Source: Candidatus Omnitrophota bacterium (GTDB taxonomy: Bacteria > Omnitrophota > Gorgyraeia > Zapsychrales > Fredricksoniimonadaceae). From it: a stretch of 64,000 nt of DNA. Made by a program: the position numbers and the translations under genes. Below the pieces are notes generated by a model. The model was not told the DNA's origin. It saw only the letters and a list, made by a program, of their open reading frames with translations, and searched no databases. This document shows, piece after piece, positions 1 through 64,000 of this stretch. The DNA lies in assembly GCA_044225175.1 (NCBI GenBank), contig JBGAJA010000001.1, forward strand, positions 6,994 through 70,993, in the 5' to 3' direction. Positions within the stretch are counted from its first letter, which is position 1. Each line of letters opens with the position of its first letter.

Positions 1-3000
1 AGTTTATCTTTTAGACGTGATGGAACGCTTTATGTCACAACAAAAGACAAATTATTAAGTCTGAATAAGGGAGAAACGCAGATTACATCTCATCCTTATA
101 TAGGTTTTCGCCAACTAGCTTTCGACCAAGAGGGGGGGTATATCGCTGCTGGTATAGAAGATGGTCATTTAAAATTTATAGATCCGAAGTGGAAAGAGTT
201 ATGGGAGGAAAAGATTGGGGGAATTAAAAGTTTATCGTTCTCAAAAAATGGACAATTGGCTGTGGGAACAATCAGTGGCCGTTTAATCATTTTTGATAAA
301 GGTGGATCCAGGTTATTGGATGTGCAAATAGATCCCTATAGGATCGAGGTCTTATTTGACAATGAAGGTCGATGTGTTGTCATCACAACAGACGGGCGGG
401 TGTTTCGCTATCAAGATACCTATGGTTTAATTGTAGAGGACCATGTCCATGAATTGTCCTCTGGCGTTTCAACTCCCAAGTCTTTCTTACCGAAGAAAGT
501 TCAAGTAATCAACATTCTTGAACAACATTCAAAGGATATTGCTCAGGATCAGAAATTCATTCAACTTAAACTGACTGCAGGTATAGCCCAGAATGACAAA
601 GACCGCAGGCAGGCGCTTGAGCAATTACGGGTATTTTTAGATGAGAACAAGGGGCAATTAGGCGTTCACTCCTCGGGTACTATTACCAGTCAATCCTCTT
701 TATCCCAGCAGGTCCAAATTGTTACAATCTCTGAACAACCTAAGAATGATGAAGCCAAGATATTCACCAAACTCAAGCTTGAGGCAGGATTGAGTCGTGA
801 TGATAAAGAGCGTACAAAAATATTGAGTGGATTGAAGGAATTGTTAGAGAAGTATGAAGGGCAATTAGACATTGCAAATGTGAAGAAAGAGCAAATTAAG
901 GATGATGATATTGTTCGAGCTTGGCTTAAGAAATGGTCTTCAGTCCTGCCACCTTTGGATCAAGTGCTCACTGTAAATCGTTCTGCTAATGGCCATTGGG
1001 CGATTACTACGGCAAATGGATTGCTAATTGTACTGGATCGAGAATATAAGGAAGTGTTTAATCAACATATAGGAAGCATAAAACGATTAATATTTTCAAA
1101 TGAAGGGGCTTTAGCGGTTGAGACAGACTCCGGAACTTTGATGGTGATTGATTCAGATGGAAAAATAAGTAAAACTGTTAACCCGAATACAATATACAGT
1201 TGGAGATTCTCTAATAAAGGTTATTTAGCAGTGATTACAACGGGCGGATATCTCATGCTGTTTGATAATAGCCGAAAGTTAATACTCAATGAAAAAATGG
1301 AAGTGTCCATCTTTGAATTTTCCGATGAAGGTAATTTGACAATCAGTACCCCAGATGAGCATTTAATTAAGTTCAATGAGCAAGGAGATAAAGTATTTGA
1401 TGAGAAAATTGAAGATATGCTTCATTGGAAAGTATCAATTGAAGGAAGTGTCGTTGTTACTAAGGGTAATCGTTTCATCATGATTAATAAGAATGGCCAA
1501 AGGGTTTTTCAAGAATCTATGAATTCAATCCGAGCTTGGAGATATTTGGAGGATGGGAGGTTAGTGATTGAAACCAAAGAAGGTTTAATTGTGATAGATA
1601 AGAAAGGTAGTAGAGTTTTTGATGAAAAGTTTTATCTTACTCAATTTAAGTTATCCAATGAGAATCATTTGGCAGTTGTGAGAACAACAGACAAGTCTGT
1701 AGGAAACGCAATTATGCAGGATCAGCGTTTGATTATTAAGAATAAAGAAGGAAAAGAAGTCTTCAATGAGAGTATAGGAATTATAAAAGAATGGAAATTT
1801 TTAAGTGATGGAATGTTGTTTGTCATCACTCTTGAAGACCAAGTGATTAAAATCAACAAAAAAGGTGAAAAAGTCTTTGATCAGAAGATTAATCACATTA
1901 AAGGATGGGATTTATCAACCAGGGAGCATTTAGCGATATATACAGATGATCGATTGCTATTATTTAATAATAAAGGAGAGAATTTAATGGATGACCGAAT
2001 CCAAGGCATCCACAAAGCCATGTTCCTTGGTGAGGAATTACAGGTGATCACAAAACATGGGACAATTCTTCATTTTAAAGAACGATTAGGATTTGTTTCA
2101 GAGGGAAAGATCTATGAGCTTTCTTCTGGGATAGCAAATGAGCAATCATCCTTGGGAGAAAAAGTGCAGGTATTGACCATGAGAAATGAGAGAAGCTCAA
2201 ATGTCAAGGTTCCTGCGCTTTCAAAACCCTCTCAAAAACCCTTCGAACCCCATTATGGCTTGAAACCTTTTTATTTCGCTGCTGATCGACAAGGATTTGT
2301 TTATTTGAATTTTAAAGGCTCTTGGTATCAAACCCGCCATCAAATCTTGGGTAAGCATGTTTTTGATGTAAAAGAAAGTGAAATAGCCATTGTTAATAAG
2401 AAGTCATTGCAAGTCTCTTCCATCCCACTATCTTCTATTCGCAATCCTTTTCTTAAAGATGATCAACCCTTAAAAGAAGAAGATTTCTTGATTGAGCATC
2501 ATGACCTTGAAAAAGCTGAGTCTAATATTCTTTCTTCTTTTGCTTCAGGTATCCATGTCGGCTTAGAAGGTTCACCAGCTGCAGGAAAGACGAGCATTAC
2601 CCAAGAAATTGCTTTGCTGTTGGGGCTTGATTATTTTAAGTTTCAAATGCATGGCGAGCGGCAAACGGAAGATTTATTTGGAGGATATCAGGAAGATGCG
2701 TATGGGCGCTGGCGTTTAGTGGCCAGGCCTAAGGACTTGACGGAAAGACAGATGGCTTCTTTAGGAGACGGTCTTCGAAGCAAACTTCTTTCTCATGGAA
2801 TCCTGGCTTTAGATCAGTTATCAGGGTTGTATTGGTGGAATGAAACAATCACAGGGAATGTTGAACTGGAGGAAGCTTTAAGTATCCTTTCAGAGCCTTT
2901 GGATACACAAGAACAGGCCCAGATCTTTTCTCTTTTGCACTATCAAATACCCTTCTTGGAATTATTGACTCATGGAGGCCTTTTAGTCCCTGATGAAGGG

Positions 3001-6000
3001 GCGGTTGGAGAAGGTGGGCAGAGTTTATTAAGCTGGTTTAGTGCGATCGTTCAGGGAGATCCTGTCATAAATCTAGAATCTTTTCCTGGAATACCATTCC
3101 ATGTTCGTGTGCATCAAGATTTTCATTTAGGTATCACATCCAACGCACCAGAAAATACACCTCAACGTGAACGGTTCAAGAGTGAAATTGGTTCTCATAT
3201 TCAATACATTGTGGTGCGTGAGAATACTGACCCTATATTTTTACAAAAAGTTTTCAAACATTTCTTGGGAACAGTGCAAGGTATTGATGGGCAAGCAATT
3301 GAAAAGATGTCCAAAACAGCCTCCCAAGTGCATTTGGACATACGTGAGCAAATAGGAAAGACCTTGGGGAAGGGTCAAGAAGAGCGTTTTTATCTTTCCC
3401 CTCGAGATATTCGTCGATTGGGAAGATATGTTCGCAAGAACTTAAAAGAACAAGATGATCTGGGTTATGTGATGTATAAGGCTTTGCGTTTAGTTTATGA
3501 GGCCGGATTTTCCTCCCAAGTGGAGCGTTCCATTGTTCTTAAGAAGATCAATCAATCTATTGAAGGTACTTTTGGTCCTTCAGGAACTTTTGAGCAGAAA
3601 TTAAAAGATGAAATCAACCGGAATTTCTCTCAAGCATTGACGGAAAATGAGGCATGGATGTTGTGGTTGAGCCATGAACTTTTGAATTTGGATGAGCCTG
3701 TTATGTATATGTATGAGTATGGCGCAAGGCTTGAAGACATTATTGAAGAAATGCGCATCAAAAGAAATGCTGATATTCAAATCATCGATGCTGCTCCTGA
3801 AAATGGCCGCTTTGAAATCATAGGAAGCTTACGGCCTGTTCTTGGAGTTGTTCCTCCAGGCCAATTGAAGGCCAAATTTGCTAGAGGAGGGATTTTAAGA
3901 AACCTTATCAGCCATCTCCAAATGCAATCTCAAAAGGACAGCAAGCCAAAGAAAGAAACCATTGTCTGGATCAGGGACATTGATCAATGGAGTGAAGACT
4001 TGCGTACTGCTTTGAATGGTTTATTGGAAGATGGATATATAGATATTGAAACTGATGGGGGGAAAGTAGAACGTTTTTATAAGCCATCGAATGTGCATTT
4101 TATTTCTGAGCTTCCCATGGATACAGCGACAGAGTTTTCAAGCGCCTTTTTTAGTCGATGGATTCGCTGTGGGATTGCTGCAGAAAGAACAATAGCTCAA
4201 GAGGGGGGTGTTTCACAGTTGGAAGAAGTTTTACATAAAGCCTATGATTTGGATGAAAGGCAGGCGTTTTGGTTAAACAGGATTTATATGGAATTGATGG
4301 AGTATGAGACACAAGTCAATCGCAAGCGTTGGAACATCCAACGTCGCTATGATCTATCAGTCAGTTTGATTTATGAAGTAGCTGAGTCTATACGCCTGGC
4401 TAAACGCAAGGACCTCCAATGGCTGGATCTTCTTAACACAATCAAGACTACAGGTTTTGATCCACGAATCCAAAAAGCACAAGGGCCTATCCAAGAAGCT
4501 TTCACTGCTTTGTATACAAGTGTATCCGCGCGAATAGTAGGCAATGAATTGATGGCAACCCTAGGGATGCGCTTTAGACCTGAAGGACTTACTAATATCA
4601 TCTCTGATCGCGAACTGTTTACCGAAATCATTGAAATTATCTTGAATCAAAAGATTGACGCGCCTAATTATCCGCTTGTGGTTGAAAAAGGTGTGTTAAT
4701 GACACACACCGTTCAGGAAGCATTCTTAACTATGGACAAAGGTCTTCTATTAGGTAGAGGAGTCATCCTAGAGGGGGACACTGGAAAAGCCAAAACAACC
4801 GCAGCAGAATCATTTGCAAGGCTTAAAGGAATGGATTATTACAAGTATCAATCGCATGCAGGAAGCTCAATTTCTGATTTGACAATTGAAATAAATAGAG
4901 ATGCTCAGGGAAATTTCTCTAAGGCTGAAAAGTTGTTTTATCAAAAAATCCGCCAAGGAAATGTTGTTGTCAATGTGGATGAGGCCAATGTGGCGCCTAA
5001 TATTCTTTGGGCTTTGCAAGCCATTTTGAGGGGAGAAAGAATGATTTATCCCCCCATCCCAGGAGAAGAGCCATTTGCTATTGGTGAAAACGTTTTAATC
5101 GTTTTTACTCAAAACCCTCCTGACTTAGAAGGCCGCAGCGAAACTCCTCGACGGTTTATTGACCGTATGCTGGTCCATAAGATGGGTCATTTGTCAGAAG
5201 CAGAAGAAGACGCGTTGACAGCTATGTTTTATGGTGTACCTCTTCAAGATGACAATGTCCCCAAGGAACGCCAGAGAGTGGTGCTTCAACGGCCATCTCC
5301 TCGTGAAGGAGAAGTGCATTTTCATGGGGGAATTGATTTACGAATGAGAGAAGGACAAGAAACATTCGATGACACCAAAGAAGATGATACTGAGATTGAA
5401 TGGGATTCGCAGGGTAAGCCAGCTGCTTACGGTGTTTTTACCCCTGAACTTTATCCTCATACACGTTATGGAGCATCCGGAGCATTTGATGAAACAACGC
5501 AAAGCTTTGTTATCCCAAATACTCCTGATCCACAGACGCAGCATTTTTTCCAATCTCGTCGTCTCACTCGTACATTGACCCGTAGTCATGACACATTTAG
5601 TGGTCGCTATGGCATGGCATTAGACCATCAATGGCATTTGTTGCCTGCCGCTGGAACGCCCATGGAGATCTTAGATATTCATGTCCTAGATGAAAATGGC
5701 CATAAAATGGATGTCCCATTGGAAATTGCTAAAGACCATTTTGACAATTGGTTCGTTCGTGCCCCTCAAATCAAAATGTTTAAAGATGTGCAACTGGAAT
5801 ATCGAGTGGCTGTTCCCAAGGTTTATTTTGGCCGACCCGTTCCTAGCAAGATTTTGTTTGAATATTCTCAGCAGATGTCCCAAGAGATTAAAAAGGGTAT
5901 GGAGTTAGTTGGTTTAAGTGGGAAAGAAAAAGATTATCGGGAAGTTCTGTATAAGCTGGTTGGATTTTTTAGAAATTTTGATGTGAAAAGCGGAGATATT

Positions 6001-7617
6001 CCTGATGTTCATGGAAGTCCTTATCTCAATATTATGTATGAACAAAACGGTGTTTGCCGACATCGGGCTTGGGCATTTGTGAGGACAGCTTTAGGACTAG
6101 GTATAGAGGCCAGATATGTTTTAAGTGATATCCATGCTTTTGCGGAAGTCAAAGTTCCTGGCTTAGATTTCTGGATGAGAATTGATTTAGGCGGAGGTGG
6201 AGATCCCATGAATATGTCTCTGGCGCCTTTGGCCAGTGAAATGTACCAACCAGCTTTTGGTGATGATCTTCCTCAGCCAGTTAAATTTCTTGAAAACCAA
6301 AAGAAATTTGAGAAACGAATGGAAAAGGCACTAAAAAAGCAAAACATCAAACCTCAAGTTTCCCAACGCAGCAGCAGTCAATCCAAAAGTCCAGATGATA
6401 AGCAGGATGCTTCTAAAGACCAGTCGTTTGACCGTCAATCTGAAGAACAGCGTATTAAAATGGAAACCGAAAGTCGTATGCATCAAGCAGTAGATCAAGA
6501 GGAGCTTAAAGGTGATATCAATGAACAATTTATTTCTGGAAAGCAGCAAACAGCTTTTGTTTTTGAGCGTTTATTTGATAGCATCAAAGCTGGTATTCGC
6601 ATCCTTCGAGAATTTAAAAGGACGGGAATTGAAATTGACCCGATAGCGATTATGCTTAAACATTCCAAGCCTTTTATTAGCAAGCGTAAAATCAATAAGA
6701 TGAAAAAGACCGCAGCTATGATTTTAATTGATGTGAGTGGAAGTATGGGTGGTGTTAAGAAAGAGATGGCATTTGCCATTGCAGCAATTGGAGGAGGTTT
6801 TTGGCAGCTAAGACAGGTGGCTCAGAAATACTTCTTATATGACATATCTTTTTTTAATATGCAGCCTTCAACATTGGTCCAAATGGGCCAGCAGTTAACA
6901 GAGGATGAAAATAGAAATTTGTTGACCTCTATGGCCAATCACATAGGAGAGGGTGGAACGAACATTGTCGATTCCATGCGTCTGAAGCTTAAAAACCCAC
7001 AGAAAACGGGATTCTTGGATTCGCCTGAAGCCATGCGATCCAGCAATAAATATATTGTCATCTTTACAGATGGGGCAGACAGTAATTCCATTAAAGATAA
7101 GAAAATGACACCCGCATTTGCCGAGGTGTTATCTCAATACCGAGCCGCAGGAATTGATGTTTTTGCTGTGGGTATAGGTCAAGGAGCTAGTGACGTGCAG
7201 GCCTTTACAGGCCAAGGGCAGCATTTTATTACAATCGATGAAGAGAATTATATGGGCATTGCCTTGGCTATTGCTAAGATTGCAGATTTAAAAAGCAAAG
7301 GTGGGGGGTATCTTAAAGAGGGAGACTTGACTGAGCTAGTCTTTGGCCGCACATCTTCCGATCACGCTCAACTTTCTAATGTTCCTAGCGATAAAACCGA
7401 ACCTCTGGGAGGTATAGACCTCAGCCATCCTGAAAGTTTTTTGCAAACTAACAATGATGGAGGAGTAATTAGGCTGACTATTGACCCTGCAATGCTCCAA
7501 TACCTCCAAAACTCTCCAGGTTTTTACCCTATTATTCTTAATGTCCAACCATTGGATGATTTAGGAATATTCTTAGGAATGAATAGTGATCAAAAAATAC
7601 AAGCACTTAAGACGTGA
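1..7617 (+). CDS. Giant multidomain protein, 5' partial (the frame is open from nt 1, so the gene begins upstream of the window). N-terminal ~40-aa beta-propeller repeats, two AAA_5 (MoxR/midasin-type) ATPase domains, an acidic/Ser-rich linker, a C-terminal VWA (MIDAS) domain, and a ~69-aa conserved family tail.
   Basis: Frame 1 is open from nt 1 and in frame with the 2453-aa track ORF. The N-terminal part has ~40-aa propeller-like repeats rich in D, G and hydrophobic residues (for example DGRVFRYQD, LIVLDREYKEVF). Walker A motifs GSPAAGKTS (nt ~2575) and GDTGKAKTT (nt ~4775), Walker B VNVDEAN (~4975) and the AAA_5 signature VFTQNPPDLEGRSETPRRFIDRM are present. The VWA MIDAS motif reads ILIDVSGSMGG (~6720) ... 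IVIFTDGADSN (~7060). The tail GGIDLSHPESF...GFYPIILNVQPL lies at 7408..7614. Confidence 0.8.
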   Translation, partial: SLSFRRDGTLYVTTKDKLLSLNKGETQITSHPYIGFRQLAFDQEGGYIAAGIEDGHLKFIDPKWKELWEEKIGGIKSLSFSKNGQLAVGTISGRLIIFDKGGSRLLDVQIDPYRIEVLFDNEGRCVVITTDGRVFRYQDTYGLIVEDHVHELSSGVSTPKSFLPKKVQVINILEQHSKDIAQDQKFIQLKLTAGIAQNDKDRRQALEQLRVFLDENKGQLGVHSSGTITSQSSLSQQVQIVTISEQPKNDEAKIFTKLKLEAGLSRDDKERTKILSGLKELLEKYEGQLDIANVKKEQIKDDDIVRAWLKKWSSVLPPLDQVLTVNRSANGHWAITTANGLLIVLDREYKEVFNQHIGSIKRLIFSNEGALAVETDSGTLMVIDSDGKISKTVNPNTIYSWRFSNKGYLAVITTGGYLMLFDNSRKLILNEKMEVSIFEFSDEGNLTISTPDEHLIKFNEQGDKVFDEKIEDMLHWKVSIEGSVVVTKGNRFIMINKNGQRVFQESMNSIRAWRYLEDGRLVIETKEGLIVIDKKGSRVFDEKFYLTQFKLSNENHLAVVRTTDKSVGNAIMQDQRLIIKNKEGKEVFNESIGIIKEWKFLSDGMLFVITLEDQVIKINKKGEKVFDQKINHIKGWDLSTREHLAIYTDDRLLLFNNKGENLMDDRIQGIHKAMFLGEELQVITKHGTILHFKERLGFVSEGKIYELSSGIANEQSSLGEKVQVLTMRNERSSNVKVPALSKPSQKPFEPHYGLKPFYFAADRQGFVYLNFKGSWYQTRHQILGKHVFDVKESEIAIVNKKSLQVSSIPLSSIRNPFLKDDQPLKEEDFLIEHHDLEKAESNILSSFASGIHVGLEGSPAAGKTSITQEIALLLGLDYFKFQMHGERQTEDLFGGYQEDAYGRWRLVARPKDLTERQMASLGDGLRSKLLSHGILALDQLSGLYWWNETITGNVELEEALSILSEPLDTQEQAQIFSLLHYQIPFLELLTHGGLLVPDEGAVGEGGQSLLSWFSAIVQGDPVINLESFPGIPFHVRVHQDFHLGITSNAPENTPQRERFKSEIGSHIQYIVVRENTDPIFLQKVFKHFLGTVQGIDGQAIEKMSKTASQVHLDIREQIGKTLGKGQEERFYLSPRDIRRLGRYVRKNLKEQDDLGYVMYKALRLVYEAGFSSQVERSIVLKKINQSIEGTFGPSGTFEQKLKDEINRNFSQALTENEAWMLWLSHELLNLDEPVMYMYEYGARLEDIIEEMRIKRNADIQIIDAAPENGRFEIIGSLRPVLGVVPPGQLKAKFARGGILRNLISHLQMQSQKDSKPKKETIVWIRDIDQWSEDLRTALNGLLEDGYIDIETDGGKVERFYKPSNVHFISELPMDTATEFSSAFFSRWIRCGIAAERTIAQEGGVSQLEEVLHKAYDLDERQAFWLNRIYMELMEYETQVNRKRWNIQRRYDLSVSLIYEVAESIRLAKRKDLQWLDLLNTIKTTGFDPRIQKAQGPIQEAFTALYTSVSARIVGNELMATLGMRFRPEGLTNIISDRELFTEIIEIILNQKIDAPNYPLVVEKGVLMTHTVQEAFLTMDKGLLLGRGVILEGDTGKAKTTAAESFARLKGMDYYKYQSHAGSSISDLTIEINRDAQGNFSKAEKLFYQKIRQGNVVVNVDEANVAPNILWALQAILRGERMIYPPIPGEEPFAIGENVLIVFTQNPPDLEGRSETPRRFIDRMLVHKMGHLSEAEEDALTAMFYGVPLQDDNVPKERQRVVLQRPSPREGEVHFHGGIDLRMREGQETFDDTKEDDTEIEWDSQGKPAAYGVFTPELYPHTRYGASGAFDETTQSFVIPNTPDPQTQHFFQSRRLTRTLTRSHDTFSGRYGMALDHQWHLLPAAGTPMEILDIHVLDENGHKMDVPLEIAKDHFDNWFVRAPQIKMFKDVQLEYRVAVPKVYFGRPVPSKILFEYSQQMSQEIKKGMELVGLSGKEKDYREVLYKLVGFFRNFDVKSGDIPDVHGSPYLNIMYEQNGVCRHRAWAFVRTALGLGIEARYVLSDIHAFAEVKVPGLDFWMRIDLGGGGDPMNMSLAPLASEMYQPAFGDDLPQPVKFLENQKKFEKRMEKALKKQNIKPQVSQRSSSQSKSPDDKQDASKDQSFDRQSEEQRIKMETESRMHQAVDQEELKGDINEQFISGKQQTAFVFERLFDSIKAGIRILREFKRTGIEIDPIAIMLKHSKPFISKRKINKMKKTAAMILIDVSGSMGGVKKEMAFAIAAIGGGFWQLRQVAQKYFLYDISFFNMQPSTLVQMGQQLTEDENRNLLTSMANHIGEGGTNIVDSMRLKLKNPQKTGFLDSPEAMRSSNKYIVIFTDGADSNSIKDKKMTPAFAEVLSQYRAAGIDVFAVGIGQGASDVQAFTGQGQHFITIDEENYMGIALAIAKIADLKSKGGGYLKEGDLTELVFGRTSSDHAQLSNVPSDKTEPLGGIDLSHPESFLQTNNDGGVIRLTIDPAMLQYLQNSPGFYPIILNVQPLDDLGIFLGMNSDQKIQALKT

Positions 7618-7647
7618 GTTTTAAAAGAATTATGTTAGTATCAAAAA

Positions 7648-8295
7648 ATGATCAAAATACGCGCCTTTAATAAATCTGACCGCCCAAGAATCAGGCAGAT
7701 TTGCTGTGATGTGGCTGATCGGGGTGAGCCTATTGAGAGTTTCTTTCCTGATCGTGAATTTGCGGCAGATCTATTGACCAAGTATTATACAGATTATGAA
7801 CCTGAGAATTCTTTCGTGGCAGAATCGGATGGCCTTGTGGTGGGATATATTAATTCTGCATTAGATAATCGTCGCTATGGTCTGGTAATTATTTTCATTA
7901 TCATCCCTTTTATTTTGATCAAGGGGATTGTTCGAGGAGTTTTTATCCGGCCAGAATTCCTACAAATTCTTAAGGCATCATTGAAAAATTGGCGTCGACT
8001 TTTTGTATTGCGCAAAACTTCCTTTGGAAGTCATCAGGGGCATTTGCATATCGGGATCTTAAAAGAATTTCGCCATCAGCACATTGGAGAGAAGTTGGTT
8101 CAAGTATTATTGGATCATGCTAAGAACACGGAAGTTACGGAAATTGTTGCCTCTGTTAGTGATCAAAATCCTGCAGCATGTCGCTTTTTTGAACGTTTAG
8201 GCTTTATTGTTTTGAGTCGTTACCCTATGATGATGGCCGATGGTCCAACAATCAAAGAATATCACTCCATTTCGTATGTTAAGAAAATTCGTTAA
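7648..8295 (+). CDS. GNAT family N-acetyltransferase
   Basis: A GNAT motif A-like segment GILKEFRHQHIGEKLV and motif B-like RFFERLGF are present in a protein of 215 aa. An unusual hydrophobic insert (IIFIIIPFILIKGIV) sits mid-protein. Confidence 0.55.
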   Translation: MIKIRAFNKSDRPRIRQICCDVADRGEPIESFFPDREFAADLLTKYYTDYEPENSFVAESDGLVVGYINSALDNRRYGLVIIFIIIPFILIKGIVRGVFIRPEFLQILKASLKNWRRLFVLRKTSFGSHQGHLHIGILKEFRHQHIGEKLVQVLLDHAKNTEVTEIVASVSDQNPAACRFFERLGFIVLSRYPMMMADGPTIKEYHSISYVKKIR

Positions 8296-9658
8296 ATATC
8301 TTTTATTTTTTATATTCGTTTTAGGCCTCGGAGCATCAGCAATGGCAAATGAATCGGAATTGCCGCAGCTGCAGCTGGATCCCAAAGATAGAATCTTGGT
8401 TTTATCCCCGCATCCTGATGATGAAGTATTAGGTACGGGGGGGATTATTCAAAGGTCAGTAGCTATGAATTTGCCAGTGAAAATAGTCTTCTTTACCTAC
8501 GGAGATAGTAATCAATGGTCATTTCTTCTTTACCGTAAACATCCCGTTATTATGCCTGGCGCAATCCAATCTATGGGACTCGTACGAATGACGGAAGCTT
8601 TGACTGCGGATAGTATCCTTGGAGTAGATGCCAAGAACTTGATGTTTTTAGGTTATCCGGATTTTGGAACTTTGAATATATGGTATCAGCATTGGAATAA
8701 AAGGCCGCCGTATAGAGGTATGGGCACATGGGTCACTGAAGTCCCATATAAAGGGGCCTTTAGACCTGGGGCTGCTTATAAGGGAGAAGAAATTGTTGGC
8801 GATTTGCGGCATATTTTAAGAGATTTTAAGCCAACGAAGATTTTTGTTTCACATCCAGCAGACCATAATGGCGACCATCTTTCTCTTTATCTGTATTTGA
8901 GAGTGGCCTTATGGGACGAGAAATTAACTGATAGTGTGGAGATTTATCCATATCTTATTCATTATCTTGGCTGGCCTGCATCTAAAGGATTTAAACCCGA
9001 CCGTCCTTTAGATCCTCCTGAATCATTAAAGAAAATCATTTCTTGGAAGTCTTTTCGACTCACTCCTCAAGAATTTGATATTAAAAAAGCAGCGTTACAA
9101 GCTCATAAAAGTCAATTTATGTCGACGCCGAAATATTTATTGTCCTTTATTCGTAATAATGAAATTTTTGGAGATTTTCCTCTTGTTCGGCTGCATGCAA
9201 ATGAGGATTCTTCTGTTTTTAAGGTCCATCGTAAAGACCTGGCAGTAGCTGAGCTTCCCGAAGACCTTAGTTCTCAAGAGAAAACATCCTTTATTGGTGT
9301 TGAGTGGAAGTTTGTACGATGGCAGGGAGAGGATTTGGTTATTTCCGTGGAATTATCCAAACCCCTAGCGCAAGATGTGGAGGCTTTTATTTACATTTTT
9401 GGTTACAATCACAATACGTCTTTTGAAAAAATGCCAAAAATTAGCGTTAGGTTAGGAGATAATAGTTATACTGTCTATGATCAAGCTCGTCGCATTGAAC
9501 AGGCTTCTATACGAGTCAAAAGGACGTCTAATGAAGTGACGATTGCAGTACCGCTGAAATTGTTAAATCATCCTGACAAGATTTTAACCAGTGCCCGCAC
9601 ATATTTAGGAAACGTACCACTAGACAGCGCCTCCTGGATCGCTGTTGAATTAAATTAG
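8276..9658 (+). CDS. Secreted PIG-L/LmbE-family deacetylase with an extra C-terminal domain
   Basis: A signal peptide MLRKFVKYLLFFIFVLGLGASAMA is followed by the PIG-L motif LSPHPDDEVLGTGG and later by HPADHNGDH. I moved the start to the internal Met at 8276, which overlaps the upstream GNAT gene by ~20 nt. Confidence 0.6.
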   Translation: MLRKFVKYLLFFIFVLGLGASAMANESELPQLQLDPKDRILVLSPHPDDEVLGTGGIIQRSVAMNLPVKIVFFTYGDSNQWSFLLYRKHPVIMPGAIQSMGLVRMTEALTADSILGVDAKNLMFLGYPDFGTLNIWYQHWNKRPPYRGMGTWVTEVPYKGAFRPGAAYKGEEIVGDLRHILRDFKPTKIFVSHPADHNGDHLSLYLYLRVALWDEKLTDSVEIYPYLIHYLGWPASKGFKPDRPLDPPESLKKIISWKSFRLTPQEFDIKKAALQAHKSQFMSTPKYLLSFIRNNEIFGDFPLVRLHANEDSSVFKVHRKDLAVAELPEDLSSQEKTSFIGVEWKFVRWQGEDLVISVELSKPLAQDVEAFIYIFGYNHNTSFEKMPKISVRLGDNSYTVYDQARRIEQASIRVKRTSNEVTIAVPLKLLNHPDKILTSARTYLGNVPLDSASWIAVELN

Positions 9659-9666
9659 GGAGAGTT

Positions 9667-10440
9667 ATGGATATTATTCATGCTATTGTTTTAGGGGTTG
9701 TTGAGGGGATTACGGAATTCCTGCCTGTTTCATCAACAGGGCATATGATCATTGCTTCTCACTTGATGCAGATTCCTGAGTCAGATTTCTTGAAAACATT
9801 TGAAATTGCTATTCAATTAGGGGCTATTTGTGCGGTGGCTGGGCTTTATTGGCGGACCTTTCTTTTGGATTGGGAGGTGGTTGTTAAAGTATTTACAGCA
9901 TTTATACCAACGGCTATTGTTGGATTTTTACTTTACAAATTGATTAAGCATTATTTATTAGGTAATGCTTTAGTTGTTGTGGTGTCTTTGCTGGTAGGTG
10001 GTATTTTTATTGTGGTATTTGAAAGATTTTATAAAGTCAAAAAAGATCAGGTTAAAGAAGCGAGTAAGATTACGTACGTCCAGGCCCTTATCATTGGCCT
10101 TTGTCAGTCTTTGGCTGTCATTCCAGGCGTGTCTCGCTCTGCAGCAACCATTATTGGCGGATTATGCTTAGGGATTTCTCGAAAGACTATTGTTGAGTTT
10201 TCTTTTCTGTTAGCTGTCCCAACGATGCTAGCTGCGACTATTCTCGATATTCTGAAGACCGAATCAGATATCTCCAGCAATGAATGGGGGATATTAGCTA
10301 TTGGCTTTGTTGTTGCTTTAGTTGTAGCGTGGCTTTCGGTCAAATTCTTCTTACGCTACATTCAAAAACATGATTTTACAGCCTTTGGTATTTACCGCAT
10401 CGTAGCTGCTATTGTTTTTTCATTTCTCCTTTTCTCCTGA
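9667..10440 (+). CDS. uppP: Undecaprenyl-diphosphatase (BacA/UppP)
   Basis: The N-terminal signature EGITEFLPVSSTGHMII, the PGVSRSAATI motif and a polytopic membrane profile over 257 aa all match UppP. Confidence 0.9.
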   Translation: MDIIHAIVLGVVEGITEFLPVSSTGHMIIASHLMQIPESDFLKTFEIAIQLGAICAVAGLYWRTFLLDWEVVVKVFTAFIPTAIVGFLLYKLIKHYLLGNALVVVVSLLVGGIFIVVFERFYKVKKDQVKEASKITYVQALIIGLCQSLAVIPGVSRSAATIIGGLCLGISRKTIVEFSFLLAVPTMLAATILDILKTESDISSNEWGILAIGFVVALVVAWLSVKFFLRYIQKHDFTAFGIYRIVAAIVFSFLLFS

Positions 10441-10445
10441 GCGGC

Positions 10446-10508
10446 TTGACAATAATTATGTTCTTCTTTATACTTCGTTTAATTAATAGTTAACATCATT
10501 AACTAATT
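10446..10508 (+). promoter_or_regulatory. Sigma70-like promoter (TTGACA-17-TATACT) followed by an imperfect inverted repeat TAATTAatAGTTAAcatcaTTAACTaaTTA between the -10 box and the RBS; putative MarR autoregulatory operator
   Basis: TTGACA sits at 10446-51 and TATACT at 10469-74. An AT-rich inverted repeat at ~10479-10508 lies immediately upstream of the marR start at 10511. Confidence 0.5.
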
Positions 10509-10510
10509 AG

Positions 10511-10945
10511 GTGAATATGGATGTTAAGATTTTTAGTAAGCGCATGATTGAATTGATGCCTCAATGTATCAGAGGATTCCATAGTTACGAATCCAACTAT
10601 CTTTCCCATGGCAAAATAAGCCAACCACAGTTTTGGGCTTTAGAGTATCTTTCCCGTAAAGGGCCTTCCTTAATGAGTGAAATTGCTGATTTTTTAGCTG
10701 TTAGTCGTCCAGCTGCTACAGGACTAATTGATCGATTGATTATCCAAAAACTTGTCAGCCGACAAGTTGGAGAGGATGATAGACGCAGCGTTAAAGTAGA
10801 GATTACTGCTAAGGGTAAAAAGATCGTTTCCAATATATGGGACCAGAAACGCCGAAGTTTAGAGAAAGTTTTTTCTCAGATTTCTTCCAAAGATAGACGC
10901 CAGCATTTGGAAATTTTAGAAAGGGTTGTGAAAGTTCTTTCTAGT
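10511..10945 (+). CDS. MarR-family transcriptional regulator (wHTH). There is no in-frame stop; the frame continues into the downstream OMF gene, so the 3' end is approximate.
   Basis: The MarR wHTH region reads QFWALEYLSRKGPSLMSEIADFLAVSRPAATGLIDRLIIQKLVSRQVGEDDRRSVKVEITAKGKK. The domain is complete by ~aa 145 (nt ~10945). The track ORF 10511..12193 runs uninterrupted into the efflux OMF. Confidence 0.6.
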
Positions 10946-12193
10946 GGAGTTTGTATTCTTTTGATTGAAGTGATTGCTTTTTTTAGCTTTTCAATCAGTG
11001 CTTTTGCAAGTGAGCAGCCTCCTACTGCGCTGACACTTCAAGAAGCTTATCAACTGGCTCTTAAGCGTTCAGAATCAATTGCGATCAATCAAGAAATCAT
11101 CAAAGAGGCTGAAGGGCGGTTTTTGCGCTCTTTTAGCGGCATATTGCCTCAAGTCAATTATGAAATTTCCCGCCAATGGCAGGATCAAAGCTCCAATGAT
11201 TCAAGTGGCAATAGATACCGACGTTTTACATTAAGCCAGCCTTTATTTAGTGGTTTTAAAGAGTATGCAGCGATTTCCTCGACAAAAGCTCTTCGTAAAC
11301 AAAGAGAAAGTGAGCTTAGGCGAGCCCAAGAGCTTCTTTTTACAGATGTGGCCGATGCGTTCTATTTAATTCTAACTTATCAAGAAGATTTGCAAGCTTT
11401 AGGAGATATTCATAAAGCATTAACAGATCGCTTTGGGGAATTGAAACGGCGGCAAGATTTGGGTCGATCTCGTGAGAGCGAGGTTGCTAGTGCAGAAGCC
11501 TCCTTGTATAAGACTGAAGCTGATCAGGAAGCTGTCAGAAGTCAATTATCTGTTGGTCAACAGCTTTTAGAATTTTTGACGGGAAAGCCTTTTAGTGGTA
11601 TTCAAGAGGACCCTTTACCCACTGATTCTGCTAAAACAATGGATGAATTTGTAGCGAAGGCTAATCAAAGAGCAGATGTTCAAGCAGCCAGGCAAGCTGT
11701 CATTGTGGCTAAAAAGAATGTGACCATTGCTCGAGCCGGATTTTGGCCATCTGTAACACTGGATGGAAATTCTTATGACCAAAGAAAGGGTGCTTCTGAG
11801 AATGTAGATTGGGATGTCACTTTAAATATAACTGTTCCACTTTTCAATGGAGGCGAGACCGTTGGAAGTATTAAAGAAGCTCAGGCCCTTGCCAAACAAT
11901 CGGAATTATTATTGAGTCAAACAGAACGTTTGGCTGTTTTAGATATTCAAAATTCTTATACCAGATTTCTAGAAGGTCAGAAAAGAGAATCAGCTTTAAA
12001 AAAGGCATCTGATTCTGCCCAGCGAAACTTCCAATTGCAGGAAAGAGACTACAAAAGCAGCTTGGTTAATAACTTGGATGTTTTGCAAGCCCTTGAAGAT
12101 TGGACAGATCGACGCAGGGATTACATTGTTATTAAAAATGATGCGAAACGATCTTATTGGAATTTAAAAGTAGCTGCAGGAGAGTTGATATGA
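10928..12193 (+). CDS. Outer-membrane efflux factor (TolC/OMF family); the start is inferred at an in-frame GTG with a signal peptide
   Basis: GTG at 10928 gives MKVLSSGVCILLIEVIAFFSFSISAFA-SEQ, a classic signal peptide with an AFA cleavage site. The mature region carries the two-repeat OMF architecture (LTLQEAYQLALKRSESI..., ...ARAGFWPSVTLDGNSYD...). The 3' end shares an ATGA overlap with the RND pump gene. Confidence 0.6.
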   Translation: MKVLSSGVCILLIEVIAFFSFSISAFASEQPPTALTLQEAYQLALKRSESIAINQEIIKEAEGRFLRSFSGILPQVNYEISRQWQDQSSNDSSGNRYRRFTLSQPLFSGFKEYAAISSTKALRKQRESELRRAQELLFTDVADAFYLILTYQEDLQALGDIHKALTDRFGELKRRQDLGRSRESEVASAEASLYKTEADQEAVRSQLSVGQQLLEFLTGKPFSGIQEDPLPTDSAKTMDEFVAKANQRADVQAARQAVIVAKKNVTIARAGFWPSVTLDGNSYDQRKGASENVDWDVTLNITVPLFNGGETVGSIKEAQALAKQSELLLSQTERLAVLDIQNSYTRFLEGQKRESALKKASDSAQRNFQLQERDYKSSLVNNLDVLQALEDWTDRRRDYIVIKNDAKRSYWNLKVAAGELI

Positions 12194-15100
12194 CGCTTTC
12201 TGATTTATCAATTAAAAGACCGGTATTTGCATGGATGGTCATGACAGCATTGATTGTTTTTGGGGTCATTTGCTATAAGAATTTGGGGATCAGCCAACTT
12301 CCCGACGTGGAGGTCCCAACAATTGCAGTTAACGTGACATGGTCAGGCGCTGCACCTGAAGTGATGGAAAGCAATGTTGTCGATGTCATTGAAGGGGCTG
12401 TTTTATCTGTTCAAGGCATCAAAAATGTTACCTCTGCTGTTCGTAATGGCTCAGCTTCTATCACAATTGAATTAGAGCTAGGGCGTGATCCGGATGTGGC
12501 TGTTCAGGAAGTTCAATCTAAGATTTCTCAGGCCCAAAGACTTTTACCCAAAGATATTGATCCTCCCATTATTTCAAAAGTTAACCCTGCACAACAACCT
12601 ATCGTTTGGTTGACTCTTTCTGGGGATAAGGCAACTCCCCGTCAATTAATGGAATATGTGCAAGACCATCTGCAGGACAAATTTTCACCTGTTCGTGGGG
12701 TAGGGCAAGTGAATTTAGGCGGTTTTGTGGCGCCCAATTTAAGGTTATGGATTGACCGTGATAAACTTTTGGCCAATGAATTGACAGTTGCAGATGTGAT
12801 TAGGGCTATTGAGAGTGAACATTCTGAAATCCCAGCTGGCCGCATTGAAACTAAAGATAAGGAACAAGTTGTTCGGGCTATGGGGGAAGTTAAGACTGCG
12901 AAAGATTTTGAGAATATAGTCATTGCCAAACGGAATGGAGGGCCTAATTACAAGCCTATCTTCCTTAAAGACATTGGTAGCGTTGAAGATGGATTGGATG
13001 ATGTGCGTCGTTTGTCTCGCAGTAACGGGATCACAGCCATTGGTTTGGGAATTCAAAAGCAAATTGGTTCTAACGAAGTGGAAGTGGGTCGTGGGGTCAT
13101 GAAGAAGCTAGAAGAAGTTAGAAAAGAGCTGCCCAAAGATTTGAAACTGGACGTTGTTATTAATAGAACTAAATTCATTGAAGAATCCATTCATGAACTT
13201 ATGTTTACACTCTTTCTTTCAGCTTTAGTGACTTCTTTGGTTTGTTGGATTTTTTTAGGATCTTGGACAGCCACTTTAAACATCCTTTTGGCAATACCCA
13301 CGTCGATCATTGGCACATTTATTGTGATCAATTTTTTGGGTTTTACGCTTAACACATTTACCGTCCTTGGGCTTTCTTTAGCTATAGGAATCGTAGTTGA
13401 TGATTCCATTATGGTTTTGGAGAATATTGTTCGCTACCGGGAACAGGGTAAAGGACGGGTGGAAGCGGCAGTCATGGGGGCTCGCCAAATTACTTTTGCA
13501 GCATTAGCAGCCACATTATCGATCATTGCTATCTTTTTGCCTGTTGCATTTATGTCCGGTATGATTGGAAAATTCTTTTATCAATTCGGCGTGACTATTT
13601 CCGTTGCTGTTGCCTTATCTTTGCTTGAAGCATTAATGCTTACACCCATGCGTTGTTCTCAATTCTTACAAGTCAAAGAACGAATGTCTCGTTTTGGTCA
13701 TGCTGTAGACCAAACATTTCATTTATTATCTGATAATTATAGAAGTACTTTGCGCTGGACATTAGAGCACAGATGGAGTGTTCTTATAAGTTCAGTGATT
13801 ATTTCTGTTGTGGTCGCTGTATTTTTTGGAGGTCACTTAAGAAAAGAGTTTGTTCCGCCACAAGATCAAAGTCAGTTCTTATGCTCGCTCAAGACTCCTC
13901 CAGGTTCTTCTATTGAATTTACTAACGAGCGTTTTAAACAAGCAGAGAAGTTTGTCATGAGCCGTCCTGAAGTGAACCGTTACTTTGCCTTCATTGGTGG
14001 TTTTCAAGGAGGACAAGTTAATGAAGGAAGGATATTCGTTTCTTTAAAATCTCCTAAAGATAGGCCAGTTGCAGAAGGAAATAAAAAGCCTTTAAACCAA
14101 ACAGAGTTGATCGCGTTATTTCGTAAGGAACTCAATAAAATTTCTGGCTTAAAAGCATTTATTCAAGACTTGTCGCTAAGCGGCTTTTCTGCTCAACGCG
14201 GGTTTCCGATTGAAATGACCGTTCAAGGGCCAGATTGGGAAAAGCTTCATCAATTTTCTGAGGAAATCAGCAAGAAAATGAGTCAAACTTCAACCCTTGT
14301 TGACGTGGACACAGATTACGATGAAGGGGCGATGGAAATTCAAGTCATTCCCAATCGAGAAAAAGTGGCCCAATATGGGGTTAGTGTGGAAGATATTAAT
14401 AATGTTATCACTGCTACGATCGGAAGCTTAAAGGTTTCCCAATACACCCATAATGATAAACGTTATGATGTAAAGGTTCGGCTGATTCCAGGCCAAAGAG
14501 AAAGGCCAGATGACATTTTAAACTTAGTGGTTTGGAATAATCGAGGAGAATTAGTTAGTCTTAAAGAGCTGGTTGAAATCAAAGAGAAACCTACAGCGGT
14601 TACAATCACCCGCCGAAACCGTGAACGATCAATCAATATTTCTGCCAATTATGCTCCCGGAACATCTCAATCTGTAGCTATGCAAGAGGCTATCAGCATT
14701 GCTAAATCAATTTTACCTGAAGGATATACAGCTATTTTTACCGGAAGTTCTCAAGCTGCCCGGGAATCTAATAGCGGAATCTTATTCATTTTTTTACTTG
14801 GAATTGGGGTGGCTTATATGGTGTTGGCCTCCCAGTTTAATAGCTATGTGCATCCTATCAGTGTTTTAATGGCCCTTCCTTTTAGTGTGACAGGTGGGCT
14901 GCTTGCCCTTTGGTTAGCCGGCCAGTCTTTGAATGTGTACAGCATGATCGGAATTGTACTTTTGATGGGGATTGTTAAGAAAAATTCTATTTTGTTAGTT
15001 GATTTTACCAATTATACAAGAGAGCAGGGAAAAGGGATTAAAGAAGCTTTGATTGAAGCCTGTCCTATTAGATTAAGGCCTATTTTAATGACCTCTTGTG

Positions 15101-15324
15101 CCACTATTGCAGCTGCCATTCCACCTGCATTGGCCATTGGTCCGGGTGCAGAAGTACGTATCCCTATGTCTGTTGCGGTTATAGGAGGTGTGATTGTATC
15201 CACATTTTTTACATTATTTGTAGTTCCTTGTGTTTATAGTTTATTAACTCGATTTGAACATCATCATAACCCTGCTGATGGCTCTTTTGAAAAATCCTTT
15301 GGTGAGTTCGTTTCGAAATCTTAA
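12190..15324 (+). CDS. RND (HAE1/AcrB-like) efflux transporter, inner-membrane pump
   Basis: The AcrB-type N-terminus MTLSDLSIKRPVFAWMVMTALIVFGV is followed by a 12-TM profile with two large periplasmic loops over ~1045 aa. The start is taken at the internal Met whose ATG overlaps the OMF stop in an ATGA junction. Confidence 0.9.
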   Translation: MTLSDLSIKRPVFAWMVMTALIVFGVICYKNLGISQLPDVEVPTIAVNVTWSGAAPEVMESNVVDVIEGAVLSVQGIKNVTSAVRNGSASITIELELGRDPDVAVQEVQSKISQAQRLLPKDIDPPIISKVNPAQQPIVWLTLSGDKATPRQLMEYVQDHLQDKFSPVRGVGQVNLGGFVAPNLRLWIDRDKLLANELTVADVIRAIESEHSEIPAGRIETKDKEQVVRAMGEVKTAKDFENIVIAKRNGGPNYKPIFLKDIGSVEDGLDDVRRLSRSNGITAIGLGIQKQIGSNEVEVGRGVMKKLEEVRKELPKDLKLDVVINRTKFIEESIHELMFTLFLSALVTSLVCWIFLGSWTATLNILLAIPTSIIGTFIVINFLGFTLNTFTVLGLSLAIGIVVDDSIMVLENIVRYREQGKGRVEAAVMGARQITFAALAATLSIIAIFLPVAFMSGMIGKFFYQFGVTISVAVALSLLEALMLTPMRCSQFLQVKERMSRFGHAVDQTFHLLSDNYRSTLRWTLEHRWSVLISSVIISVVVAVFFGGHLRKEFVPPQDQSQFLCSLKTPPGSSIEFTNERFKQAEKFVMSRPEVNRYFAFIGGFQGGQVNEGRIFVSLKSPKDRPVAEGNKKPLNQTELIALFRKELNKISGLKAFIQDLSLSGFSAQRGFPIEMTVQGPDWEKLHQFSEEISKKMSQTSTLVDVDTDYDEGAMEIQVIPNREKVAQYGVSVEDINNVITATIGSLKVSQYTHNDKRYDVKVRLIPGQRERPDDILNLVVWNNRGELVSLKELVEIKEKPTAVTITRRNRERSINISANYAPGTSQSVAMQEAISIAKSILPEGYTAIFTGSSQAARESNSGILFIFLLGIGVAYMVLASQFNSYVHPISVLMALPFSVTGGLLALWLAGQSLNVYSMIGIVLLMGIVKKNSILLVDFTNYTREQGKGIKEALIEACPIRLRPILMTSCATIAAAIPPALAIGPGAEVRIPMSVAVIGGVIVSTFFTLFVVPCVYSLLTRFEHHHNPADGSFEKSFGEFVSKS

Positions 15325-15402
15325 GTATTTCCCCTCCTACTATATCCTCAAAGAAATTGATGTTTTCTGGAAGTTTAGGGACTTTCTGGTATACTTGGAA
15401 CC

Positions 15403-17370
15403 ATGTTTAAAAAGCTCAAAGATACGATTTGTGGCAAGGCTTTAAGTCCTCAGGACACGAATTTGATGCATAATATGTCCCTAATTGCCTTTTTTGCCTG
15501 GGTTGGCTTAGGGGCCGATGGGCTTTCATCTTCTTGCTATGGTCCCGAAGAAGCTTATTTAGCCTTGGGAGCAGGGCATACTCATTTAAGTATTTTTGTG
15601 GCCATTGCCACTATGATCACAGTTTTTGTCATTTCTGCTAGTTATAGCCTTATTATTGAACTTTTTCCCAATGGTGGTGGAGGATACTTAGTTGCCAGTC
15701 GTTTAATTTCTCCCAATGTGGGGATGGTAGCTGGATGCGCTCTTTTAATTGACTATCTATTGACTATCTCTATTTCATTAGCTAGTGGTACAGATGCCCT
15801 TTTTAGTTTCCTACCTATTGAATTTCAACAATATAAGCTGGTTTTTTGTGTTGGAAGCCTTTTGTTGCTTACGATCATGAATATTCGAGGAGTTAAAGAG
15901 TCAATTTTGCCCTTAGTTCCCATATTCTTGACATTCATTTTTACGCATTTATTCATGATTGTCTATGCCATGGCTATCCATGTGAACAAATTTCCCTCTA
16001 TTATACAGGATACCGGAGTTGAGATTAATCAAACATATGGGGAATTAGGTATGTGGGGAATGCTGTTTTTGATTCTCAAGGCCTATAGTTTAGGGGCTGG
16101 GACATATACGGGTATTGAAGCTGTCAGTAATGGTCTTCCTATTTTACGTGAGCCACGGGTTAAAACCGGAAAAAGAACGATGCTGTATATGTCTCTGTCT
16201 TTGGCTTTTACAGTATTTGGACTGATGATTGCTTATGTGATTTATGATATAGGAGCTGTTCCTGGAAAGACGTTAAATGCAGTGTTATTTGAAACATTTT
16301 CCAGCAGTTGGGGGCCACCTGGTCAAGCCTTCGTATGGATTAGTCTTATTTCTGAGGCTTTTATCTTGTTTGTTGCAGCTCAAAGTGGATTTTTAGGGGG
16401 CCCGAGAGTTTTAGCCAATATGGCTATTGATCGCTGGTTTCCTACCAAATTTGCCGCTTTAAGCGACCGATTAGTCACCCAAAAAGGAGTGCTTCTAATG
16501 GGAGGCGCTGCTCTTATTACCATTTTAGCAACTAATGCTTCTGTTAAATATTTAGTAGTTCTTTATAGTATCAATGTATTTATCACATTTTCTTTATCTC
16601 AACTGGGGATGGTGCGCTATTGGTGGCAGAAGAAGACCGAAATTAAAGATTGGGTTAGAAAATTTTTTATTAACGGAATTGCCCTTATCCTGACAACATT
16701 CATTTTGATTGCCATTGTGATTTTAAAGTTTCATGAAGGGGGATGGGTTACCATATTGGTGACAGGGTCTTTAATTGGTGTTGCGATTATCATTAAGAAA
16801 CATTATTTGCAAACAGCCAAACAGTTACAGCGTCTTAATCATTTAGTCCAGGCTGCCTTTGTATCCGTTAAAGACATGGAAGGTGAGGAAGTTGCCAAGC
16901 CGCCTTTAGATCCAAACTCTAAGACGGCTGTGTTGGTTGTGAATGGTTTTAATGGGCTTGGACTACACACATTATTTAATGTGACGCGTCTTTTCAGTAA
17001 GGAATTTAAGAATTTCGTATTTATTCAAGTTGGCGTGATCGATGCGGGGAACTTTAAAGGTGCAGATGATTTAAAGAGTTTGCAACAAAAAGTCACAGAG
17101 GACATTCAACGATATGTGCATTTTATGAATGCCCAGGGCTGCTATGCCGAGAGTATCACTTTGACTGGGACAGATGTAATCGATGAGGTTGAGAAGATAA
17201 GTCCGCAGCTTCTGCAACGATTACCTGGCGTGGTATTCTTTGGGGGACAAGTGGTTTTTGAAAAAGAAACGATTTTAACAAGATGGCTACACAACTATAC
17301 GGTCTTTTCCTTGCAAAGACGCCTTTATAACTATGGAATCCCCTTCATGGTTATGCCAATTAGGGTTTAA
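15403..17370 (+). CDS. APC-superfamily-like permease (about 12 TM helices plus a ~200-aa cytoplasmic C-terminal domain)
   Basis: The hydrophobic profile shows a GGGGYLVASRLISP motif in TM3 and an overall amino-acid/polyamine permease-like topology over 655 aa. Confidence 0.5.
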   Translation: MFKKLKDTICGKALSPQDTNLMHNMSLIAFFAWVGLGADGLSSSCYGPEEAYLALGAGHTHLSIFVAIATMITVFVISASYSLIIELFPNGGGGYLVASRLISPNVGMVAGCALLIDYLLTISISLASGTDALFSFLPIEFQQYKLVFCVGSLLLLTIMNIRGVKESILPLVPIFLTFIFTHLFMIVYAMAIHVNKFPSIIQDTGVEINQTYGELGMWGMLFLILKAYSLGAGTYTGIEAVSNGLPILREPRVKTGKRTMLYMSLSLAFTVFGLMIAYVIYDIGAVPGKTLNAVLFETFSSSWGPPGQAFVWISLISEAFILFVAAQSGFLGGPRVLANMAIDRWFPTKFAALSDRLVTQKGVLLMGGAALITILATNASVKYLVVLYSINVFITFSLSQLGMVRYWWQKKTEIKDWVRKFFINGIALILTTFILIAIVILKFHEGGWVTILVTGSLIGVAIIIKKHYLQTAKQLQRLNHLVQAAFVSVKDMEGEEVAKPPLDPNSKTAVLVVNGFNGLGLHTLFNVTRLFSKEFKNFVFIQVGVIDAGNFKGADDLKSLQQKVTEDIQRYVHFMNAQGCYAESITLTGTDVIDEVEKISPQLLQRLPGVVFFGGQVVFEKETILTRWLHNYTVFSLQRRLYNYGIPFMVMPIRV

Positions 17371-17382
17371 ATCTACAGAATT

Positions 17383-17637
17383 ATGGCGAAATTAAAATTA
17401 GATTTGCACGACATCTTTAACAAAGGTAAAGTCATCGATGCCGAATTAAACCGCATTATTCAAGAAGCCGTGGATAAGAGAATTTCTTTAGTGGAGATTA
17501 TTCCAGGAAAAGGAAGCGGTCAGCTTAAGAAAAGTGTTATAAGATTCTTGGAGCAAAAACATATCAAGGCTTTATACCATCGACTTGAGAAAGATGATAA
17601 GAATTTTGGCCGTATTTTTGTCCATTTCAAGTTTTAA
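17383..17637 (+). CDS. Smr-domain protein (small MutS-related)
   Basis: An 84-aa protein with LDLHD...VEIIPGKGSGQLKKSVIRFL, resembling the Smr motif LDLHG...I(I/V)HGKG. Confidence 0.45.
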   Translation: MAKLKLDLHDIFNKGKVIDAELNRIIQEAVDKRISLVEIIPGKGSGQLKKSVIRFLEQKHIKALYHRLEKDDKNFGRIFVHFKF

Positions 17638-17645
17638 TCTTCCCT

Positions 17646-18110
17646 ATGATCGATAAACTCAAAAAAGATATTCATGATTCCTTAAAGAAGTTTATGAGAT
17701 TGGAGGACTCTCCTCATAATATTTCCTTAGGCTTTTCAGTAGGGGTGTTTTTAGGTATTTTACCATTTACGGGGGTTTTAGCAGCCATCGCAGTAGCCTG
17801 GTATTTTAAACTTAACAAACCTGCTGCAATTTTAGGAAGTTTTTTAACCAATACATGGTTAGGATTTATCATTTTAGGTATTTCTATTCATTTAAGTTGC
17901 CAGTTTTTAGGAGTTAGTTATGCGAAAATCAAAGCTATATTTGAGCAATTCTTCAAAGATTTTCATTGGGAAGTCTTTGGAGATGCATTAATGTTAAAAA
18001 TATTAGCAGCAGTTGCTTTTGGGTATCTCATTTTGAGTCTTTTATTGAGTCTTATGGCCTATTTTGCCTGTTTAGCCTATATCCATTATAAAAAACGTCC
18101 CGTCCTATAA
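17646..18110 (+). CDS. Hypothetical small integral membrane protein (4 TM)
   Basis: Only the hydrophobicity pattern supports this 154-aa protein; I found no recognisable motif. Confidence 0.4.
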   Translation: MIDKLKKDIHDSLKKFMRLEDSPHNISLGFSVGVFLGILPFTGVLAAIAVAWYFKLNKPAAILGSFLTNTWLGFIILGISIHLSCQFLGVSYAKIKAIFEQFFKDFHWEVFGDALMLKILAAVAFGYLILSLLLSLMAYFACLAYIHYKKRPVL

Positions 18111-18197
18111 TTTTTCTTGTCATTTTTTACCTCCCGCCATATACTATGGTTCAAATTTGCAACCGACGACATTGACAACATAACAAAGGAGTAAATC

Positions 18198-19001
18198 GTG
18201 GCAGAATCAGTATTAAATCAAGAAGAACAAAAATTAGATTCTAATAATGCTGAGGGGCAAATTAAAGCCCGTAATGCTCGTATTTTTCGTATTGCAGGCG
18301 TTATTTTATCCGTTGTAATGCTTATATTAACGGCTTATGTTTTTAAAGCTCAACAAGAGAATAACAAGATTTTAATGCAGACCAATGAGGCAGTTTTGAC
18401 GTCTGTTAATCATATGGCAGGAAATTATCGTTCTTATGTAACTCAATATAAGGACACAAAAGCTCAATTAGAAGAAACAACTCGTAAGCTAGAAGCTGTC
18501 ACAGCACAGTTAAACGATGTCAGTGCTCAATTAGAAACAACCAAAGGCCTGCTCAATCAAACCCAAACTATGCTTACCCAAGCACAATCTGAAAATAATA
18601 AATTAAAAGAAGAATTACAAGGCCTAGATGGCATTAAATTGGATGAAAAAGTTCAAGATTTCAGCCAATTGGAAGCAAAAATTGCGGCTTTGAAGTCTAA
18701 GAACAATCAAACTGCTAATGAATTGACAGATTTGAGAGCTCAATTAAAAGCATTTCGAGCTGATTTTTCAACAGTAGAAGAGGGGCGTTCTTTAATTACA
18801 TTATTTCAAAATAAAATTAAATTAGTCAAAAGCCGTATGACTTATTTAGCTCAAGAGGCTTATTTTGCTAAAATTGCAGCTCAAAAAGAGCGTGATCGTT
18901 TAGCTACTTTAAACGGAAACAATGGATTTATGCTTCGTAATGGATCATCTCCAAAATCTGGAAATAAAAGTTTTTCAATTGATGTAAAAATGGTTCAATA
19001 A
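18198..19001 (+). CDS. Membrane-anchored coiled-coil protein (GTG start)
   Basis: The RBS AAGGAG lies 7 nt before GTG. An N-terminal TM segment (IAGVILSVVMLILTAYVF) is followed by a long Q/L/E/K-rich heptad region (LEETTRKLEAVTAQLNDVSAQLETTKGLL...). Confidence 0.5.
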   Translation: MAESVLNQEEQKLDSNNAEGQIKARNARIFRIAGVILSVVMLILTAYVFKAQQENNKILMQTNEAVLTSVNHMAGNYRSYVTQYKDTKAQLEETTRKLEAVTAQLNDVSAQLETTKGLLNQTQTMLTQAQSENNKLKEELQGLDGIKLDEKVQDFSQLEAKIAALKSKNNQTANELTDLRAQLKAFRADFSTVEEGRSLITLFQNKIKLVKSRMTYLAQEAYFAKIAAQKERDRLATLNGNNGFMLRNGSSPKSGNKSFSIDVKMVQ

Positions 19002-19024
19002 ATTTGACCAATTTAAGAGTATTT

Positions 19025-19056
19025 AAAGGCGTATGAGTAAATCATACGCCTTTTCC
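19025..19056 (+). terminator. Rho-independent terminator (12-bp stem aaaggcgtatga / tcatacgccttt, loop gtaaa, followed by a T-rich tail)
   Basis: A perfect inverted repeat sits 24 nt after the stop of the coiled-coil gene. Confidence 0.7.
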
Positions 19057-19087
19057 TTGTCCTTCATTCATAGAAACTCTAAAAGGA

Positions 19088-19116
19088 TTGAAAACCCCTC
19101 ATAAAATAGTTAATAT
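19088..19116 (+). promoter_or_regulatory. Sigma70-like promoter TTGAAA-17-TAATAT upstream of the yqeY-like gene
   Basis: The hexamers and spacing are read directly from the sequence. The RBS AAAGGAG lies 8 nt before ATG at 19141. Confidence 0.45.
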
Positions 19117-19140
19117 ATGTGAAATTTAAAGGAGAAAATT

Positions 19141-19593
19141 ATGTTATTAGAAGAAAAAATCTCACAAGATTATGTTACTGCAATGAAGGCGCGTGATTCT
19201 TTTCGTTCATCCGTCTTGAGCTTTTTGCGTGCCCAAGTCAAGAATATTAAAGTTGATAAACGTATCGAGGTTGTCCCTGATGAAGAGGTAATCTCGGTTC
19301 TCAAGAAGCAAATCAAACAGCGTCAGGATTCGATCTCGCAGTTTAAGGCTGGTAATCGTATTGATTTAGCAGAGAAAGAAGAGAAGGAATTAGAGGTCTT
19401 ACAAAGCTATTTACCTCAGATGGCCTCAGCCGAAGTCATTCAGTCTGCCATAGAAGAAGCTGTTAAAGAAACATCCGCAACCTCGATGAAAGATATGGGC
19501 AAGGTGATGAAAGAAGCTTTAGCTAAGTTAAATGGCAAAGCAGACAATCAACAAGTCAGCGCCTTAGTCAAAGAGCGTCTTTCCAAAATGTAA
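19141..19593 (+). CDS. yqeY: GatB/YqeY-domain protein
   Basis: A 150-aa protein with the typical YqeY N-terminus (LKEKISQDYVTAMKARD...LRAQVKN...VPDEEVISVLKKQIKQRQDSISQFKAGNR). Confidence 0.7.
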   Translation: MLLEEKISQDYVTAMKARDSFRSSVLSFLRAQVKNIKVDKRIEVVPDEEVISVLKKQIKQRQDSISQFKAGNRIDLAEKEEKELEVLQSYLPQMASAEVIQSAIEEAVKETSATSMKDMGKVMKEALAKLNGKADNQQVSALVKERLSKM

Positions 19594-19615
19594 GTTTAAT
19601 TAGAGAAAGGTTTTT

Positions 19616-29052: not shown

Positions 29053-30817
29053 ATTCTTCACTTTAAGTCTTTTCGTTTTGTTGGGTTCTTTAAATATTTC
29101 TTCTGCAGAAGATGTCAGTTTTGAAGCTACGGTGAATGCAAATCAAATTTCATTACCAGAGGCTCTAGAGCTTACATTAACGGTCCATGGAGCCAAAAAT
29201 ATTCCTCCTATTTCGATTCCCACCATCGACGGATTTCAAGTGCGTTATGTCGGCCCGTCAACCAGATTCTTAATTGTTAATGGAGTCTCTTCCAGTGAGC
29301 ATTCATTTGTTTATAATCTTTTTCCTTCTAAGACAGGTCGTTTTCAAATCCCTTCTCTATCTTTATTTATTGATCAAAAAACATATTCAACGAATCCCAT
29401 CGATATTGAAGTGATAGATACTCCAACTTCATCTGCGAGTACTGCTGATTCACCAGCAAAAGTAGGGGGAAGTATAGAGGACAAGGTTTTTTTAAAAGTA
29501 TCCATTGCTCCTAAAGAAGTTTATGTGGGAGAAAGGACTCCGCTTTCGATGAAGGTTTATGTGAAAGATTTTGGTCTTCAATTATCTTCTGCTCCTGGAG
29601 TTAAGGCAGATGGCTTTCTGACAGATTCAACTGCAAATATGCAAAAAAGCAGTGAGAACATCAATGGAATAGTTTATGAAACGCTCACATTTGATACTAA
29701 TATTTATCCAACCCAACCAGGTCCGTTAAAAATAGGACCATTTCAAGCTGTTGGACAACTTGTTTATCAGGTAAAGACAGGTAATGATATTTTTTCTGAT
29801 TTCTTTGGGAGGCAAGAAGCAAGACCTATTGCATTGCGAGCTGATCCTCTTACTATTGATGTCAAAGCCTTGCCAGAGGATGGAAAGCCTTCAGATTTTT
29901 CTGGTGCCATTGGACAATATGATTTTAAGGCAAGTGTAGGGCCCTTAGCCGTAAAATTAGGTGATCCTTTAACGCTACGAATGACAGTTTCGGGAAATGG
30001 TCGCTTTAAGAATTTAACCATGCCGGGATTGAATGATTCCCGCTTTAAAACATATGATCCTCAGATCAAAGAAGATGATAATTCTAAGACGGTTGAGCAG
30101 GTAATTATTCCAACCGATCAGAATATCAAGGAAGTGCCTCCTTTAAGTTTTAGTTACTTTGATCCTCAAGAGAAGAAATATAAAACAATCATACAAGGCC
30201 CATTTTCTATTTCTATCACAGCTCCTGCTAAAGGAGAAGAGTTTAAGGCTTATGGTTTTATGGACAAAACTGTTTCAGAAAAAACATCTAACATCAAATC
30301 TGATGGTATTAATAAATTATTTCAATTTTGTAGGGGCTTGATTAATCAAGCCCCTACGTTGGTAAAGAATTGGCGTTTCTGGTTTATCGTTATTGTCAGC
30401 ATAGTTCTTTGGGTAGGGATTAAAATTTGGCAAAGCTTCCAAAGGAGGCTGCAAAATGACCAAGCCTTTGCTAAGAAGTTTAATGCCCCTATGGAGGCTA
30501 AAAAGGGGTTCAAGCAAGCGGGTGAATTATTAACACAAAATAAAAACAAAGAGTTTTATGATGCTATTGATAAGACTCTGCGAAACTATTTAGCGCATAA
30601 AATGCATCAGCCAATTGGTAGTATGACAATCGCAGCTATGGAAGTTAAGCTGTCTCAAGCACATGTGGAAGAGAAATACATAACTGACTTAAAAGAGATT
30701 ATGGAAAGATGTGACCAAATTCGTTTTGCCGGTGTATTGCCCGATCAAAATCTTATGCAAAAAGACCTCCAGAAATTGCAGGGAATAGTGGCCTATTTGG
30801 ATAAGAAACTTAAATAA
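29033..30817 (+). CDS. batD: BatD-like protein (oxygen-tolerance family), secreted or membrane-anchored
   Basis: A signal peptide leads into a large beta-rich ectodomain, then a TM segment (FWFIVIVSIVLWVGIKIW) and a C-terminal cytoplasmic helical region. This is the canonical BatD architecture and its usual operon position. Confidence 0.7.
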   Translation: MWTRIGKFFTLSLFVLLGSLNISSAEDVSFEATVNANQISLPEALELTLTVHGAKNIPPISIPTIDGFQVRYVGPSTRFLIVNGVSSSEHSFVYNLFPSKTGRFQIPSLSLFIDQKTYSTNPIDIEVIDTPTSSASTADSPAKVGGSIEDKVFLKVSIAPKEVYVGERTPLSMKVYVKDFGLQLSSAPGVKADGFLTDSTANMQKSSENINGIVYETLTFDTNIYPTQPGPLKIGPFQAVGQLVYQVKTGNDIFSDFFGRQEARPIALRADPLTIDVKALPEDGKPSDFSGAIGQYDFKASVGPLAVKLGDPLTLRMTVSGNGRFKNLTMPGLNDSRFKTYDPQIKEDDNSKTVEQVIIPTDQNIKEVPPLSFSYFDPQEKKYKTIIQGPFSISITAPAKGEEFKAYGFMDKTVSEKTSNIKSDGINKLFQFCRGLINQAPTLVKNWRFWFIVIVSIVLWVGIKIWQSFQRRLQNDQAFAKKFNAPMEAKKGFKQAGELLTQNKNKEFYDAIDKTLRNYLAHKMHQPIGSMTIAAMEVKLSQAHVEEKYITDLKEIMERCDQIRFAGVLPDQNLMQKDLQKLQGIVAYLDKKLK

Positions 30818-30843
30818 ATAGAGCCGTTTCAAAGTAGCATTTC

Positions 30844-30859
30844 TACTATATATATAGTA
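30844..30859 (+). promoter_or_regulatory. Perfect 16-nt AT palindrome TACTATATATATAGTA 10 nt upstream of the start of the split paralog; candidate -10/operator
   Basis: Seen directly. Confidence 0.35.
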
Positions 30860-30869
30860 AACTCTCCTT

Positions 30870-32852
30870 ATGCCTAGAAATATTGATTTCAAACGAACCT
30901 TCCTCGTGGGGCTTCTCTGTGCTTTTATCTTAAACGTCCTGGGGCCATTGCCATCTAGGGCAGAGGAGTTTTATCTTCCTAAACCTGGGCAAATGGTCCA
31001 TTTAAGCCTTCTTGTGAACCCTCCTTTGCTCAAAGGAATCAAGGTCCATCCAGATAATCCTTTTATGTTCGATTTTATCCTAGATCAAGGGTCACGTTCC
31101 GTCGCTGATGCACATAAATTGAAGGAAGAGTCCAGCCGTCTAATCAAGTACTTTTTGGCCTCTTTAACCACCCCAGAAGCCGACCTATGGGTAAACCTAA
31201 GCCCCTATGAGAAAAACCGCATAGTCCCCGAAAGCTTTGGCCAAACCGAGATGGGCCGCGACCTTTTAGCCCAGGACTACATGCTCAAACAGATCACCGC
31301 CAGTCTGATGTATCCAGAAGAAGAGATTGGCCGTAAGTTTTGGAAGAGAATCTATGAAGAATCCGCCAAAAGGTATGGAACAACCAACATTCCAGTCAAC
31401 ACATTCAACAAGGTATGGATAGTCCCCGAGAAAGCCGTAGTCTATGAGAATGCAAAGGCCGGAACAGCCTATGTAGTGGAATCCAGGCTAAAGGTAATGT
31501 TGGAAGAAGACTACGTAGCCTCCAAAAAGGTGTCAGACACCTTTTTGAAGGGGCGGGTTGATAAAAAGGTGTCAGACACCTTTTTGCACAGTCAGATCAT
31601 ACGGGAGGTTGTTATTCCTGAATTGACTAAGGAGATCAATGAAGGGGCCAATTTTGTGCAGCTTAGGCAGGTTTATAGTTCTTTGATTCTAGCCACTTGG
31701 TACAAGAAGAAGATTAAAGATTCGATTTTGGCGCAGGTGTATGTCGATAAAAATAAAATCGTAGGGGTGGGTTCCAAACCCACCCAAGACCGGGCTGGTT
31801 TAGAACCAGCCCCTACGGATATTGAATTAATTTACCAACAATACCTCCAATCCTTCAAAAAAGGTGTCTATAACTACATCAAGGAAGAATCAGACCCGCT
31901 AACGAAACAACCTGTTCCCAGGAAATATTTCTCAGGAGGAGTTAATTTCTTTGGCGATTTGGCTATGAGTACTATAAACCAATTGCCTAATTCTGTGGGT
32001 CCAAAGAACCTGGCAATTGTGGGGGTACAAGTGCGTCCCGTTGATGAGCGAACGTCAGGGATTAAAAATTGGGATGATGTAGATATAGAGGGTTCCTTGC
32101 GACGTTTATTGAAAGTAGAGGAAAGGGAAGATGAAGGATTAGATCAAAAAATCAAAGAAGTGGCACTATTTATGAGTAAAGCTACTATTGGTAGATCTGC
32201 TGTTATGCGTCAAGTTTTAAATGATTTTGTGGATACGTATGGCATCAAAATGGAATTATTGCCTTCGACAACAAAGAAACAGTTATTGACAATCGTTATA
32301 AAAATAACAGGTCAACAAACGTATGAGGTATGGACAAGGTTTATTCAAGAAATAACACGGAAGTTCGGGATAGACATTCAAGAAATAGAAGAAGGACAGA
32401 AGCAGCAATTATTAACGGCTGGGCTGTATGTGGCATTAGGAAAGAAGAACAAGAAAGAAGGGGTGGTAGTATCGGATCAAGAAGAAGTATTTAATGATTT
32501 TCTAGTTTTTGTTAAGGAAACATTTGGGATTAGTGAGGAGGAACTAAGGTTAAAAGAAACAGAAGGAGGGCTTAAGTTAAGTGAGAAATTTCAAATGATC
32601 GTAGCTGGATATCATGTGTCTTTAGGCAAAGCCGAAGGATTAAATACATTTAAAGAGACAATCAAGACCATCCGAGAAACATTTGGGATTAGTGAGGAGG
32701 AACTAAGGTTAAAAGAAACAGAAGGAGGACTTAAGTTAAGTGAGAAATTCCAAATGATTGTAGCTGGATATCAGGTGTCTTTAGGCAAAGCCGAAGGATT
32801 AAATACATTTAAAGAGACAATCAAGACCATCTCGAGAAACATTTGGGATTAG
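30870..32852 (+). CDS. Giant-protein family member, N-terminal fragment. It has a signal peptide, the conserved family N-domain, and then 53-aa tandem repeats; the reading frame is lost at 32852.
   Basis: The signal peptide is MPRNIDFKRTFLVGLLCAFILNVLGPLPSRAEE. The N-domain is almost identical at protein level to the 48163 and 58422 paralogs (LIKYFLASLT.PE.DLWVNLSPYEKNRIVPESFGQTEMGRDLLAQDYMLKQITASL, PRKYFSGG). It ends with 2.5 in-frame copies of ETFGISEEELRLKETEGGLKLSEKFQMIVAGYHVSLGKAEGLNTFKETIKTIR. Confidence 0.75.
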   Translation: MPRNIDFKRTFLVGLLCAFILNVLGPLPSRAEEFYLPKPGQMVHLSLLVNPPLLKGIKVHPDNPFMFDFILDQGSRSVADAHKLKEESSRLIKYFLASLTTPEADLWVNLSPYEKNRIVPESFGQTEMGRDLLAQDYMLKQITASLMYPEEEIGRKFWKRIYEESAKRYGTTNIPVNTFNKVWIVPEKAVVYENAKAGTAYVVESRLKVMLEEDYVASKKVSDTFLKGRVDKKVSDTFLHSQIIREVVIPELTKEINEGANFVQLRQVYSSLILATWYKKKIKDSILAQVYVDKNKIVGVGSKPTQDRAGLEPAPTDIELIYQQYLQSFKKGVYNYIKEESDPLTKQPVPRKYFSGGVNFFGDLAMSTINQLPNSVGPKNLAIVGVQVRPVDERTSGIKNWDDVDIEGSLRRLLKVEEREDEGLDQKIKEVALFMSKATIGRSAVMRQVLNDFVDTYGIKMELLPSTTKKQLLTIVIKITGQQTYEVWTRFIQEITRKFGIDIQEIEEGQKQQLLTAGLYVALGKKNKKEGVVVSDQEEVFNDFLVFVKETFGISEEELRLKETEGGLKLSEKFQMIVAGYHVSLGKAEGLNTFKETIKTIRETFGISEEELRLKETEGGLKLSEKFQMIVAGYQVSLGKAEGLNTFKETIKTISRNIWD

Positions 32853-34260
32853 TGAGGAGGAACTAAGGTTAAAAAAGAAACAGAAGGAGGACTTAAGAGC
32901 AGTGAGAAATTCCAAATGATTGTAGCTGGATATCATGTGTCTTTAAGCAAAAGCGAAGGAGGAATACATTTAAAGAGACAATCAAGTGAGAAACATTTCC
33001 AAATGAGGAGGAATCGTTAAAAGAAACAGAAGGAGGACTTAAGTTAAGTGAGAAATTCCAAATGATCGTTGTAGCTAGATATGCGGTGTCTTTAGGCAAA
33101 GCTGAAGGATTAAATAAGGATTGAGAAACATTTGGGATTAGTGAGGAGGAATTAAGGTTAAAGAAACAGAAGGAGACTTAAGTTAAGTGAGAAATCCAAA
33201 ATGAGTAGCTGGATATCAGGTGTCTTTAGGCAAAGCCGAAGGATTAAATACATTTTCAAGTGAGGAGGAACTAAGGTTAAAAGAAACAGAAGGAGGACTT
33301 AAGTTAAGTGAGAAATTCCAGATCGGAGCTGGATACTAAGGTTAAAAGCTACAAGGACTTAAGAAATTCCGAAGGATTAATTCCCGAAACAAAGAGACAA
33401 TCAAGATAATTCGAGAAACATTTGGGATTAGTCTAAGGTTAAAAGAAACAGAAGGAGGACTTAAGTTAAGTGAGAAATTCCAAATGATCGTAGCTGGATA
33501 TCCGGTGAGTTTAGGCAAAGCCGAAGGATTAAATACATTTAAAGAGACAATCAAGATAATTCGAGAAACATTTGGGATTAGTGAGGAGGAACTAAGGTTA
33601 AAAGAAACAGAAGGAAACATTTGGGATTAGTGAGGAAGGATTAAATACATTTAAAAAGAGACAATCAAGATATAATTCGAGAAACATTTGGGATTAGGTG
33701 AGGAGGATTAAGGTTAAAAGAAAAGAGGACTTAAGTTATGGAGAAATTCCAAATGATCGTAGCTGGATATCAGTGTGTCTTTAAGGAAAGCCGAAGGATT
33801 AAATACATTTAAAGAGACAATCAAGATAATTCGAGAAACATTTGGGATTAGTGAGGAGGAACTAAGGTTAAAAGAAACAGAAGGAGGACTTAAGTTAAGT
33901 GAGAAATTCCAAATGATCGTAGCTGGATATAGTGTAGCTACAAGGAAAGCCGAAGGATTAAATACATTTAAAGAGACAATCAAGATAATCCGAGAAACAT
34001 TTGGGATAGTGAGGAATACAGGTTAAAAAGAAACAGAAGGAGGATTAAGTTAAGTGAGAAATTCCAAATGATTGAGCTGGATATCATGTGTCTTTAGGCA
34101 TTTGAAGGATTAAATACATTTTAGTCCGAGAAACATTTGGGATTAGTGAGGAGGAATTAAGGTTAAAAGAAACAGAAGGAGGACTTAAGTTAAGTGAGAA
34201 ATTCCAAATGATTGTAGCTGGATATCAGGTGTCTTTAGGCAAAGCCGAAGGATTAAATAT
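32517..34260 (+). repeat. Array of about 11 tandem 159-bp (53-aa) coding repeats. The first ~2.5 copies are in frame; the rest, 32853..34207, are heavily degraded by indels and rearrangements.
   Basis: The unit gaaacatttgggattagtgaggaggaactaaggttaaaagaaacagaaggagg...atcaagaccatccga recurs with period 159. Later copies carry deletions, scrambling and a variant (aagataattcga in place of aagaccatccga). Both flanks belong to one family gene. Confidence 0.85.
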
Positions 34261-35584
34261 ATTTAGGAGTAATTTGCAGGGGCAGGCACAAAAAATAGGG
34301 CCGAGACCTCAACAGCCGCTTGTGATACAAGGTTGGTTAAGCGCTATAGTTCAAGGGGTCAATAATAGTTATATCAAACGATATAGTTTTTCAATTCTTT
34401 CTATAGATCAAGCGATGAGAGTAACTACATCCCCTCTTCTAGAACGATTTGCAGCGCGCGCAATTGAAGAAGCTGATTTAACAGATGAGCATGTCGTTGA
34501 TGTGGTAGGAGGGAGATTTAACGAAGGATATGAATTCCCCAATGGTTTTCGACCAGGAAGAGTTTCGTTAGGTATGGGCCATGGATTGTCTACTGATCGA
34601 ATGATAGAAAGATGGCATGGTGCGGGAAGAGATAAGGTTGTATTTGAACGTCGAAATAGGCTCGGAAGAGTTAAGTCTCAAGTTCTTTGGGTAAAAATGA
34701 AATCGGCAGAGGAAGAAATTGCAGAATGGGAGAATAAAGGAGACCTTGATTTAGCAAGATTTTGGCTTGGTGAAATTAGGAGGCACGTCGTTAAAGATTC
34801 AAATGAAGGTTTTCAGTTAGCTACTGGCAGATTTGGAGAAAATCTTGAATTTTATGATGGTTTTAAACCTGGTCGTGTTGCAATGGGAGTGGGGCATATT
34901 TTAGATGGAGAAACACTAGCGCTGGAATGGCATGGTACAGGAAAAGATAAGATTATTTTTGAACGTCTAGATGCTGATGGAAAAGTGATTGCAAAAGTAT
35001 TATGGGTTAAGTTAAAGACGAAAAAAGGAGAACCTCCGCAATGGGAAAATAAGGGAGACTTTGAGTTGGCAAGGTTTTGGTTAGGTGAAATTAATCGCAT
35101 AGAGATAACCTCAACAATCGCTACAGAATTATATCAGGGAAGGTTTAATGCGGGATTTAGATTTGATGGGAATGGATATTTGGCTGGACAGGAGTATATG
35201 GGAATTGGTCATGGAGAGCCAGGGGACAGGATTTTTATGGATTGGATAGGAACGAGAAGAAATAGAGTGCAAATTAGTAGGGAACGTCGTTCTGAGGTTA
35301 TTATAACAGCAGAATGGTTTACGATCAGACAGCACAATGCGAAAGATTTGGATGAGTGGAACAGAGATCAAGCTCAAATATCTGAAACAGCAATATTTAC
35401 AAAAGGTGGTATTGATTTGACAGCCGATAAAACACCCTTGCAGATCCAAAATATTGAGGAGGGTATTCATTTTAAATTCGACCCTGCGATGATACAGAAA
35501 TTCCAAAATGCCCGTGGTTTTTACCCCGTGATTGTGAACATTATCCCACTGCAGGATGTAAGAGAATTTTTAGGTGCTTTGTAA
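34208..35584 (+). CDS. Giant-protein family member, C-terminal fragment. It opens with the tail end of the 53-aa repeat, then has three ~100-aa internal repeats and the conserved family C-terminal tail.
   Basis: It begins MIVAGYQVSLGKAEGLN, which is the repeat unit. The three internal repeats are GRFNEGYEFPNGFRPGRVSLGMGHG...VLWVKMK...WENKGDLDLARFWLGEI. The tail GGIDLTADK...GFYPVIVNIIPL lies at 35405..35581. Confidence 0.7.
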   Translation: MIVAGYQVSLGKAEGLNIFRSNLQGQAQKIGPRPQQPLVIQGWLSAIVQGVNNSYIKRYSFSILSIDQAMRVTTSPLLERFAARAIEEADLTDEHVVDVVGGRFNEGYEFPNGFRPGRVSLGMGHGLSTDRMIERWHGAGRDKVVFERRNRLGRVKSQVLWVKMKSAEEEIAEWENKGDLDLARFWLGEIRRHVVKDSNEGFQLATGRFGENLEFYDGFKPGRVAMGVGHILDGETLALEWHGTGKDKIIFERLDADGKVIAKVLWVKLKTKKGEPPQWENKGDFELARFWLGEINRIEITSTIATELYQGRFNAGFRFDGNGYLAGQEYMGIGHGEPGDRIFMDWIGTRRNRVQISRERRSEVIITAEWFTIRQHNAKDLDEWNRDQAQISETAIFTKGGIDLTADKTPLQIQNIEEGIHFKFDPAMIQKFQNARGFYPVIVNIIPLQDVREFLGAL

Positions 35585-36727
35585 TTCTTGTAAGACGATT
35601 TGCGCTGCGCGAAGAGAAGCTCCGGGTTCTCCCAAAGCGGTTTTGACCTTTCGTAGTTCTTCCACGATTTCTTTATTCTTTAGAATATCTTCCACATGAG
35701 TTGCAATATTTTCTGGATTACAGTCATTTTGAATAAGTTCAGGGACAATTTTTTTTCCAGCTACCACATTGACAAGGCCAATGTAGGGGATTTTAATGAC
35801 GTTTTTGGCAATGGCATAGGTAATCCAGGATGTTTTATAAATAATGACCATGGGTTTGCCTAGCAGTCCTGTTTCAAGTGTTGCAGTTCCTGAGGCGACA
35901 ATTGCGGCATCTATAGCATTGATCGCAGCATAAGGGTTTCCTTCAAATATTTTTAAAGGTAATGATGGGGGAATAAGGTTTTCTAAGGAACTTCTTTCAA
36001 TGGTGGATGCTTTTAATAGAAGGAATTGATAATTATTGTTCTTGGAATAAAGTTTTTGAGCTGCTTCAAGCATGGCTGGCAAATGCCTGTCTACTTCTTT
36101 GTGACGAGACCCAGGAAGAAGTCCGATTGTAATGCGTTCTTGGGAGGAGAGTCCAATGGATTGAAGGATATCTACAGGAGATTGCCAGCCAGAGGCTGGT
36201 CCGCCTTTGGCGGAAATTTCATCCACTAAGGGATGGCCGACATAATCGACGTTCATGCCAAACTTGGCATAGAGTTCTTTTTCGAAAGGAAAAAACACCA
36301 ACATACGATCAACAATTTTTTTAATTGTATGAATCCGTCCCTGACGCCAAGCCCAGACTTGAGGGCTAACGTAGTAGATCACCTTGATATGGCGTTTTTT
36401 AAGTTCACTGGCTAATCTTAGATTAAAGCCCGGATAATCAACCAGAACAACAGCATTAGGTTTGATGCGGTCAATTTCTGCAAGAGTATGCTCAAAGACT
36501 TTCTTAATGCGTCCAAGATTCTTAATAACTTCAGAAATACCAATAACTGCAAGAGACGTAATGTGCTCGAATAGCTCTACTCCCGCTTTCTGCATGCAAT
36601 CTCCGCCAACTCCAGAAAATTGAATATCGCTGGACAGGGACTTAAGGGCATTCACTAGTTCAGCTGCGCGCATATCGCCGGAGGCTTCGCCCGCTACTAT
36701 GATAATGTGCTTTTTTTGTGTTCCCAT
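35570..36727 (-). CDS. lpxB: Lipid-A-disaccharide synthase
   Basis: The N-terminus HIIIVAGEASGDMRAAELV is the LpxB signature and the GT-B fold length is 385 aa. The 3' end overlaps the convergent family gene by 15 nt. Confidence 0.9.
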   Translation of the reverse strand: MGTQKKHIIIVAGEASGDMRAAELVNALKSLSSDIQFSGVGGDCMQKAGVELFEHITSLAVIGISEVIKNLGRIKKVFEHTLAEIDRIKPNAVVLVDYPGFNLRLASELKKRHIKVIYYVSPQVWAWRQGRIHTIKKIVDRMLVFFPFEKELYAKFGMNVDYVGHPLVDEISAKGGPASGWQSPVDILQSIGLSSQERITIGLLPGSRHKEVDRHLPAMLEAAQKLYSKNNNYQFLLLKASTIERSSLENLIPPSLPLKIFEGNPYAAINAIDAAIVASGTATLETGLLGKPMVIIYKTSWITYAIAKNVIKIPYIGLVNVVAGKKIVPELIQNDCNPENIATHVEDILKNKEIVEELRKVKTALGEPGASLRAAQIVLQELQST

Positions 36728-37635
36728 ATTTTGTGTGTGATTTCTAAGGCGACTTTAAGAGCTTCTTTGCCCTCAACGCCAGAAACGAGGGGTCTTTGAT
36801 CGTCTCGAATACAATCGAGGAAGTGTTCTAGTTCTTTTTTAAGAGGTTCTTCTTTTTCAATAGGGAGACTTTTTCGGTGAATACCTTTTTCATCCTTTGA
36901 ATAGATAAAGGCTTCTTGTTTGGCGTAGTCTAAAGAGATGTATGCGTTTTTGATAAACATACGAATTTTTCGTGTGACTTCTGGAGAAATACGGCTAGCG
37001 GTGATATTGCAAACGCAGCCGTTGTTAAAGGTGATACGGGCGTTCGCGATATCTTCTTTATCTGTCATGACATTGATTCCAACCGCTTGAATGTCTTTCA
37101 CGCTCGACTGAACCATTCCTAAAATGATATCAATGTCATGGATCATCAAGTCCATGACAACGCCAATGTCCAAAGAGCGATTGGGAAAAAGGTTAAGTCT
37201 ATGGCATTCCACAAATAAAGGATTGGCAGCCAGGGGAGCAACCGCTTGAAAAGCGCTGTTAAAACGTTCCACATGTCCTACTTGAATTTTGAGTTTATTC
37301 TTCTGGGCTGTATCAATTAGGATTTGTGCTTCATCTAAGGTATACGTGATTGGTTTTTCAATAAAGGTGTGGATGTTATGATCTAAAAAGAATTTGGCGA
37401 TTTCAAAATGACTGACGGTTGGTGTGCAAATGCTGACGGCATCAACTTTTCCAACTAAATTACGGTAATCTGTTTCCATGGGAATGTGGTATTGGCGTGA
37501 GAGGGGTTTAAGATGTTCGACGTGGTGGTCACAGATTGCGACCATGTTGACTTTATTTTTAAGGGCATGAAACGTCTTTAAATGACGAGTTCCTAAGAAG
37601 CCACAACCGATGAGTGCTAAATTTATTCTTTGCAT
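36697..37635 (-). CDS. Gfo/Idh/MocA-family NAD(P)-dependent oxidoreductase, translationally coupled upstream of lpxB; candidate GnnA-like UDP-GlcNAc 3-dehydrogenase
   Basis: The Rossmann N-terminus INLALIGCGFLGTRH is followed by EKP (FIEKP), both characteristic of Gfo/Idh/MocA. I preferred the ATG (MQRIN) over the TTG at 37671. The 3' end overlaps the lpxB start by 31 nt. Confidence 0.7.
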   Translation of the reverse strand: MQRINLALIGCGFLGTRHLKTFHALKNKVNMVAICDHHVEHLKPLSRQYHIPMETDYRNLVGKVDAVSICTPTVSHFEIAKFFLDHNIHTFIEKPITYTLDEAQILIDTAQKNKLKIQVGHVERFNSAFQAVAPLAANPLFVECHRLNLFPNRSLDIGVVMDLMIHDIDIILGMVQSSVKDIQAVGINVMTDKEDIANARITFNNGCVCNITASRISPEVTRKIRMFIKNAYISLDYAKQEAFIYSKDEKGIHRKSLPIEKEEPLKKELEHFLDCIRDDQRPLVSGVEGKEALKVALEITHKIWEHKKSTLS

Positions 37636-37695
37636 GAAAAGGATAGTAACAAAGCCCTCGACAAAAGTCAAACCCCATAGTATTATCTGCGCTTA

Positions 37696-39492
37696 ATGAT
37701 TAATAATTATATAAAACTTCTTCAATTTCTCAAAACTCACCTTAAACGTTTCTTTACTGCAGTTTTTTTTATTCTTTTATCGTCGGTGTTTGAAGGTGTT
37801 CAGCTCACCTTAATGCTTCCAGTCATTGATCGTATTTTTACAAATAAAAAGATTGTATTACCCAATAAAGTCCCAGAATTTCTCAACAATCTGGTGGGTT
37901 ATTTGAATAGCATCGACAATCATGTGCTTTTTTGGAGTGTGCCGCTGTGCTTTTTAGCTCTTTTTACAATCAAACAAGTGGTATCGTACTTTGCAGATTA
38001 TTACATGAATGATGTGGCCCAACGAGTCATGAGGGATGTGCGTTCTAGACTTTTTGAACGAATACAAACCCTGTCGTTAGACTATTTTAGTAAGAAAAGA
38101 ACGGGTGAACTGGTTGCTCGTATCACGAATGACGTTGGAGTTATTGAAAACGCTGTGTCTTATGCACTGACAGATTTATTTCGACAACCCCTTTTGATTA
38201 TTATCTTCTTATCCCTGGCGTTCACATTTAATGTGCAGGGAACATTATTGATTTTTGTGATGGTTCCATTTATTGCGATTCCTATGACAATCATTGGTAA
38301 GAAGCTGCGTAAGCTTTCCAAGGGCCAGCAAGAAAAAATGGCTGATATTAATTCTCATCTTCTTGAGACCATCTCTGGCGTTCGTATTCTCAAAGCTTTT
38401 GGGACAGAAAGATACGAGATCCAGCGATTTAACCAACAAAATCAAGATTATTACAAGCTTCGAATGAAAGGTTTGAAGAATTTGATGTTGCTGGGGCCTA
38501 TTACTGAAATGGCAGGAGCTGTCTGCGGGATTGCGGCCGTTTTAATTCTAGGCCGCGCTGTATTAAATGGAGAATTGTCATTCGGTGTTTTTTCTTTGTC
38601 TCTTGCTTCTATTTTGCAAGTCATTCGTCCCATCAAACGATTAGCTAATGTGCAAGCTATCATTCAGCAAGCATTGGTGGCTAATGAGCGTATTTACGAT
38701 GTGTTAGAAACAAAGCCTACGGTTGTCGAGAAAACAGGTGCTTCAGAATTGGAGCCAATGAAAGATAGAATTCTTTTGGAGAATGTCAGTTTTAGTTATG
38801 ACAAAGTAGGTGATGCGGTATTGCAGGATATCAATTTGACTATTAAAAAAGGTGAACTTGTGGCTATCGTCGGTCCTACGGGAAGTGGGAAGTCGACATT
38901 GGTCAATTTGATTCCTCGTTTTTATGATACAAGTAGTGGTAAAGTAAGTTTTGATGGAGTTAATGTCAAAGATGTGTCTTTTAAATCTTTAAGAGGACAA
39001 GTAGGTATTGTGACTCAGGAATCTATTTTATTTAATGATTCGGTTAGAAATAACATTGCATATGGAACATTTGATGCTCCTATGGAACAAGTCAAACAAG
39101 CCGCAACAATGGCTTTTGCCGACCATTTCATTGAAAAAATGCCGATGGGTTATGAAACGATGGTTGGAGATCGAGGTTTCAGGTTGTCAGGGGGAGAAAA
39201 GCAGCGTTTAACAATTGCGCGAGCTATTTTAAGAAATCCGCCAATATTGATTCTGGATGAAGCAACTTCTTCTTTGGATTCAGAATCAGAGAAATTTGTT
39301 CAAGATGCCCTAGATTCTTTGATGAAAGGCCGAACGGTTATTGCAATTGCTCACAGGCTTTCAACCATCATGAGAGCAGATAAAATTGTAGTTTTAGAAG
39401 CCGGCCGAATCGTTGGTTTTGGAAAACATGATGACCTGCTGTTTACGTGCCCATTATACCGACGTCTTTATGAAACACAATTTCAGGTCTAA
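37696..39492 (+). CDS. msbA: ABC transporter, fused permease/ATPase (MsbA-like lipid A/lipid exporter)
   Basis: A 6-TM N-terminal half is followed by an NBD with Walker A GPTGSGKST, the ABC signature LSGGEKQRLTIARA and Walker B ILILDEATS. It is divergent from the lpxB operon. Confidence 0.8.
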   Translation: MINNYIKLLQFLKTHLKRFFTAVFFILLSSVFEGVQLTLMLPVIDRIFTNKKIVLPNKVPEFLNNLVGYLNSIDNHVLFWSVPLCFLALFTIKQVVSYFADYYMNDVAQRVMRDVRSRLFERIQTLSLDYFSKKRTGELVARITNDVGVIENAVSYALTDLFRQPLLIIIFLSLAFTFNVQGTLLIFVMVPFIAIPMTIIGKKLRKLSKGQQEKMADINSHLLETISGVRILKAFGTERYEIQRFNQQNQDYYKLRMKGLKNLMLLGPITEMAGAVCGIAAVLILGRAVLNGELSFGVFSLSLASILQVIRPIKRLANVQAIIQQALVANERIYDVLETKPTVVEKTGASELEPMKDRILLENVSFSYDKVGDAVLQDINLTIKKGELVAIVGPTGSGKSTLVNLIPRFYDTSSGKVSFDGVNVKDVSFKSLRGQVGIVTQESILFNDSVRNNIAYGTFDAPMEQVKQAATMAFADHFIEKMPMGYETMVGDRGFRLSGGEKQRLTIARAILRNPPILILDEATSSLDSESEKFVQDALDSLMKGRTVIAIAHRLSTIMRADKIVVLEAGRIVGFGKHDDLLFTCPLYRRLYETQFQV

Positions 39493-39510
39493 GACGATGC
39501 TTTTTCGCCT

Positions 39511-39539
39511 TGACACCATAAGTCCTTGTTGATACTATA
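39511..39539 (+). promoter_or_regulatory. Strong sigma70-like promoter TTGACA-17-TACTAT upstream of the HU-like gene
   Basis: The hexamers and 17-nt spacing are seen directly. The RBS TAGGAGG lies 9 nt before ATG at 39581. Confidence 0.55.
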
Positions 39540-39580
39540 GTTACGATTTTTCCGTTAGAAATTTTTAGGAGGCTATTGTT

Positions 39581-39853
39581 ATGACGAAAAAAGATATTGT
39601 ATTAAAAATCACCGATTCTACTGGTATTAAACAAGTTGACGTAAAAAAGATTGTACAAAAGGCCTTTGATGTCATTGTTGATGCTCTGATGAAAGGTGAT
39701 AAGGTTGAACTGAGAAATTTCGGTGTTTTTAAAATCAAAGAACGCCGTGCCCGTTTTGGTCGCAACCCTCGCACAGGAGAGAGTGTCCCTGTCCCGCCTC
39801 GCAAAGTGGTTGTATTTAAATCTGGTTTAGAAATGAAACACAAAGTTAAATAA
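39581..39853 (+). CDS. HU/IHF-family DNA-binding protein
   Basis: A 90-aa protein with the HU fold signature: an N-terminal helix pair, then RNFGVFKIKERRARFGRNPRTGESVPVPPRKVVVFKSG, which forms the beta-arm. Confidence 0.85.
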   Translation: MTKKDIVLKITDSTGIKQVDVKKIVQKAFDVIVDALMKGDKVELRNFGVFKIKERRARFGRNPRTGESVPVPPRKVVVFKSGLEMKHKVK

Positions 39854-39868
39854 GGTTGGTCTCGTTTA

Positions 39869-41155
39869 GTGATAAAGAAACTTTCAGTTCCCCGCGGAAC
39901 AACAGATATTCTTCCTGATCAAATTCCTTTATGGGAACAGCTCGAATCTAAAGGCCGTAAGATTCTTAAGTCCTATGGTTACAAGGAGATTCGTACTCCT
40001 ATCTATGAAGACACCTCTCTATTTAAACGTTCTTTAGGTCAAACAAGTGATGTTGTTAATAAACAATTATTAGAATTAGCTTCAAGTAAGTCTAGCCAGG
40101 CGGCTAGTGAAGATGAAGGGTATTCGCTTCGACCTGAAGGCACCGCTTCGGTTGTCCGGTCTTATATTGAAAATTCTTTTGAAGCAAAAGAAAGTCTATC
40201 CAAGCTTTTTTACTATGGTCCCATGTTTCGAGGAGAACGTCCACAAAAGGGAAGACTTCGACAGTTTCATCAAATTGGTGCTGAAGCCATAGGTCCAAAT
40301 TCCACCTCCCCATATTTAGATGTTGAAGTGATTGCGCTTGCGATTGAATTGCTTAGAAGTTTTGGCGTGCAAAATTATCGTTTAAAAATTAATAGTTTAG
40401 GTTCAAAAGAAGATAAGGCCAATGTTTCTGCTTGGTTAAAAAAAGAATTTTCTTTGAGAGTCAATGAGCTGTGTGAGGATTGCCAAAGCCGCTATGAACG
40501 CAATGTTTTTCGGGTATTGGATTGCAAGAATGAGTCTTGCCGCAAGATTGTTTCATCCTTGGTCAAAAATTTACCATTATCTGCGGAAAGTACAGTCTAT
40601 TTTCAAAAAGTACAAGATGCATTAAAGGCGATTGATATTAAATTTGAAATTGCGCCCCACCTGGTCCGCGGGCTTGATTATTACGTGCACACTGTGTTTG
40701 AAATTACCGCTGAAGGTTTAGGAAGCCAAGATGCTGTTGGAGCAGGCGGACGTTACAGTGGGTTGGTTCATGAATTAGGTGGAAATGAGAAGGTTGATTA
40801 TGGGGCGATTGGATTTGCGTTGGGAATAGAAAGGATTTTATTGGCAATGGATGGTAGAGACGCAAAATCTTGCGTCTCTACATTAGATGCATACGTCATT
40901 GCTATGGATCCAATCAATTTGGATGCTGCGTTCGAATTAACCCAATTCATCCGACAGTCGGGTCTTTCCGCGGATATGAATTATCTTTCTGGTTCCATTA
41001 AATCGCAGATGAATAAAGCTAATAAATCCAATGCACGTTTTGCTCTCATTTTGGGTGAAGAAGAAATCAAAAATAAAACTGTATCCATGAAAAACATGCA
41101 GACAGGCGCTCAGGAACAGGTTCCCTGGGAGCAGGTTATAGAAAGGTTAAAGTAA
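39869..41155 (+). CDS. hisS: Histidyl-tRNA synthetase
   Basis: Class II motifs are present (FRGERPQKGRLRQFHQIGAEAIG, GGRYSGL, and the GFALGIERILLAM motif 3), along with the C-terminal anticodon-binding domain. Confidence 0.9.
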   Translation: MIKKLSVPRGTTDILPDQIPLWEQLESKGRKILKSYGYKEIRTPIYEDTSLFKRSLGQTSDVVNKQLLELASSKSSQAASEDEGYSLRPEGTASVVRSYIENSFEAKESLSKLFYYGPMFRGERPQKGRLRQFHQIGAEAIGPNSTSPYLDVEVIALAIELLRSFGVQNYRLKINSLGSKEDKANVSAWLKKEFSLRVNELCEDCQSRYERNVFRVLDCKNESCRKIVSSLVKNLPLSAESTVYFQKVQDALKAIDIKFEIAPHLVRGLDYYVHTVFEITAEGLGSQDAVGAGGRYSGLVHELGGNEKVDYGAIGFALGIERILLAMDGRDAKSCVSTLDAYVIAMDPINLDAAFELTQFIRQSGLSADMNYLSGSIKSQMNKANKSNARFALILGEEEIKNKTVSMKNMQTGAQEQVPWEQVIERLK

Positions 41156-42579
41156 TGCGTACGCACACATGTGGTGGTTTAAATCCGAGTCATAAAGATC
41201 AAGAGGTAACACTATGCGGCTGGGTTCATCGTCGTCGTGACTTAGGTAAATTAATTTTTATTGATATCCGTGACCGTTATGGTTTAACTCAAGTGGTATT
41301 TGTTCCATCGGTGAGTCCTAATGCTCACGCTGAAGCTCAGAAATTGGGTCCAGAATTTGTGGTAAGAATCAAAGGAACGGTCAATGTTCGCCCTGAAAAG
41401 AATGTGAATAAAGATTTAGCAACAGGCGGAGTTGAATTATTAGCTAAAGAACTAGAAATCTTAAACACCGCTAAAGTTCCAGTCTTTGAAATAGAAGACA
41501 GGGTGGAAGCTTCTGAAGATTTACGCTTAACCTATCGTTATTTGGATATTCGCCGAACAAAGGTGCGTGAATCATTATTATTACGACATAAAATTTGTGC
41601 CAGTATCAGATCATTTTTAAATACTCAAGATTTCGTAGAGGTAGAGACTCCGGTTTTAACTAAATCAACACCTGAAGGAGCTCGTGATTTTTTAGTTCCT
41701 TCTCGAATGAATCCAGGTGCATTTTATGCTCTGCCACAGTCGCCTCAGCTATTCAAGCAAATCCTGATGGTATCAGGAATGGATCGCTACTATCAGATCG
41801 TCAAATGCTTCCGCGATGAAGATTTGCGCGCGGATCGTCAGCCTGAGTTTACCCAGCTTGATATGGAGCTTTCCTTCGTGGATCAAGAGGTGATTTTTGA
41901 TTTAACAGAACGTATGTATAAACAAATTTTTAAAGAAGTGCTCAATATTGATTTACCCATTCCTTTTCCAAGAATGACGCATGCTGAGGCGCTCGCTAAA
42001 CATAGCAGCGATAAGCCAGACATTCGTACAGATAAAAGTAATGCTAAAGAATTTGCCTTTTTGTGGGTTGTAGATTTTCCTTTGTTGAAGTATAATCAGG
42101 ACGAAAAAAGATGGGACAGTGAACATCATCCTTTCACCGGCATCCACCCAGAAGATGTAGCAAATTTGGAAGCTGGTAAATACGATCAAGTCCGCGGCAG
42201 ATGTTATGACCTTGTTTTAAATGGCAATGAAATTGGTAGCGGGTCAGTTCGTATTCATCGACGTGAATTACAGCAAAAGATTTTTGACATTATTGGCATT
42301 GCTCCAGAGGAAGCTTTAAAGCGGTTTGGATTCTTATTGCGTGCCTTCGAATATGGTGCTCCACCTCACGCAGGTGTAGCTTACGGTATTGATCGCATTG
42401 TCACCATTATCACTGGTAATGAATCTATTCGCGATTGCATCGCGTTTCCTAAGACCCAAAAGGGAACATGTTTGATGACAGAAGCCCCCTCGGAAGTTGA
42501 TGATAAACAATTAAAAGAATTAGGAATCGTTACCATTTCAGCTAAGGCTTCAGCCAAGGCTGATCAGCCAAATGGCTGA
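41155..42579 (+). CDS. aspS: Aspartyl-tRNA synthetase, short form lacking the GAD insertion domain
   Basis: The N-terminal OB-fold reads CGGLNPSHKDQEVTLCGWVHRRRDLGKLIFIDIRDRYG. The flipping loop and motif 2 are present (FRDEDLRADRQPEFTQLDMELSF), and motif 3 is GSGSVRIHRRE...GAPPHAGVAYGIDR. Only ~75 aa separate motif 2 from the WVVDFP segment. The ATG overlaps the hisS stop TAA by 1 nt. Confidence 0.9.
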   Translation: MRTHTCGGLNPSHKDQEVTLCGWVHRRRDLGKLIFIDIRDRYGLTQVVFVPSVSPNAHAEAQKLGPEFVVRIKGTVNVRPEKNVNKDLATGGVELLAKELEILNTAKVPVFEIEDRVEASEDLRLTYRYLDIRRTKVRESLLLRHKICASIRSFLNTQDFVEVETPVLTKSTPEGARDFLVPSRMNPGAFYALPQSPQLFKQILMVSGMDRYYQIVKCFRDEDLRADRQPEFTQLDMELSFVDQEVIFDLTERMYKQIFKEVLNIDLPIPFPRMTHAEALAKHSSDKPDIRTDKSNAKEFAFLWVVDFPLLKYNQDEKRWDSEHHPFTGIHPEDVANLEAGKYDQVRGRCYDLVLNGNEIGSGSVRIHRRELQQKIFDIIGIAPEEALKRFGFLLRAFEYGAPPHAGVAYGIDRIVTIITGNESIRDCIAFPKTQKGTCLMTEAPSEVDDKQLKELGIVTISAKASAKADQPNG

Positions 42580-42584
42580 GATCC

Positions 42585-42601
42585 GCCTTTGGCGGAAAAA
42601 A
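42585..42601 (+). repeat. Copy 1 of the recurring palindrome GATCCGCC-TTT-GGCGGA. Other copies are at 36199..36213 and 57741..57757.
   Basis: The exact 15-mer tccgcctttggcgga is shared, each time preceded by ggctg. This copy sits just after the aspS stop and is followed by an A8 run. Confidence 0.6.
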
Positions 42602-42621
42602 AATAATTAAGGAGAATAAAT

Positions 42622-43182
42622 ATGTCGCTCAATCTTTTAAGCGTTTTAGTTTTAGCAGTTTTTGCAAGTGGTTGTGGCCTTCACGCCCAGAGTTATGTGA
42701 TGACTAAACCTCGTGTGAATATTGAAAAGGGAAGTGGAAATGCAGGATATTTAGCTGGAACACCTCAATATGTAGAGCCCGAAAGAAAGACCCGTAAGGT
42801 TTATGTATTTGAAATCACCAAAGCAATTCCGGAAGGTGAAGTTAAAAAAATTGAGCAAGAAATTAGTGAAACCACCACAACAAGAGTAGATACAACCACG
42901 CCCGAAGAACCTGCTGCAATTGCAGAAACGAATCATAGAAATGTTAACCATATCGTTATTCCACGTATCGATGATATCCCTGAACCTGTTCAAGCAGCTC
43001 AAGGTCCTTCAGAAGACACCGTATACACTGTTCAAAAAGATGATACCTTGCAAAAGATTGCCAAGAAACATTATGGTACATATAGCGCATGGTTGAAGAT
43101 TTATAATGCAAATAAGGATAAGATCAAGAATCCTAATTTCGTTAGACCAGGAACAGTAATAACCCTTCCGGCGGCTAAATAA
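42622..43182 (+). CDS. LysM-domain lipoprotein
   Basis: A lipobox LAVFASGC is followed by a low-complexity linker and a C-terminal LysM (YTVQKDDTLQKIAKKHYGTYSAWLKIYNANKDKIKNPNFVRPGTVITLP). Confidence 0.75.
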   Translation: MSLNLLSVLVLAVFASGCGLHAQSYVMTKPRVNIEKGSGNAGYLAGTPQYVEPERKTRKVYVFEITKAIPEGEVKKIEQEISETTTTRVDTTTPEEPAAIAETNHRNVNHIVIPRIDDIPEPVQAAQGPSEDTVYTVQKDDTLQKIAKKHYGTYSAWLKIYNANKDKIKNPNFVRPGTVITLPAAK

Positions 43183-44142
43183 ATGGAAACTCAACTTCAA
43201 TATGGAAATAATCGAGATCTTCAGCAACTCTTTGGCAGGTATGATGAGAATTTAAAAATCATTGAAAAAGAGTTGGGTATTAGAATCAATCGTTCTTCAG
43301 ATGGAATTAAAATTACTGGTTCTGAGGCGCAAGCTCATAAAGCCCAAGAGCTTTTCAACTATTTAATGACTTTTGTCGAGAAGGGTAAGGATGTCAAAAA
43401 AGCTGACATTGTCTATGCTTTAAGATTGGTCGAAAAAGAAGATAGTATTGATTTTAAACGTTTGGCTAAGGAGAAAATTGAAGTTTCAGTTAAAGGTGGT
43501 TTAATTACTCCTAAAACCAAAGGTCAGATTGAATATATTGAAGCAATTAAAAATCATGATTTGGTTTTTTGTATTGGGCCAGCAGGAACGGGTAAAACAT
43601 ATTTGGCTATTGCCATGGCGGTGAATGCTCTTAAAAAAGGATTGGTCCGTCGTATTATCTTGACCCGTCCAGCAGTAGAGGCTGGCGAAAACTTAGGGTT
43701 TCTCCCTGGGGACATGGTTGAAAAAGTTTTGCCTTACCTTAGACCTTTGTATGATGCTCTCTACGATATGATGGAGGCTGACACTGTCGAGCAATATACA
43801 GAGCAGGGAATTATTGAGATTGCTCCTTTAGCATTTATGCGCGGAAGAACATTGAACGAGGCTTTTGTTATTCTTGATGAAGCGCAAAATGCAAGACCAG
43901 ATCAAATGAAGATGTTTTTAACTCGCATGGGTTTCGACTCTAAAGTCGTCGTTGTAGGGGATGTTACCCAAAGTGATTTACCTGGAGGCGATGGAACAAA
44001 CGGTCTTTTAGAAGCCAACCGTATTTTAGGTCAAGTTCCAGAGATTAAATTCATTCATCTGACAAGTGAAGATACTGTCCGCCACGATCTTGTACAAAAA
44101 ATTATTGAGGCGTATGGCAAATCCACAAACGGTAACCGTTAA
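43183..44142 (+). CDS. phoH: PhoH-like ATPase
   Basis: Walker A GPAGTGKTYLAIAMAV, the Walker B region ILDEAQN and the PhoH C-terminal region are present over 319 aa. Confidence 0.9.
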   Translation: METQLQYGNNRDLQQLFGRYDENLKIIEKELGIRINRSSDGIKITGSEAQAHKAQELFNYLMTFVEKGKDVKKADIVYALRLVEKEDSIDFKRLAKEKIEVSVKGGLITPKTKGQIEYIEAIKNHDLVFCIGPAGTGKTYLAIAMAVNALKKGLVRRIILTRPAVEAGENLGFLPGDMVEKVLPYLRPLYDALYDMMEADTVEQYTEQGIIEIAPLAFMRGRTLNEAFVILDEAQNARPDQMKMFLTRMGFDSKVVVVGDVTQSDLPGGDGTNGLLEANRILGQVPEIKFIHLTSEDTVRHDLVQKIIEAYGKSTNGNR

Positions 44143-44173
44143 TTCCTCAACTTTTTCTGTTGATCAAATCATC

Positions 44174-45493
44174 ATGTTGGCTGTCACTCTAATAGCCACA
44201 CTGATTTTTTGTCATTTTTCCGAACTTCCGCTATTGATCCCTTTGATGTTTTTCTTTTTTGGTCTTCATATGTTTTATGTAAGAAGGACCAAATGGCAGG
44301 TTTTTTTACACTTAACATTGCTTTTGGTTCTTCTTTTAGGGGTTGCCCATACTCTTAAGTCTTATCATATCTTTTCTCTCTACTATACGCCGATCGCCTG
44401 TGTGGCAATGATCACAACCCTTCTATATAACGATATACAACTATCATTTGTGCTGTCCTTGATGGCTAGCAGCTTGGTTGGCATGATGGTAGGTTTTTCT
44501 TTGCCTGATATGATCATTTTCTTTTTAGGAAGCCTTTGTGGTTCCTACATTGTTAAGGATGCAAGGACAAGAGATGTGTTTATAAAGGCGGGAGTTCTCG
44601 TGGGTTTTGTTCAGATGGTTTGTTCTTTATTGATGAATTTTGATATCAGCCCTGAGAATTTTAAGATGAGTCTCTTACCTCTTTTTTTAAATGGAATTAT
44701 ATGCTCAGTTTTAGTCATGTTTTCTTATGTGGTATTTGAGATAGTTTTTGGTGAAATTACTAATTTTACTCTTCTTGAATTGTCAGATTCTTCCCAGCCC
44801 CTTTTAAAACGCCTTGTGATTGAAGCTCCCGGTACCTATCATCACAGTTTAATTGTGAGCAATTTAGCGGAAGCTGCATCAGATGCCATTGGTGCGAATG
44901 CTTTGTTGACTCGAGTTGGTGCTTATTACCATGATATTGGAAAGATGGTGAAACCTGAATATTTCACCGAGAACCAGCTTATTGCAGGCAATAAACACGA
45001 TGAGTTGGAGCCTTCTCTAAGCCGTTTGGTTATTCTAAATCATGTGAAAGAAGGGTTGGAATTAGCTAAAGAATATAAATTGAACCAGAAGATTGCTGAT
45101 TTTATTCCAGAACATCATGGAACAGCACTCATCCATTATTTTTATCAAAAAGCTCTCACAGAAGGTGATGTTGAGGAGGTAGGAGAATCAGATTATCGTT
45201 ATCCTGGACCCAAGCCTCAAAGTAAAGAGACGGCAATAGTGATGCTGGCAGATTCAGTAGAAGGGGCCACGCGTGCCCTTGATGAACACACCCCTCAAAA
45301 GATTGAAGATGTTGTCCGTAAAGTCATCAACAATAAATTTATCGACGGACAACTCGATGCCTGCAATTTAACTCTTAGAGAAATTGACACGATAGCCTCC
45401 ACATTTGTTCGTGTCTTGTCGGCTATGTATCATGGCCGCGTGAAATATCCCGAAAGAACCGATGAACATCGCGGTCACAAACCTTCAAAATAG
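44174..45493 (+). CDS. 7TM-HD membrane phosphohydrolase (YqfF-like, seven TM segments plus an HD domain), short form without the large extracellular domain
   Basis: Seven hydrophobic segments are followed by an HD domain (HHSLIVSNLAEAASDAIGAN...AYYHDIGKM). I moved the start to the internal Met (MLAVTLIATLIF) after the phoH stop; the track ORF start at 44066 overlaps phoH by 77 nt. Confidence 0.7.
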   Translation: MLAVTLIATLIFCHFSELPLLIPLMFFFFGLHMFYVRRTKWQVFLHLTLLLVLLLGVAHTLKSYHIFSLYYTPIACVAMITTLLYNDIQLSFVLSLMASSLVGMMVGFSLPDMIIFFLGSLCGSYIVKDARTRDVFIKAGVLVGFVQMVCSLLMNFDISPENFKMSLLPLFLNGIICSVLVMFSYVVFEIVFGEITNFTLLELSDSSQPLLKRLVIEAPGTYHHSLIVSNLAEAASDAIGANALLTRVGAYYHDIGKMVKPEYFTENQLIAGNKHDELEPSLSRLVILNHVKEGLELAKEYKLNQKIADFIPEHHGTALIHYFYQKALTEGDVEEVGESDYRYPGPKPQSKETAIVMLADSVEGATRALDEHTPQKIEDVVRKVINNKFIDGQLDACNLTLREIDTIASTFVRVLSAMYHGRVKYPERTDEHRGHKPSK

Positions 45494-45863
45494 AATTCCT
45501 ATCCCTTCGTCCAAGATCAATGCAGTCGTACCCAGGGTCTGTAAAATTCTTCGATTGAAACACCAAGAAATTTCTATTGTATTTGTAGGTGAAAAACGCA
45601 TGAGAAGTCTTAATAAGAAATTCTTGGGACATGATTATGTTACGGATGTTATTACATTTGATTTGGAACTTTCCGGAGAAATCATCATTTGCCCTCAGGC
45701 GGCCTCTCAAAATGCTAAAAATCAAGGCCAATCCCTTAAAGAAGAGATCTTGTTATATGTGATTCATGGACTTTTGCATTTGGCTGGATATGATGATCAC
45801 CATCCTAAAGATATCAAAAATATGCGTCAACAAGAGCAAGTTTTGCTTAAGAAAATCTTATGA
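45462..45863 (+). CDS. ybeY: Endoribonuclease YbeY
   Basis: The metal-binding signature HGLLHLAGYDDHH is present in a protein of 133 aa, in the conserved phoH-(HD)-ybeY neighbourhood. Confidence 0.85.
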   Translation: MNIAVTNLQNRIPIPSSKINAVVPRVCKILRLKHQEISIVFVGEKRMRSLNKKFLGHDYVTDVITFDLELSGEIIICPQAASQNAKNQGQSLKEEILLYVIHGLLHLAGYDDHHPKDIKNMRQQEQVLLKKIL

Positions 45864-46348
45864 TTAAACGTTTAGCCATCATTGCTGCTTTAGTTTATGC
45901 TGCGTTTATTTTAGAGATTGTTATTAATGATATTTTTGGTTTGTGGGCCAAGCCTCAATTGCTAATTATTGTCATTGTCTTTTGGGGGCTTTATTCAGGT
46001 ATTCGTTATAGTATTTTTGCTGCATTCCTGGCGGGCTTATTAAAGGATTCCTACAGTATTCTTCCTTTTGGAACGTATTTATTTGTTTATGTTTCTTGCG
46101 CATATTTGACTACATTTGTTCGTCGTAATCTCTATCAGCCAGGTTCCCGTTTTTCCCGTGCAGTTGTGACTTTCTTTGTTTTATTGGGAGCGTTCTTTCT
46201 TCAGGCTTTGCTTTATTTGATGAATCATGATGTGGATTGGCGAGAGCTGTTTCTAAACATTTTTCTTCCTCAATTGGTCGCCACAATGCTTATTGTGACA
46301 TTTATGTTTTATCGACTCAGAGAATTAACAGTCATTTTTAAAATTTAG
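45860..46348 (+). CDS. mreD: Rod-shape-determining protein MreD-like membrane protein
   Basis: A 162-aa polytopic membrane protein directly upstream of mrdA, matching MreD in size and topology. It has no enzymatic motifs. Confidence 0.45.
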   Translation: MIKRLAIIAALVYAAFILEIVINDIFGLWAKPQLLIIVIVFWGLYSGIRYSIFAAFLAGLLKDSYSILPFGTYLFVYVSCAYLTTFVRRNLYQPGSRFSRAVVTFFVLLGAFFLQALLYLMNHDVDWRELFLNIFLPQLVATMLIVTFMFYRLRELTVIFKI

Positions 46349-46352
46349 TCCT

Positions 46353-48065
46353 ATGCGTCTAAAGATTATTGAGAATTTTATATTATTCTTTCTTGCTCTG
46401 ATTTGTTTAGCACTGGTTTATATGCAAGTGATCAAGGGAAAGAATTACTATGATTTAAGTGTGAATAATCGGATTCGGGCAATTCCAATCGATGGTGCTC
46501 GAGGAAAGATATTTGATCGAAATGGGGTCGTTCTTGCAGACAACCGGCTTTCTTATCAAGTTGCTATTGTTTCGCAAGAGATCAATGATTTAGATTCTGT
46601 ATTTAATTTTCTCTCAAGCGTTTTTAAAAAACCTGCCTCTTATTTTCGTACACAATTTACAAAAAAACGTAGGACCTCATTTGCTCCAGTGGTATTGGCC
46701 CAGGATGTAGATCAGCAGACCATTATGACAATTGAGGAGAACCGTTTCCAATATCCTGGGTTAGTCATTAACAAATCTTATCGAAGGACCTATCCTGCTG
46801 GAGCAACGACGGCCCATGCTGTGGGATATGTAGGAAGAATTGATGAGCAGGAAGCAGATGTGATGCAAGAATATGGATATAATCTCGAGAGTGACGTTGG
46901 AAAGACAGGTGTTGAGAAAACGTATGATTCGGTATTGCGTGCAGAAGTTGGGGGAAGACAAATTGAGGTCAATTCAAGAGGGCAGGAAGTAAGATTGTTA
47001 GGTATTAAAGAGCCTGGAAGGGGCAAAGATATTACTCTTTCCATTGATCAAAGGATCCAAGTTATTTCAGAGCAGGTGATGGACTCCAAGCCTGGAGCTA
47101 TTGTGGTCATGGACTTAAAGAATGGTGAAGTTTTAGGAATTTCTAGTTCGCCTTCTTTTGATCCTAATGCATTTATGATTAGAGACCAGCAGGAGAAAGT
47201 TGTTTCTTATATTCGTGATACAAAATCACCTTTGTTAGATCGCGCCCTATCAGGACGTTATCCTCCTGGATCTGTTTTTAAGATTCCAGTTGCCTTGGCT
47301 GCAGTTGAACTAAATAAAGTGACACCTGATTTAACATTTGATTGTCCTGGTTACTATATGCTGGGACAAGCCAAATTTGGATGTGCGCACATTCATGGCA
47401 GTGAGAACCTTGAACAAGCCATTGCCCATTCTTGTAATGTCTACTTCTTTCATATAGGACAAATTATAACTGCCCATGTTATTGAGCAGTATGCGAAGGC
47501 TTTTGGTTTAGGGCGTGTGACAGGAATTGATCTGCCTTTTGAATCTGCAGGCCAAGTGATTGGTCATGCCAAACGAGGAGTACGTTGGTATACAGGAAAT
47601 ACTTTAAATCTTTCTATAGGCCAAGGTGAAACTTTATCTACTCCTCTGCAACTCACTGTGATGATGGCTGCTGTTGGGCTCAATGGTACTATTCTTCGTC
47701 CGCATATTGTTAAAGAAGTAGATTATAAGCCGGTCAGTCAACCCGACTTGAAGAAATTGCCAACAGTCCGTTTGCATGACCATACATGGCAGTTAATTCA
47801 AGAGGGATTGCGTTCTGTTGTAACAGACAAAGAGGGGACCGCTCATCTTCTCAATGATTTGCCAGGAATGACTGTATTTGGAAAGACAGGAACTGCACAG
47901 GCAGGAAGCACTAAAGCAAATCACGCCTGGTTCGCAGGATATGTGCGTTCCCCTAAAAACAATCTGGCCTTCTGCGTCTTTTTAGAGCATGGGGCCTCTT
48001 CCGCATATGCCGTTGAGATTGCCCAGCAGTTATTAAGCCGCATGCAGGCCCAGGGAATTATATAA
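46353..48065 (+). CDS. mrdA: Penicillin-binding protein 2 (elongasome transpeptidase)
   Basis: An N-terminal TM anchor is followed by a pedestal domain and a transpeptidase domain with SxxK (GSVFKIP), SxN (HSCNVYF) and KTG (FGKTGTAQ). Confidence 0.9.
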   Translation: MRLKIIENFILFFLALICLALVYMQVIKGKNYYDLSVNNRIRAIPIDGARGKIFDRNGVVLADNRLSYQVAIVSQEINDLDSVFNFLSSVFKKPASYFRTQFTKKRRTSFAPVVLAQDVDQQTIMTIEENRFQYPGLVINKSYRRTYPAGATTAHAVGYVGRIDEQEADVMQEYGYNLESDVGKTGVEKTYDSVLRAEVGGRQIEVNSRGQEVRLLGIKEPGRGKDITLSIDQRIQVISEQVMDSKPGAIVVMDLKNGEVLGISSSPSFDPNAFMIRDQQEKVVSYIRDTKSPLLDRALSGRYPPGSVFKIPVALAAVELNKVTPDLTFDCPGYYMLGQAKFGCAHIHGSENLEQAIAHSCNVYFFHIGQIITAHVIEQYAKAFGLGRVTGIDLPFESAGQVIGHAKRGVRWYTGNTLNLSIGQGETLSTPLQLTVMMAAVGLNGTILRPHIVKEVDYKPVSQPDLKKLPTVRLHDHTWQLIQEGLRSVVTDKEGTAHLLNDLPGMTVFGKTGTAQAGSTKANHAWFAGYVRSPKNNLAFCVFLEHGASSAYAVEIAQQLLSRMQAQGII

Positions 48066-48114
48066 TTCAATTTTTTTATTCAAGTAAACGCTTCCCCAAA
48101 TGCCTCCCCAGGCC

Positions 48115-48144
48115 TTGAAATCCCAAAATATATAGTACATACTT
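48115..48144 (+). promoter_or_regulatory. Candidate promoter TTGAAA-16-CATACT(TT) upstream of the 2031-aa paralog
   Basis: Seen directly. The same CATACTTT -10-like element with a 17-nt spacer occurs upstream of the 58422 paralog. Confidence 0.35.
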
Positions 48145-48162
48145 TATATAAATAGAGATCAT

Positions 48163-51100
48163 ATGAAAACCCCATTAACTATATTTATTTTAGTGAGTTT
48201 TATTGTTACAGGAACTATAGGCCCTATACCTGTTTCTGCAGAGGTAGGGGCGTATAGCAATACGCCTTTACATTTGCCAAAGCCTGGGGTAATGGTCCAT
48301 TTGAGCCCACCAGCTAATCCAGCAATGCTCAAAGGGATCAAGGTTCATCCAGATAATCCGTTTCGGTTTGAATTCATAATGGATGCGGGTGATCCTGTAG
48401 GGGCACGGCATGCCGTGCCCCTACGTGATGATGCCAGCAGATTAATCAAATATTTCCTCGCCTCATTAACTATACCCGAGCATGACCTCTGGGTGAACCT
48501 AAGTCCCTATGAAAAGAACCGTATAGTTCCTGAGAGCTTTGGCCAGACCGAGATGGGCCGAGATCTATTAGCCCAAGACTACATGCTCAAACAGATCACC
48601 GCGAGTCTTATATATCCTGAAGATGAGATAGGAAAGAGATTCTGGAAGAGAATCTATGAAGAAGCAGCCAAGAAATATGGAACAACGAATATACCTGTGA
48701 GTACATTCAATAAGGTATGGATAGTTCCTGACAAAGCTGGGATTTATAAAACAAATGATACAGCTTTTGTTGTTCAAAGCCATCTTAAGGTCATGGTTGA
48801 AGAAGATTATGTATCGGCCAATAAGGATAATGCAGCAGGAGTAAAAGCAGATGGTAGCCCGAAAACTAATGCCATAGGATCTCAAATTATACGTGAAATT
48901 ATCATTCCTGAATTGACCAAAGAAGTTAATGAAAACCAGAATTTTGCAAATTTACGCCAAATTTATAATTCTCTGATCCTTGCGACATGGTTTAAGAAAC
49001 ATTTGAAGAACAGCGTTTTAAATAAAATTTATGTAAACAAGAACAAGGTCTTTGGGGTGAATGTCGAAAATAGAAATGCAAAGGAAGAGATTTTTGCCCA
49101 GTATTTAACGGCATTCAAAAAGGGAGTTTACAATTATATTAAAGAGGAGCCGGACGTTATAACACAGCAAAAGGTTCCGAGAAAATATTTTTCTGGTGGA
49201 GCTCAATTTGGACAGGTTCCTAATATTCTCACACAAGACCACCTTATTTCTGAGGTTCGCTGCAGTCAGGCCATGCTTGTTTCAGTGAATTTGCAAGCTA
49301 GGAACGATCCTGCAATGCCAACAAGCAAAGAATCATCTAAGATGGGCAAACCTTTGGAAAGCATAGAAATTCCTCATATTTTTTTGAAGCCAAACTCCCG
49401 AATACCTTTGCAAATAGCTAATATTCGACAGGGAGTTTTTTTAGATGATGTGGCTAAAGAGGAATTAACTTTGCAGGATGTATCTTTACTGCAAAGAAAA
49501 ATAGTGCGTCTTAATAATGCTCAAGATGGTCAAGTGATTAGAGATTTTCTTAGGGCTGAAGAAAATCGGGATTATGCATCTGGAAAAGAACCCAGAATGA
49601 TTATTAAACGTATTAAAGATCAGACGTATATTCTTCCATATTCCTCTTACCATAAAGGAGCTTCGCCAGTTCTACTTAAAGTTCTCTCGCAAATGAATAT
49701 TCCTTCCAACGCTCAAGGGCCAGTTTTTTTTACGGATGTGTCTTATATTATAAACCAGAACGATCATCAGAAGATAGATTCGCTTACAGGCCATTTTGCG
49801 GGGACACAAATCTATCTTTTAAAAGCTGATTTTCTTTCTCTGATTGATTCCATGAGTCCAGAATCTAAGTTAAGGGAAATTATTCTTCAGCTTGTTTTAG
49901 AAGAATTATTTGGACAAACATCTCAGAGATCTAAAACTGTTAATTTGGAGGATCAATGGGGAAGGTTTAAAAATTTACTTGATGAGAATAAATTAGATCC
50001 TATCAATTCGATTTGTTTCTTAACTGAAAGGCACTTTATTGCCCCAGAGTTTTTTTTACACGAGTTAGAACAATGGAACATCCAAACAGTAACTTTAGAT
50101 CAAAGAGATGCGATTAATACGATTCTTCGATTTATTATCAATAATGATCCCAATGTTGAGAATTTAACGAGAGCAACAAAATTCTTATACAAAATGGATT
50201 CTCAAGCTGTAATTTCTTTAGCGAATTTGGAGACTACGTCTTTGGCTTTGGAACAAGATAGTCTTAATCAAATGAGTGCAGACGAAAAGATTAAATTTAT
50301 CTTAGTATTAACTCAATTGACTCAAGGAGAACATAGGCTTCATTTATTAATGAAAGCTTACAAAATATTTAAAGAAGCCAGAAATCTTGAGCAGTGGAGC
50401 AGAAAACAACGCTTGAAAGATATCAGTCTTGGATTTGCTCAAATAGGCGCTTATCAACAGGCCATTGAAGTCACGCTTAATGAAAAAGATCAGGATTTCG
50501 AAGTATTGTTTAATATAGCGGAAATTCAATGGAAAGCAGGTGATTGGGAAGGCGCGAATAGAACATTTGAAAAAGCTTTAACAATAGTTCAAGCTTCAGA
50601 CAGAATGCAGGATAGATACATTAATTTAATTTTAAGAATGACTAAAATACAGGGAGTTTCTCATCCTCAAGAGGCCAAAAGAACATTACAGCAACTAACA
50701 AATACACCATTCAATACTTTAATGCAAGTGGCTGTTGTTTTTGCCCGGCTAGGGTTTGAATATGATGCCAAAAATATGTTTCTTAAACTTCGAAGAAATG
50801 CATTGAGTTCAAAAGAAGGTTTAACAAGGCAAGCAGATGCGCTTAAGAAAATAGCCAAGCAGCAAATGGAAATTGGCTATAGTCCTCAAGCTACCCTGGA
50901 AGAATTAAGAAGAATTATTCGTCAAAAGGAAATTGGTTCAGGTTTGAATTGGAGGGTCTTCACTCTTATTGAGATTGTTAAGACAGAAATTAAAGAAGGT
51001 TTTGATTATGAACAAGACTTAAAATTAGCGCAACATTTGGCCGGATTTATAGACAAAGTTGATAGCTTTGAAATAATGAAATCCTTTGCTCAAATTGAAA

Positions 51101-54100
51101 TCATGATAGGAAAAGACGCTAGAAGCTATCTTCAAAAAGCCCAGGAAAGCTTTCGTGATGTTGAGGATTATCAGAAAAGAAAACCTCTAAATGAAATTAT
51201 TAAAATCCAGTTAGATGGTGGTTATTTGACCGAAGCTATAGAAACAATGGGGCTCATTAGAGGTGGGGTGGAGGGAGACTTGTATTCTCGTCTTATCATT
51301 CTTCTTGCAGAATCTGGACAGTATGAAGAGGCATTACAGCGCACCGGTGGCGAAACATTTGAAAAGATTATTAGTATTTATAAAAATAAACCTGGAAATC
51401 GTGCTGAAAAAGCCAGGATTAAAAGATTGTTGAACAATCTCAAAGAACTACGTGAAGAGAAGGAGACAAAAGAGAAAATAAGATATTGGAGCAAAATTGC
51501 AATGTGTCAAATAGACTTAGGGTTTAAGAAAGACGCTCAAGAGACTATCTCACAAGTTAAAGTTCTCATTGGGAAATTAGAAACACATGACAATATTGAT
51601 CGACCGGGTTATTGGCTATGGATGGCAGAACTGGAAATGAAAGCAGGAATCAAGGTTGATTTGAAAATTTTAACGAAAGAAGTGCTTTCTCTTACAAATA
51701 AGAAATATTATGAGAATTTTTCCTCAAAAACAGATGCATTATTGAGTTTAGCGAGAATTCTTCAAAAGAATAAGATGGATTCTACTGAGATTCTTAGAGA
51801 ATTTATTAACATCTGTGAAGAAGAGAGAAGTGACTCGGAAAATGAAGGGTATTATGAAGTTATTGATGCGTTAATTGAGTTGGGTCAATTTCAACGTGAA
51901 TTTGATTATGATGCGTCTAAAACGTACAGAACTGCCTATGGGCTCATTGATGGATCCTATTATGAAGATACCTCAAATGAAAGTAATTATTCTGAAGACA
52001 AAAATACTGACTTTAATAATGTAATGAAAGCCCAAATTAAAGCCGGTTATTTTAAAGATGCACTCACAACGATTGAGAGTCTTGAATATAACGATAAGAT
52101 TGCTGGTTATTTGAACATGTATAACACAGCTAAAAAATCTAATAAGCTTGATATCCAAAATCATGCCTTTAATCAACTATCCATTCAAGGTCAAAATTTT
52201 TCCTTTGGCGATATAACAGATGCCTCAACCGCAATTTTTTCACTTCCACGCATTCGATTTCTTGTTAAAGCTTATTTAGATGGGCAGATTAAGCTTGATC
52301 TTAAGAGTGTTCTCAATTTAATGAGAATTCTTGAAAGCGATTTGTTTTCTTTCGAAGATGGTATTATGGAACGGCGAGCTACTTTATTGCAGTTGACAGA
52401 GAGGGCTCTAAAGGAGAGGTATGGGAATATTCCTGAAATTGAAAATATTTTACGACGATTTTTTTCTAAGATAGAGCGCGACCAGGAAAGGTTTTCTAAA
52501 TCAGCTAATGACCCTAAAGCCCTTGAAGAATTAGGCAGGGAGCTAAGAAATCGGAATTTATCGTTGATTAATACTGTCAATTTAATTGAGCTCTACCACA
52601 TGTATTATCCGAAAATGTCTTACTTCTTGATTTGGCTTTTGACACAAGATGTGCATGTAAGACCCGTTGCAAATCTAAGATACGTTATTATGCAAGCATC
52701 CAGCCAAAAAGTATCTTATAAGCCGCTTCTTTTGTATCTATTACAAGCCCCTTATATTAGCCAGCGAGAGGAACGAGAGAAAGATTATACGAAACGCTGG
52801 CAGCTTTTGAAGAAATATAAAACATTGATGTCTCTTATTTCTCGTCTTGAGATAGAGCAATCTGTTGTCAGTGATATTATGAAGGATTTCTCAAGTGATT
52901 TTGATTTTACACGAACAGAGGAGTTTTTTAAAATAGGCATAAAGAAAGTTTTAGAGCAATATTTAGAAAAACCCCTAGATGACCTTCAAGAAATTAAGAA
53001 TGTGGATGAATTAGTGAATATATTAATTTATATGAAAAATATGTCTGGCGAAGATGATGATGGAGAGGATGAGGAGGGTAATCAAGGTGTATTAAAAGAA
53101 ATTATACATAAATATTTGACTTCTGGTTCAAAGGCGGCCTGGGATTATATAAAAACATTAGGAGGCAATGAAGATTATAAAGATGAAAAGAACTTTCTGG
53201 AAGGTCCAGGGGCCATGAAATTTGTTGTTAAGGAAGTAGAAGATGTAGAACAATTTATTCGTAGTAGAAAACAAATGCTTTATGAAGATATTAAGCGTCA
53301 TATGGAGTGGTTAAAGAATGATTACAGTAAAGATAAGAAGGTTGTAGATGCCATTGAGAAATTATCGATTCAATTCGGTGAGAATGTTGATGAGGATATT
53401 TTGAAAATCAAAACAATCCTTGCGGAGCTCAAAGCTAAAGAGCTGGGAAAGGGGGGTATTCAAAAGAGCAACAGCCATGCGAAAGACATGGAAGAGCGTA
53501 TTTTTAATATTCAGAATTTAAAAGCGCAAACTTTAAGGAATGTCACTGATGAAATCACAATTGATATTAGCCAAGATCCTATTGAAACTTTGCATTTAGG
53601 AGTTGGTTTTCCAAGTTGTTTAGACTGTATAGATGGAGAATACAAAGTCCATGCCTTTGAAAATCTTGTGGATTTAAATAAACGAGTGATTTATGTGAAA
53701 GATAGCCAAGGCAGACGCATTGGTCGTGTAGTTCTTGCTCTTGCAAAAGAAGGGGAAAAGAAAATTATTTTACCGATATCTATATTCTATACAAATACGA
53801 CGTTCGATTTAAATGGCCACATGTTGAGCTTTTTAAAAGCATACAGCCGCCATACGGGATATAATTTATTAATAACGAATAATATTATTTCTGGCTTACA
53901 AGGCCCTAAGCAGGAAGCGAACATTAAATTAGAAGAAGCGGTTGCAAGAACTATTTATTCTGATTTTGGTTTTGAAGTAGGAGAAGGAAGAATAAATGAG
54001 AGTGTCTGGCGTTATACCCCAGATGGGGCGATGAGTGTAGCTCAAAAACAAGAAGTTGGTGGTATTGATTTAAATCCTACAGCCATAACTATGCTTGAAA

Positions 54101-54258
54101 GCGGACAGGATATTCAGATGAAAATTCCTGCTGATTTGAAAAATTTAGAAACTCTGCAATTTGATGGCTTTATTCCTGTCATTATTAATATCACTCCCAT
54201 TGTAAACTTGCCTCTTTTTTTAGGATCAAATCAAGCCCAAGAAGTCGTTACTCATTAG
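48163..54258 (+). CDS. Giant-protein family member (2031 aa). It has a signal peptide, the conserved family N-domain, a long alpha-helical (TPR/solenoid-like) central region, and the conserved family C-terminal tail.
   Basis: The signal peptide is MKTPLTIFILVSFIVTGTIGPIPVSA. The N-domain carries ~55 aa that are nearly invariant against the 30870 copy (LIKYFLASLTIPEHDLWVNLSPYEKNRIVPESFGQTEMGRDLLAQDYMLKQITASL), plus YNYIKEEP and PRKYFSGG. The tail GGIDLNPTAIT...GFIPVIINITPIVNLPLFLG lies at 54058..54255. Confidence 0.85.
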   Translation: MKTPLTIFILVSFIVTGTIGPIPVSAEVGAYSNTPLHLPKPGVMVHLSPPANPAMLKGIKVHPDNPFRFEFIMDAGDPVGARHAVPLRDDASRLIKYFLASLTIPEHDLWVNLSPYEKNRIVPESFGQTEMGRDLLAQDYMLKQITASLIYPEDEIGKRFWKRIYEEAAKKYGTTNIPVSTFNKVWIVPDKAGIYKTNDTAFVVQSHLKVMVEEDYVSANKDNAAGVKADGSPKTNAIGSQIIREIIIPELTKEVNENQNFANLRQIYNSLILATWFKKHLKNSVLNKIYVNKNKVFGVNVENRNAKEEIFAQYLTAFKKGVYNYIKEEPDVITQQKVPRKYFSGGAQFGQVPNILTQDHLISEVRCSQAMLVSVNLQARNDPAMPTSKESSKMGKPLESIEIPHIFLKPNSRIPLQIANIRQGVFLDDVAKEELTLQDVSLLQRKIVRLNNAQDGQVIRDFLRAEENRDYASGKEPRMIIKRIKDQTYILPYSSYHKGASPVLLKVLSQMNIPSNAQGPVFFTDVSYIINQNDHQKIDSLTGHFAGTQIYLLKADFLSLIDSMSPESKLREIILQLVLEELFGQTSQRSKTVNLEDQWGRFKNLLDENKLDPINSICFLTERHFIAPEFFLHELEQWNIQTVTLDQRDAINTILRFIINNDPNVENLTRATKFLYKMDSQAVISLANLETTSLALEQDSLNQMSADEKIKFILVLTQLTQGEHRLHLLMKAYKIFKEARNLEQWSRKQRLKDISLGFAQIGAYQQAIEVTLNEKDQDFEVLFNIAEIQWKAGDWEGANRTFEKALTIVQASDRMQDRYINLILRMTKIQGVSHPQEAKRTLQQLTNTPFNTLMQVAVVFARLGFEYDAKNMFLKLRRNALSSKEGLTRQADALKKIAKQQMEIGYSPQATLEELRRIIRQKEIGSGLNWRVFTLIEIVKTEIKEGFDYEQDLKLAQHLAGFIDKVDSFEIMKSFAQIEIMIGKDARSYLQKAQESFRDVEDYQKRKPLNEIIKIQLDGGYLTEAIETMGLIRGGVEGDLYSRLIILLAESGQYEEALQRTGGETFEKIISIYKNKPGNRAEKARIKRLLNNLKELREEKETKEKIRYWSKIAMCQIDLGFKKDAQETISQVKVLIGKLETHDNIDRPGYWLWMAELEMKAGIKVDLKILTKEVLSLTNKKYYENFSSKTDALLSLARILQKNKMDSTEILREFINICEEERSDSENEGYYEVIDALIELGQFQREFDYDASKTYRTAYGLIDGSYYEDTSNESNYSEDKNTDFNNVMKAQIKAGYFKDALTTIESLEYNDKIAGYLNMYNTAKKSNKLDIQNHAFNQLSIQGQNFSFGDITDASTAIFSLPRIRFLVKAYLDGQIKLDLKSVLNLMRILESDLFSFEDGIMERRATLLQLTERALKERYGNIPEIENILRRFFSKIERDQERFSKSANDPKALEELGRELRNRNLSLINTVNLIELYHMYYPKMSYFLIWLLTQDVHVRPVANLRYVIMQASSQKVSYKPLLLYLLQAPYISQREEREKDYTKRWQLLKKYKTLMSLISRLEIEQSVVSDIMKDFSSDFDFTRTEEFFKIGIKKVLEQYLEKPLDDLQEIKNVDELVNILIYMKNMSGEDDDGEDEEGNQGVLKEIIHKYLTSGSKAAWDYIKTLGGNEDYKDEKNFLEGPGAMKFVVKEVEDVEQFIRSRKQMLYEDIKRHMEWLKNDYSKDKKVVDAIEKLSIQFGENVDEDILKIKTILAELKAKELGKGGIQKSNSHAKDMEERIFNIQNLKAQTLRNVTDEITIDISQDPIETLHLGVGFPSCLDCIDGEYKVHAFENLVDLNKRVIYVKDSQGRRIGRVVLALAKEGEKKIILPISIFYTNTTFDLNGHMLSFLKAYSRHTGYNLLITNNIISGLQGPKQEANIKLEEAVARTIYSDFGFEVGEGRINESVWRYTPDGAMSVAQKQEVGGIDLNPTAITMLESGQDIQMKIPADLKNLETLQFDGFIPVIINITPIVNLPLFLGSNQAQEVVTH

Positions 54259-54342
54259 TAATCAAGATTTAAGAATTTTCTCGATATCTTGTTGCATGCA
54301 AAGCATAGACAAAGGATAATGTCTTCAAACCAGGAGGAAGAC

Positions 54343-56460
54343 ATGCCCATTATCTATAAAGAAGAAAACAATATTGCTTTTATTACCTTCGACCAAGCTG
54401 ATTCAAAAGTTAACGTCCTCGACTCAAAGACCCTCATTGAATTTGAACACATTTTAGATCAATTTAAAAATACTAGCGCCTTAAAGGCTATTGTTATCCA
54501 AAGTGCCAAAAAAGATATTTTTATTGCTGGTGCTGACATTAAAGAAATTGAAAACATTACAGATTTTGCTTTGGGTAAAACAGCAGCCCAGGCAGGTCAG
54601 CGTATATTTAATAAGCTAGAAGATTTACCAACGCCAACCATTGCTCTTATCGATGGAGCTGCTTTGGGTGGTGGATGTGAACTCGCTTTAGCATGCCGCT
54701 ACCGCATTGCTACATTCAGCGATAAGGTCCGTATTGGTTTACCAGAAGTGAATCTTGGATTTGTGCCAGGATTTGGAGGAACATATCGTCTTCCTCGTCT
54801 TGTAGGTTTGCAAGGGGCCTTGAAAATTATTTTGGCAGGATCTTCCGTTGATGGAAAAACAGCGCTTCGTATGGGGTTAGTGGATCGCATTTATCCACAA
54901 GCAGGATTATCTCAGCGAGTTGTGGAATTTGTTCAAGAAATCACGGCCAAGCCCAAGAGAAGAAAATATCCAACCAATGTTCCAGTAGGCTTTAATGCCT
55001 TTTTGGATAATAATCCAATAGGGCGGGCGATTGTTTATAATCAATCTGCAAAGGGAGTTTTGAAAGCAACCAAAGGCTTTTATCCAGCTCCAATGAAAGC
55101 GCTTGAAGTGATTAAACAAACCATCTCCATGTCTCGTCCTCAGGCTCTTGATATTGAATCGTCTGCTTTTGCTGAGTTGGCTATTGGGACAATTTCTAAG
55201 AATCTTGTCAAAGTGTTCTATTTGTCCGAGAAATTTAAGAAACTTTCTGTTCCTGGAGCTGAAAATATCAAACCTATGCCTATTGCTAAAGGGGCGACTA
55301 TAGGAGCAGGTATTATGGGAGGGGGTATTGCTCAGCTTCTGAGTAATCGGGGCGTATGGGTGAGGCTTAAGGACATTAATCATGATGCTATTGCTAAAGG
55401 TTTGAAGGCTGCTTCTGATGTGTATATGCAGGCTGTTAAACGCAAACGCATGAAACCCTCTGATATGGCTAATAAAATGGGAATGATTTCTGGAACTTTG
55501 GATTTTAGCGGTGTTTCTAATGCGGATATTGTGATAGAGGCTGTTGTGGAAAACATGGATGTTAAAAAGAAGGTATTTACTGAAGTGAGTAATAATGTAC
55601 CTGCTAACACCATTTTAGCGTCGAATACTTCCTCATTATCTGTGACCGAAATGGGCTCTGTTGTCAAAGACCCTTCTAAGGTGATTGGATTTCATTTCTT
55701 TAATCCGGTTCATCGTATGCCATTGATTGAAATCGTGACGACTCCTAAGACTTCTCAAGAGACTCTTGTATCCACCCTAGAATTTGCAAAACGTTTAGGG
55801 AAGACGCCAATTATCGTCAAAGATGCCCCAGGATTCTTAGTGAATAGGATTTTATTAGCTTATATTAATGAATCAGGTCGATTGCTTGAACAAGGGGGCT
55901 CTATTGTACATTTGGATAAGATTGCAACAGATTTTGGCATGCCCATGGGGCCATTTCTTCTTTCCGATGAAGTAGGGCTGGATGTAGGGGTTAAAGTACT
56001 TCACATTCTTGAAGCTGGTCTTGGGCCTCGATTCAAATCTGGTTCTTTGTTCGATGAAGTATTGGCTTTAAAATTGTTGGGGAAAAAATCTGGTAAAGGT
56101 TTTTATATTCATGGAAAAGAACGTGAAGTAAATGCTCAGGTGCAAGCCATGGTCAAGGGAGGCAATCCTGCTTCTGATGAAGAAGCTTTAATGCGTATGA
56201 CATATATCATGATCAATGAAGCAGCTCTTATTTTGCAAGAAGGGATCGTGGATGGAGCCGATACGGTCGATATTGGTATGATTATGGGTACAGGCTTTCC
56301 ACCGTTTCGAGGAGGGCTTTTACGTTATGCGGATTCGATAGGGATTGATAAGCTGGTTTCTGATCTCCAGAGCCTAGAAAGTAAATTCAAAGATGGGCGT
56401 TTCAAACCTGCGGATTATATTTTGAATCTTAAGTCTAAGGGAAAGAAATTCCATAGTTAA
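54343..56460 (+). CDS. fadB: Fatty-acid oxidation multifunctional enzyme (enoyl-CoA hydratase / 3-hydroxyacyl-CoA dehydrogenase, FadB/FadJ-like)
   Basis: The N-terminal crotonase fold reads ALIDGAALGGGCELALAC. The central NAD-binding motif is GAGIMGGGIAQ and a C-terminal HCDH domain follows. The start was chosen at the ATG preceded by AGGAGGA (54329-35). Confidence 0.8.
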   Translation: MPIIYKEENNIAFITFDQADSKVNVLDSKTLIEFEHILDQFKNTSALKAIVIQSAKKDIFIAGADIKEIENITDFALGKTAAQAGQRIFNKLEDLPTPTIALIDGAALGGGCELALACRYRIATFSDKVRIGLPEVNLGFVPGFGGTYRLPRLVGLQGALKIILAGSSVDGKTALRMGLVDRIYPQAGLSQRVVEFVQEITAKPKRRKYPTNVPVGFNAFLDNNPIGRAIVYNQSAKGVLKATKGFYPAPMKALEVIKQTISMSRPQALDIESSAFAELAIGTISKNLVKVFYLSEKFKKLSVPGAENIKPMPIAKGATIGAGIMGGGIAQLLSNRGVWVRLKDINHDAIAKGLKAASDVYMQAVKRKRMKPSDMANKMGMISGTLDFSGVSNADIVIEAVVENMDVKKKVFTEVSNNVPANTILASNTSSLSVTEMGSVVKDPSKVIGFHFFNPVHRMPLIEIVTTPKTSQETLVSTLEFAKRLGKTPIIVKDAPGFLVNRILLAYINESGRLLEQGGSIVHLDKIATDFGMPMGPFLLSDEVGLDVGVKVLHILEAGLGPRFKSGSLFDEVLALKLLGKKSGKGFYIHGKEREVNAQVQAMVKGGNPASDEEALMRMTYIMINEAALILQEGIVDGADTVDIGMIMGTGFPPFRGGLLRYADSIGIDKLVSDLQSLESKFKDGRFKPADYILNLKSKGKKFHS

Positions 56461-56466
56461 GTTAAT

Positions 56467-57021
56467 ATGAAACAAGAAACAAAGAAAAAGATTTTGATGT
56501 CACTTTTGGTTTTATTAGCTCTTGTTTTTGCAGCTGGAGTGGGCTGGCTCATTTATTATATGAGCCAGGTTAAGGAGTATAAGGACAGTGAGCATAAATT
56601 CTCAATAGTGTACCCTTCCAAATGGGAGAAGAATGAGCGATATTTGGGAACGGCGGTTGCCTTTGTCCGTCCCAAACAAACAGCCCTTGATGTGTTTTCT
56701 CCTAATGTAAATATCTCTGTTCAAGATGTCCCTGATGAAATTGCGACCCTTAAAAGTTTCTCTGAAACAATCACTAAACAAATGACTACTGTCTTTCAGA
56801 AAAATATCACTATTGTCAAAGACCAAGACATGGATTTTGGCGGCAGGAAAGGGCATATATTAGTCGTGAATGCGCCCCAGCCGCAGAATCTAAAATCCAT
56901 CTTTGTATGGACTATTAAAGGCTCAAAAGGCTATATTTTTACGTTCATGTCCCGGATTGATCAATACAAGGAAGTCGAACCTTTGGTCGATCGAATGATA
57001 CATTCCTTCAAGCTACAATAA
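56467..57021 (+). CDS. Hypothetical membrane-anchored periplasmic protein (184 aa)
   Basis: An N-terminal TM/signal anchor LMSLLVLLALVFAAGVGWLIYY is followed by a beta-rich domain. I could not assign a family. Confidence 0.4.
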   Translation: MKQETKKKILMSLLVLLALVFAAGVGWLIYYMSQVKEYKDSEHKFSIVYPSKWEKNERYLGTAVAFVRPKQTALDVFSPNVNISVQDVPDEIATLKSFSETITKQMTTVFQKNITIVKDQDMDFGGRKGHILVVNAPQPQNLKSIFVWTIKGSKGYIFTFMSRIDQYKEVEPLVDRMIHSFKLQ

Positions 57022-57023
57022 CC

Positions 57024-57051
57024 TTCTGAACCTGCGAGGTTCCAGAAGGCG
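57024..57051. terminator. Imperfect hairpin CCTTCTGAACC-tgcga-GGTTCCAGAAGG between convergent genes; bidirectional terminator
   Basis: Seen directly. It sits in the 30-nt gap between the stops of 56467..57021 (+) and 57052..57696 (-). Confidence 0.5.
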
Positions 57052-57696
57052 TTATCCCATCCGTTCGTTCAAGAATTCTTCCAGGGAAGAGCATTGCAGG
57101 TAATAATTGGTTTGTTTTTGATGGCCTATGGTATCGGTCGGGGTAGGGCCATAGTTATGGCCTGGCCAGATTGTAGTCTCATTGGGAAGCTTCATTAAGA
57201 TATTATAAAGGCTGTTGTACATGACTTTGGCGTCCCCACCAGGCAAATCGCAGCGTCCGCATCCGTCGATAAAAAGGGCATCCCCGCTTAGTAATTGCCC
57301 TTGAGATAGAAAGCACTGACACCCTGGGGTGTGCCCAGGGGTATGAATGGTATTAAAGGTAATTGATCCAAGGGTAAGGGTCTCTTTGTCAGAGACTGGA
57401 TTTAAGTTTCTTAGATTTCGAGTCAAAAATGGCGCTTCGTGTTTAGATATATACACAGGAACATCGTGATGCCGCAGAAGTTCTTCTAAACCGTTCACAT
57501 GGTCAGGGTGGGCATGGGTTAGAAAGACTTTGGTGATTTTATAGCCCATATTTTTGGACTGCTGTATTAAGAATGGCACATCCCAGGCGGGATCAACAAT
57601 GGCCATTTCTTTGGTTTGTGGATCTCCAAGAAGATAGAGAAAATTATTTAGAGGTCCGATTTCGTATTGTTTAATGACCAGTGAGTTGCTTGACAT
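57052..57696 (-). CDS. MBL-fold metallo-hydrolase (glyoxalase II / hydroxyacylglutathione hydrolase-like)
   Basis: The motif HxHxDH (THAHPDHVNG) is present, with downstream His/Asp ligands (HTPGHTPG, DALFIDGCGRCD), in a protein of 214 aa. Confidence 0.7.
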   Translation of the reverse strand: MSSNSLVIKQYEIGPLNNFLYLLGDPQTKEMAIVDPAWDVPFLIQQSKNMGYKITKVFLTHAHPDHVNGLEELLRHHDVPVYISKHEAPFLTRNLRNLNPVSDKETLTLGSITFNTIHTPGHTPGCQCFLSQGQLLSGDALFIDGCGRCDLPGGDAKVMYNSLYNILMKLPNETTIWPGHNYGPTPTDTIGHQKQTNYYLQCSSLEEFLNERMG

Positions 57697-57740
57697 AGGT
57701 ATGTATCCTTTTATAATGACAACGTTTCAGCTGGAGGCTG

Positions 57741-57757
57741 ATCCGCCTTTGGCGGAT
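57741..57757 (+). repeat. Copy 3 of the recurring palindrome GATCCGCC-TTT-GGCGGA, in the divergent intergenic region between the MBL hydrolase and the Trx-like gene
   Basis: gaggctgatccgcctttggcggatttc. This shares 22/23 nt with the intragenic copy at 36192..36217. Confidence 0.6.
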
Positions 57758-57793
57758 TTCATAAATAATATAGGAAATTTCGGAGGTAATCAA

Positions 57794-58345
57794 ATGGCTT
57801 TATTAGAGTCTATCAAAATTCCACTAGGAACATTAATGCCGGATTTTGAGCTTAAAGATGCTCTTGGCAAATCATATAAGGGAAGTGAGCTTTATGGGGA
57901 GAGGGGATTGCTGGTTGTGTTCACATGTAATCACTGTCCTTATGCGATTGCCGTTTGGCCCCGAGTGATTCAGTTGGCTAAATATGGCCTTGGAATGAGA
58001 GTCAACACCGTTGCCATCAACCCTAATATTAACCCTGAATTTCCAGACGATGCCCCAGATAAGATGGTTGAGAAAATCAAAGAATTAGGCATCGAATTCC
58101 CCTATTTAGTCGATGAAACCCAAAGAACTGCTGATGCCTTCAAAGCCCAATGCACCCCTGACATTTACCTATTTAATAAAGAAAAGAAATTAGTCTACCA
58201 CGGTCGTATTGATGACAACTGGAAAGACGAAAGCAAAGTCACCCGCGAAGAACTCAAAGAAGCCATGAACAACATGGCCGCCGGCCGCCCCATCGACGTC
58301 AAACAAATGCCATCTATGGGCTGTTCGATCAAATGGCTATCGTAA
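57794..58345 (+). CDS. Thioredoxin-fold protein (AhpC/TSA-like thiol-disulfide oxidoreductase)
   Basis: A CxxC motif in the context FTCNHCPY is present. The start is set at the ATG preceded by GGAGG (57780-84); the longer track ORF from 57674 lacks an RBS and overlaps the divergent promoter region. Confidence 0.55.
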   Translation: MALLESIKIPLGTLMPDFELKDALGKSYKGSELYGERGLLVVFTCNHCPYAIAVWPRVIQLAKYGLGMRVNTVAINPNINPEFPDDAPDKMVEKIKELGIEFPYLVDETQRTADAFKAQCTPDIYLFNKEKKLVYHGRIDDNWKDESKVTREELKEAMNNMAAGRPIDVKQMPSMGCSIKWLS

Positions 58346-58356
58346 GGCCCTCTAAC

Positions 58357-58385
58357 TTGACAAGGCTATACCCATAGGGCATACT
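58357..58385 (+). promoter_or_regulatory. Candidate promoter TTGACA-17-CATACT(TT) upstream of the 1403-aa paralog
   Basis: Seen directly. It parallels the element at 48115..48144. Confidence 0.4.
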
Positions 58386-58421
58386 TTGACCAAAGCGATC
58401 AAATACACTTTGGAGAATATT

Positions 58422-61400
58422 ATGTCCCCATTAACCTTAATAGTTTTAAAGTCTATGCGTCATTCTGTCCGTAAGGGCGTTTCTATCGTTATTTTAGTGG
58501 CTTTTATGGCTACTACCGTAAAGACTCCAGCTAATGCTCAATTAGCCCCTTGGATGCCAAAACCTGGGGAAATGGTCCATTTAAGCGCTGATTTCACACC
58601 CGCACACCTTAAGGGTTTGGTCATTCACCCTGAAAATCCACTTAAATTTGACTTCATCATTTATAAAGGTGATGAACGTTTATCCTCCCAAGATAAGCAG
58701 GTTATTTATAAAAATTTAATCAAATACTTCATGGCTTCTCTGGCTGTTCCTGATGACAATCAATGGGTGAACCTTTCTCCCTATGAAAAGAACCGTGTGA
58801 TTGAAGGGGATTTTGGGAAGACGGAAATGGGACGTGACCTTCTGGCCCAAGATTACCTCTTAAAACAAATCACCGCTTCTCTTATATATCCTGAAGACAG
58901 TTTAGGTAAGAAATTCTGGGACAAGGTCTATTCCCAGGCCCAGCAACAATTTGGCAGCACTGCTATCCCTGTGAATACCTTTAATAAGGTTTGGATTGTT
59001 CCGGCTGATGCTCTTGTGTATGAATCAGGCAATACAGCTTATGTCTTGAAGAATCATTTAAAGGTCATGTTGGAAGAGGATTACATGTCTCTGACCAAGC
59101 ACAGTGGGATTAAAAATGTCCCTTCTGATCATGGTAAAGGTGTTAATAAAATAGGCAGTCAAATCGTCCGCGAAATTGTCCTTCCGGCCCTTGAAAAGGA
59201 AGTCAATGAAGGAAAGAATTTTGCTAATTTGCGTCAGGTTTACAGTGGGATGATTCTGGCCGCATGGTATAAGAGGGCTTTGAAAGAATCTTTGTTAGGA
59301 AGAATTTACGCGGATAAAGCCAAAGTCAAAGGAATTGACCAGAACCCTAAGAATAATGAGAAAATTTATCAGCAGTATCTTAAAGCTTATAAAAAAGGGG
59401 TCTTCAACTATATCAAAGAAGATACAGACAAATATTCCAAGCAATCCATTCCAAGAAAATACTTCTCTGGTGGAGCAACAGGATTTGGTGATTTAAGAGC
59501 CAACCTTGCCGTAACATCCAACTCCAGTCAAGCTAACCAAGCCATGTCCGCAGATATCAACAAATCAGGCTTAGATGCTGCCCATGCTGTTTTAGCTGAA
59601 CAAAAAGAAGCTGATAGCGCCATGATCTTAAACGAAAACCAGGTCAGACGTATTGTGGAAGAAAAAGGTGTTTTAGAATTTATCAAAGTATTAGAAAATG
59701 AAGGATTAAGCCTTGTTTCTCATCCTACAGAATCGACTGCAGATAAAATTATTGTTGTAGATGGTAATCGTATTCAATTTGACGTTAATCCAAACCTGTC
59801 TAAGGGACGCTTGTTTCAAATCAAATCTTCGGGCGTAATTCAAGGGTGGCTTTCGAACAAGTTTATTTATATTAAGAATTGGGACGAAATTGTCCGAGAT
59901 GATTTTATGAAAAGGATTGTCAATGTTCCAGGCCAGTCTATTGAAAAATATTTGGAAACATTGGGTCTGAAAGTTTCTGCGGTGACAGATGTGGTTGACC
60001 GAAGAAAATTGCTTAATGATTTAGATTCTCGCAGTAAGTATATGTATTACAGAATTGATCCTTTAGGTGAAGCTGTTAAAGACTCACGAGTCATAGCATT
60101 AGAAGGAAAGATTATTGCCATCGCTATTGGCCAAAAAGAGCCAATTAAGAAAAAAACACCGCTTTTCTTAGAACCCAGATTAGATATGAAGAATAGTTGG
60201 GGGGATCTAATTGTTTCAGCTTCTTTGTCCTCAGACGGTAATAAACTTGTAATTCTCGATTACAATGGAAGAGCTTCATTGTTGAATACAAGAACTGGAG
60301 AAGAGATAGAAGCTCGGGTCTTAACTGCGGGAGATTCCCTGTTTTACGTGGCTACAATTTCTCCTGATGGTAAGTTGATTGCCACCATAGATGGTAGAAA
60401 TGCTTTAAAGCTATGGGATATGGAAACTCAGAAAGTGATTAAAGAGATGGAAGAATTGAGATTTTTTTCTAGTAGTTTTCAACTTACATTCTCACCAGAT
60501 AGTAAGACATTTATAGTTCAAGGGAGTAGAGGAGAAGGGCTTTTATTTGATATAGCTCATAGTAAGCCCATGGTTGAACTTAGATTTTCTGATCGTTATA
60601 CAAATACAGTTTTCTCACCGGACGGCCAAAAGTTTGCACTTGTAGAAAAATACAATGTGATTTTCTTCGATACGAGGACAGGAAAAGAACTTCATCGATT
60701 AGGGATGAAGGATCATATCCATGTTGTTACCTTCTCGCCAGATGGTAAGAAGCTCGTGGTAGGTTTCTATGATGGTGGGGTTAAGCAATTTGATATTGAT
60801 AGTAACACTGAAGAGTGGTTTCTTAATGAACAGAGAGTTCAGAAAATTGGTTTTACAAAAGATGGTACGAATATTGTGACGGTCAATATTGAAGGAGAAG
60901 TCCGTATATGGAATGCGAATAATAGAGAAAAGATCAATGAATTCCAAACTGAATCACGTTCTGATGGGCCTTATCTAGGTAGTTTTCTGGCAGAAGATAA
61001 TCAAAGTATTGTGAGAGCAGATAAGTCAAAGATAAGAATATATGATATCCCAATCGCTACGCTCAAATCCAATGAAGAACAAGATTTGTCTGTTGAGGCA
61101 GATGAGGAAACCATGACTATTGTTGGCTCCGATGGCCAAAGCCGTGGATTTGAGAAAAGAGGAACCAAGTGGGAACAGGTCTCTAAAGGTCCTAGTGAAG
61201 GGAATCCAAATTTAAGATTTAAAATAAATAATGATGGTCAATTCCTAACAATAGGGGATCCAGACGGCACAGGAATCACAAAGATCTATCAGCGCTCAGC
61301 TGATGGTAAAAGTTTCGAATTGAGGACCTCTTTAGCTCCAGACTCCGGCCCAATCATGCAAGTCTCCGACACTACAGGAGAGATAGAAGGGCAAAATAGT

Positions 61401-62597
61401 TATAAGATTAAATTTGTTCTAAAAAATGGAGAGTGGCAGATAGGGGAAGATGTTGAATCAAAGAAATCAGAAAATCCAGTAAAGAATGTAAAAAGTGCCA
61501 AACAAGAGCTAGCTGAGATAAAGGAAGGGATTGAGCAGCTGAACAAGGCGCTTGAACAGACTAAAACTCCAGTAACTACTTTAGTAGATTCTCAAGATAG
61601 GTTAAATGTGTTGTTGAAAGAAAGAGCAAGACTAGAGAAGATGATTGAGTTTGGAGAGCAAACCGGTAAAGAACCCTTAGCTATAAGTAGCGGGCAAGTT
61701 ATAACTAAAGATGATTCTGGAACAGTCATAATATGGGAAAAAATGCCCGATGGAAAATGGAAAGATGTCGAAAAGATTGGAGTAGTCAAATCATTCGAAG
61801 TGGTGAATGATGGAGAATTTATAACAAAAGATGATGCTGGAAAAATCACCACATGGGAAAGAAAACCAGATGGAACTTGGAAAGCAAAAGATGCAGCCAT
61901 GCTTGTTACGTTGAATGATGGTACGACGAGTGTACCATTGGGGTTGGTTCAGGTTATCTATAAGTTTCTAGAGCTCAGACCTTTGACGTCATTTCAAGGG
62001 TTAACAGCTGATAATCTTGAAGTGAGGATTCCTGGATTTTTAGAATTAGTTTCCTCCGATTATACAGGTGCAGATTCTCCTTTGGGAATTGCGGAAATGT
62101 CTGTGAAGATTATTGAGCAAAGTATAGTGGATGGGCGCTTGGTAAATCCAGTTAAACCTGGTCAAGGTGTGGTATCCTCAAATTCAGGTGTTCCATTTCT
62201 TGTGGGAGGTTTAGATCTTTCAGGCTTTAACTTTACAGTTTTAAAGGATCCGAGGTCTCTTGCTCCTTTTGTTTTTGATATTGATCGTATTCATACGATT
62301 GTAATTTCTATTAAACCAATTGATCCTGAAGATAAGCAAGCATTTTTGAACCTTAAAGATGAGCCAAAAGCAGATCCAGCCATGAAGAATACCAAGGGGG
62401 GTATTGACTTTAATGCGGCCCATTTGAATTTGCAGATCAAAAGGGACGGCAAAGGTGTGCCGCTTCCGATGTCCCAGCAGAATTTGGAAAACATCCGCCT
62501 CGATGGCCTTGTGCCAGTCATCATTAACATCACACCGATTACCAGCATGCCTGTTTTATCTCAGCTTATTAATTCTAATCAAGTGGCCAATGGATAG
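58422..62597 (+). CDS. Giant-protein family member (~1390 aa). It has a signal peptide, the conserved family N-domain, a WD40 beta-propeller, a coiled-coil segment, duplicated short repeats, and the conserved family C-terminal tail.
   Basis: The start was chosen at the ATG preceded by GGAGA (MSPLTLIVLKSMRHSVRKGVSIVILVAFMATTVKTPANA). The N-domain matches (LIKYFMASLAVPDDNQWVNLSPYEKNRV..GKTEMGRDLLAQDYLLKQITASLIYPED, NYIKEDTD, PRKYFSGG). WD40-type repeats lie at ~60200..61030 (SPDGKLIATIDGRNALKLWD, FSPDGKKLVVGFYDGGVKQFD, VRIWNAN). The tail GGIDFNAAHL...GLVPVIINITPITSMPVL lies at 62397..62594. Confidence 0.85.
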   Translation: MSPLTLIVLKSMRHSVRKGVSIVILVAFMATTVKTPANAQLAPWMPKPGEMVHLSADFTPAHLKGLVIHPENPLKFDFIIYKGDERLSSQDKQVIYKNLIKYFMASLAVPDDNQWVNLSPYEKNRVIEGDFGKTEMGRDLLAQDYLLKQITASLIYPEDSLGKKFWDKVYSQAQQQFGSTAIPVNTFNKVWIVPADALVYESGNTAYVLKNHLKVMLEEDYMSLTKHSGIKNVPSDHGKGVNKIGSQIVREIVLPALEKEVNEGKNFANLRQVYSGMILAAWYKRALKESLLGRIYADKAKVKGIDQNPKNNEKIYQQYLKAYKKGVFNYIKEDTDKYSKQSIPRKYFSGGATGFGDLRANLAVTSNSSQANQAMSADINKSGLDAAHAVLAEQKEADSAMILNENQVRRIVEEKGVLEFIKVLENEGLSLVSHPTESTADKIIVVDGNRIQFDVNPNLSKGRLFQIKSSGVIQGWLSNKFIYIKNWDEIVRDDFMKRIVNVPGQSIEKYLETLGLKVSAVTDVVDRRKLLNDLDSRSKYMYYRIDPLGEAVKDSRVIALEGKIIAIAIGQKEPIKKKTPLFLEPRLDMKNSWGDLIVSASLSSDGNKLVILDYNGRASLLNTRTGEEIEARVLTAGDSLFYVATISPDGKLIATIDGRNALKLWDMETQKVIKEMEELRFFSSSFQLTFSPDSKTFIVQGSRGEGLLFDIAHSKPMVELRFSDRYTNTVFSPDGQKFALVEKYNVIFFDTRTGKELHRLGMKDHIHVVTFSPDGKKLVVGFYDGGVKQFDIDSNTEEWFLNEQRVQKIGFTKDGTNIVTVNIEGEVRIWNANNREKINEFQTESRSDGPYLGSFLAEDNQSIVRADKSKIRIYDIPIATLKSNEEQDLSVEADEETMTIVGSDGQSRGFEKRGTKWEQVSKGPSEGNPNLRFKINNDGQFLTIGDPDGTGITKIYQRSADGKSFELRTSLAPDSGPIMQVSDTTGEIEGQNSYKIKFVLKNGEWQIGEDVESKKSENPVKNVKSAKQELAEIKEGIEQLNKALEQTKTPVTTLVDSQDRLNVLLKERARLEKMIEFGEQTGKEPLAISSGQVITKDDSGTVIIWEKMPDGKWKDVEKIGVVKSFEVVNDGEFITKDDAGKITTWERKPDGTWKAKDAAMLVTLNDGTTSVPLGLVQVIYKFLELRPLTSFQGLTADNLEVRIPGFLELVSSDYTGADSPLGIAEMSVKIIEQSIVDGRLVNPVKPGQGVVSSNSGVPFLVGGLDLSGFNFTVLKDPRSLAPFVFDIDRIHTIVISIKPIDPEDKQAFLNLKDEPKADPAMKNTKGGIDFNAAHLNLQIKRDGKGVPLPMSQQNLENIRLDGLVPVIINITPITSMPVLSQLINSNQVANG

Positions 62598-62665
62598 AAT
62601 ATAAAGGGGTTAAAAGAAATTTTAACCTCTTGCTTTTTAAGAATATTATGATACAGTGTCTCATT

Positions 62666-63112
62666 ATGAAAGAGGTTATTCAAAAAGAATTGCAGAAGTA
62701 TGAGGATTATTTGAAGAAGAGGCATCTGCGTTTGAGTCAGGGAAGGCAGGTGGTTTTTCATCAGGTGATGGATAAGCATGGGCATTTTACGGCGGAGGAG
62801 ATGGCTAAGGTCTGTAATAAGATTAAGCCTGCTGTATCTAGAGCAACTGTGTATCGCACGCTTCATGAGATTCTTGAGGCAGGAGTTATTCGTGGAACAG
62901 CTTTTGGGGACAAGCATCAGCATTTTGAACATCTTTATGATGAAAAGAAGCACCATCATGCGCAATGTGTGCGCTGCCATCAATACATTGAGTTTCCCGA
63001 CTTACATGAAGAAAGCCGTTATAAAGCTATTTTAGAAAAACAAGGATTCAAAATTATTGGCCATGAAATGCATTTTTATGGAATTTGCAGCAAATGTCAG
63101 GAGAGTATATGA
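62666..63112 (+). CDS. fur: Fur-family metalloregulator (likely a Mur/Fur controlling mntH)
   Basis: The DNA-binding helix reads [50 protein letters not shown]-terminal metal sites are present ([11 protein letters not shown]...ICSKCQ). The stop overlaps the mntH start in an ATGA junction. Confidence 0.85.
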
Positions 63113-64000
63113 ACAAGCCTTGGCGTCGTGATGTCACGACCGCGAGTTTATCGGAAGTTAATTCATCTATCAGTGTGCCGGTGAATGCTAGATTTTGGCG
63201 CAAAATGATGGCCTTTGTTGGGCCCGGTCTTATGGTTGCGGTAGGGTATATGGACCCAGGGAACTGGGCAACCGACTTAGCTGGTGGGGCTAAATTTGGT
63301 TACACGCTTCTTTCAGTTATTCTTATTTCTAACTTTATGGCCATTATCCTTCAGCATTTGGCCTTAAAGCTTGGAATCGTGACTGGTCGTGACCTTGCTC
63401 AAGCCTGTCGTGACCACTATTCCAAACCAGTTGCCATTTTCTTATGGGTTCTTTGCGAAATTGCAATTGCTGCTTGCGACTTAGCTGAAGTCATTGGTTC
63501 TGCAATTGCTTTAAATTTACTTTTTGGTATTCCACTGGTTGTTGGTATTTTGATTACGGCAACAGATGTCATGATCATTCTATTTCTGCAAAACAAGGGC
63601 TTTCGCGTCTTGGAATGTTTAGTTGCTGGTTTAATTGTCCTGATCGGTGGATGCTTCTTATATGAGATGGCTATTTCCCATCCTTTTCTTCCAGCTGTAT
63701 TAAACGGCCTCATTCCTCGTCCAGAAATCGTCACTAACCCTGAAATGCTTTATATTGCCATTGGTATTTTAGGGGCAACAGTCATGCCTCATAACCTATA
63801 CCTGCACTCCAGCATTGTCCAAACTCGGGCGTATGAACGTAATGATGCGGGTAAGAAGATGGCCATTCGTTTTGCTACGATCGATTCAACGGCTGCTTTG
63901 TTATGTGCATTTTTCATTAATGCAGCTATTTTAATCTTAAGTGCGGCAGCTTTTCATGGGACTGGACATCAAGACGTCGCTGACATCAATGACGCCTATC
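63110..64000 (+). CDS. mntH: NRAMP-family divalent metal (Mn2+/Fe2+) transporter, 3' partial (continues beyond the window)
   Basis: The translation [72 protein letters not shown] carries the NRAMP signature GPG...DPGN. The frame is open to the window end. Confidence 0.85.

Follow-up and report, generated by a model that had tools for sequence, protein, structure and literature searches.

A giant Omnitrophota protein that combines midasin-type AAA+ modules, a transglutaminase-like domain and a MIDAS-VWA domain in one polypeptide

Midasin (Rea1/MDN1) is a eukaryotic AAA+ protein of 60S ribosome biogenesis, in which six tandem AAA_5 modules are followed in the same chain by a disordered acidic/polar stretch and by a C-terminal MIDAS-VWA domain that binds the UBL domains of Ytm1 and Rsa4. 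To our knowledge, single polypeptides with an entire six-module AAA+ ring (dynein, midasin, and RNF213) are considered a eukaryotic invention, derived from one-module bacterial MoxR-like ATPases. The NorQ-NorD and CbbQ-CbbO systems, which act in metal insertion or Rubisco activation, have a homo-hexameric ring of one-module subunits and a separate vWA protein, with no peptidase domain. The MoxR-vWA(DUF58)-TGL (YebA/TgpA) system of Bacteria and Archaea consists of three genes, for a MoxR-clade AAA+ ATPase, a vWA protein, and a transglutaminase-like (TGL) thiol peptidase; Zhang and Aravind proposed that they act together as a membrane-proximal protein-processing system (PMC3495828). The 'ternary' systems described by Kaur, Burroughs, Iyer, and Aravind in 2020 comprise a MoxR-clade ATPase, vWA, beta-propellers, and variable accessory domains; they are multi-gene systems with a single-module bpMoxR and a propeller of about four blades fused after the vWA domain (PMC7159879). 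The concatenation of the ring has been assumed to arise 'early in eukaryotic evolution' (PMC3495828).

Here, we analysed a window of 64,000 nucleotides from a Candidatus Omnitrophota bacterium (contig JBGAJA010000001.1), in which frame 1 of the + strand is open over nt 1-7617, up to a stop codon at 7615-7617 (2,538 codons with no internal stop). The initial annotation had placed the 5' end of this frame beyond the window, and we confirmed this; the visible part of the giant protein is its C-terminal 2,538 residues, and the frame is the C-terminal ~55-60% of a family member. Judged by its sequence, the giant belongs to a rare bacterial family whose named members come from MAGs of Omnitrophota and Elusimicrobiota. 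The family consists of single-chain midasin/dynein-like AAA+ machines.

Word-indexed searches, whether run with the whole protein, aa 740-1800, or a family profile, gave at least 3-8 matches each, and the family was recovered through an exhaustive HMMER search. As this search returned about 40 cluster representatives at E<=1e-30 (best E 7e-276), chance is excluded. The homologues are 35-42% identical and colinear through AAA-TGL-linker-VWA, and the fusion in the giant is therefore genuine. A one-piece alignment of ~1,800 columns at 38% identity was obtained with giants of 3,000-6,900 aa from Omnitrophota and Elusimicrobiota MAGs; against L005p, blastp gave one segment (aa 748-2447, 38% identity) that spans all module borders. 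A metagenome search found six relatives, and a profile search of the genome contigs gave one unrelated Paludibacteraceae AAA_5 match.

The module order N1-N2-N3...C1-C2-C3 was found in 20 proteins (17 distinct family members), and every family protein with a start codon and an N-terminal domain shows it. N2, C1, and C3 have a P-loop and alternate with the degenerate N1, N3, and C2; in pairwise hhalign comparisons the modules fall into the same two classes. From the N- to the C-terminus, full-length members contain a signal/anchor region, N1-N3, one to six WD40 propeller units, C1-C3, a TGL or HExxH domain, a short disordered polar linker, and a MIDAS-VWA domain, and the C-terminus is either a conserved tail of ~70 aa, as in the giant, or transmembrane helices. 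In another branch of the family, transmembrane helices flank the core on both sides. From the relatives alone, we infer that the N-terminal half of the window giant would include N1-N3.

The visible part starts in a WD40-like beta-propeller truncated at its 5' side by the window edge, of which the C-terminal blades remain (aa 1-142; nt 1-426, on the + strand, as are all the features below). It shows blade motifs at aa 48 and 86 and weak Pfam beta-propeller/WD40 matches at aa 34-155, and the homologues have strong WD40 arrays at the matching position. A connector (GLIVEDHVHELSSG...VQVINIL) and two copies of a helical element of ~60-75 aa follow (aa 143-320; nt 427-960), as read from the translation; the unit 'helical element + propeller + F/I-V-x-D-E...V-x-V-L connector' occurs in 1-6 copies in homologues. 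The second beta-propeller (aa 321-697; nt 961-2091) has about ten blades of ~38 aa with regular motifs (aa 334, 370, 409, 446, 484, 521, 570, 605, and 644) and faint Pfam matches only. The propeller repeats first proposed from inspection were thus seen again, as weak WD40/beta-propeller matches at aa 1-150 and as ~38-aa blade repeats at aa ~320-700. A pre-ring domain, FEPHYGLKPFYF...LNFKGSWYQTRH (aa 748-830; nt 2242-2490), is kept in all family members and directly precedes module C1; colinear homology with the relatives begins there, and no database family was found for it.

Module C1 (aa 832-1090; nt 2494-3270), of the AAA_5 type and the fourth of six in the family, was recognized from the family alignment, the profile search of PDB sequences, and the AF2 model. 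Its Walker A motif GSPAAGKTS, already reported, is present at aa 857-865 (nt 2569-2595; K863), and its G-K-T is invariant in the family alignment. The initial annotation had read LALDQLS as a degenerate Walker B and had suggested that this module may be catalytically dead. In the family alignment, LALDQLS (aa 935-941) falls within a lineage-specific insert of ~55 aa, and the family-wide Walker B is GGLLVPDEGAVGE (aa 992-1004; core LLVPDE, aa 994-999), in which D998 is invariant and E999 occurs in at least 90% of the sequences; sensor-1 is N1048. With the Walker A Lys and the Walker B Asp-Glu conserved, C1 is not the degenerate module. That module is C2 (aa 1222-1398; nt 3664-4194), which lies between the two AAA modules originally counted and had been overlooked. 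AF2 gives it an AAA fold, and it has decayed, its P-loop to EYGARLED and its Walker B to VWIRDIDQW. In the case of C3 (aa 1573-1739; nt 4717-5217), the reading as a canonical AAA_5 was correct (Pfam AAA_5 at aa 1587-1723, E 7.8e-15), with GDTGKAKTT at 1592 (K1598), VVVNVDEAN at 1655 (D1660-E1661), VFTQNPPD...GRSETPRRF at 1699-1719, and N1705 as sensor-1. The Walker A and B residues of C1 and C3 are invariant or nearly so in the family alignment.

When profiles of the modules were compared with PDB sequences, C1 matched midasin at E 5.7e-29 (next family, 7e-4), and C3 matched midasin at 5.2e-33, NorQ at 1.2e-5, and dynein at 7.5e-4; for both modules, midasin is separated from the other families by at least 20 orders of magnitude (roughly 1e-29 to 1e-33 vs 1e-3 to 1e-5). 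The similarity to NorQ is far weaker than that to midasin (1e-5 vs 5e-33), and the similarity to the dynein heavy-chain motor is marginal (E ~1e-3) and covers the P-loop region only. For C2, midasin was the sole match (E 2.2e-5, EPVLLisEkGaRt aligned on EPVLLVGETGTGKT), and hhalign against midasin AAA4 gave a probability of 96%. After the family itself, the top matches among 5.8 billion proteins were eukaryotic midasins. The AAA modules are, by these profile comparisons, specifically midasin-type, and the likeness to midasin is stronger than a first reading of the sequence could show. A one-to-one colinear mapping onto midasin AAA1-6 was also considered, and the hhalign probabilities of the module comparisons did not support it. 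The C1-C2-C3 block was modelled with AlphaFold (pTM 0.82), and the only structures that superpose on it over 680-1,000 positions are the rings of dynein and midasin, where it matches half-rings. This model was built from an alignment of 16 sequences only, and dynein structures in the training data may have shaped its half-ring geometry.

C3 ends at aa 1739, only ~35 residues before the semi-conserved motif GGIDLRMREGQETFD (aa 1776-1790; nt 5326-5370), which borders the ring and the peptidase-like arm and whose GGIDL word also opens the C-terminal tail. The arm begins with a beta-sandwich and a TGL cysteine-peptidase core (aa 1810-2075; nt 5428-6225), a domain missed in the initial annotation, with a predicted catalytic triad of C2019, H2045, and D2062. 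Transglut_core scored 19.6 bits in the whole-protein scan and 23.3 bits on the isolated segment, where it barely reached the cutoff of 23; the AF2 pLDDT of the segment is 87-96, and Foldseek matched it to the TgpA periplasmic domain (6g49, E 1.4e-6) and also to 3isr. In some relatives, a HExxH domain replaces TGL at the same position. The polar/acidic low-complexity linker (aa 2114-2175; nt 6340-6525), earlier described as S/D/E/Q-rich, is 65% S+D+E+Q+K and predicted to be disordered (pLDDT <50).

The VWA domain (aa 2195-2435; nt 6583-7305) has the complete MIDAS that had been claimed: Pfam VWA covers aa 2241-2396 (E 3.5e-6; 27.8 bits, cutoff 23.8), the AF2 pLDDT is ~85, and the family shows no or almost no variation at D2244-x-S2246-x-S2248, T2320, and D2357. 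AAA_5 and VWA, the two assignments on which the first reading rested, are both above the Pfam cutoffs. The top Foldseek matches of the VWA domain are NorD (9qhe_G) and the MIDAS domains of MDN1 (8ql1) and Rea1 (6qt8). The VWA sequence profile found generic VWA domains only (integrin I, alpha2delta, and TRAP; E ~5e-4), and not midasin.

The chain ends, just before the stop codon, with the tail GGIDL...GFYPIILNVQP...FLG (aa 2467-2538; nt 7399-7614). The tail HMM matches four ORFs of the window, in agreement with the family tail noted earlier, as well as P0005, P0007, P0030, P0031, P0034, and P0043. The tail has low pLDDT in the AF2 model and no match in Pfam, NCBIfam, or PDB. The head, defined as a signal peptide and a domain of ~350 aa, gave nothing meaningful in NCBIfam or PDB sequence searches. 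Against NCBIfam, the giant had two weak sub-threshold matches only (BamB-like and TsaE-like), and no hydrophobic segment exceeded the threshold across its 2,538 visible residues.

The best explanation of these observations, and probably the right one, is a single-chain midasin/dynein-like AAA+ machine with a MIDAS-VWA and a peptidase-type domain, the most likely function of which is ATP-driven protein remodelling and processing. The six modules would close to one ring with alternating active and inactive sites, although half-rings of two chains could pair instead. By analogy, the MIDAS domain, tethered by the flexible linker, would capture a target protein by an acidic residue or peptide; such capture is described for the MIDAS domain of midasin and has been proposed for the vWA partners of MoxR-type ATPases such as NorQ (PMC13036017; PMC7159879). 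The target may then be pulled or remodelled by ATP hydrolysis at N2, C1, and C3, and the adjoining TGL or HExxH domain may cleave or otherwise modify it, with the WD40 arrays as a platform that selects partners.

The protein would in this way resemble a one-chain fusion of the widespread MoxR-vWA-TGL triad, with which it has the three activities in common and the TgpA-like fold of its TGL domain. Midasin-type modules would take the place of the MoxR-type (AAA_3) ones: the triad has an AAA_3 MoxR homo-hexamer and the giant has concatenated AAA_5 modules, with everything in one polypeptide. In the triad, TGL lies among eight transmembrane helices, whereas the TGL of the giant is not membrane-embedded and WD40 arrays are added. 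The split MoxR + VWA Bat operon previously noted at 23821-30817 is present in the window. It, too, combines a MoxR-clade ATPase and VWA proteins within this genome, but in the conventional split architecture (MoxR-DUF58-BatA-D) with an AAA_3-type MoxR (E 1.6e-66). We considered whether the giant is a fusion of these local Bat genes and rejected this, since the module types differ: the giant scores 55.5 bits with Pfam AAA_5 (cutoff 22) against 25.2 bits with AAA_3, under its cutoff of 27.

A conflict or defence role is possible but doubtful. The giant would then be a single-chain counterpart of the MoxR-vWA-beta-propeller systems, in which the WD40 arrays would sense an invader or cell-state signal, the AAA ring and vWA would form a chaperone switch, and TGL or HExxH would be the effector; this overlaps with the remodelling machine proposed above and differs mainly in biological role. 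The component set (MoxR-clade AAA+, vWA, and beta-propeller) is that of subsystem 4 of Kaur et al., and the C3 P-loop GxxGxAK[ST] recalls the GXXXTAKS variant of the ternary systems (PMC7159879). The effector-like domain is swapped (TGL vs HExxH) within an otherwise fixed architecture. Relatives differ in the number of propeller units (1 to 6) and in where the insert lies; the genes stand alone, with no conserved neighbours that point to a substrate. However, a PADLOC search of the giant gave no match, and the Pfam bpMoxR model (PF20030) misses the giant at E<=0.1 yet matches the Bat MoxR of the window. The AAA modules are midasin-type rather than bpMoxR-type, the propellers precede the ring half and VWA in the chain, a classical toxin or nuclease effector is absent, and the flanking genes are housekeeping genes and not a defence island.

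Somewhat less likely still is that the giant leaves the cytoplasm, as a surface protein or as an effector destined for another cell, with head and tail as sorting or anchoring modules; the chain would act at the surface of the cell, or within a host or prey that supplies ATP. Such a role would suit the symbiotic or predatory lifestyles proposed for Omnitrophota, whose giants have been proposed to serve in attachment or predation (PMC10066038). The closest relatives and the window paralogues that share the tail have N-terminal Sec-type signal peptides with no later transmembrane helix, as seen before the head in paralogues 30870, 48163, and 58386, P0007, and the ORF upstream of P0005. Head and tail co-occur around unrelated middles (TPR, WD40, or the AAA core), and VWA, TGL, and propeller domains are common extracellularly, the closest solved TGL being a periplasmic domain. 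The signal peptides predict export to an ATP-free compartment, in conflict with an ATP-driven mechanism. That three modules keep invariant or nearly invariant Walker A and B residues is an argument for the use of ATP. Moreover, the family branch with transmembrane helices on both sides is compatible with a cytoplasmic core, the head of the window giant lies outside the window, the tail matches no known sorting domain, and no secretion genes are adjacent to the giant.

That the giant is a true orthologue of midasin, or stems from a eukaryotic midasin gene recently transferred to Bacteria, is very improbable, and we conclude that it is no such orthologue. Among the sequences of solved structures, midasin is by far the top match of all three modules, eukaryotic midasins are the next-best matches in the large protein database, and the order initially compared with midasin (AAA modules, polar/acidic linker, and MIDAS-VWA in one polypeptide) holds. 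The window shows three modules, and full-length relatives have six. However, the modules are only ~25-30% identical to those of midasin, and three of the six in the family lack a P-loop and alternate with active ones. The midasin linker domain of ~1,700 aa is absent, that region remaining unmatched in all searches of the giant. The polar stretch is ~60 aa long, while the D/E-rich region of midasin extends over several hundred residues, about an order of magnitude more. WD40 arrays interrupt the ring-coding region, a TGL or HExxH domain stands ahead of VWA, and neither occurs in midasin. The VWA domain is near the MDN1/Rea1 MIDAS domain in fold but shows no specific affinity to it in sequence. 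The bacterial family also has N-terminal signal/anchor regions and a C-terminal tail or transmembrane helices, occurs in at least two bacterial phyla at 35-43% identity with several architectures, and, its hosts being bacteria, has no nucleolar ribosome-assembly context. As for dynein, the giant lacks its stalk/microtubule-binding domain, buttress, and linker, and dynein lacks vWA.

The joining of distinct propeller, MoxR, TGL, and VWA genes by mis-assembly or stop codon loss, of which the initial annotation had named the fusion of MoxR and VWA genes by mis-assembly as what would refute it and for which the sole hint of fragility in the family is a frameshift that splits the P0005 gene in L004, is for practical purposes already refuted by the 2,538 codons without a stop, the identical domain order in dozens of independent assemblies (NCBI, ENA, JGI, and Logan), the colinear homologues with an unbroken alignment to L005p over every module border, and the confident inter-module packing in the AF2 model.

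We tentatively suggest that this prokaryotic family may be truly related, as sister or progenitor, to the midasin/dynein single-chain six-module ring. If this is true, ring concatenation, the vWA partner, and the TGL peptidase partner existed in Bacteria, and the concatenation would not date from early eukaryotic evolution, contrary to the present assumption (PMC3495828). The surprise is that a bacterial family joins six midasin-type modules with vWA/MIDAS and a transglutaminase-like peptidase, both of which comparative genomics had given as partners of the clade. In the literature searched, we found no earlier account of a bacterial midasin-like or six-AAA protein. Module phylogeny and structure can now address the origin of the dynein/midasin ring, and mechanistic studies gain, in this family, a compact ring whose active and inactive sites alternate naturally. 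It also gives a first functional handle on Omnitrophota and Elusimicrobiota proteins of 3,000-7,000 aa that are annotated only as 'AAA family ATPase'. Several proteins of this genome share the head-cargo-tail layout, which may define a new system for sorting or docking; in a bolder variant, the signal-peptide head and the conserved tail would mark ATP-dependent machines for export or delivery into another cell.

DNA tandem repeats were absent from nt 1-7700, and no tRNA genes or Rfam families were found in the entire window. The gene neighbouring that of the giant encodes a GNAT protein.

We found that the giant is a conserved chain with AAA modules of the midasin type in a half-ring geometry, in which the ATPase, MIDAS and thiol-peptidase residues are conserved, the peptidase slot is exchangeable, and a flexible tether precedes the VWA domain. 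Its reading frame (frame 1, + strand, 2,538 codons) is open from nt 1 to the stop codon at 7615-7617. Among the listed in-frame starts, nt 256 is the first; as homology with the relatives spans the entire frame, the N-terminus is not contained in the window. Pfam assigned AAA_5 to aa 1587-1723 (E 7.8e-15) and VWA to aa 2241-2396 (E 3.5e-6). Beta-propeller matches (aa 34-155) were weak only, and Transglut_core (aa 1976-2062) was sub-threshold on the whole protein and reached 23.3 bits (cutoff 23) on the isolated segment. The initial annotation described a midasin-like protein with a propeller, two AAA_5 modules, a linker and a VWA domain. This observation was largely right, and the motifs quoted for it were all found where they had been placed; the midasin-like interpretation held in part only.

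An exhaustive HMMER search of 1.84 billion cluster representatives, with aa 1339-2538 as the query, gave 2,101 matches, 40 of them at E<=1e-30. The top matches, with E values as low as 7e-276, are 1,800-6,900-aa giants that are colinear with the window giant through the AAA, transglutaminase-like (TGL), linker and VWA regions at 35-42% identity. Named family members are MAG proteins carrying just the annotation 'AAA family ATPase'; MBF0531693.1 and MBF0595136.1 come from Candidatus Omnitrophota, and the members from Elusimicrobiota include 'Ca. Liberimonas magnetica' MCB4792139.1. Judging by its closest relatives, the window giant probably belongs to an Omnitrophota genome. A scan of JGI metagenomes yielded six further family loci, two of which were informative: L008 encodes a complete protein of 4,331 aa (ORF 2057-15052), and L005 has an ORF of at least 4,986 aa. 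The protein from L005 aligned with aa 748-2447 of the window protein as one unbroken segment (38% identity), which excludes an origin of the giant by mis-assembled fusion of separate genes.

The family alignment revealed three AAA modules in the window giant. Module C1 (aa 832-1090) has the Walker A motif GSPAAGKTS (K863) and the Walker B motif GGLLVPDEGAVGE (D998/E999); G-K-T and the Walker B Asp are invariant across the family, and at least 90% of the sequences retain the Glu. The sequence LALDQLS, previously taken as a degenerate Walker B of this module, belongs to a ~55-aa insert found in the closest relatives only, and that assignment was rejected. Module C2 (aa 1222-1398) lacks a P-loop (EYGARLED) and has VWIRDIDQW at the Walker B position. 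Module C3 (aa 1573-1739) is a canonical AAA_5 module.

Profiles of all three modules were compared with PDB sequences. The best match was midasin for C3 (E 5.2e-33; next NorQ, 1.2e-5, and dynein, 7.5e-4) and for C1 (E 5.7e-29; next McrB, 7e-4), and midasin was the sole match for C2 (E 2.2e-5), with EPVLLisEkGaRt set on EPVLLVGETGTGKT in the profile alignment. In hhalign, C2 matched midasin AAA4 with 96% probability. Once the family itself was set aside, the best matches in a database of 5.8 billion proteins were eukaryotic midasins, whose eukaryotic origin was checked by gene context (microsporidian, exon-like). The modules scored 55.5 bits against AAA_5 versus 25.2 bits against the MoxR model AAA_3.

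We modeled the AAA block (aa 814-1790) by using AlphaFold2 with a family alignment of 16 sequences (mean pLDDT 83.6, pTM 0.82). All 50 top Foldseek matches in the PDB were dynein motor domains, including 7z8h, a fragment comprising dynein AAA1-AAA3; the best match had an E value of 2e-28 over ~985 aligned columns (TMq 0.57). The one-module ATPases CbbQ, NorQ, McrB and MoxR aligned over only 188-251 residues. From these comparisons together, C1-C3 with their lids are predicted to pack like three consecutive ring modules of dynein or midasin.

HMMs built from the family alignments for six module types labelled the order N1-N2-N3 ... C1-C2-C3 in 20 proteins (17 distinct family members), among them all those that have both a start codon and an N-terminal domain. 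P-loops are present in N2, C1 and C3, which are related to one another (hhalign 98-99%), and absent from N1, N3 and C2, which likewise form a related group (91-97%); thus, degenerate and active modules alternate along the chain. In the subfamily of the window protein, N3 and C1 are separated by a large WD40 insert; in a second subfamily (P0032, P0040, P0045, P0049, P0050, P0053 and P0071), the large WD40/propeller insert separates C1 from C2. As the visible part of the window protein starts within the propellers, we infer its N1-N3 half from the relatives. Zhang and Aravind (PMC3495828) place the origin of the six-module chain early in the evolution of eukaryotes. The finding is more interesting than the initial annotation stated, because the six-module, ring-like organization of the midasin type is a conserved trait of a bacterial family.

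The C-terminal arm (aa 1776-2538) was modeled with AlphaFold2 at an overall pLDDT of 75. A beta-sandwich and the TGL core (pLDDT 87-96) as well as the VWA domain (pLDDT ~85) were confident; the linker (aa ~2121-2167) was disordered and the C-terminal tail unstructured. In Foldseek, the TGL part resembled TgpA of P. aeruginosa (periplasmic domain, E 1.4e-6) and also matched a Cytophaga cysteine protease, and its triad C2019/H2045/D2062 is intact. Several relatives have an HExxH domain in place of TGL (HELGH, HEFRH, or WHEFGH in L008); the HEFRH metallopeptidase-like domain occurs in at least P0032, P0040 and P0050 of the second subfamily. This replacement at the same position argues that the slot holds a putative peptidase-type activity. 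The MIDAS residues of the VWA domain are invariant in the family. By fold, NorD as well as the MIDAS domains of MDN1/Rea1 were among its best Foldseek matches; by sequence, its profile did not find the midasin MIDAS domain and matched only generic VWA domains (E ~5e-4).

The giant is not a midasin orthologue, as it lacks both the defining linker domain and a specific relationship to the midasin MIDAS domain. The split genes, AAA_3 type and membrane embedding of the MoxR-vWA-TGL system are all missing from the giant, as are the bpMoxR features of the ternary (MoxR-vWA-propeller) systems. The conventional Bat operon reported at 23821-30817 is present (MoxR, DUF58, DUF4381, BatA, BatB, a TPR protein and BatD), and its AAA_3-type MoxR differs from the giant's modules. 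The giant would work like midasin, the MoxR-vWA-TGL system and the ternary systems, yet its architecture is new. A search of the accessible literature, in which coverage of older work is incomplete, turned up no earlier description of this architecture, and it does not feature in the papers on giant genes of Omnitrophota.

All six modules would form one ring. The tethered MIDAS domain may grip an acidic residue of its target in the manner of midasin; the same MIDAS capture has been proposed for NorQD and similar pairs of a MoxR-type ATPase with a vWA protein. Hydrolysis of ATP at N2, C1 and C3 would exert force on the target, the TGL or HExxH domain would process it, and the WD40 arrays may select partners. 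Zhang and Aravind (PMC3495828) proposed the same logic for the MoxR-vWA-YebA(TGL) operon; here it would be contained in one chain with midasin-type modules.

The tail (last ~70 residues, GGIDL...GFYPIILNVQP...FLG) is shared with window ORFs 34208-35584, 48163-54258 and 58386-62597 and with family members P0005, P0007, P0030, P0031, P0034 and P0043. Complete tail-bearing proteins have a common N-terminal head, consisting of a Sec-type signal peptide and a ~350-aa domain ending in RKYFSGG; neither head nor tail matched Pfam, NCBIfam or PDB sequences. In other family members, the N-terminal domain is of a different kind and precedes transmembrane helices; more such helices come after the VWA domain. 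The signal peptide of the head predicts export, and this fits poorly with a dependence on ATP. Alternatively, the giant may be an exported or injected effector, or a conflict system like those built from MoxR, vWA and propeller components (PMC7159879). PADLOC gave no support for a known defence family.

The relative P0005 is cut off from its own N-terminal part (head and module N1, 746 aa) on L004, where an overlap or a frameshift divides the gene into two ORFs (4708-6948 and 6893-17218); the undivided gene corresponds to ~4,170 aa. The window contains paralogues of a head-cargo-tail type at 30870-32852, 34208-35584, 48163-54258 and 58386-62597, which combine a Sec-type signal peptide, a head of ~350 aa (LPKPG.MVHLS...NP.FDFI.D.G...RKYFSGG), a middle part that varies (TPR/helical or WD40) and the tail GGIDL...PVIINI.P in common with the giant. 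Two of these ORFs, 30870-32852 (head only) and 34208-35584 (tail only), together look like one gene, broken by frameshifts within an array of 159-bp (53-aa) tandem repeats (32517-34265), which suggests either a pseudogene or errors of assembly or sequencing in the array. Three module borders share the word GGI(D)(L/F), namely, the head end (RKYFSGG.xF), after the last AAA module (aa 1776, nt 5326, in the giant) and the tail start (aa 2470, nt 7408), and could be a processing site or docking strand.

The 1,069-aa ORF at 19616-22825 had no Pfam match and a partial, far-below-cutoff match to GH149 beta-1,3-glucan phosphorylase (NF058639, E 4e-37). The single listed ORF at 10511-12193, which combines a MarR-type HTH (aa 36-94) with OEP/TolC outer-membrane efflux repeats, probably represents two neighbouring genes, joined by read-through from a GTG further upstream.

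Follow-up and report, generated by a model that had tools for sequence, protein, structure and literature searches.

Terminal elements that recur on large proteins are described from several systems. The T9SS CTD (Por_Secre_tail, PF18962 / TIGR04183) of Bacteroidota is a lineage-restricted, multi-copy C-terminal element of ~60-100 aa on many diverse large proteins with Sec leaders, and it folds as an autonomous Ig-like beta-sandwich of ~70-100 aa. The tripartite sortase, exosortase, archaeosortase, rhombosortase and myxosortase signals (LPXTG, PEP-CTERM, PGF-CTERM, GlyGly-CTERM, MYXO-CTERM) are also C-terminal on leader proteins, and they have an invariant short signature and many paralogous carriers per genome. 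In MARTX toxins, constant N-terminal and C-terminal regions flank a mosaic of effector modules. In TpsA two-partner exoproteins, which are very large and variable, the Sec leader precedes a conserved N-terminal domain of ~250-350 aa, and the MASP-type mosaic surface proteins of Trypanosoma cruzi have conserved N- and C-terminal flanks around a variable centre. The protein family described here was found in a window of 64,000 nucleotides, which is the whole stretch of DNA that was analysed. Its frame consists of a Sec-type leader and an N-domain of ~350-390 aa at the front and a Pro/Gly-rich module of ~57 residues at the extreme C-terminus, with swappable cargo in between. In layout this is reminiscent of MASP proteins, but these are eukaryotic, unrelated in sequence and have short antigenic regions instead of enzyme domains in their centres. 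The window contains four members of the family with the following features:

1 to 7617, + strand: family member 1, truncated at its 5′-end by the window edge, frame open from base 1 (at least 2,538 aa); cargo of beta-propeller-like repeats, AAA_5 ATPase, transglutaminase core and VWA (Pfam AAA_5 6.7e-15, VWA 3.3e-6, Transglut_core 1.1e-3).
7408 to 7614, + strand: C-module of member 1, DPAM sub-type, GGIDLSHPESFLQ...DPAMLQYLQNSPGFYPIILNVQPLDDLGIFLG, followed by a 13-aa tail.
30870 to 32852, + strand: front part of member 2 with Sec-like leader (…PLPSRA/EE), N-domain (30870-31952) and the first 53-aa repeats.
32517 to 34265, + strand: tandem-repeat array in member 2, about 11 degenerate 159-bp (53-aa) units with 5-10 % indels.
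34208 to 35584, + strand: back part of member 2, a 458-aa ORF with the module at its end.
35405 to 35581, + strand: C-module of member 2, DPAM sub-type.
48163 to 54258, + strand: family member 3, 2,031 aa, with leader (…PIPVSA/EV), N-domain (48163-49209), long middle and module.
54058 to 54255, + strand: C-module of member 3, with a D-G-A-M motif 12 aa upstream of GGID.
58455 to 62597, + strand: family member 4, 1,380 aa from ATG 58455 (mechanical ORF start TTG 58386), with leader (…TPANA/QL), N-domain (58455-59486), WD40-type beta-propeller cargo and module.
62397 to 62594, + strand: C-module of member 4, of the window copies the nearest to the family consensus (GGIDFNAAHLNLQIKRDGKGVPLPMSQQNLENIRLDGLVPVIINITPITSMP...), with D-P-A-M 10 aa upstream of GGID.

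The four C-terminal tails are genuinely related, as had been proposed in the first-pass annotation. Pairwise BLASTP of the tails alone gave 32-49 % identity with E-values from 4e-6 to 5e-18, and each tail starts with GGID[LF] and reaches its stop codon 59-69 residues further on. With an HMM of the four tails, the six-frame translation of the window yielded no fifth copy (best remaining match E 0.48); since this HMM is circular as proof for its own seeds, the tail-versus-tail BLASTP and the external database matches serve as independent support. No TM helix follows the module in any of the four proteins, as first noted, and no long extension either. The tails had also been said to align without gaps, but they belong to two sub-types, ...D-P-A-M-[LI]-Q... 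in members 1 and 2 and ...LQIKRDGxGVPLP..QQ... in member 4 and, more loosely, in member 3, and gaps of 2-3 residues are required between them.

The proteins had further been regarded as otherwise different in architecture, which did not hold: the genes at 30870, 48163 and 58455 each encode, besides the module, a common Sec-like leader and one N-domain, and these N-domains share 51-58 % identity in pairwise comparisons (E 1e-111 to 1e-139). The N-domain of member 2 is 58 % identical to that of member 3 and matched the N-domain HMM, which was seeded with the same sequence, with E 3.5e-200. Member 1 has its N-terminus beyond the window edge and is therefore outside all leader and N-domain counts. 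Member 2 had been described as a split paralog; its reading frame is indeed broken, but it is a single gene (30870-35584) with frameshifts within the degenerate 159-bp tandem-repeat array, and thus either a pseudogene or the result of an assembly error in the repeats. The middle of member 3 gave weak TPR matches under the Pfam cut-offs, and its exact sequence is present in a public collection; member 4 is identical to database protein P0080 (1,380 aa). Members 2, 3 and 4 all combine a Sec-like leader and N-domain with a single module at most ~40 aa from the C-terminus, and this combination is proposed as the definition of the family.

A very large protein family has this tail as its hallmark at the C-terminus. 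At E<=1e-3 the module matched 5,976 cluster representatives, and at E<=1e-10 still 3,191. In the 57-aa consensus, vGGIDLNPAlLDLQIKRDGNGVPLPlxQQPIenMxIdGFvPVIINITPvtNLPLLLG, which contains 7 Pro and 6 Gly, the residues G6, G7, I8, G42, P45, I47 and P52 are at least 98 % conserved. The module is terminal and not internal: the best match was located at the extreme C-terminus in all of the top 150 carriers (proteins of 80-4,969 aa), normally as a single copy, and the median distance from module to protein end was 16 aa. The same position was seen in raw DNA, where a stop codon followed within 39 codons after 85 of the 87 copies in the fetched loci. Beyond the module lies a variable tail with a mean length of 16 aa, rich in L/S/E/A/D and free of a basic cluster, and the commonest last residues of the carriers are N, V, A and G. 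In its invariant GGID the module resembles the tripartite sortase-type signals, but it is longer and proline-rich, is followed by the variable tail and has no TM helix; after PVIINITP, Pro, Asn and Thr are present, and the layout of signature, TM helix and basic cluster is not found. Small proteins of 61-125 aa, which appeared as stand-alone modules in the first word-index search, were rejected as C-terminal fragments from contig ends or frameshift-ridden long-read assemblies. Neither of the two word-index searches listed a match longer than 650 aa, so that this type of search seems to be biased to short proteins.

Contrary to what the initial reading implied, the module is not a tag on unrelated proteins: its carriers form one paralogous family with a common N-domain, which was located at residue ~15 in 50 of the 55 external carriers of at least 800 aa, with E-values from 1e-124 to 1e-200. 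Apparent carriers with one end missing were frameshift-split or contig-truncated genes. The candidate for an N-domain protein without module, P0299 on a 1.29-Mb contig, likewise proved to be the first half of a gene that is split, the module being at the end of the next ORF. The strict co-occurrence of the ends, which are paired in every complete family gene of the window, bears on an alternative explanation, according to which N-domain, linker strand and C-module form one discontinuous fold, the variable region is a loop insertion and the tail closes the fold without being a signal. The role of the N-domain (anchoring, pore formation or catalysis) would then need both ends, which overlaps in part with docking in cis. 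This explanation also agrees with the far better conservation of both ends compared to the middle and with the existence of cargo-less minimal members such as P0274 (474 aa), in which only about 60 aa separate N-domain and module; it would be unusual, however, for a fold to close over inserts that reach ~4,500 aa.

The search for known homologues bore out the expectation that the tail is not a catalogued sorting or binding domain, as nothing relevant was found in Pfam or NCBIfam/TIGRFAM at E<=10, in PHROGs, among PDB sequences or in the literature searched. Tails, N-domains and whole proteins were scanned against Pfam, NCBIfam and PHROGs to E<=10, and no relevant family was returned. Nor did any NCBIfam sorting-signal model match at E<=10 when seven tails and two complete members were compared, the only two rows being unrelated chance matches (E 0.12-0.13). 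PDB sequence searches with a module profile (A2) and a whole-family profile (A5) gave chance matches or none, literature searches with the signature motifs of the module led only to an unrelated plant paper, and neither end of the frame is described in the Omnitrophota papers examined. The two-ended frame is absent from Pfam and NCBIfam. With regard to the T9SS CTD, no PF18962 or TIGR04183 match was obtained for tails or whole proteins at E<=10. One family member had a separate Por_Secre_tail match. By analogy with the TPS domain of TpsA, export might be determined by the N-domain itself; in contrast to TpsA, it has no haemagglutination-activity or TPS match in Pfam (E<=10) and is predicted to be mixed alpha/beta with long helices instead of a right-handed beta-helix, and TpsA proteins have no conserved C-terminal module.

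Leaders were called with simple heuristics, not with SignalP or by experiment, and on this basis 129 of 139 intact family N-termini have a Sec-like leader with net-positive n-region and hydrophobic h-region, 125 of them also with an AxA-like site; all three window proteins with an N-terminus inside the window are among the leader-bearing type. A Pfam survey of the cargo in the four window proteins and 44 other members identified PGI (full-length, 648 bits), PGK, PGM, UDPGP, receiver, PP2C, CheR and AAA+ domains. PGI, PGK, PGM, UDPGP, receiver, CheR and AAA+ domains normally work in the cytoplasm. Such largely cytoplasmic-type enzymes make the family a poor fit to a simple secreted adhesin and are odd for Sec-exported, envelope-anchored proteins. 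They also distinguish it from T9SS cargo, as does the common N-domain of ~370 aa in the module carriers. The motif D-x-A-M is ~10-fold enriched in the family (129 observed versus 12.3±3.4 expected) and lies behind the N-domain, at the joints between modules and a short distance upstream of the GGID of the C-module.

Constant ends, swappable one-to-many enzyme modules and a short boundary motif, which may be comparable to inter-effector processing sites, are reminiscent of MARTX toxins. It was therefore considered whether the constant ends carry enzyme modules into a host or prey cell that provides ATP and sugar phosphates, with D-x-A-M as processing sites. The combination of Sec-like leaders with cargo that requires cytoplasmic substrates and the enrichment of D-x-A-M at module boundaries would fit such effector delivery, and passages in PMC10066038, PMC13153191 and bioRxiv 10.1101/2023.11.21.568195 report that Omnitrophota include ultra-small, host-dependent or predatory bacteria. 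However, about 40 % of the members lack D-x-A-M, and the surrounding sequence (D-x-A-M-L-A-E-K-E-E) resembles a helix N-cap and not a site of proteolysis. A protease or injection apparatus linked to the family was not found, and MARTX toxins are T1SS substrates without Sec leader that have long glycine-rich repeat ends and an internal cysteine protease domain, none of which was detected in the family. The top Foldseek matches of the minimal member P0274 in the PDB, ClyA-type alpha-pore-forming toxins and colicin Ia, point in the direction of effector delivery but are not significant (probability <=0.08, TM-score ~0.1) and were given no weight. Effector delivery of this kind is considered improbable.

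The module occurs in several copies per genome and mostly within one phylum. Among the 80 best genomic loci, obtained with a tight alignment (A3) that samples the LQIKRD sub-type only, 56 were labelled Omnitrophota/Omnitrophica and 17 'uncultured Planctomycetales', and several genomes had multiple module copies. The family was found almost only in Omnitrophota. A phage or mobile origin was rejected, with no relative on IMG/VR viral contigs. A dedicated export system adjoining the family genes was not found in the 64-kb window and the short flanks of other loci, and all-against-all ORF clustering of the fetched loci brought up no secretion system, receptor or sortase-like protease as a recurrent neighbour; what did recur beside family genes was either their own antisense shadows or orthologous synteny with a UbiE/men operon. 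T9SS machinery genes (PorK/L/M/N, SprA, PorU/V) are not present in the window. The window has an ABC transporter gene at 37696, close to lpxB and probably encoding MsbA, and a TolC-like gene at 10511 that is accompanied by an AcrB-type gene.

The layout of constant N-domain, long variable middle and constant C-terminal ~60 aa is also that of LapA-type giant adhesins, in which a type I secretion signal is combined with an N-terminal retention domain. For this family such an arrangement appears highly improbable, since T1SS substrates have no Sec leaders, T1SS signals are poorly conserved compared to a module that is near-invariant at many positions, RTX-type calcium-binding repeats were not matched by Pfam in the four window proteins and 44 other members, and no ABC/HlyD pair adjoins the family genes.

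Structure predictions were performed with AlphaFold2 for the module alone and for a complete member. For the last 86 aa of member 4 (33-sequence MSA) a pTM of 0.20 and no strands were obtained, so that, as modelled, the module does not resemble the autonomous beta-sandwich of the T9SS CTD. The minimal complete member P0274 reached a pTM of 0.71. In this model DSSP shows the PVILSI segment (449-457) as a paired strand within a block of pLDDT 90, and likewise the conserved linker strand 372-380, and the N-domain is mixed alpha/beta with dominant long helices and two beta-hairpins. Foldseek searches with the model gave best E-values of 0.63 against the PDB and 0.28 against BFVD, neither of which is significant. 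That the module is unfolded alone, yet takes part in strand pairing when the full-length protein is modelled, would be in line with the discontinuous fold introduced above. The contrast between the two models is weakened by the fact that the PVIINI block has a local pLDDT of ~85 when folded alone. Moreover, about 45 of the 57 module residues, among them the invariant GGID and QIKRDG, are of low confidence in the full-length model; this most conserved half (GGID…QIKRDGxGVPLP…QQ) has a pLDDT of only 42-60, and a docking site is accordingly not predicted for it. Taken with its evidence on both sides, the discontinuous fold is regarded as rather unlikely.

The failure to fold as a monomer was also examined in view of trimeric autotransporters (~70 aa per subunit), in which several copies jointly form an outer-membrane beta-barrel. 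An oligomeric anchor of this type would suit the length of the module (~57-65 aa), its two or three stretches in which hydrophobic and polar residues alternate (LDLQIKR, PVIINIT) and its C-terminal position on large Sec-leader proteins. The seven prolines, several of them within the putative strands, the variable acidic/Ser-rich tail after the module, the lack of a C-terminal aromatic residue and of predicted strands in the isolated module, and the absence of any autotransporter-type family from all Pfam results make it very unlikely.

The tail had initially been interpreted as a dedicated secretion, sorting or anchoring signal or a shared docking domain. This interpretation is partly supported: as expected of such a terminal element, the tail is no known domain, is strictly C-terminal, occurs mostly behind Sec-type leaders and is multi-copy mostly in one phylum, but it is not placed on unrelated proteins and no adjoining export system was found. 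Judged by the models, the docking option seems to fit best. The preferred reading, to which slightly less than an even chance is given, is that the module is an extended, non-autonomous docking peptide that binds a partner by strand addition. After export via Sec, an existing beta-sheet of the partner would be extended by the amphipathic strand PVIINI and, probably, by LxLQIKR too. This partner may be the N-domain and linker of the family itself, either within one molecule or across two neighbouring members, or else a receptor shared in the envelope. The cargo would be sorted, anchored or assembled by such docking, in the envelope or on the surface of the cell. Should the module prove to be a new signal for sorting or assembly, it would join the few bacterial C-terminal targeting systems and could be of use as a display or targeting tag.

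A more far-reaching and doubtful possibility is that Omnitrophota have a phylum-specific targeting or assembly system, in which the N-domain and the C-terminal docking peptide bracket PGI, PGK, PGM, UDP-glucose pyrophosphorylase, receiver, PP2C and AAA+/VWA modules that would be sent to the cell surface, a specialised compartment, or host or prey cells. If true, the tail would represent an entirely new category of signal for sorting or assembly, and enzymes of central sugar-phosphate metabolism would be active outside the cytoplasm of the producer. Passages in PMC10066038, bioRxiv 10.1101/2023.11.21.568195 and 10.64898/2026.06.07.730766 describe Omnitrophota as widespread, uncultivated and mostly ultra-small bacteria that show traits of host dependence or predation and whose wealth of very long proteins is unexplained. 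The searchable two-ended frame of leader and N-domain in front and 57-aa C-module at the end accounts for thousands of these very long proteins, and it provides a handle on the cargo repertoire of each genome, the fate of the leader-bearing sugar-phosphate enzymes and signalling domains, and the partner machinery.

Translation of the four intervals showed that each tail starts with GGID[LF] and reaches a stop codon 59-69 residues further on (n=4). In pairwise BLASTP of the tails alone, 32-49 % identity was found with E values from 4e-6 to 5e-18, so that the sharing of one C-terminal module by four window proteins, as claimed in the first-pass annotation, was confirmed. No fifth copy was found in the window when a four-tail profile was compared with all six reading frames, the next match having an E value of 0.48. 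The window tails are real, significantly similar and confined to the C-termini of the following four proteins, in which cargo denotes the variable middle part:

Positions 1-7617, forward strand: protein 1 (5′-truncated), module at 7408-7614, cargo of propeller-like repeats, an AAA_5 ATPase, a transglutaminase core and a VWA domain.
Positions 30870-35584, forward strand: protein 2, module at 35405-35581, small-x-small site of the leader SRA↓EE.
Positions 32517-34265, inside the gene of protein 2: degenerate tandem-repeat array, ~11 units of 159 bp (53 aa) each, with 5-10 % indels.
Positions 48163-54258, forward strand: protein 3, module at 54058-54255, leader site VSA↓EV, cargo with weak TPR matches below Pfam's cut-offs.
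Positions 58455-62597, forward strand: protein 4, module at 62397-62594, leader site ANA↓QL, cargo a WD40-type propeller.

Proteins 1 and 2 carry the module sub-type ...D-P-A-M-[LI]-Q...GFYP[IV]I; ...LQIKRDGxGVPLP..QQ...G[LF]xPVIINITP is the sub-type of protein 4 and, in looser form, of protein 3. The gap-free alignment reported for the four tails did not hold, since joining the two sub-types takes gaps of 2-3 residues.

The proteins had also been described as being of otherwise different architecture, which proved incorrect. Each of the three genes at 30870, 48163 and 58455 opens with a classical Sec-type leader (positive n-region, hydrophobic h-region and small-x-small site), and all three share a strongly conserved ~360-390-aa N-domain. 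This domain, which comes after the leader, has the pattern LPKPGxMVHLS…LKGIxVHPxNPFxFxFI…LIKYFLASL…WVNLSPYEKNR…FGxTEMGRDLLAQDYxLKQITASL…NTFNKVWIVP…LKVMxEEDY…PRKYFSGG. The window proteins matched each other by BLASTP in exactly two regions, the N-terminal one (51-58 % identity, E 1e-111 to 1e-139) and the last 60-70 aa, and their middles are unrelated to one another. Three N-domains are present in the window, one for each module-bearing gene with its 5′ end present; protein 1 extends past the 5′ edge of the window. The true start of protein 4 is the ATG at 58455, yielding 1,380 aa identical to the database entry P0080. The gene of protein 2, previously annotated as a split paralog, is a single gene frameshifted within its 159-bp repeat array, which caused the split, and represents either a pseudogene or an assembly error (repeat collapse).

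The window is part of an ordinary diderm chromosome with 39 % GC, and the four family members adjoin housekeeping genes. Among its genes are those for an MsbA-like ABC transporter, PBP2, HisRS and AspRS, together with lpxB, mreD, purE and an AcrB gene accompanied by a TolC-like one. Clustering of all flanking ORFs of the genomic loci fetched for the family revealed no recurrent partner; the recurrent neighbour clusters were rejected as antisense shadows of family genes or as orthologous synteny with a UbiE/men operon. Several window genes were additionally recorded. A complete MoxR(AAA_3)-DUF58-DUF4381-BatA-BatB-TPR-BatD 'aerotolerance'-type operon (23821-30817) lies directly upstream of the family gene at 30870, and protein 1 itself contains an AAA_5 ATPase and a VWA domain. 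In the single 560-aa ORF at 10511-12193, a MarR-type winged-helix regulator (aa ~36-109) is fused in frame with a TolC-like outer-membrane efflux protein; a signal-peptide-like stretch (…VCILLIEVIAFFSFSISAFA↓SEQ) separates the two parts, and an AcrB-type gene lies directly downstream. The fusion is either real or due to a sequencing error or to the loss of a stop codon. The 1,069-aa ORF at 19616-22825 has no leader and no Pfam match, and in the public collection its exact sequence stands alone in its 90 % cluster. A small 103-aa ORF at 23412-23723 combines a signal peptide with a C-terminal half that is extremely rich in Lys (…KKSMKKHSKKKGYIKGQHPHKKLKKSKRTKKAHHKK…).

When the four tails were compared with a word index, 32 short proteins (61-125 aa) matched, giving a much sharper consensus, and a module profile built from 33 sequences was used for an exhaustive HMMER search over 1.84 billion cluster representatives. 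At E≤1e-3 this search returned 5,976 proteins, and at the stricter E≤1e-10 it returned 3,191. Among the best 150 of the 5,976 (proteins of 80 to 4,969 aa) the best match was at the extreme C-terminus in all 150; the median distance from module to protein end was 16 residues. At the fetched loci, 85 of 87 copies of the module in raw DNA reach a stop codon within the next 39 codons. Stand-alone short module proteins were rejected, as those inspected were fragments. P0027, a database protein at a contig end of an Omnitrophica MAG, has a further, complete family gene right behind it, and P0015 is the final piece of a ~3,000-aa gene (N-domain … PGI … PGM … module) chopped by frameshifts in a long-read assembly.

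The module is closely coupled to the N-domain, which starts at about residue 15 in 50 of 55 module carriers of at least 800 aa (E 1e-124 to 1e-200); shorter carriers without it look like C-terminal fragments. Among the N-domain matches listed (all ≤650 aa), 14 of 120 carried both ends and represent complete, compact members; P0274 (474 aa) is the smallest of these, with just ~60 residues separating N-domain and module. P0299, a candidate N-domain-only protein on a 1.29-Mb contig, was rejected, because its gene is split by a frameshift: P0299 is the front half, and the ORF that comes next carries the module at its end. In 129 of 139 N-domain proteins with intact N-termini the n-region is net positive and a hydrophobic h-region comes after it; 125 of these 129 also show an AxA-like site ahead of the LPxPG landmark. 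In raw DNA the N-domain was found within ±3 kb of the module at 52 loci, where either the member is short or family genes stand in tandem.

One genome per species was scanned with a single narrow peptide pattern that covers one module sub-type. This yielded 177 confirmed loci, and even with this pattern several genomes contributed several loci each (e.g. five from nDJH6bin18). Of the best 80 of these loci, 56 are labelled Omnitrophota or Omnitrophica, 17 belong to 'uncultured Planctomycetales' TPA bins, which are probably Omnitrophota, and the others are labelled 'bacterium' (3), 'Candidatus Elulimicrobium' (3) and 'Desulfobacteraceae' (1). The family genes at loci L011, L029 and L031 (DYOU01 contigs) and L016 come from MAGs labelled 'Candidatus Elulimicrobium sp.', which NCBI taxonomy places in the Patescibacteria group, and 'uncultured Desulfobacteraceae'; the contigs in question are probably mis-binned or mislabelled Omnitrophota. 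No relative turned up on the viral contigs searched (IMG/VR). The family is shown to be very large, almost confined to Omnitrophota, and built as a constant two-ended frame around swappable cargo.

Identifiable cargo in 44 other full-length members consisted mostly of cytoplasmic-type enzymes and signalling modules, namely phosphoglucomutase (5), receiver (4), UDP-glucose pyrophosphorylase (3) and phosphoglycerate kinase (3), besides CofD, CheR, PP2C, DUF952, HEAT repeats and a propeller; residues 1471-1962 of P0119 form a complete phosphoglucose isomerase (PGI, 648 bits). Precomputed annotations further listed SAM-methyltransferase domains, HAD domains and, for the split gene of locus L085, a weak GNAT match; many middles have no Pfam match whatsoever. 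Published work has described phosphoglucomutase, receiver, HAD, GNAT and methyltransferase Pfam modules in long Omnitrophota proteins with signal peptides. Complete PGI, PGK, PGM, UDP-glucose pyrophosphorylase and CofD were observed inside proteins with Sec-like leaders (P0119, P0129, P0115, P0171 and P0046; L001, 1293-10345), and sugar-phosphate and ATP enzymes on proteins with export leaders constitute a paradox. Such cytoplasmic-type cargo would be accounted for by a delivery frame like that of MARTX toxins, with effectors injected into host or prey cells, and so would the ~10-fold enrichment at module boundaries of D-x-A-M-[LVTI]-[ASGV] (129 observed in full-length family proteins versus 12.3±3.4 in shuffles). 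These sites tend to lie 25-50 aa past the N-domain, between cargo modules and shortly upstream of the module GGID, e.g. at residues 376, 1135 and 1296 of protein 4, at 382 and 1954 of protein 3, and in P0143, P0055 and P0152; the DPAM sub-type has the motif inside the module, and ~40 % of the members are without it. It may mark module boundaries, either as a site of processing or as a helix N-cap; its context resembles a helix N-cap. MARTX toxins are similar in their frame-plus-cargo logic and not by homology; injection of effectors is considered improbable.

The consensus of 193 module copies is vGGIDLNPAlLDLQIKRDGNGVPLPlxQQPIenMxIdGFvPVIINITPvtNLPLLLGlad. Seven prolines and six glycines are present in the 57-residue consensus, and G6, G7, I8, G42, P45, I47 and P52 are at least 98 % conserved. 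It is followed by a variable tail (mean 16 aa) rich in L/S/E/A/D, with neither a basic cluster nor a conserved aromatic end. Some modules (P0009, P0014, P0015, P0016, P0023 and others) are followed by an acidic tail ending in …[LV/K][ES]N-COOH, and 46 of 172 tails end with Asn, perhaps a further motif at the extreme C-terminus of one sub-family.

Folded alone (33-sequence alignment), the module gave a pTM of 0.20 with zero strands, and no domain was predicted. The model of P0274 (76-sequence alignment) reached a pTM of 0.71, with the N-domain well predicted as long helices and two beta-hairpins. In this model DSSP assigns a paired strand both to the module's PVILSI segment (449-457) and to a conserved linker segment (372-380), with a block pLDDT of 84-91, and the GGID…QIKRDG…QQ half of the module has a pLDDT of 42-60. 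Since the PVIINI block has a local pLDDT of ~85 already in the isolated module, the two predictions differ mainly in pairing and not in confidence. The favoured, tentative reading of the module is that of an extended docking peptide. A family protein would first be exported via Sec; the module would then bind through beta-strand addition, either to the family's own N-domain and linker (in cis or between members) or to a common envelope receptor, and docking would sort, anchor or assemble the family proteins in the envelope. The closest rival, which overlaps this reading partly, takes N-domain, linker strand and module as one discontinuous fold into which the cargo is inserted, the tail being no signal at all; this possibility is rated as rather unlikely.

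The functionally nearest analogue of the module is the T9SS C-terminal domain, both being lineage-restricted C-terminal elements on many proteins with Sec leaders, but on sequence, predicted fold and the obligatory N-domain the module does not qualify as a member. Por_Secre_tail, the T9SS sorting domain, was matched (E 1.8e-6) in 1 of 31 aligned family members, besides its own module. The module comes without a TM helix, as previously noted, and without a basic cluster, and therefore does not belong to the tripartite sortase-type signals. Because family proteins have a Sec leader, they do not qualify as T1SS substrates; a type I secretion signal, several defining features of which failed, is hardly credible. 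An oligomeric anchor like that of trimeric autotransporters, for which several defining features likewise failed, is very improbable. The N-domain resembles the TPS domain of two-partner secretion in logic, with no homology. Searches of Pfam-A, NCBIfam (including the TIGRFAM sorting-signal models) and PHROGs with tails, N-domain and complete members gave no relevant match even at E≤10, in agreement with the earlier remark that the module is unlike catalogued sorting signals. Profiles of either end matched nothing meaningful among PDB sequences, the searchable literature contains none of the module motif strings, and the publications consulted on Omnitrophota and their long proteins describe neither end. 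It is doubtful that the family represents a categorically new targeting or assembly system; the finding is placed among the terminal elements that target or dock modular exported proteins.

Follow-up and report, generated by a model that had tools for sequence, protein, structure and literature searches.

A conserved head domain and a constant tail enclose exchangeable cargo in a large family of probably exported Omnitrophota proteins

Results

The stretch of DNA analysed here (the window; 64,000 nucleotides) contains three plus-strand genes, designated A (ORF 30870-32852), B (48163-54258) and C (58422-62597, with an alternative TTG start at 58386). They have in common a domain of ~320 aa, the head, which directly follows a predicted Sec signal peptide. 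When each 400-aa N-terminus was used as a tblastn query, exactly three head copies were found in the window, with identities of 61% over 367 aa between A and B (E about 1e-139), 51% over 357 aa between A and C (E about 1e-115) and 50% over ~382 aa between B and C (E about 1e-120). The first-pass annotation of this DNA had proposed such a shared N-terminal domain, and every motif that it quoted is present in the A/B/C alignment, in which 170 columns are invariant. The similarity extends well beyond the signal peptide, from ~5 aa past the predicted cleavage site to PRKYFSGG (A aa 36-357). The annotation's label "giant" is generous for proteins of ~1,570 aa (A, if repaired), 2,031 aa (B) and 1,391 aa (C).

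The features of the head and tail ORFs given below are all on the plus strand. Gene A begins with a predicted Sec signal peptide (aa 1-31, ...PSRA before EEF; 30870..30962), which was assigned from family statistics rather than by SignalP: a positive n-region, a short uncharged h-run, and A/V at -3 and A at -1 before Q[DE]F. The head (aa 32-357, EEFYLPKPG...PRKYFSGG; 30963..31940; alignment and tblastn) is immediately followed by a D-L-A-M linker motif (31956..31967). Further downstream, Tandem Repeats Finder and three-frame translation revealed an array of ~11 copies of a 159-bp (53-aa) repeat (32517..34265). Because the array shifts frame many times in the three-frame translation, either gene A is broken or its repeats are misassembled. 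The gene is not intact as deposited: the head ORF ends at 32852, giving 660 aa in the public record, and the tail is in a separate ORF (34208..35584) that has three ~120-aa repeats, a D-Q-A-M motif (34406-34417) and the tail itself (35405-35581; tblastn). The disruption of gene A was absent from the first-pass annotation, as were the family size, the [DN]xAM linker and the toxin-linked actinobacterial homologues.

In gene B, a signal peptide predicted from the family pattern (aa 1-26, ...PVSA before EV; 48163..48240) precedes the head, which runs up to ...PRKYFSGG (48241..49200; tblastn and alignment). Past the head is a D-P-A-M linker motif (49306..49317), then a mostly helical variable cargo of ~1,570 aa (49318..54021) with weak matches to Pfam TPR_12 and TPR_2, under the curated cut-offs. 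A D-G-A-M motif (54022..54033) lies ahead of the tail (GGIDLN...PVIINITPI...FLGS...; 54058..54255; tblastn). Gene C has a signal peptide predicted in the same way (aa 1-39, ...PANA before QL; 58422..58538), the head (58539..59474; tblastn and alignment) and a linker with two motifs (59535..59624), N-Q-A-M at 59535-59546 and D-S-A-M at 59613-59624. Its cargo includes a WD40-type beta-propeller (60189..61211) matched by many Pfam beta-propeller families (best E 2.5e-21). One D-A-A-M motif (61890..61901) stands between cargo modules, and a D-P-A-M motif (62373..62384) immediately ahead of the tail (GGIDFN...PVIINITPI...; 62397..62594).

According to tblastn, the constant tail occurs in four copies in the window. 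The fourth is in an ORF of >2,538 aa (1..7617, tail 7408-7614), whose N-terminus lies beyond the window's left end, so that its head is undecidable. The neighbours in the window are housekeeping genes: the Bat operon, lpxB (beside A, on the other strand), PBP2/mreD, a fadJ-like gene (downstream of B) and fur (downstream of C). No immunity-like gene or dedicated transporter conserved beside A, B and C was seen in the window, and across 76 loci no convincing recurring neighbour family, including small-ORF families, was found.

The heads are under strong purifying selection, as had been proposed. By the Nei-Gojobori method over ~305 codons, pS of the three pairs was 0.82/0.86/0.73, which is saturated, and pN was 0.22/0.30/0.30. 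With dN of 0.26-0.38 and dS of at least 2.6 or undefined, omega is well below ~0.15, not near 1. In the A/B core, 57 of the 61 residues are identical, and 3, 2 and 29 sites differ at codon positions 1, 2 and 3, respectively. The core in frame is 31140-31322 versus 48442-48624; the coordinates given earlier (31141..31320 and 48441..48620) were off by 1-2 nt. The statement that nearly every third codon position differs was too strong, since only about half (29 third positions in the 61-residue core) do so. Protein B is 61-67% identical to proteins of other assemblies and 61% identical to its neighbour A. Since synonymous sites are saturated and B is as similar to other assemblies' proteins as to A, these results support the view, as in the first-pass annotation, that A, B and C are old, selectively maintained paralogues and neither recent duplicates nor conversion tracts.

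A profile search with the head gave 8,347 representatives at E <= 1e-3. Among the 150 matches listed, the head was always at residues ~1-400 of proteins of 435-2,915 aa. In the head, ~70 columns are invariant over 141 representatives clustered at 50%. The tail (~65 aa; GGIDL...PVIINIQP...FLGL) forms the C-terminus of 126 of 141 head proteins. Conversely, among the tail ORFs of 76 Omnitrophota loci retrieved through the tail, 58 begin with the head, 19 are undecidable and 10 are headless (split genes in at least 2 cases), giving 58 of 68 decidable ORFs. Between head and tail, 1 to ~10 unrelated modules are present per protein; P0109 (438 aa) is a natural minimal member composed of head and tail alone. 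The suggested design of a constant head, a variable middle and a constant tail therefore holds in hundreds of homologues. In a heuristic count over 129 N-termini, made without a dedicated predictor, the n-region was net-positive in 120, the median uncharged run was 12 residues, the -3 residue was A in 80 and V in 26, and the -1 residue, before Q[DE]F, was A in 105. These N-termini have the features of Sec export: a positive n-region, an h-region of ~8-15 residues and an A-x-A site.

The head had been described as not assignable to a known family, and comparisons with Pfam, NCBIfam and the PDB bear this out. Neither head nor tail of A, B and C matched Pfam-A or NCBIfam by hmmscan at E <= 0.1, and no match on head or tail was found at E <= 1e-5 in 86 more family members. 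The AlphaFold2 model of the gene B head (m85ef8019273e; pLDDT 70, pTM 0.68) has ~8 helices and two long beta-hairpins. No sequence or fold similarity to a PDB chain was found; the lack of a known fold is provisional, because the pLDDT of 70 gives the head model moderate confidence. For the tail, profile comparison with the PDB gave only E >= 0.41, and AlphaFold2 neither folds the tail nor docks it on the head (pLDDT < 50). The Omnitrophota tail has no hydrophobic anchor, lipobox or sortase-type signal.

The cargo middles are extremely diverse, and the majority have no Pfam match. Those matched include methyltransferases, HATPase_c, Response_reg, HTH, GGDEF, GT1, Fic and MafB19-like/cytidine deaminase, and the matched cargo is mostly of cytoplasmic or effector type. 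Of 92 Omnitrophota members scanned, 2 carry a recognisable toxin domain, Fic in one and a match to both deaminase models in the other; both proteins belong to one set of 35, and none was in the other 57.

The motif D.AM occurs 491 times versus 21.8 expected. Within cargo, the enrichment is 22.5-fold for D.AM, 7.7-fold for N.AM and at most 4-fold, on few counts, for other substitutions. The motif is specific to the family (233 in family ORFs versus 10.6 expected; 11 in neighbouring non-family ORFs versus 14.2 expected). The distances between sites fall into two classes, 6-54 aa and 118-1,572 aa, and Pfam domains are situated between the sites. One copy is inside the conserved tail (FHxDPAML); P0109 has none. 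The head's SGG, previously taken as a motif of its own, is the start of a GG-x-D-(L/F) element that often extends to GG-x-D-x-A-M and recurs at the tail start. The proteins P0125 and P0128 have in common a 323-aa module of 98% identity that ends at GD.AM and LDRAM, whereas the identity of the two proteins is 88% in the head and 70% in the tail. In 32% of the shared-module alignments the start is no more than 10 aa away from a motif, versus 6% at random. One clear pair and a statistical trend for the others thus indicate that whole modules are swapped between family members at [DN]xAM.

Distant homologues of the head are present in Actinomycetota, at 28.6% identity across 83% of its length (E 6e-30) and, by BLASTP, 29% across 259 aa (E 8e-36). 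The Omnitrophota head HMM matched all 61 actinobacterial proteins, the best 25 of the 61 with E of 1e-33 to 1e-44. Several of them have an XOO_2897-like deaminase or Tox-REase-5 domain N-terminal of the homologous domain and a C-terminal LPXTG/LAXTG signal or TM anchor; a Streptomyces homologue had no Pfam/NCBIfam match. XOO_2897-like deaminases are toxin domains of polymorphic toxin systems (PMC3239186). The GG-x-D-(L/F) element is on both flanks of the actinobacterial domain, as GGIDF before and GGVDL after it, and the Omnitrophota head has FSGG-x-D-x-AM after it. The tail's first ~33 residues resemble the GGIDF segment (hhalign P 3.4e-4). Conservation that extends over both phyla is seen at N, E, R, T, R, D, K, E, N, R and Y, among them acidic E114, D136 and E210 and basic R117, R130, K140 and R263. 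No Ser, His or Cys is conserved across the two phyla.

Discussion

We favour, at about even chances, the reading that these proteins are polymorphic secreted effectors or toxin carriers and that the head is what stays constant in them, as carrier or for targeting. Each protein would be made with a cleavable Sec signal peptide. In the mature protein, the head comes first and the tail last, and the unrelated modules between them are separated by the [DN]-x-A-M linker and, as the P0125/P0128 pair and the statistical trend suggest, exchanged whole at it. The head and tail, which are kept under strong purifying selection, would supply the invariant functions, that is, export, anchoring or targeting and possibly delivery into another cell. 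The variable payload would come from the middle, and the [DN]xAM sites may mark off payload units as points of recognition or processing. We infer the secretion, processing and delivery of head proteins from sequence.

Polymorphic toxins and polytoxins (Zhang, Iyer, Aravind; PMC3482391, PMC3239186) are likewise secreted multidomain proteins in which a conserved trafficking part is joined to a diverse, recombining payload. Their N-terminal trafficking part has a counterpart in the signal peptide and head of all 150 matches listed, several payload modules per protein are found as in polytoxins, deaminase and Fic payloads occur in both, and the actinobacterial homologues carry the XOO_2897-like deaminase and Tox-REase-5. 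However, the variable toxin domain of polymorphic toxins is at the extreme C-terminus, whereas here the variation is internal and the C-terminus constant, which counts against the effector reading. So do the lack of a conserved immunity-like gene or transporter beside the genes (an immunity gene follows directly downstream in polymorphic toxins; none does at A, B or C), the rarity of recognisable toxin domains in the cargo, and a "carrier" geometry that differs in Actinomycetota, where the toxin domain is N-terminal. That AlphaFold2 neither folds the tail nor docks it also weighs against this reading. In addition, unlike polymorphic toxins, the family has a majority of payloads outside known toxin domains, an undescribed trafficking domain and genes scattered among housekeeping genes.

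Other systems resemble the family in part. MARTX toxins also have constant N- and C-terminal regions around an exchangeable effector array with short processing sites, but this is analogy only: they have type I secretion, glycine-rich repeats and a cysteine protease domain, whereas head proteins start with a Sec-type signal peptide and gave no Pfam or NCBIfam match to RTX or repeat regions or to a CPD. In two-partner secretion, TpsA proteins carry a Sec signal and then a conserved ~250-300-aa domain on variable large exoproteins. The head, however, has no Pfam TPS/haemagglutination match, is predicted to have helices and beta-hairpins rather than a beta-helix, and has no TpsB-like neighbour in the window. 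Type IX substrates combine an N-terminal Sec signal and a conserved ~65-80-aa C-terminal element with any middle, but they have no conserved head, and the tail here has neither a Pfam/NCBIfam match to the T9SS C-terminal domain nor a confident AlphaFold2 fold. Within the same phylum, the reports on "Archaeovorin"-type giants (bioRxiv 10.1101/2023.11.21.568195; 10.64898/2026.06.07.730766) describe signal peptides, strings of cytoplasmic-type domains (methyltransferase, HATPase_c, GGDEF, HEAT/TPR) and a suggested part in interacting with other cells; those proteins are, however, 10-100 times longer, with many transmembrane helices and C39/S8 peptidase or dockerin domains. A term search of these reports and of PMC10066038 found no description of the head, the tail or the [DN]xAM linker.

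It is rather unlikely that the head and tail anchor or polymerise on the cell's own envelope and display the middles as a surface coat or adhesin, with no delivery. The WD40 propeller, TPR-like helices and tandem repeats in the window would suit display, the actinobacterial homologues are fixed to the surface through sortase-type or TM anchors, and a surface "coat" and adhesion have been proposed for large Omnitrophota proteins (PMC10066038). The similarity of the tail start to the GGIDF segment could also permit head-to-tail strand exchange, but AlphaFold2 gave no head-tail contact. Moreover, the Omnitrophota tail lacks the anchors searched for, and the Pfam-matched cargo, mostly cytoplasmic-type enzymes and regulators or Fic/deaminase, makes little sense on a surface.

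The first-pass annotation proposed a catalytic or ligand-binding role for the head. An enzymatic activity of the head itself, directed for instance at an envelope polymer, with accessory middles, is distinctly unlikely. Its extreme conservation, the acidic and basic residues conserved across phyla and the cargo-free P0109 are consistent with an enzyme, but no enzyme family or fold matched, and an enzymatic head leaves thousands of attached unrelated payloads and the constant C-terminal element unexplained. The lack of a conserved Ser, His or Cys speaks against catalysis, and the conserved residue set fits ligand binding at least equally well. Because Arg, Lys, Asp, Glu and Asn predominate in this set, binding of the head to a conserved and probably anionic ligand, in the envelope or on a partner, is weakly favoured over a classical hydrolase activity.

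As releasing peptidases do in polytoxins and MARTX toxins, the head might act in cis as a processing domain that cleaves at [DN]xAM or GG-x-D-(L/F) and releases modules. The motifs do flank the head-type domain in both phyla, and [DN]xAM is confined to head-carrying proteins. This is nevertheless improbable: there is neither a protease-like catalytic set nor a protease fold, cleavage at FHxDPAML would cut the tail, and P0109 has no motif. Most improbable is that [DN]xAM acts at the nucleic-acid level, as internal translation starts (also yielding cytoplasmic, signal-less modules) or recombination joints: ATG ends the motif, its Ala codon is GCG in 39-48% versus ~21% in other Ala-Met pairs and overall, and modules are exchanged there, but an upstream Shine-Dalgarno-like sequence is not enriched (18% versus 13%, a weak test as the genome's SD use is partial), and the use of all four Ala and both Asp codons and the replacement of Asp by Asn point to selection on the peptide.

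In conclusion, the head defines a very large, undescribed family of probably exported proteins that is abundant in Omnitrophota. A further point against the favoured reading of the head as the constant part of secreted effector carriers is that many cargo domains (GGDEF, kinase ATPase, SAM methyltransferases) need cytoplasmic cofactors, which would make sense only with a putative action in another cell. The toxin-domain neighbours of the distant head relatives suggest that the family probably carries effectors or toxins.

The head is an old and strongly constrained domain

Genes A, B and C share their N-terminus and lie on the forward strand: the head ORF of A at 30870-32852, B at 48163-54258 and C at 58422-62597 with an alternative TTG start at 58386; B and C are intact. 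When each 400-aa N-terminus was compared with the window by tblastn, exactly three copies of the head, a ~320-aa domain behind a predicted Sec signal peptide, were found, with identities of 61% over 367 aa for A and B (E 1e-139), 51% over 357 aa for A and C (E 1e-115) and 50% over ~382 aa for B and C (E 1e-120). The similarity runs from a few residues past the predicted signal-peptide cleavage site to PRKYFSGG and includes 170 invariant columns. The shared N-terminal domain of the first-pass annotation is therefore real (50-61% identity), and every motif listed there was found in the alignment. That annotation also described a core with an almost unchanged protein sequence in which nearly every third codon position differs. 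The pattern exists, since A and B have 57 of 61 residues in common and differ at 3 first, 2 second and 29 third codon positions; however, third positions differ at about half of the codons, not nearly all. The coordinates first quoted for the core were off frame by 1-2 nt, and the in-frame segments are 31140-31322 and 48442-48624.

The strong constraint and great age proposed for the copies were both upheld. The Nei-Gojobori method over ~305 codons gave pS of 0.73-0.86 (saturated) and pN of 0.22-0.30. B matches A (61%) no better than it matches proteins of other assemblies (61-67%), which makes the duplication old. The head, left without a family at first reading, has no Pfam or NCBIfam match and no sequence relative in the PDB. 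Of 129 complete N-termini, 120 have an n-region of net positive charge; the uncharged stretch has a median length of 12 residues, not enough for a membrane anchor. The segment closes with G-P-x-P-x-A-x-A, and Q-[DE]-F comes after the cleavage site; Ala occupies position -3 in 80 sequences and position -1 in 105, and Val occupies position -3 in 26. By these residue counts the N-termini have the classical pattern predicted for signal peptidase I. The comparisons indicate that the head is an old, strongly constrained domain that is predicted to be exported.

In an AlphaFold2 model of the B head (43 sequences; pLDDT 70, pTM 0.68), the signal helix is followed first by a long beta-hairpin with three helices after it, and then by another long beta-hairpin and about four helices (five if a short one is counted). 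Part of the best-conserved segment, WVNLSPYEKxR...TEMGRDLL, falls in a loop modelled with lower confidence. An internal duplication of the head was rejected by hhalign of its two halves (probability 1.4%).

Gene A carries a tandem-repeat array at 32517-34265 (159-bp, 53-aa unit; ~11 copies; many frame changes). Its head ORF stops at 32852 and its tail lies in a separate ORF at 34208-35584; the two ORFs flanking the array are intact, and the public record also annotates the gene as 660 aa. Gene A is either a recent pseudogene or a product of misassembled repeats. Its C-terminal part (34208-35400) contains three ~120-aa repeats (GRFNEGYEFPNGFRPGRV...WENKGDLDLARFWLGEI), for which Pfam gave no match. 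The variable middle, or cargo, is a long TPR-like helical region in B and a WD40 propeller in C. A fourth ORF with the tail (1-7617, tail at 7408-7614; >2,538 aa) is made of beta-propeller-like repeats and is cut by the left edge of the window, so that its N-terminus lies outside; it has an extra internal GGIDL at 5326-5340. The 64-kb window thus holds three or four copies of the family.

The head is paired with a constant tail in a large family

A search of 5.8 billion proteins yielded 1,417 head matches; among the best 120, all named ones are 'hypothetical' and nearly all belong to Candidatus Omnitrophica/Omnitrophota. When 1.84 billion cluster representatives were searched with a profile, 8,347 matched at E ≤ 1e-3 and 6,705 at E ≤ 1e-30, and the family spans thousands of 50%-identity clusters. 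Among the 150 matches listed, the head is always N-terminal and protein length ranges from 435 to 2,915 aa. The consensus of 141 representatives consists of the head, a non-alignable middle and the tail, a ~65-aa C-terminus with the consensus GGIDLTxxNxxLQTQNxGxxIKFHxDPAMLxQLQNAPGFVPVIIxIQPxxxLxxFLGL. Some carriers are labelled 'Planctomycetales', 'Alphaproteobacteria' or 'Minisyncoccia' (loci L003, L004, L006, L007, L019 and others; protein P0085), and one homologue of the actinobacterial type described below, P0461, comes from a eukaryotic transcriptome set. These probably reflect mislabelled bins or contamination, not the true host range.

The constant head and constant tail do occur together, as the first reading implied: the tail lies within 45 aa of the C-terminus in 126 of the 141 head-bearing representatives, and the remaining ones look truncated. 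Because a tail-profile search of the protein database gave only fragments of 51-139 aa, the reverse co-occurrence was taken from a scan of genome DNA. The scan found 76 loci, all in Omnitrophota MAGs or in otherwise-labelled MAGs with the same genes; five MAGs each contributed at least 6-9 of the loci. Among 87 tail-bearing reading frames, 58 have a head, 19 reach the edge of the locus and 10 have no head; in at least two of these 10 the gene is split and the head ORF lies immediately upstream. The 438-aa protein P0109, complete in two samples, consists of head and tail only and is a natural minimal member. It is encoded directly upstream of a 1,110-aa paralogue (locus L077, 2704-7425), so tandem family genes are possible; a BrnT-like toxin gene lies just upstream of P0109. 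The co-occurrence in both directions argues that the head is obligatorily paired with the constant tail. Folding of the tail onto the head was rejected, since in the AlphaFold2 model of P0109 the tail stayed below pLDDT 50 and did not dock, and so was kinship of the tail with the N-terminus of the head, where only an 8-residue GIK(F/V)HxD likeness was found (P 0.058, not significant).

A short linker motif sets off hyper-variable cargo modules

Only 17 pairs among the 141 representatives share any cargo module, and most cargo has no Pfam match. The matches obtained are SAM methyltransferases, HATPase_c, Response_reg, HTH, GGDEF, GT1, Fic, cytidine/MafB19-like deaminase, HEAT, pentapeptide and FHA. 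The modules are separated by a linker motif, [DN]xAM. Across 266 sequences D-x-A-M was seen 491 times, where shuffled sequences predict 21.8. Within the cargo of 60 complete genes the enrichment is 22.5-fold for D.AM, 7.7-fold for N.AM and at most 4-fold, on few counts, for other substitutions. Family ORFs contain 233 motifs against 10.6 expected, whereas adjoining non-family ORFs contain 11 against 14.2 expected. The flanks of the motif show no conservation. Its spacing is bimodal, with tandem sites 6-54 aa apart in linkers and domain-sized or larger intervals of 118-1,572 aa, and Pfam domains fall between the sites. In the window, the motif stands at the head/cargo and cargo/tail junctions of A, B and C and at one internal junction in C. 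Since many heads end in FSGG-x-D-x-A-M, the motif runs on from a GG-x-D-(L/F) element, which also opens the tail (GGIDLT); a further conserved D-P-A-M lies inside the tail.

Proteins P0125 and P0128 have in common a 323-aa kinase-ATPase module of 98% identity, bounded exactly by GD.AM and LDRAM; identity is 88% between their heads and 70% between their tails, and their other modules are unrelated. Of the alignments of shared modules, 32% begin no more than 10 aa from a motif, where 6% would do so by chance. These alignments indicate that the family has hyper-variable internal modules, set off by a family-specific [DN]xAM motif and exchanged there.

A role of [DN]xAM at the level of nucleic acid is possible. 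All Ala and Asp codons occur in the motif; GCG is the Ala codon at 39-48% of sites and at ~21% elsewhere (L001-L076 and the window), and the base before that codon is G in 43-55% of sites in the same set. This nucleotide bias is not explained by selection at the peptide level. Internal translation starts at the motif are a minor rival, and Shine-Dalgarno-like sequences upstream were not in excess (18% vs 13%), a weak test because only about one third of the window gene starts examined show such a sequence.

The family genes are scattered along the chromosome and belong to no island or operon. Their neighbours in the window are ordinary: lpxB, an ABC exporter, hisS, aspS, phoH, mreD, PBP2, a fadJ-like gene, a PsbP-like gene, peroxiredoxin, fur and a MoxR/DUF58/BatA-D operon. 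The last, of the aerotolerance type, is complete (MoxR, DUF58, BatA, BatB, TPR, BatD; 23821-30817) and ends 52 bp upstream of gene A. When 1,028 ORFs from the 76 loci were clustered, only recombinase-type and housekeeping clusters emerged, and no conserved partner gene. A mixed tyrosine-recombinase/XerCD-like cluster was found in 10 of the 76 loci (L002, L010, L014, L022, L024, L026, L038, L062, L075 and L076), within ~10 kb of family genes; it mixes proteins of housekeeping and integrase size, with no fixed position relative to the family genes.

Distant homologues occur in Actinomycetota

A phage origin was rejected, as tblastn gave no phage matches for the head, and so was a plasmid origin, as the plasmid matches were six Streptomyces megaplasmids with a distant homologue (best, 28.6% identity over 83% of the head, E 6e-30). 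The homologue in S. fungicidicus, WP_121549542, is a hypothetical protein of 773 aa with no Pfam or NCBIfam match. It is composed of a signal peptide, an N-terminal region of ~340 aa, GGIDFT, the homologous domain, GGVDLS, a Ser/Gly-rich linker and a C-terminal membrane anchor. Its domain aligns with the head by BLASTP at 29% over 259 aa (E 8e-36) and has the same signature motifs. It is matched by 116 proteins, of which nearly all named ones are from Actinomycetota, and the Omnitrophota head HMM matches all 61 longer ones at HMM positions ~95-350 (E 1e-33 to 1e-44 for the best 25 listed). P0499, a 300-aa Haloechinothrix protein annotated as an Imm52 immunity protein, weakly matches the Streptomyces domain (E 9e-7, 38% coverage); the match may reflect a fusion, an effect of a neighbouring gene or chance.

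In several actinobacterial proteins the variable N-terminal region is an XOO_2897-like deaminase or Tox-REase-5. XOO_2897-like deaminases are toxin domains of polymorphic toxin systems (PMC3239186). The C-terminal part contains DUF11, an LPXTG/LAXTG signal or a membrane anchor with an Arg-rich tail. Profile and motif matches thus place distant homologues of the head on surface-anchored actinobacterial proteins with toxin-type domains. GG-x-D-F precedes the actinobacterial core by ~50 aa and GG-x-D-L follows just after it. The first ~33 residues of the tail resemble the pre-core GGIDF segment (hhalign P 3.4e-4, probability 38%), a likeness that is no more than suggestive, as the motif had served to choose the actinobacterial segments.

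Discussion

Omnitrophota are uncultured, ultra-small bacteria that are thought to be predators or parasites. We infer that, in these suspected predators or parasites, the family is a variation on the principle of polymorphic toxins or 'polytoxins'. The head and tail would be the unchanging part that exports, anchors, targets or delivers a polymorphic library of payloads. That the payloads act in another cell is suggested chiefly by their cytoplasmic type behind a predicted signal peptide, which is an indirect argument.

Other roles are possible. The proteins may serve in surface display or as a coat; the anchoring signals of the actinobacterial homologues speak for this, and the cytoplasmic-type enzyme and regulator domains in the cargo of the Omnitrophota proteins speak against it. 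The head may also be an enzyme or may process itself: N109, E114, R117, T126, R130, D136, K140, E210, N254, R263, Y266 and Y312, among others, are conserved in both phyla, but the residues listed as conserved include no Ser, His or Cys, which speaks against a catalytic head.

The delivery reading can be extended to a detailed scheme, although we regard it as unlikely in its entirety. Head and tail would form a hitherto undescribed Sec-dependent deployment system for strings of cytoplasmic-type enzymes and regulators, which would be cut or recognized at [DN]xAM and delivered into host or prey cells; the tail would repeat the GGIDL hairpin that opens a head-type domain and dock either with a second molecule's head or with a receptor dedicated to it; and surface-anchored toxins of Actinomycetota would use this ancient domain as well.

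A constant carrier with a variable payload is of a known kind. The head domain, the framing by head and tail and the [DN]xAM rule are new: term searches of the consulted papers and preprints on Omnitrophota returned no description of the head, the tail or the linker motif, and no curated model covers them.

In conclusion, the family may be among the largest gene families of Omnitrophota. The [DN]xAM motif offers a simple sequence rule for cutting its proteins into functional units, and the payloads amount to an extensive catalogue of candidate effectors, mostly without a known fold. The actinobacterial homologues offer a culturable system, Streptomyces, for study of the shared domain. A constant head and tail around a vast recombining payload library provide a testable handle on the interaction biology of this phylum.

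Follow-up and report, generated by a model that had tools for sequence, protein, structure and literature searches.

Two Open Reading Frames of an Omnitrophota Genome Are Very Probably One Repeat-Protein Gene Split by Consensus Errors in a Tandem Array

Introduction

Two adjacent open reading frames (ORFs) that together resemble one gene may be the remnants of a decayed gene, two separately expressed fragments, or an intact gene whose deposited sequence is faulty. This question is raised by positions 30870..35584 of the window (the whole 64-kb stretch of Omnitrophota DNA analyzed here), where the public gene calls, like the window sequence, divide a single coding sequence into P0001 (660 aa) and P0122 (458 aa). 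The ORF list of the window contains both ORFs as they had been described in an initial annotation, at 30870..32852 (660 aa) and 34208..35584 (458 aa). That annotation regarded them as halves of one family gene, and placed decay or hypervariability ahead of assembly or consensus error as the cause of the split. The relationship between the halves is borne out below, and the order of the causes is reversed by the indel spectrum, the confinement of the lesions, and the 31-mers that are missing from the window: the split is very probably a sequencing-consensus artefact in a tandem repeat, the gene being intact and the two ORFs being parts of one gene.

Domain Layout of the Gene and Its Family

The gene in all likelihood encodes one Omnitrophota protein, predicted to be Sec-exported, that runs from a signal peptide and a 390-aa N-domain through about twelve 53-aa units and three ~105-aa repeats to a 60-aa tail. 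Its features outside the array of 53-aa units are as follows.

30870..35584, + strand: single coding sequence, ~1,616 codons given 12 intact units
30870..30962, + strand: predicted Sec-type signal peptide, aa 1-31, with a basic n-region, a hydrophobic core, and an SRA/EE cleavage motif
30885..32054, + strand: conserved family N-domain, aa 6-395, matched by a homologue-built HMM at E = 2e-202
32157..32516, + strand: pre-array module, the 3' end of which is made of older, degenerate copies of the 53-aa unit
34433..35362, + strand: three divergent repeats of ~105 aa with the motif ..RFW..GRFN.G..F..G..PG...G.GHG....W.G.....ERR....W.K..
35399..35581, + strand: conserved C-terminal tail of ~60 aa with the motif GGIDLT...IxF..DPAM...QNA.GF.PVI.NI.P....FLG, the tail HMM matching the C-half at E = 1.2e-29

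The length of ~1,616 codons replaces an earlier estimate of ~1570, and the three repeats at 34433..35362 and the conserved tail are present as had been proposed. The signal peptide was read by eye from the translation, and homologues carry A-Q-A at the matching position. The N-domain is 60-86% identical to thousands of proteins. The pre-array module is homologous to residues ~400-560 of P0007 and P0121, in which the 53-aa unit occurs as a single copy, and the ~105-aa repeat recurs in five copies in P0002 and three in P0003.

The N-half lacks the tail and the C-half lacks the N-domain, a division that differs from what is usual in the family. The N-domain and the tail occur in one polypeptide in 119 of the 120 N-domain homologues of the first search, and in 184 of 209 overall. 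Across 185 proteins that bear the tail, 184 of which also have the N-domain, the tail stops 4 residues (median) before the C-terminus. Both hallmarks of the family are found at the locus: a domain of ~390 aa lies N-terminally behind the signal peptide, and the ~60-aa tail closes the same polypeptide at its very C-terminus once the halves are joined in frame, as they are in the k-mer contig L007 described below. This co-occurrence of the N-domain and the tail, together with the single frame of L007, bears out the view that the two ORFs belong together as parts of a single family gene. Within the window, the N-domain is shared by the gene at 30870..35584 and the ORFs at 48163..54258 and 58386..62597, and the tail is shared by these three and by the ORF ending at 7617.

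The Tandem Array and Its Lesions

Tandem Repeats Finder (TRF) detects a period-159 array (scores 830-908), the sole tandem array in the 64-kb window, and its alignment to a cyclic consensus resolves the parts listed here.

32517..34262, + strand: tandem array, 12 units of 159 bp (53 codons), from TRF and cyclic-consensus alignment
32517..32831, + strand: clean margin of 315 bp, units 1 and 2, in frame, with unit-variant substitutions only
32832..34129, + strand: lesion zone, 56 indels and 26 unshared substitutions
34130..34262, + strand: clean margin of 133 bp, unit 12, read in the C-half frame, exiting the repeat at unit position ~131

A thirteenth, heavily deleted unit may lie near 33340-33400. 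The N-ORF had been said to hold 2.5 perfect repeats; it holds two full units that differ by 5 nt and one residue (H/Q), after which a +1 T insertion at 32832 leads to the TAG stop at 32850-32852 that closes the N-ORF. The 31-mer across this insertion is CAAGACCATCTCGAGAAACATTTGGGATTAG. The lesion-zone indels comprise 19 insertions and 37 deletions of 1-26 nt, and 44 of the 56 are not multiples of 3; the deposited sequence 32853..34105 accordingly carries stop codons in all frames. The last lesion lies at 34122-34124, just before the start of unit 12 at 34130. The frame had been thought to be regained at 34208; it is open already from 34106, and the correct repeat frame resumes at 34130.

Substitutions in the array fall into two groups. 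The 26 unshared ones are made up of 11 transitions and 15 transversions, with no transition bias, while the other 27 are unit variants at 10 recurrent sites. The KTIR and KIIR forms pointed out earlier belong to such recurrent, position-specific differences between units. The variants are ordered along the array: ACC-ATC units occupy its 5' end, ATA-ATT units follow mid-array, and ATA-ATC units lie close to the 3' end, along with T84/T99 subsets. Partial-unit deletions and mosaic segments are found in units 4-6, 8, and 11. The claim of about nine damaged copies holds in that units 3-11 are all damaged, and needs qualification in that units 7 and 10 are nearly clean. Once the indels are removed, the units are almost identical, indicating that the array is young.

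The density of errors amounts to ~82 events in 1.3 kb (~6% per base), including 9-26-nt deletions and mosaic pieces. The remaining ~3.4 kb of the gene contains 0 frame-breaking lesions, where ~116 would be expected at the array rate. With every lesion lying within 32832..34122, the earlier observation that damage is restricted to the repeat array and leaves flanks and neighbors intact is reproduced.

Neighboring Genes and Search for Orthologues

The gene is flanked by intact genes on both sides.

29033..30817, + strand: BatD, upstream, closing an intact MoxR/DUF58/BatA/BatB/TPR/BatD operon
35570..36727, - strand: lpxB (named by eye), convergent, its 3' end overlapping the last 15 nt of the gene

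All neighboring housekeeping genes match their Pfam profiles end to end; AcrB, for instance, spans positions 2-1020 of a profile of 1021. The window showed no secretion-system genes. Among the GTDB representative genomes, a scan with BatD turned up no orthologous locus, its matches being relatives of <=33% identity, and JGI metagenome contigs yielded no relative, whether the query was an exact 29-mer from the unit or the repeat-module protein. A protein search with the repeat and the C-half minus its tail found no proteins other than the two products of the window itself. P0007, which has the single-copy module, and P0002, which has the ~100-aa repeats, were considered as positional orthologues and rejected because neither has BatD or lpxB as a neighbor.

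An Independent k-mer Assembly of the Locus

Logan contigs are built from k = 31 unitigs, followed by bubble popping. Those of run SRR28480385 provide an independent k-mer assembly, which was compared with the window. Contig L001 was recovered through a BatD anchor and contig L007 through a partial lpxB product; under exact look-up, the contig index had no entry for either half-protein, for full-length lpxB, or for P0004. The Logan contigs are 100% identical to the window over 19033..31042 and 36186..40879. L007 consists of window positions 31853..32516, one consensus unit, and the post-array sequence to 36214, so that the N-half, one unit, and the C-half form a single 705-codon partial ORF that ends at the same stop codon as the C-half. 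As L007 collapses the array, it reveals the frame and the dominant unit sequence rather than the cleanness of all 12 units. An uninterrupted in-frame array in the reads, which the initial annotation had named as the sign of an assembly artefact, is thus seen only indirectly, through a collapsed k-mer contig.

The unit in L007 carries C28, A54, C75, C84, and G99, a combination that differs from unit 1 and from unit 12 and that one crossover between these two would not produce. Since the unit is not a simple recombinant of units 1 and 12, L007 is better read as a graph collapse, and it fits a collapsed majority path through the repeat cycle and not a real short allele. None of the fifteen successive 31-mers that cover unit positions 70-114 of L007, where C84 and G99 stand together, is present anywhere in the window, and every C84-type unit in the window bears a lesion exactly at the unit positions of those 31-mers.

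Proposed Origin of the Lesions

The lesions bear three marks of a consensus artefact. Their spectrum is dominated by indels (56 against 26 unshared substitutions), they are restricted to 32832..34122, beyond the reach of anchored reads and between perfect flanks, and read-derived sequence contradicts the array, both through the 15 absent 31-mers and through the open frame of L007. The source contig (819,945 bp) would have been built with long-range, presumably long-read, data, since this locus is either broken or collapsed when the same strain is assembled from short k-mers. In the interior of the 1.7-kb array, an error-prone and possibly mis-registered long-read or gap-fill consensus would have stayed uncorrected, because short reads could not be placed uniquely there, whereas all sequence outside the array, and those array margins that lie no farther than about a read or read pair from unique sequence, would have been fully corrected. 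The clean margins of 315 bp (left) and 133 bp (right) are close to the reach of anchored short reads. We infer this sequencing and assembly route, as well as the exact copy number, from the pattern of lesions and units.

The error profile resembles that of the Trycycler benchmark of Wick et al. 2021 (PMC8442456) in being dominated by indels, which lead to spurious frameshifts and split gene calls. Residual long-read errors in that study comprised 44% insertions, 47% deletions, and 9% substitutions, and in hybrid-polished assemblies errors persisted in repeats while non-repeat sequence was error-free (PMC8442456). In contrast to the benchmark (PMC8442456), the density at this locus is unusually high, with ~82 events per 1.3 kb, 9-26-nt deletions, and mosaic pieces. 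Such a density (~6% of events per base) is high for a polished consensus, and would require very shallow long-read coverage, gaps filled from raw reads, or reads placed in the wrong register; the density, the large deletions, and the mosaics together suggest raw-read gap filling or mis-registration rather than ordinary residual errors.

Alternative Explanations

A true pseudogene, in which the array has decayed by mutation and the ORFs are dead remnants or two separately expressed fragments, would agree with the stops in all frames of 32853..34105 and with the two proteins of the public gene calls, and Omnitrophota are thought to be host-dependent, a lifestyle in which genomes can carry pseudogenes. 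Decay, however, would also have reached the 3.4 kb of coding sequence on either side of the array, which is lesion-free (0 frame-breaking lesions in ~3.4 kb against 44 in 1.3 kb). Nor do substitutions outnumber indels, the ratio of indels to unshared substitutions being ~2:1 without transition bias, and the near-identity of the units after indel removal implies that little time has passed. Clean 31-mers from the reads are missing in the window, and the C-half would have no signal peptide and the N-half no tail. The pseudogene proposed initially is thus very unlikely. The chance that the lesions are nonetheless real, through repeat-focused mutation or extreme hypervariability in the array interior, leaving a secreted N-fragment and a separately translated C-fragment, is smaller again, and the earlier suggestion of two expressed fragments is not supported. 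A phase-variable or programmed-frameshift locus, in which changes of the repeat tract switch the full-length protein, is the most improbable of the readings. Repeat tracts are a classic form of contingency locus in exported or surface proteins, and the gene does belong to a multi-copy family; such loci, however, are built of 1-7-nt units in which slippage (slipped-strand mispairing) changes the frame. The likeness ends at the presence of a repeat tract in the coding sequence of a multi-copy exported family: the unit here is 159 nt, which is divisible by 3 and equals 53 codons, so gain or loss of units keeps the frame and phase variation by slippage, as had been offered, falls away. In addition, 44 separate frame-breaking indels could not serve as a switch, and no homopolymer or 1-7-nt tract is found at the ORF boundaries.

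The genome might instead truly contain one unit, as in L007, which has exactly one unit and an open frame, the 12-unit array being an over-expansion by the assembler. This is scarcely to be expected, if not quite as improbable as a phase switch, because artefactual duplication does not create ordered, shared unit variants, and because the L007 unit mixes variants that are absent from both edge units, which means that interior units must exist in the reads; the collapse of tandem repeats in De Bruijn graphs is also expected. A real, though minority, possibility is that the array is polymorphic in copy number within the population and that the consensus failed for this reason, the gene being intact in each cell and the small indels artefactual. 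The deletions and mosaics of units 4-6, 8, and 11 resemble a consensus over reads in different registers, in-frame variation in unit number is known in the family (P0041 versus P0045), and L007 contains a one-unit path. Against it, the L007 unit is not a simple recombinant of units 1 and 12, making a graph collapse likelier than a short allele, and mis-registration is possible without true polymorphism. Copy-number polymorphism and consensus error are partly complementary as explanations.

Implications for Genome Annotation

If the split is a consensus artefact, it has no biological meaning and is a matter of data hygiene. The P0001 and P0122 fragments sit in public protein collections as separate proteins, and the error would pass into any pseudogene count, pangenome, or gene-decay argument that uses this Omnitrophota genome. 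A repeat whose interior is rich in indels and whose edges are clean over roughly the length of a read is offered as a practical signature of the artefact, and a cheap test is to look up the neighboring genes in an independent k-mer assembly and to compare 31-mers.

An Uncurated Family of Presumably Exported Proteins

The more interesting lead is the protein family itself, a very large, uncurated, and presumably exported family of Omnitrophota, in which this gene encodes a recently expanded repeat protein of ~1,600 aa. The family comprises 8,059 representative clusters with the N-domain at residues ~1-400, and its middle is hypervariable, containing kinase, methyltransferase, GGDEF, HAD, WD40, or TPR domains. 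Searches of both halves against Pfam and NCBIfam gave no family at E ≤ 0.01, and a PDB sequence search of both halves gave nothing better than E = 0.25. The literature search found no description of the N-domain/tail family and no match for the run accession SRR28480385. The AlphaFold model of the N-domain (mean pLDDT 57) is too poor for a fold search. In the AF2 model of the C-half (mean pLDDT 66), the ~105-aa repeats form beta-meanders with a local pLDDT of up to ~90, and the tail (pLDDT ~70-78) is mostly helix and coil; Foldseek found nothing in the PDB that this model matches at E ≤ 0.001.

T9SS substrates combine a Sec signal with a C-terminal domain, and both T9SS substrates and polymorphic toxins have conserved termini and swapped cargo. 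The Omnitrophota family likewise has a Sec signal, a conserved N-domain, a hypervariable middle, and a conserved 60-aa C-terminus. The likeness is one of analogy, as the N-domain and the C-half have no Pfam or NCBIfam match and the C-half model has no PDB fold match. At a guess, drawn from the architecture, the protein might be an exported modular "N-domain - variable cargo - tail" protein that acts as an adhesin or effector. T9SS cargo was considered as a more specific identity and rejected: the tail has no CTD-family match (Pfam/NCBIfam, E ≤ 0.01), consists largely of helix and coil, and lacks a PDB match.

Streptococcal alpha C/Rib and enterococcal Esp are exported or surface proteins with near-identical, in-frame tandem repeats that vary in copy number. 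The gene resembles them in its signal peptide and in a unit whose length is divisible by 3 nt and amounts to tens of codons, with copies that are near-identical in DNA sequence. It differs from them in having no sequence or fold relationship and no identified cell-wall anchor motif, and the variation in unit number is seen not at the locus but in the family, where P0041 and P0045 differ by one 56-aa unit, in frame.

Architecture of the split gene

The gene at 30870..35584 (+) is interrupted around a tandem array, and its two parts are called as separate proteins on the 819,945-bp NCBI contig:

30870..32852 (+), N-half ORF, 660 aa (P0001)
32517..34262, tandem array of period 159
34208..35584 (+), C-half ORF, 458 aa (P0122)

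The array between the two ORFs, with scores of 830–908 in Tandem Repeats Finder, is the sole tandem array across the 64-kb window. Alignment to a cyclic consensus resolves 12 units. Three are clean (1, 2, and 12), two are almost clean (7 and 10), and the others (3–6, 8, 9, and 11) contain many small insertions and deletions together with a few mosaic stretches; a thirteenth, heavily deleted unit may lie near 33340–33400. A single additional T at 32832 puts the N-half ORF out of frame, so that it ends at a TAG at 32850–32852. Downstream, an open frame extends from 34106 and coincides with the correct repeat frame from 34130, right after the last lesion; the two ORFs occupy different frames in the window. 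The split ORF and the tandem array described in the initial annotation are thereby confirmed with minor corrections, as the clean units in the N-half number two instead of 2.5, and the 12-unit gene would have ~1,616 codons instead of ~1,570. The gene is flanked by an intact BatD gene and by a convergent gene, named by eye, which we take to be lpxB and whose 3' end overlaps that of the repeat-protein gene by 15 nt (35570..35584).

The region 32832–34122 (1,291 bp) contains 19 insertions and 37 deletions of 1–26 nt, 44 of which are not multiples of three, and 53 substitutions relative to the consensus. Slightly more than half of these substitutions (27) fall at 10 recurrent positions, including T84, T99, T28, and ACC-ATC versus ATA-ATT/ATA-ATC (KTIR versus KIIR); they follow an order along the array and represent true variants of the units. 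The 26 unshared substitutions comprise 11 transitions and 15 transversions. The resulting indel-to-substitution ratio of ~2:1, with transition bias absent, is the opposite of the outcome of neutral decay. No frame-breaking lesion occurs in the other ~3.4 kb of the gene, where ~116 would be expected at the rate of the array, and all neighbouring genes are full length, with AcrB, BacA, PhoH, PBP2, and the tRNA synthetases matching their Pfam profiles end to end. Once the indels are removed, the units are nearly identical in DNA, and the array is therefore young.

An independent assembly of the same strain

Logan contigs of run SRR28480385, an independent k-mer assembly, were recovered by exact look-up of neighbouring proteins, with a guessed partial lpxB product used for L007:

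L001: window 19033..31042, 100% identity
L006: window 36186..40879, 100% identity
L007 (2,749 bp): window 31853..32516, exactly one 159-bp-type unit, and post-array sequence to 36214

L007 carries one unbroken 705-codon partial ORF that leads from the N-half to the C-half and has the stop codon of the window ORF. The two halves therefore form one frame as long as only whole units make up the array, and the earlier reading of the two ORFs as halves of one gene holds. The L007 unit carries C28, A54, C75, C84, and G99; in the window, unit 1 has G54, T75, and T99, and unit 12 has T28 and T84. An origin of the L007 unit by a single crossover between units 1 and 12 was rejected, since none gives this pattern of variants. 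Logan contigs derive from k = 31 unitigs by bubble popping, and a de Bruijn collapse along the majority, interior-unit path is the best reading of L007.

The strongest single result is that 15 consecutive 31-mers of L007, covering unit positions 70–114 (AAATTCCAAATGATCGTAGCTGGATATCAGGTGTCTTTAGGCAAA), are absent from the entire window, in which the C84-type units (4–10) are each lesioned within this stretch. Clean sequence of interior units is therefore present in the reads and missing from the deposited assembly.

Origin of the split

The split is very probably a consensus artefact within the tandem repeat, of a kind with the residual consensus errors already known from repeats. Repeat decay or hypervariability had initially been proposed alongside assembly or consensus error, and it is the error that the evidence favours. 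A decayed pseudogene has lesions that are spread and substitution-dominated, whereas those of the split gene are confined and indel-dominated, leaving real decay highly improbable. Classical phase variation at a contingency locus is ruled out, as the 159-nt unit equals 53 codons and slippage keeps the frame. True copy-number heterogeneity, which has a natural precedent within the family, is a possible though rather unlikely contributing cause within the artefact explanation, and the remaining readings together retain very little probability. No orthologous locus was found among GTDB representative genomes, JGI metagenome contigs, or the loci of the homologues P0007 and P0002.

As to the route by which the artefact arose, we infer a sequencing and assembly origin. 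The k = 31 assembly breaks at 31042, 30 nt inside a ~240-aa stretch almost identical to the homologue P0004, breaks again at a palindrome in lpxB, and collapses the array; long-range data must therefore underlie the NCBI contig. In benchmarks of assemblies of this type, hybrid polishing leaves errors in repeats but none in non-repeat sequence, short-read-first hybrids have clustered errors, and 44% of the errors are insertions, 47% deletions, and 9% substitutions (PMC8442456). The clean margins of the array measure 315 bp on the left, where private variants in unit 1 aid anchoring, and 133 bp on the right, and both match the distance that anchored short reads can span. The density of the lesions and the mosaic pieces point to long reads at very low depth, to gap filling with raw reads, or to reads aligned in different repeat registers; this misalignment could be worsened if copy number truly varies within the population.

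The N-domain and tail family

The lead worth following is the uncurated family to which the gene belongs, rather than the split. Its members in the window, all on the + strand, are scattered among housekeeping genes:

1..7617 (+), N-terminus outside the window
30870..35584 (+), split gene
48163..54258 (+)
58386..62597 (+)

The N-half consists of a Sec-type signal peptide, recognized by inspection, and a ~390-aa domain common to the ORFs 48163..54258 and 58386..62597, and the ~60-aa tail at the end of the C-half is common to these two and to the ORF ending at 7617. By sequence homology, the N-domain defines a very large family. It matches >4,578 clusters at 90% identity, the few with a source name being mostly labelled Candidatus Omnitrophica, and the representatives of 8,059 clusters at 50% identity, always N-terminally in proteins of 0.5–3.4 kaa. 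Of the 209 collected members, 184 also carry the tail, at most a few residues from the C-terminus. The central part is freely exchanged (kinase/HATPase, methyltransferase, GGDEF, HAD, GNAT, DnaJ, WD40, TPR, and others), and the four members in the window carry WD40, TPR, AAA_5 with transglutaminase and VWA, and repeats. Searches of Pfam-A, NCBIfam, and PDB sequences gave no match for the N-domain or for the tail-bearing C-half, and no description of the family was found in the searched literature. Structure models of the N-domain (pLDDT 57) and the C-half (pLDDT 66, no PDB match by Foldseek) were uninformative.

The pre-array module with one copy of the 53-aa unit is present in the homologue P0007/P0121, and the ~105-aa repeats of the C-half also occur in P0002 and P0003. 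These shared modules make the split gene a mosaic of parts from the family, with one 53-aa unit amplified about 12-fold. Among the JGI and ENA metagenome homologues, P0041 equals P0045 plus one 56-aa unit and is otherwise near-identical, a natural instance of in-frame variation in tandem-unit copy number. Omnitrophota are thought to be host-dependent, and a reasonable guess at the product is an adhesin or effector, exported and modular.

Within the N-domain, ~31012..31740 (aa ~49–291) differs from P0004, a 1,887-aa family member on a different NCBI contig, by one protein difference in ~240 aa, while the flanking parts diverge, a pattern suggestive of a recent gene conversion or recombination event involving paralogues. 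In the member at 256..7617, the family tail is joined to a MoxR-like AAA_5 ATPase, a transglutaminase core, and a VWA domain, and a canonical MoxR/DUF58/BatA/BatB/TPR/BatD operon (23821..30817) lies directly upstream of the split gene; one functional theme thus occurs twice, as an operon and as a fusion. An IS66-family transposase pair (TnpB_IS66 and DDE_Tnp_IS66; 3779..5748 of the JGI contig L008) lies immediately upstream of P0007.

The palindrome CCAGCCAGAGGCTGG at 36185..36199, inside lpxB (− strand), at which L006 and L007 break and overlap exactly, codes part of SAKGGPASGWQ; these 11 residues also interrupt the conserved tail of P0006, a family protein unrelated to lpxB. It looks like a small repeat element inserting in frame into coding sequence, and similar hairpin-like in-frame inserts in other homologues are VIPAKAGI (P0010), VIARSEATKQS (P0003 and P0113), and LVGRVREGG (P0010).
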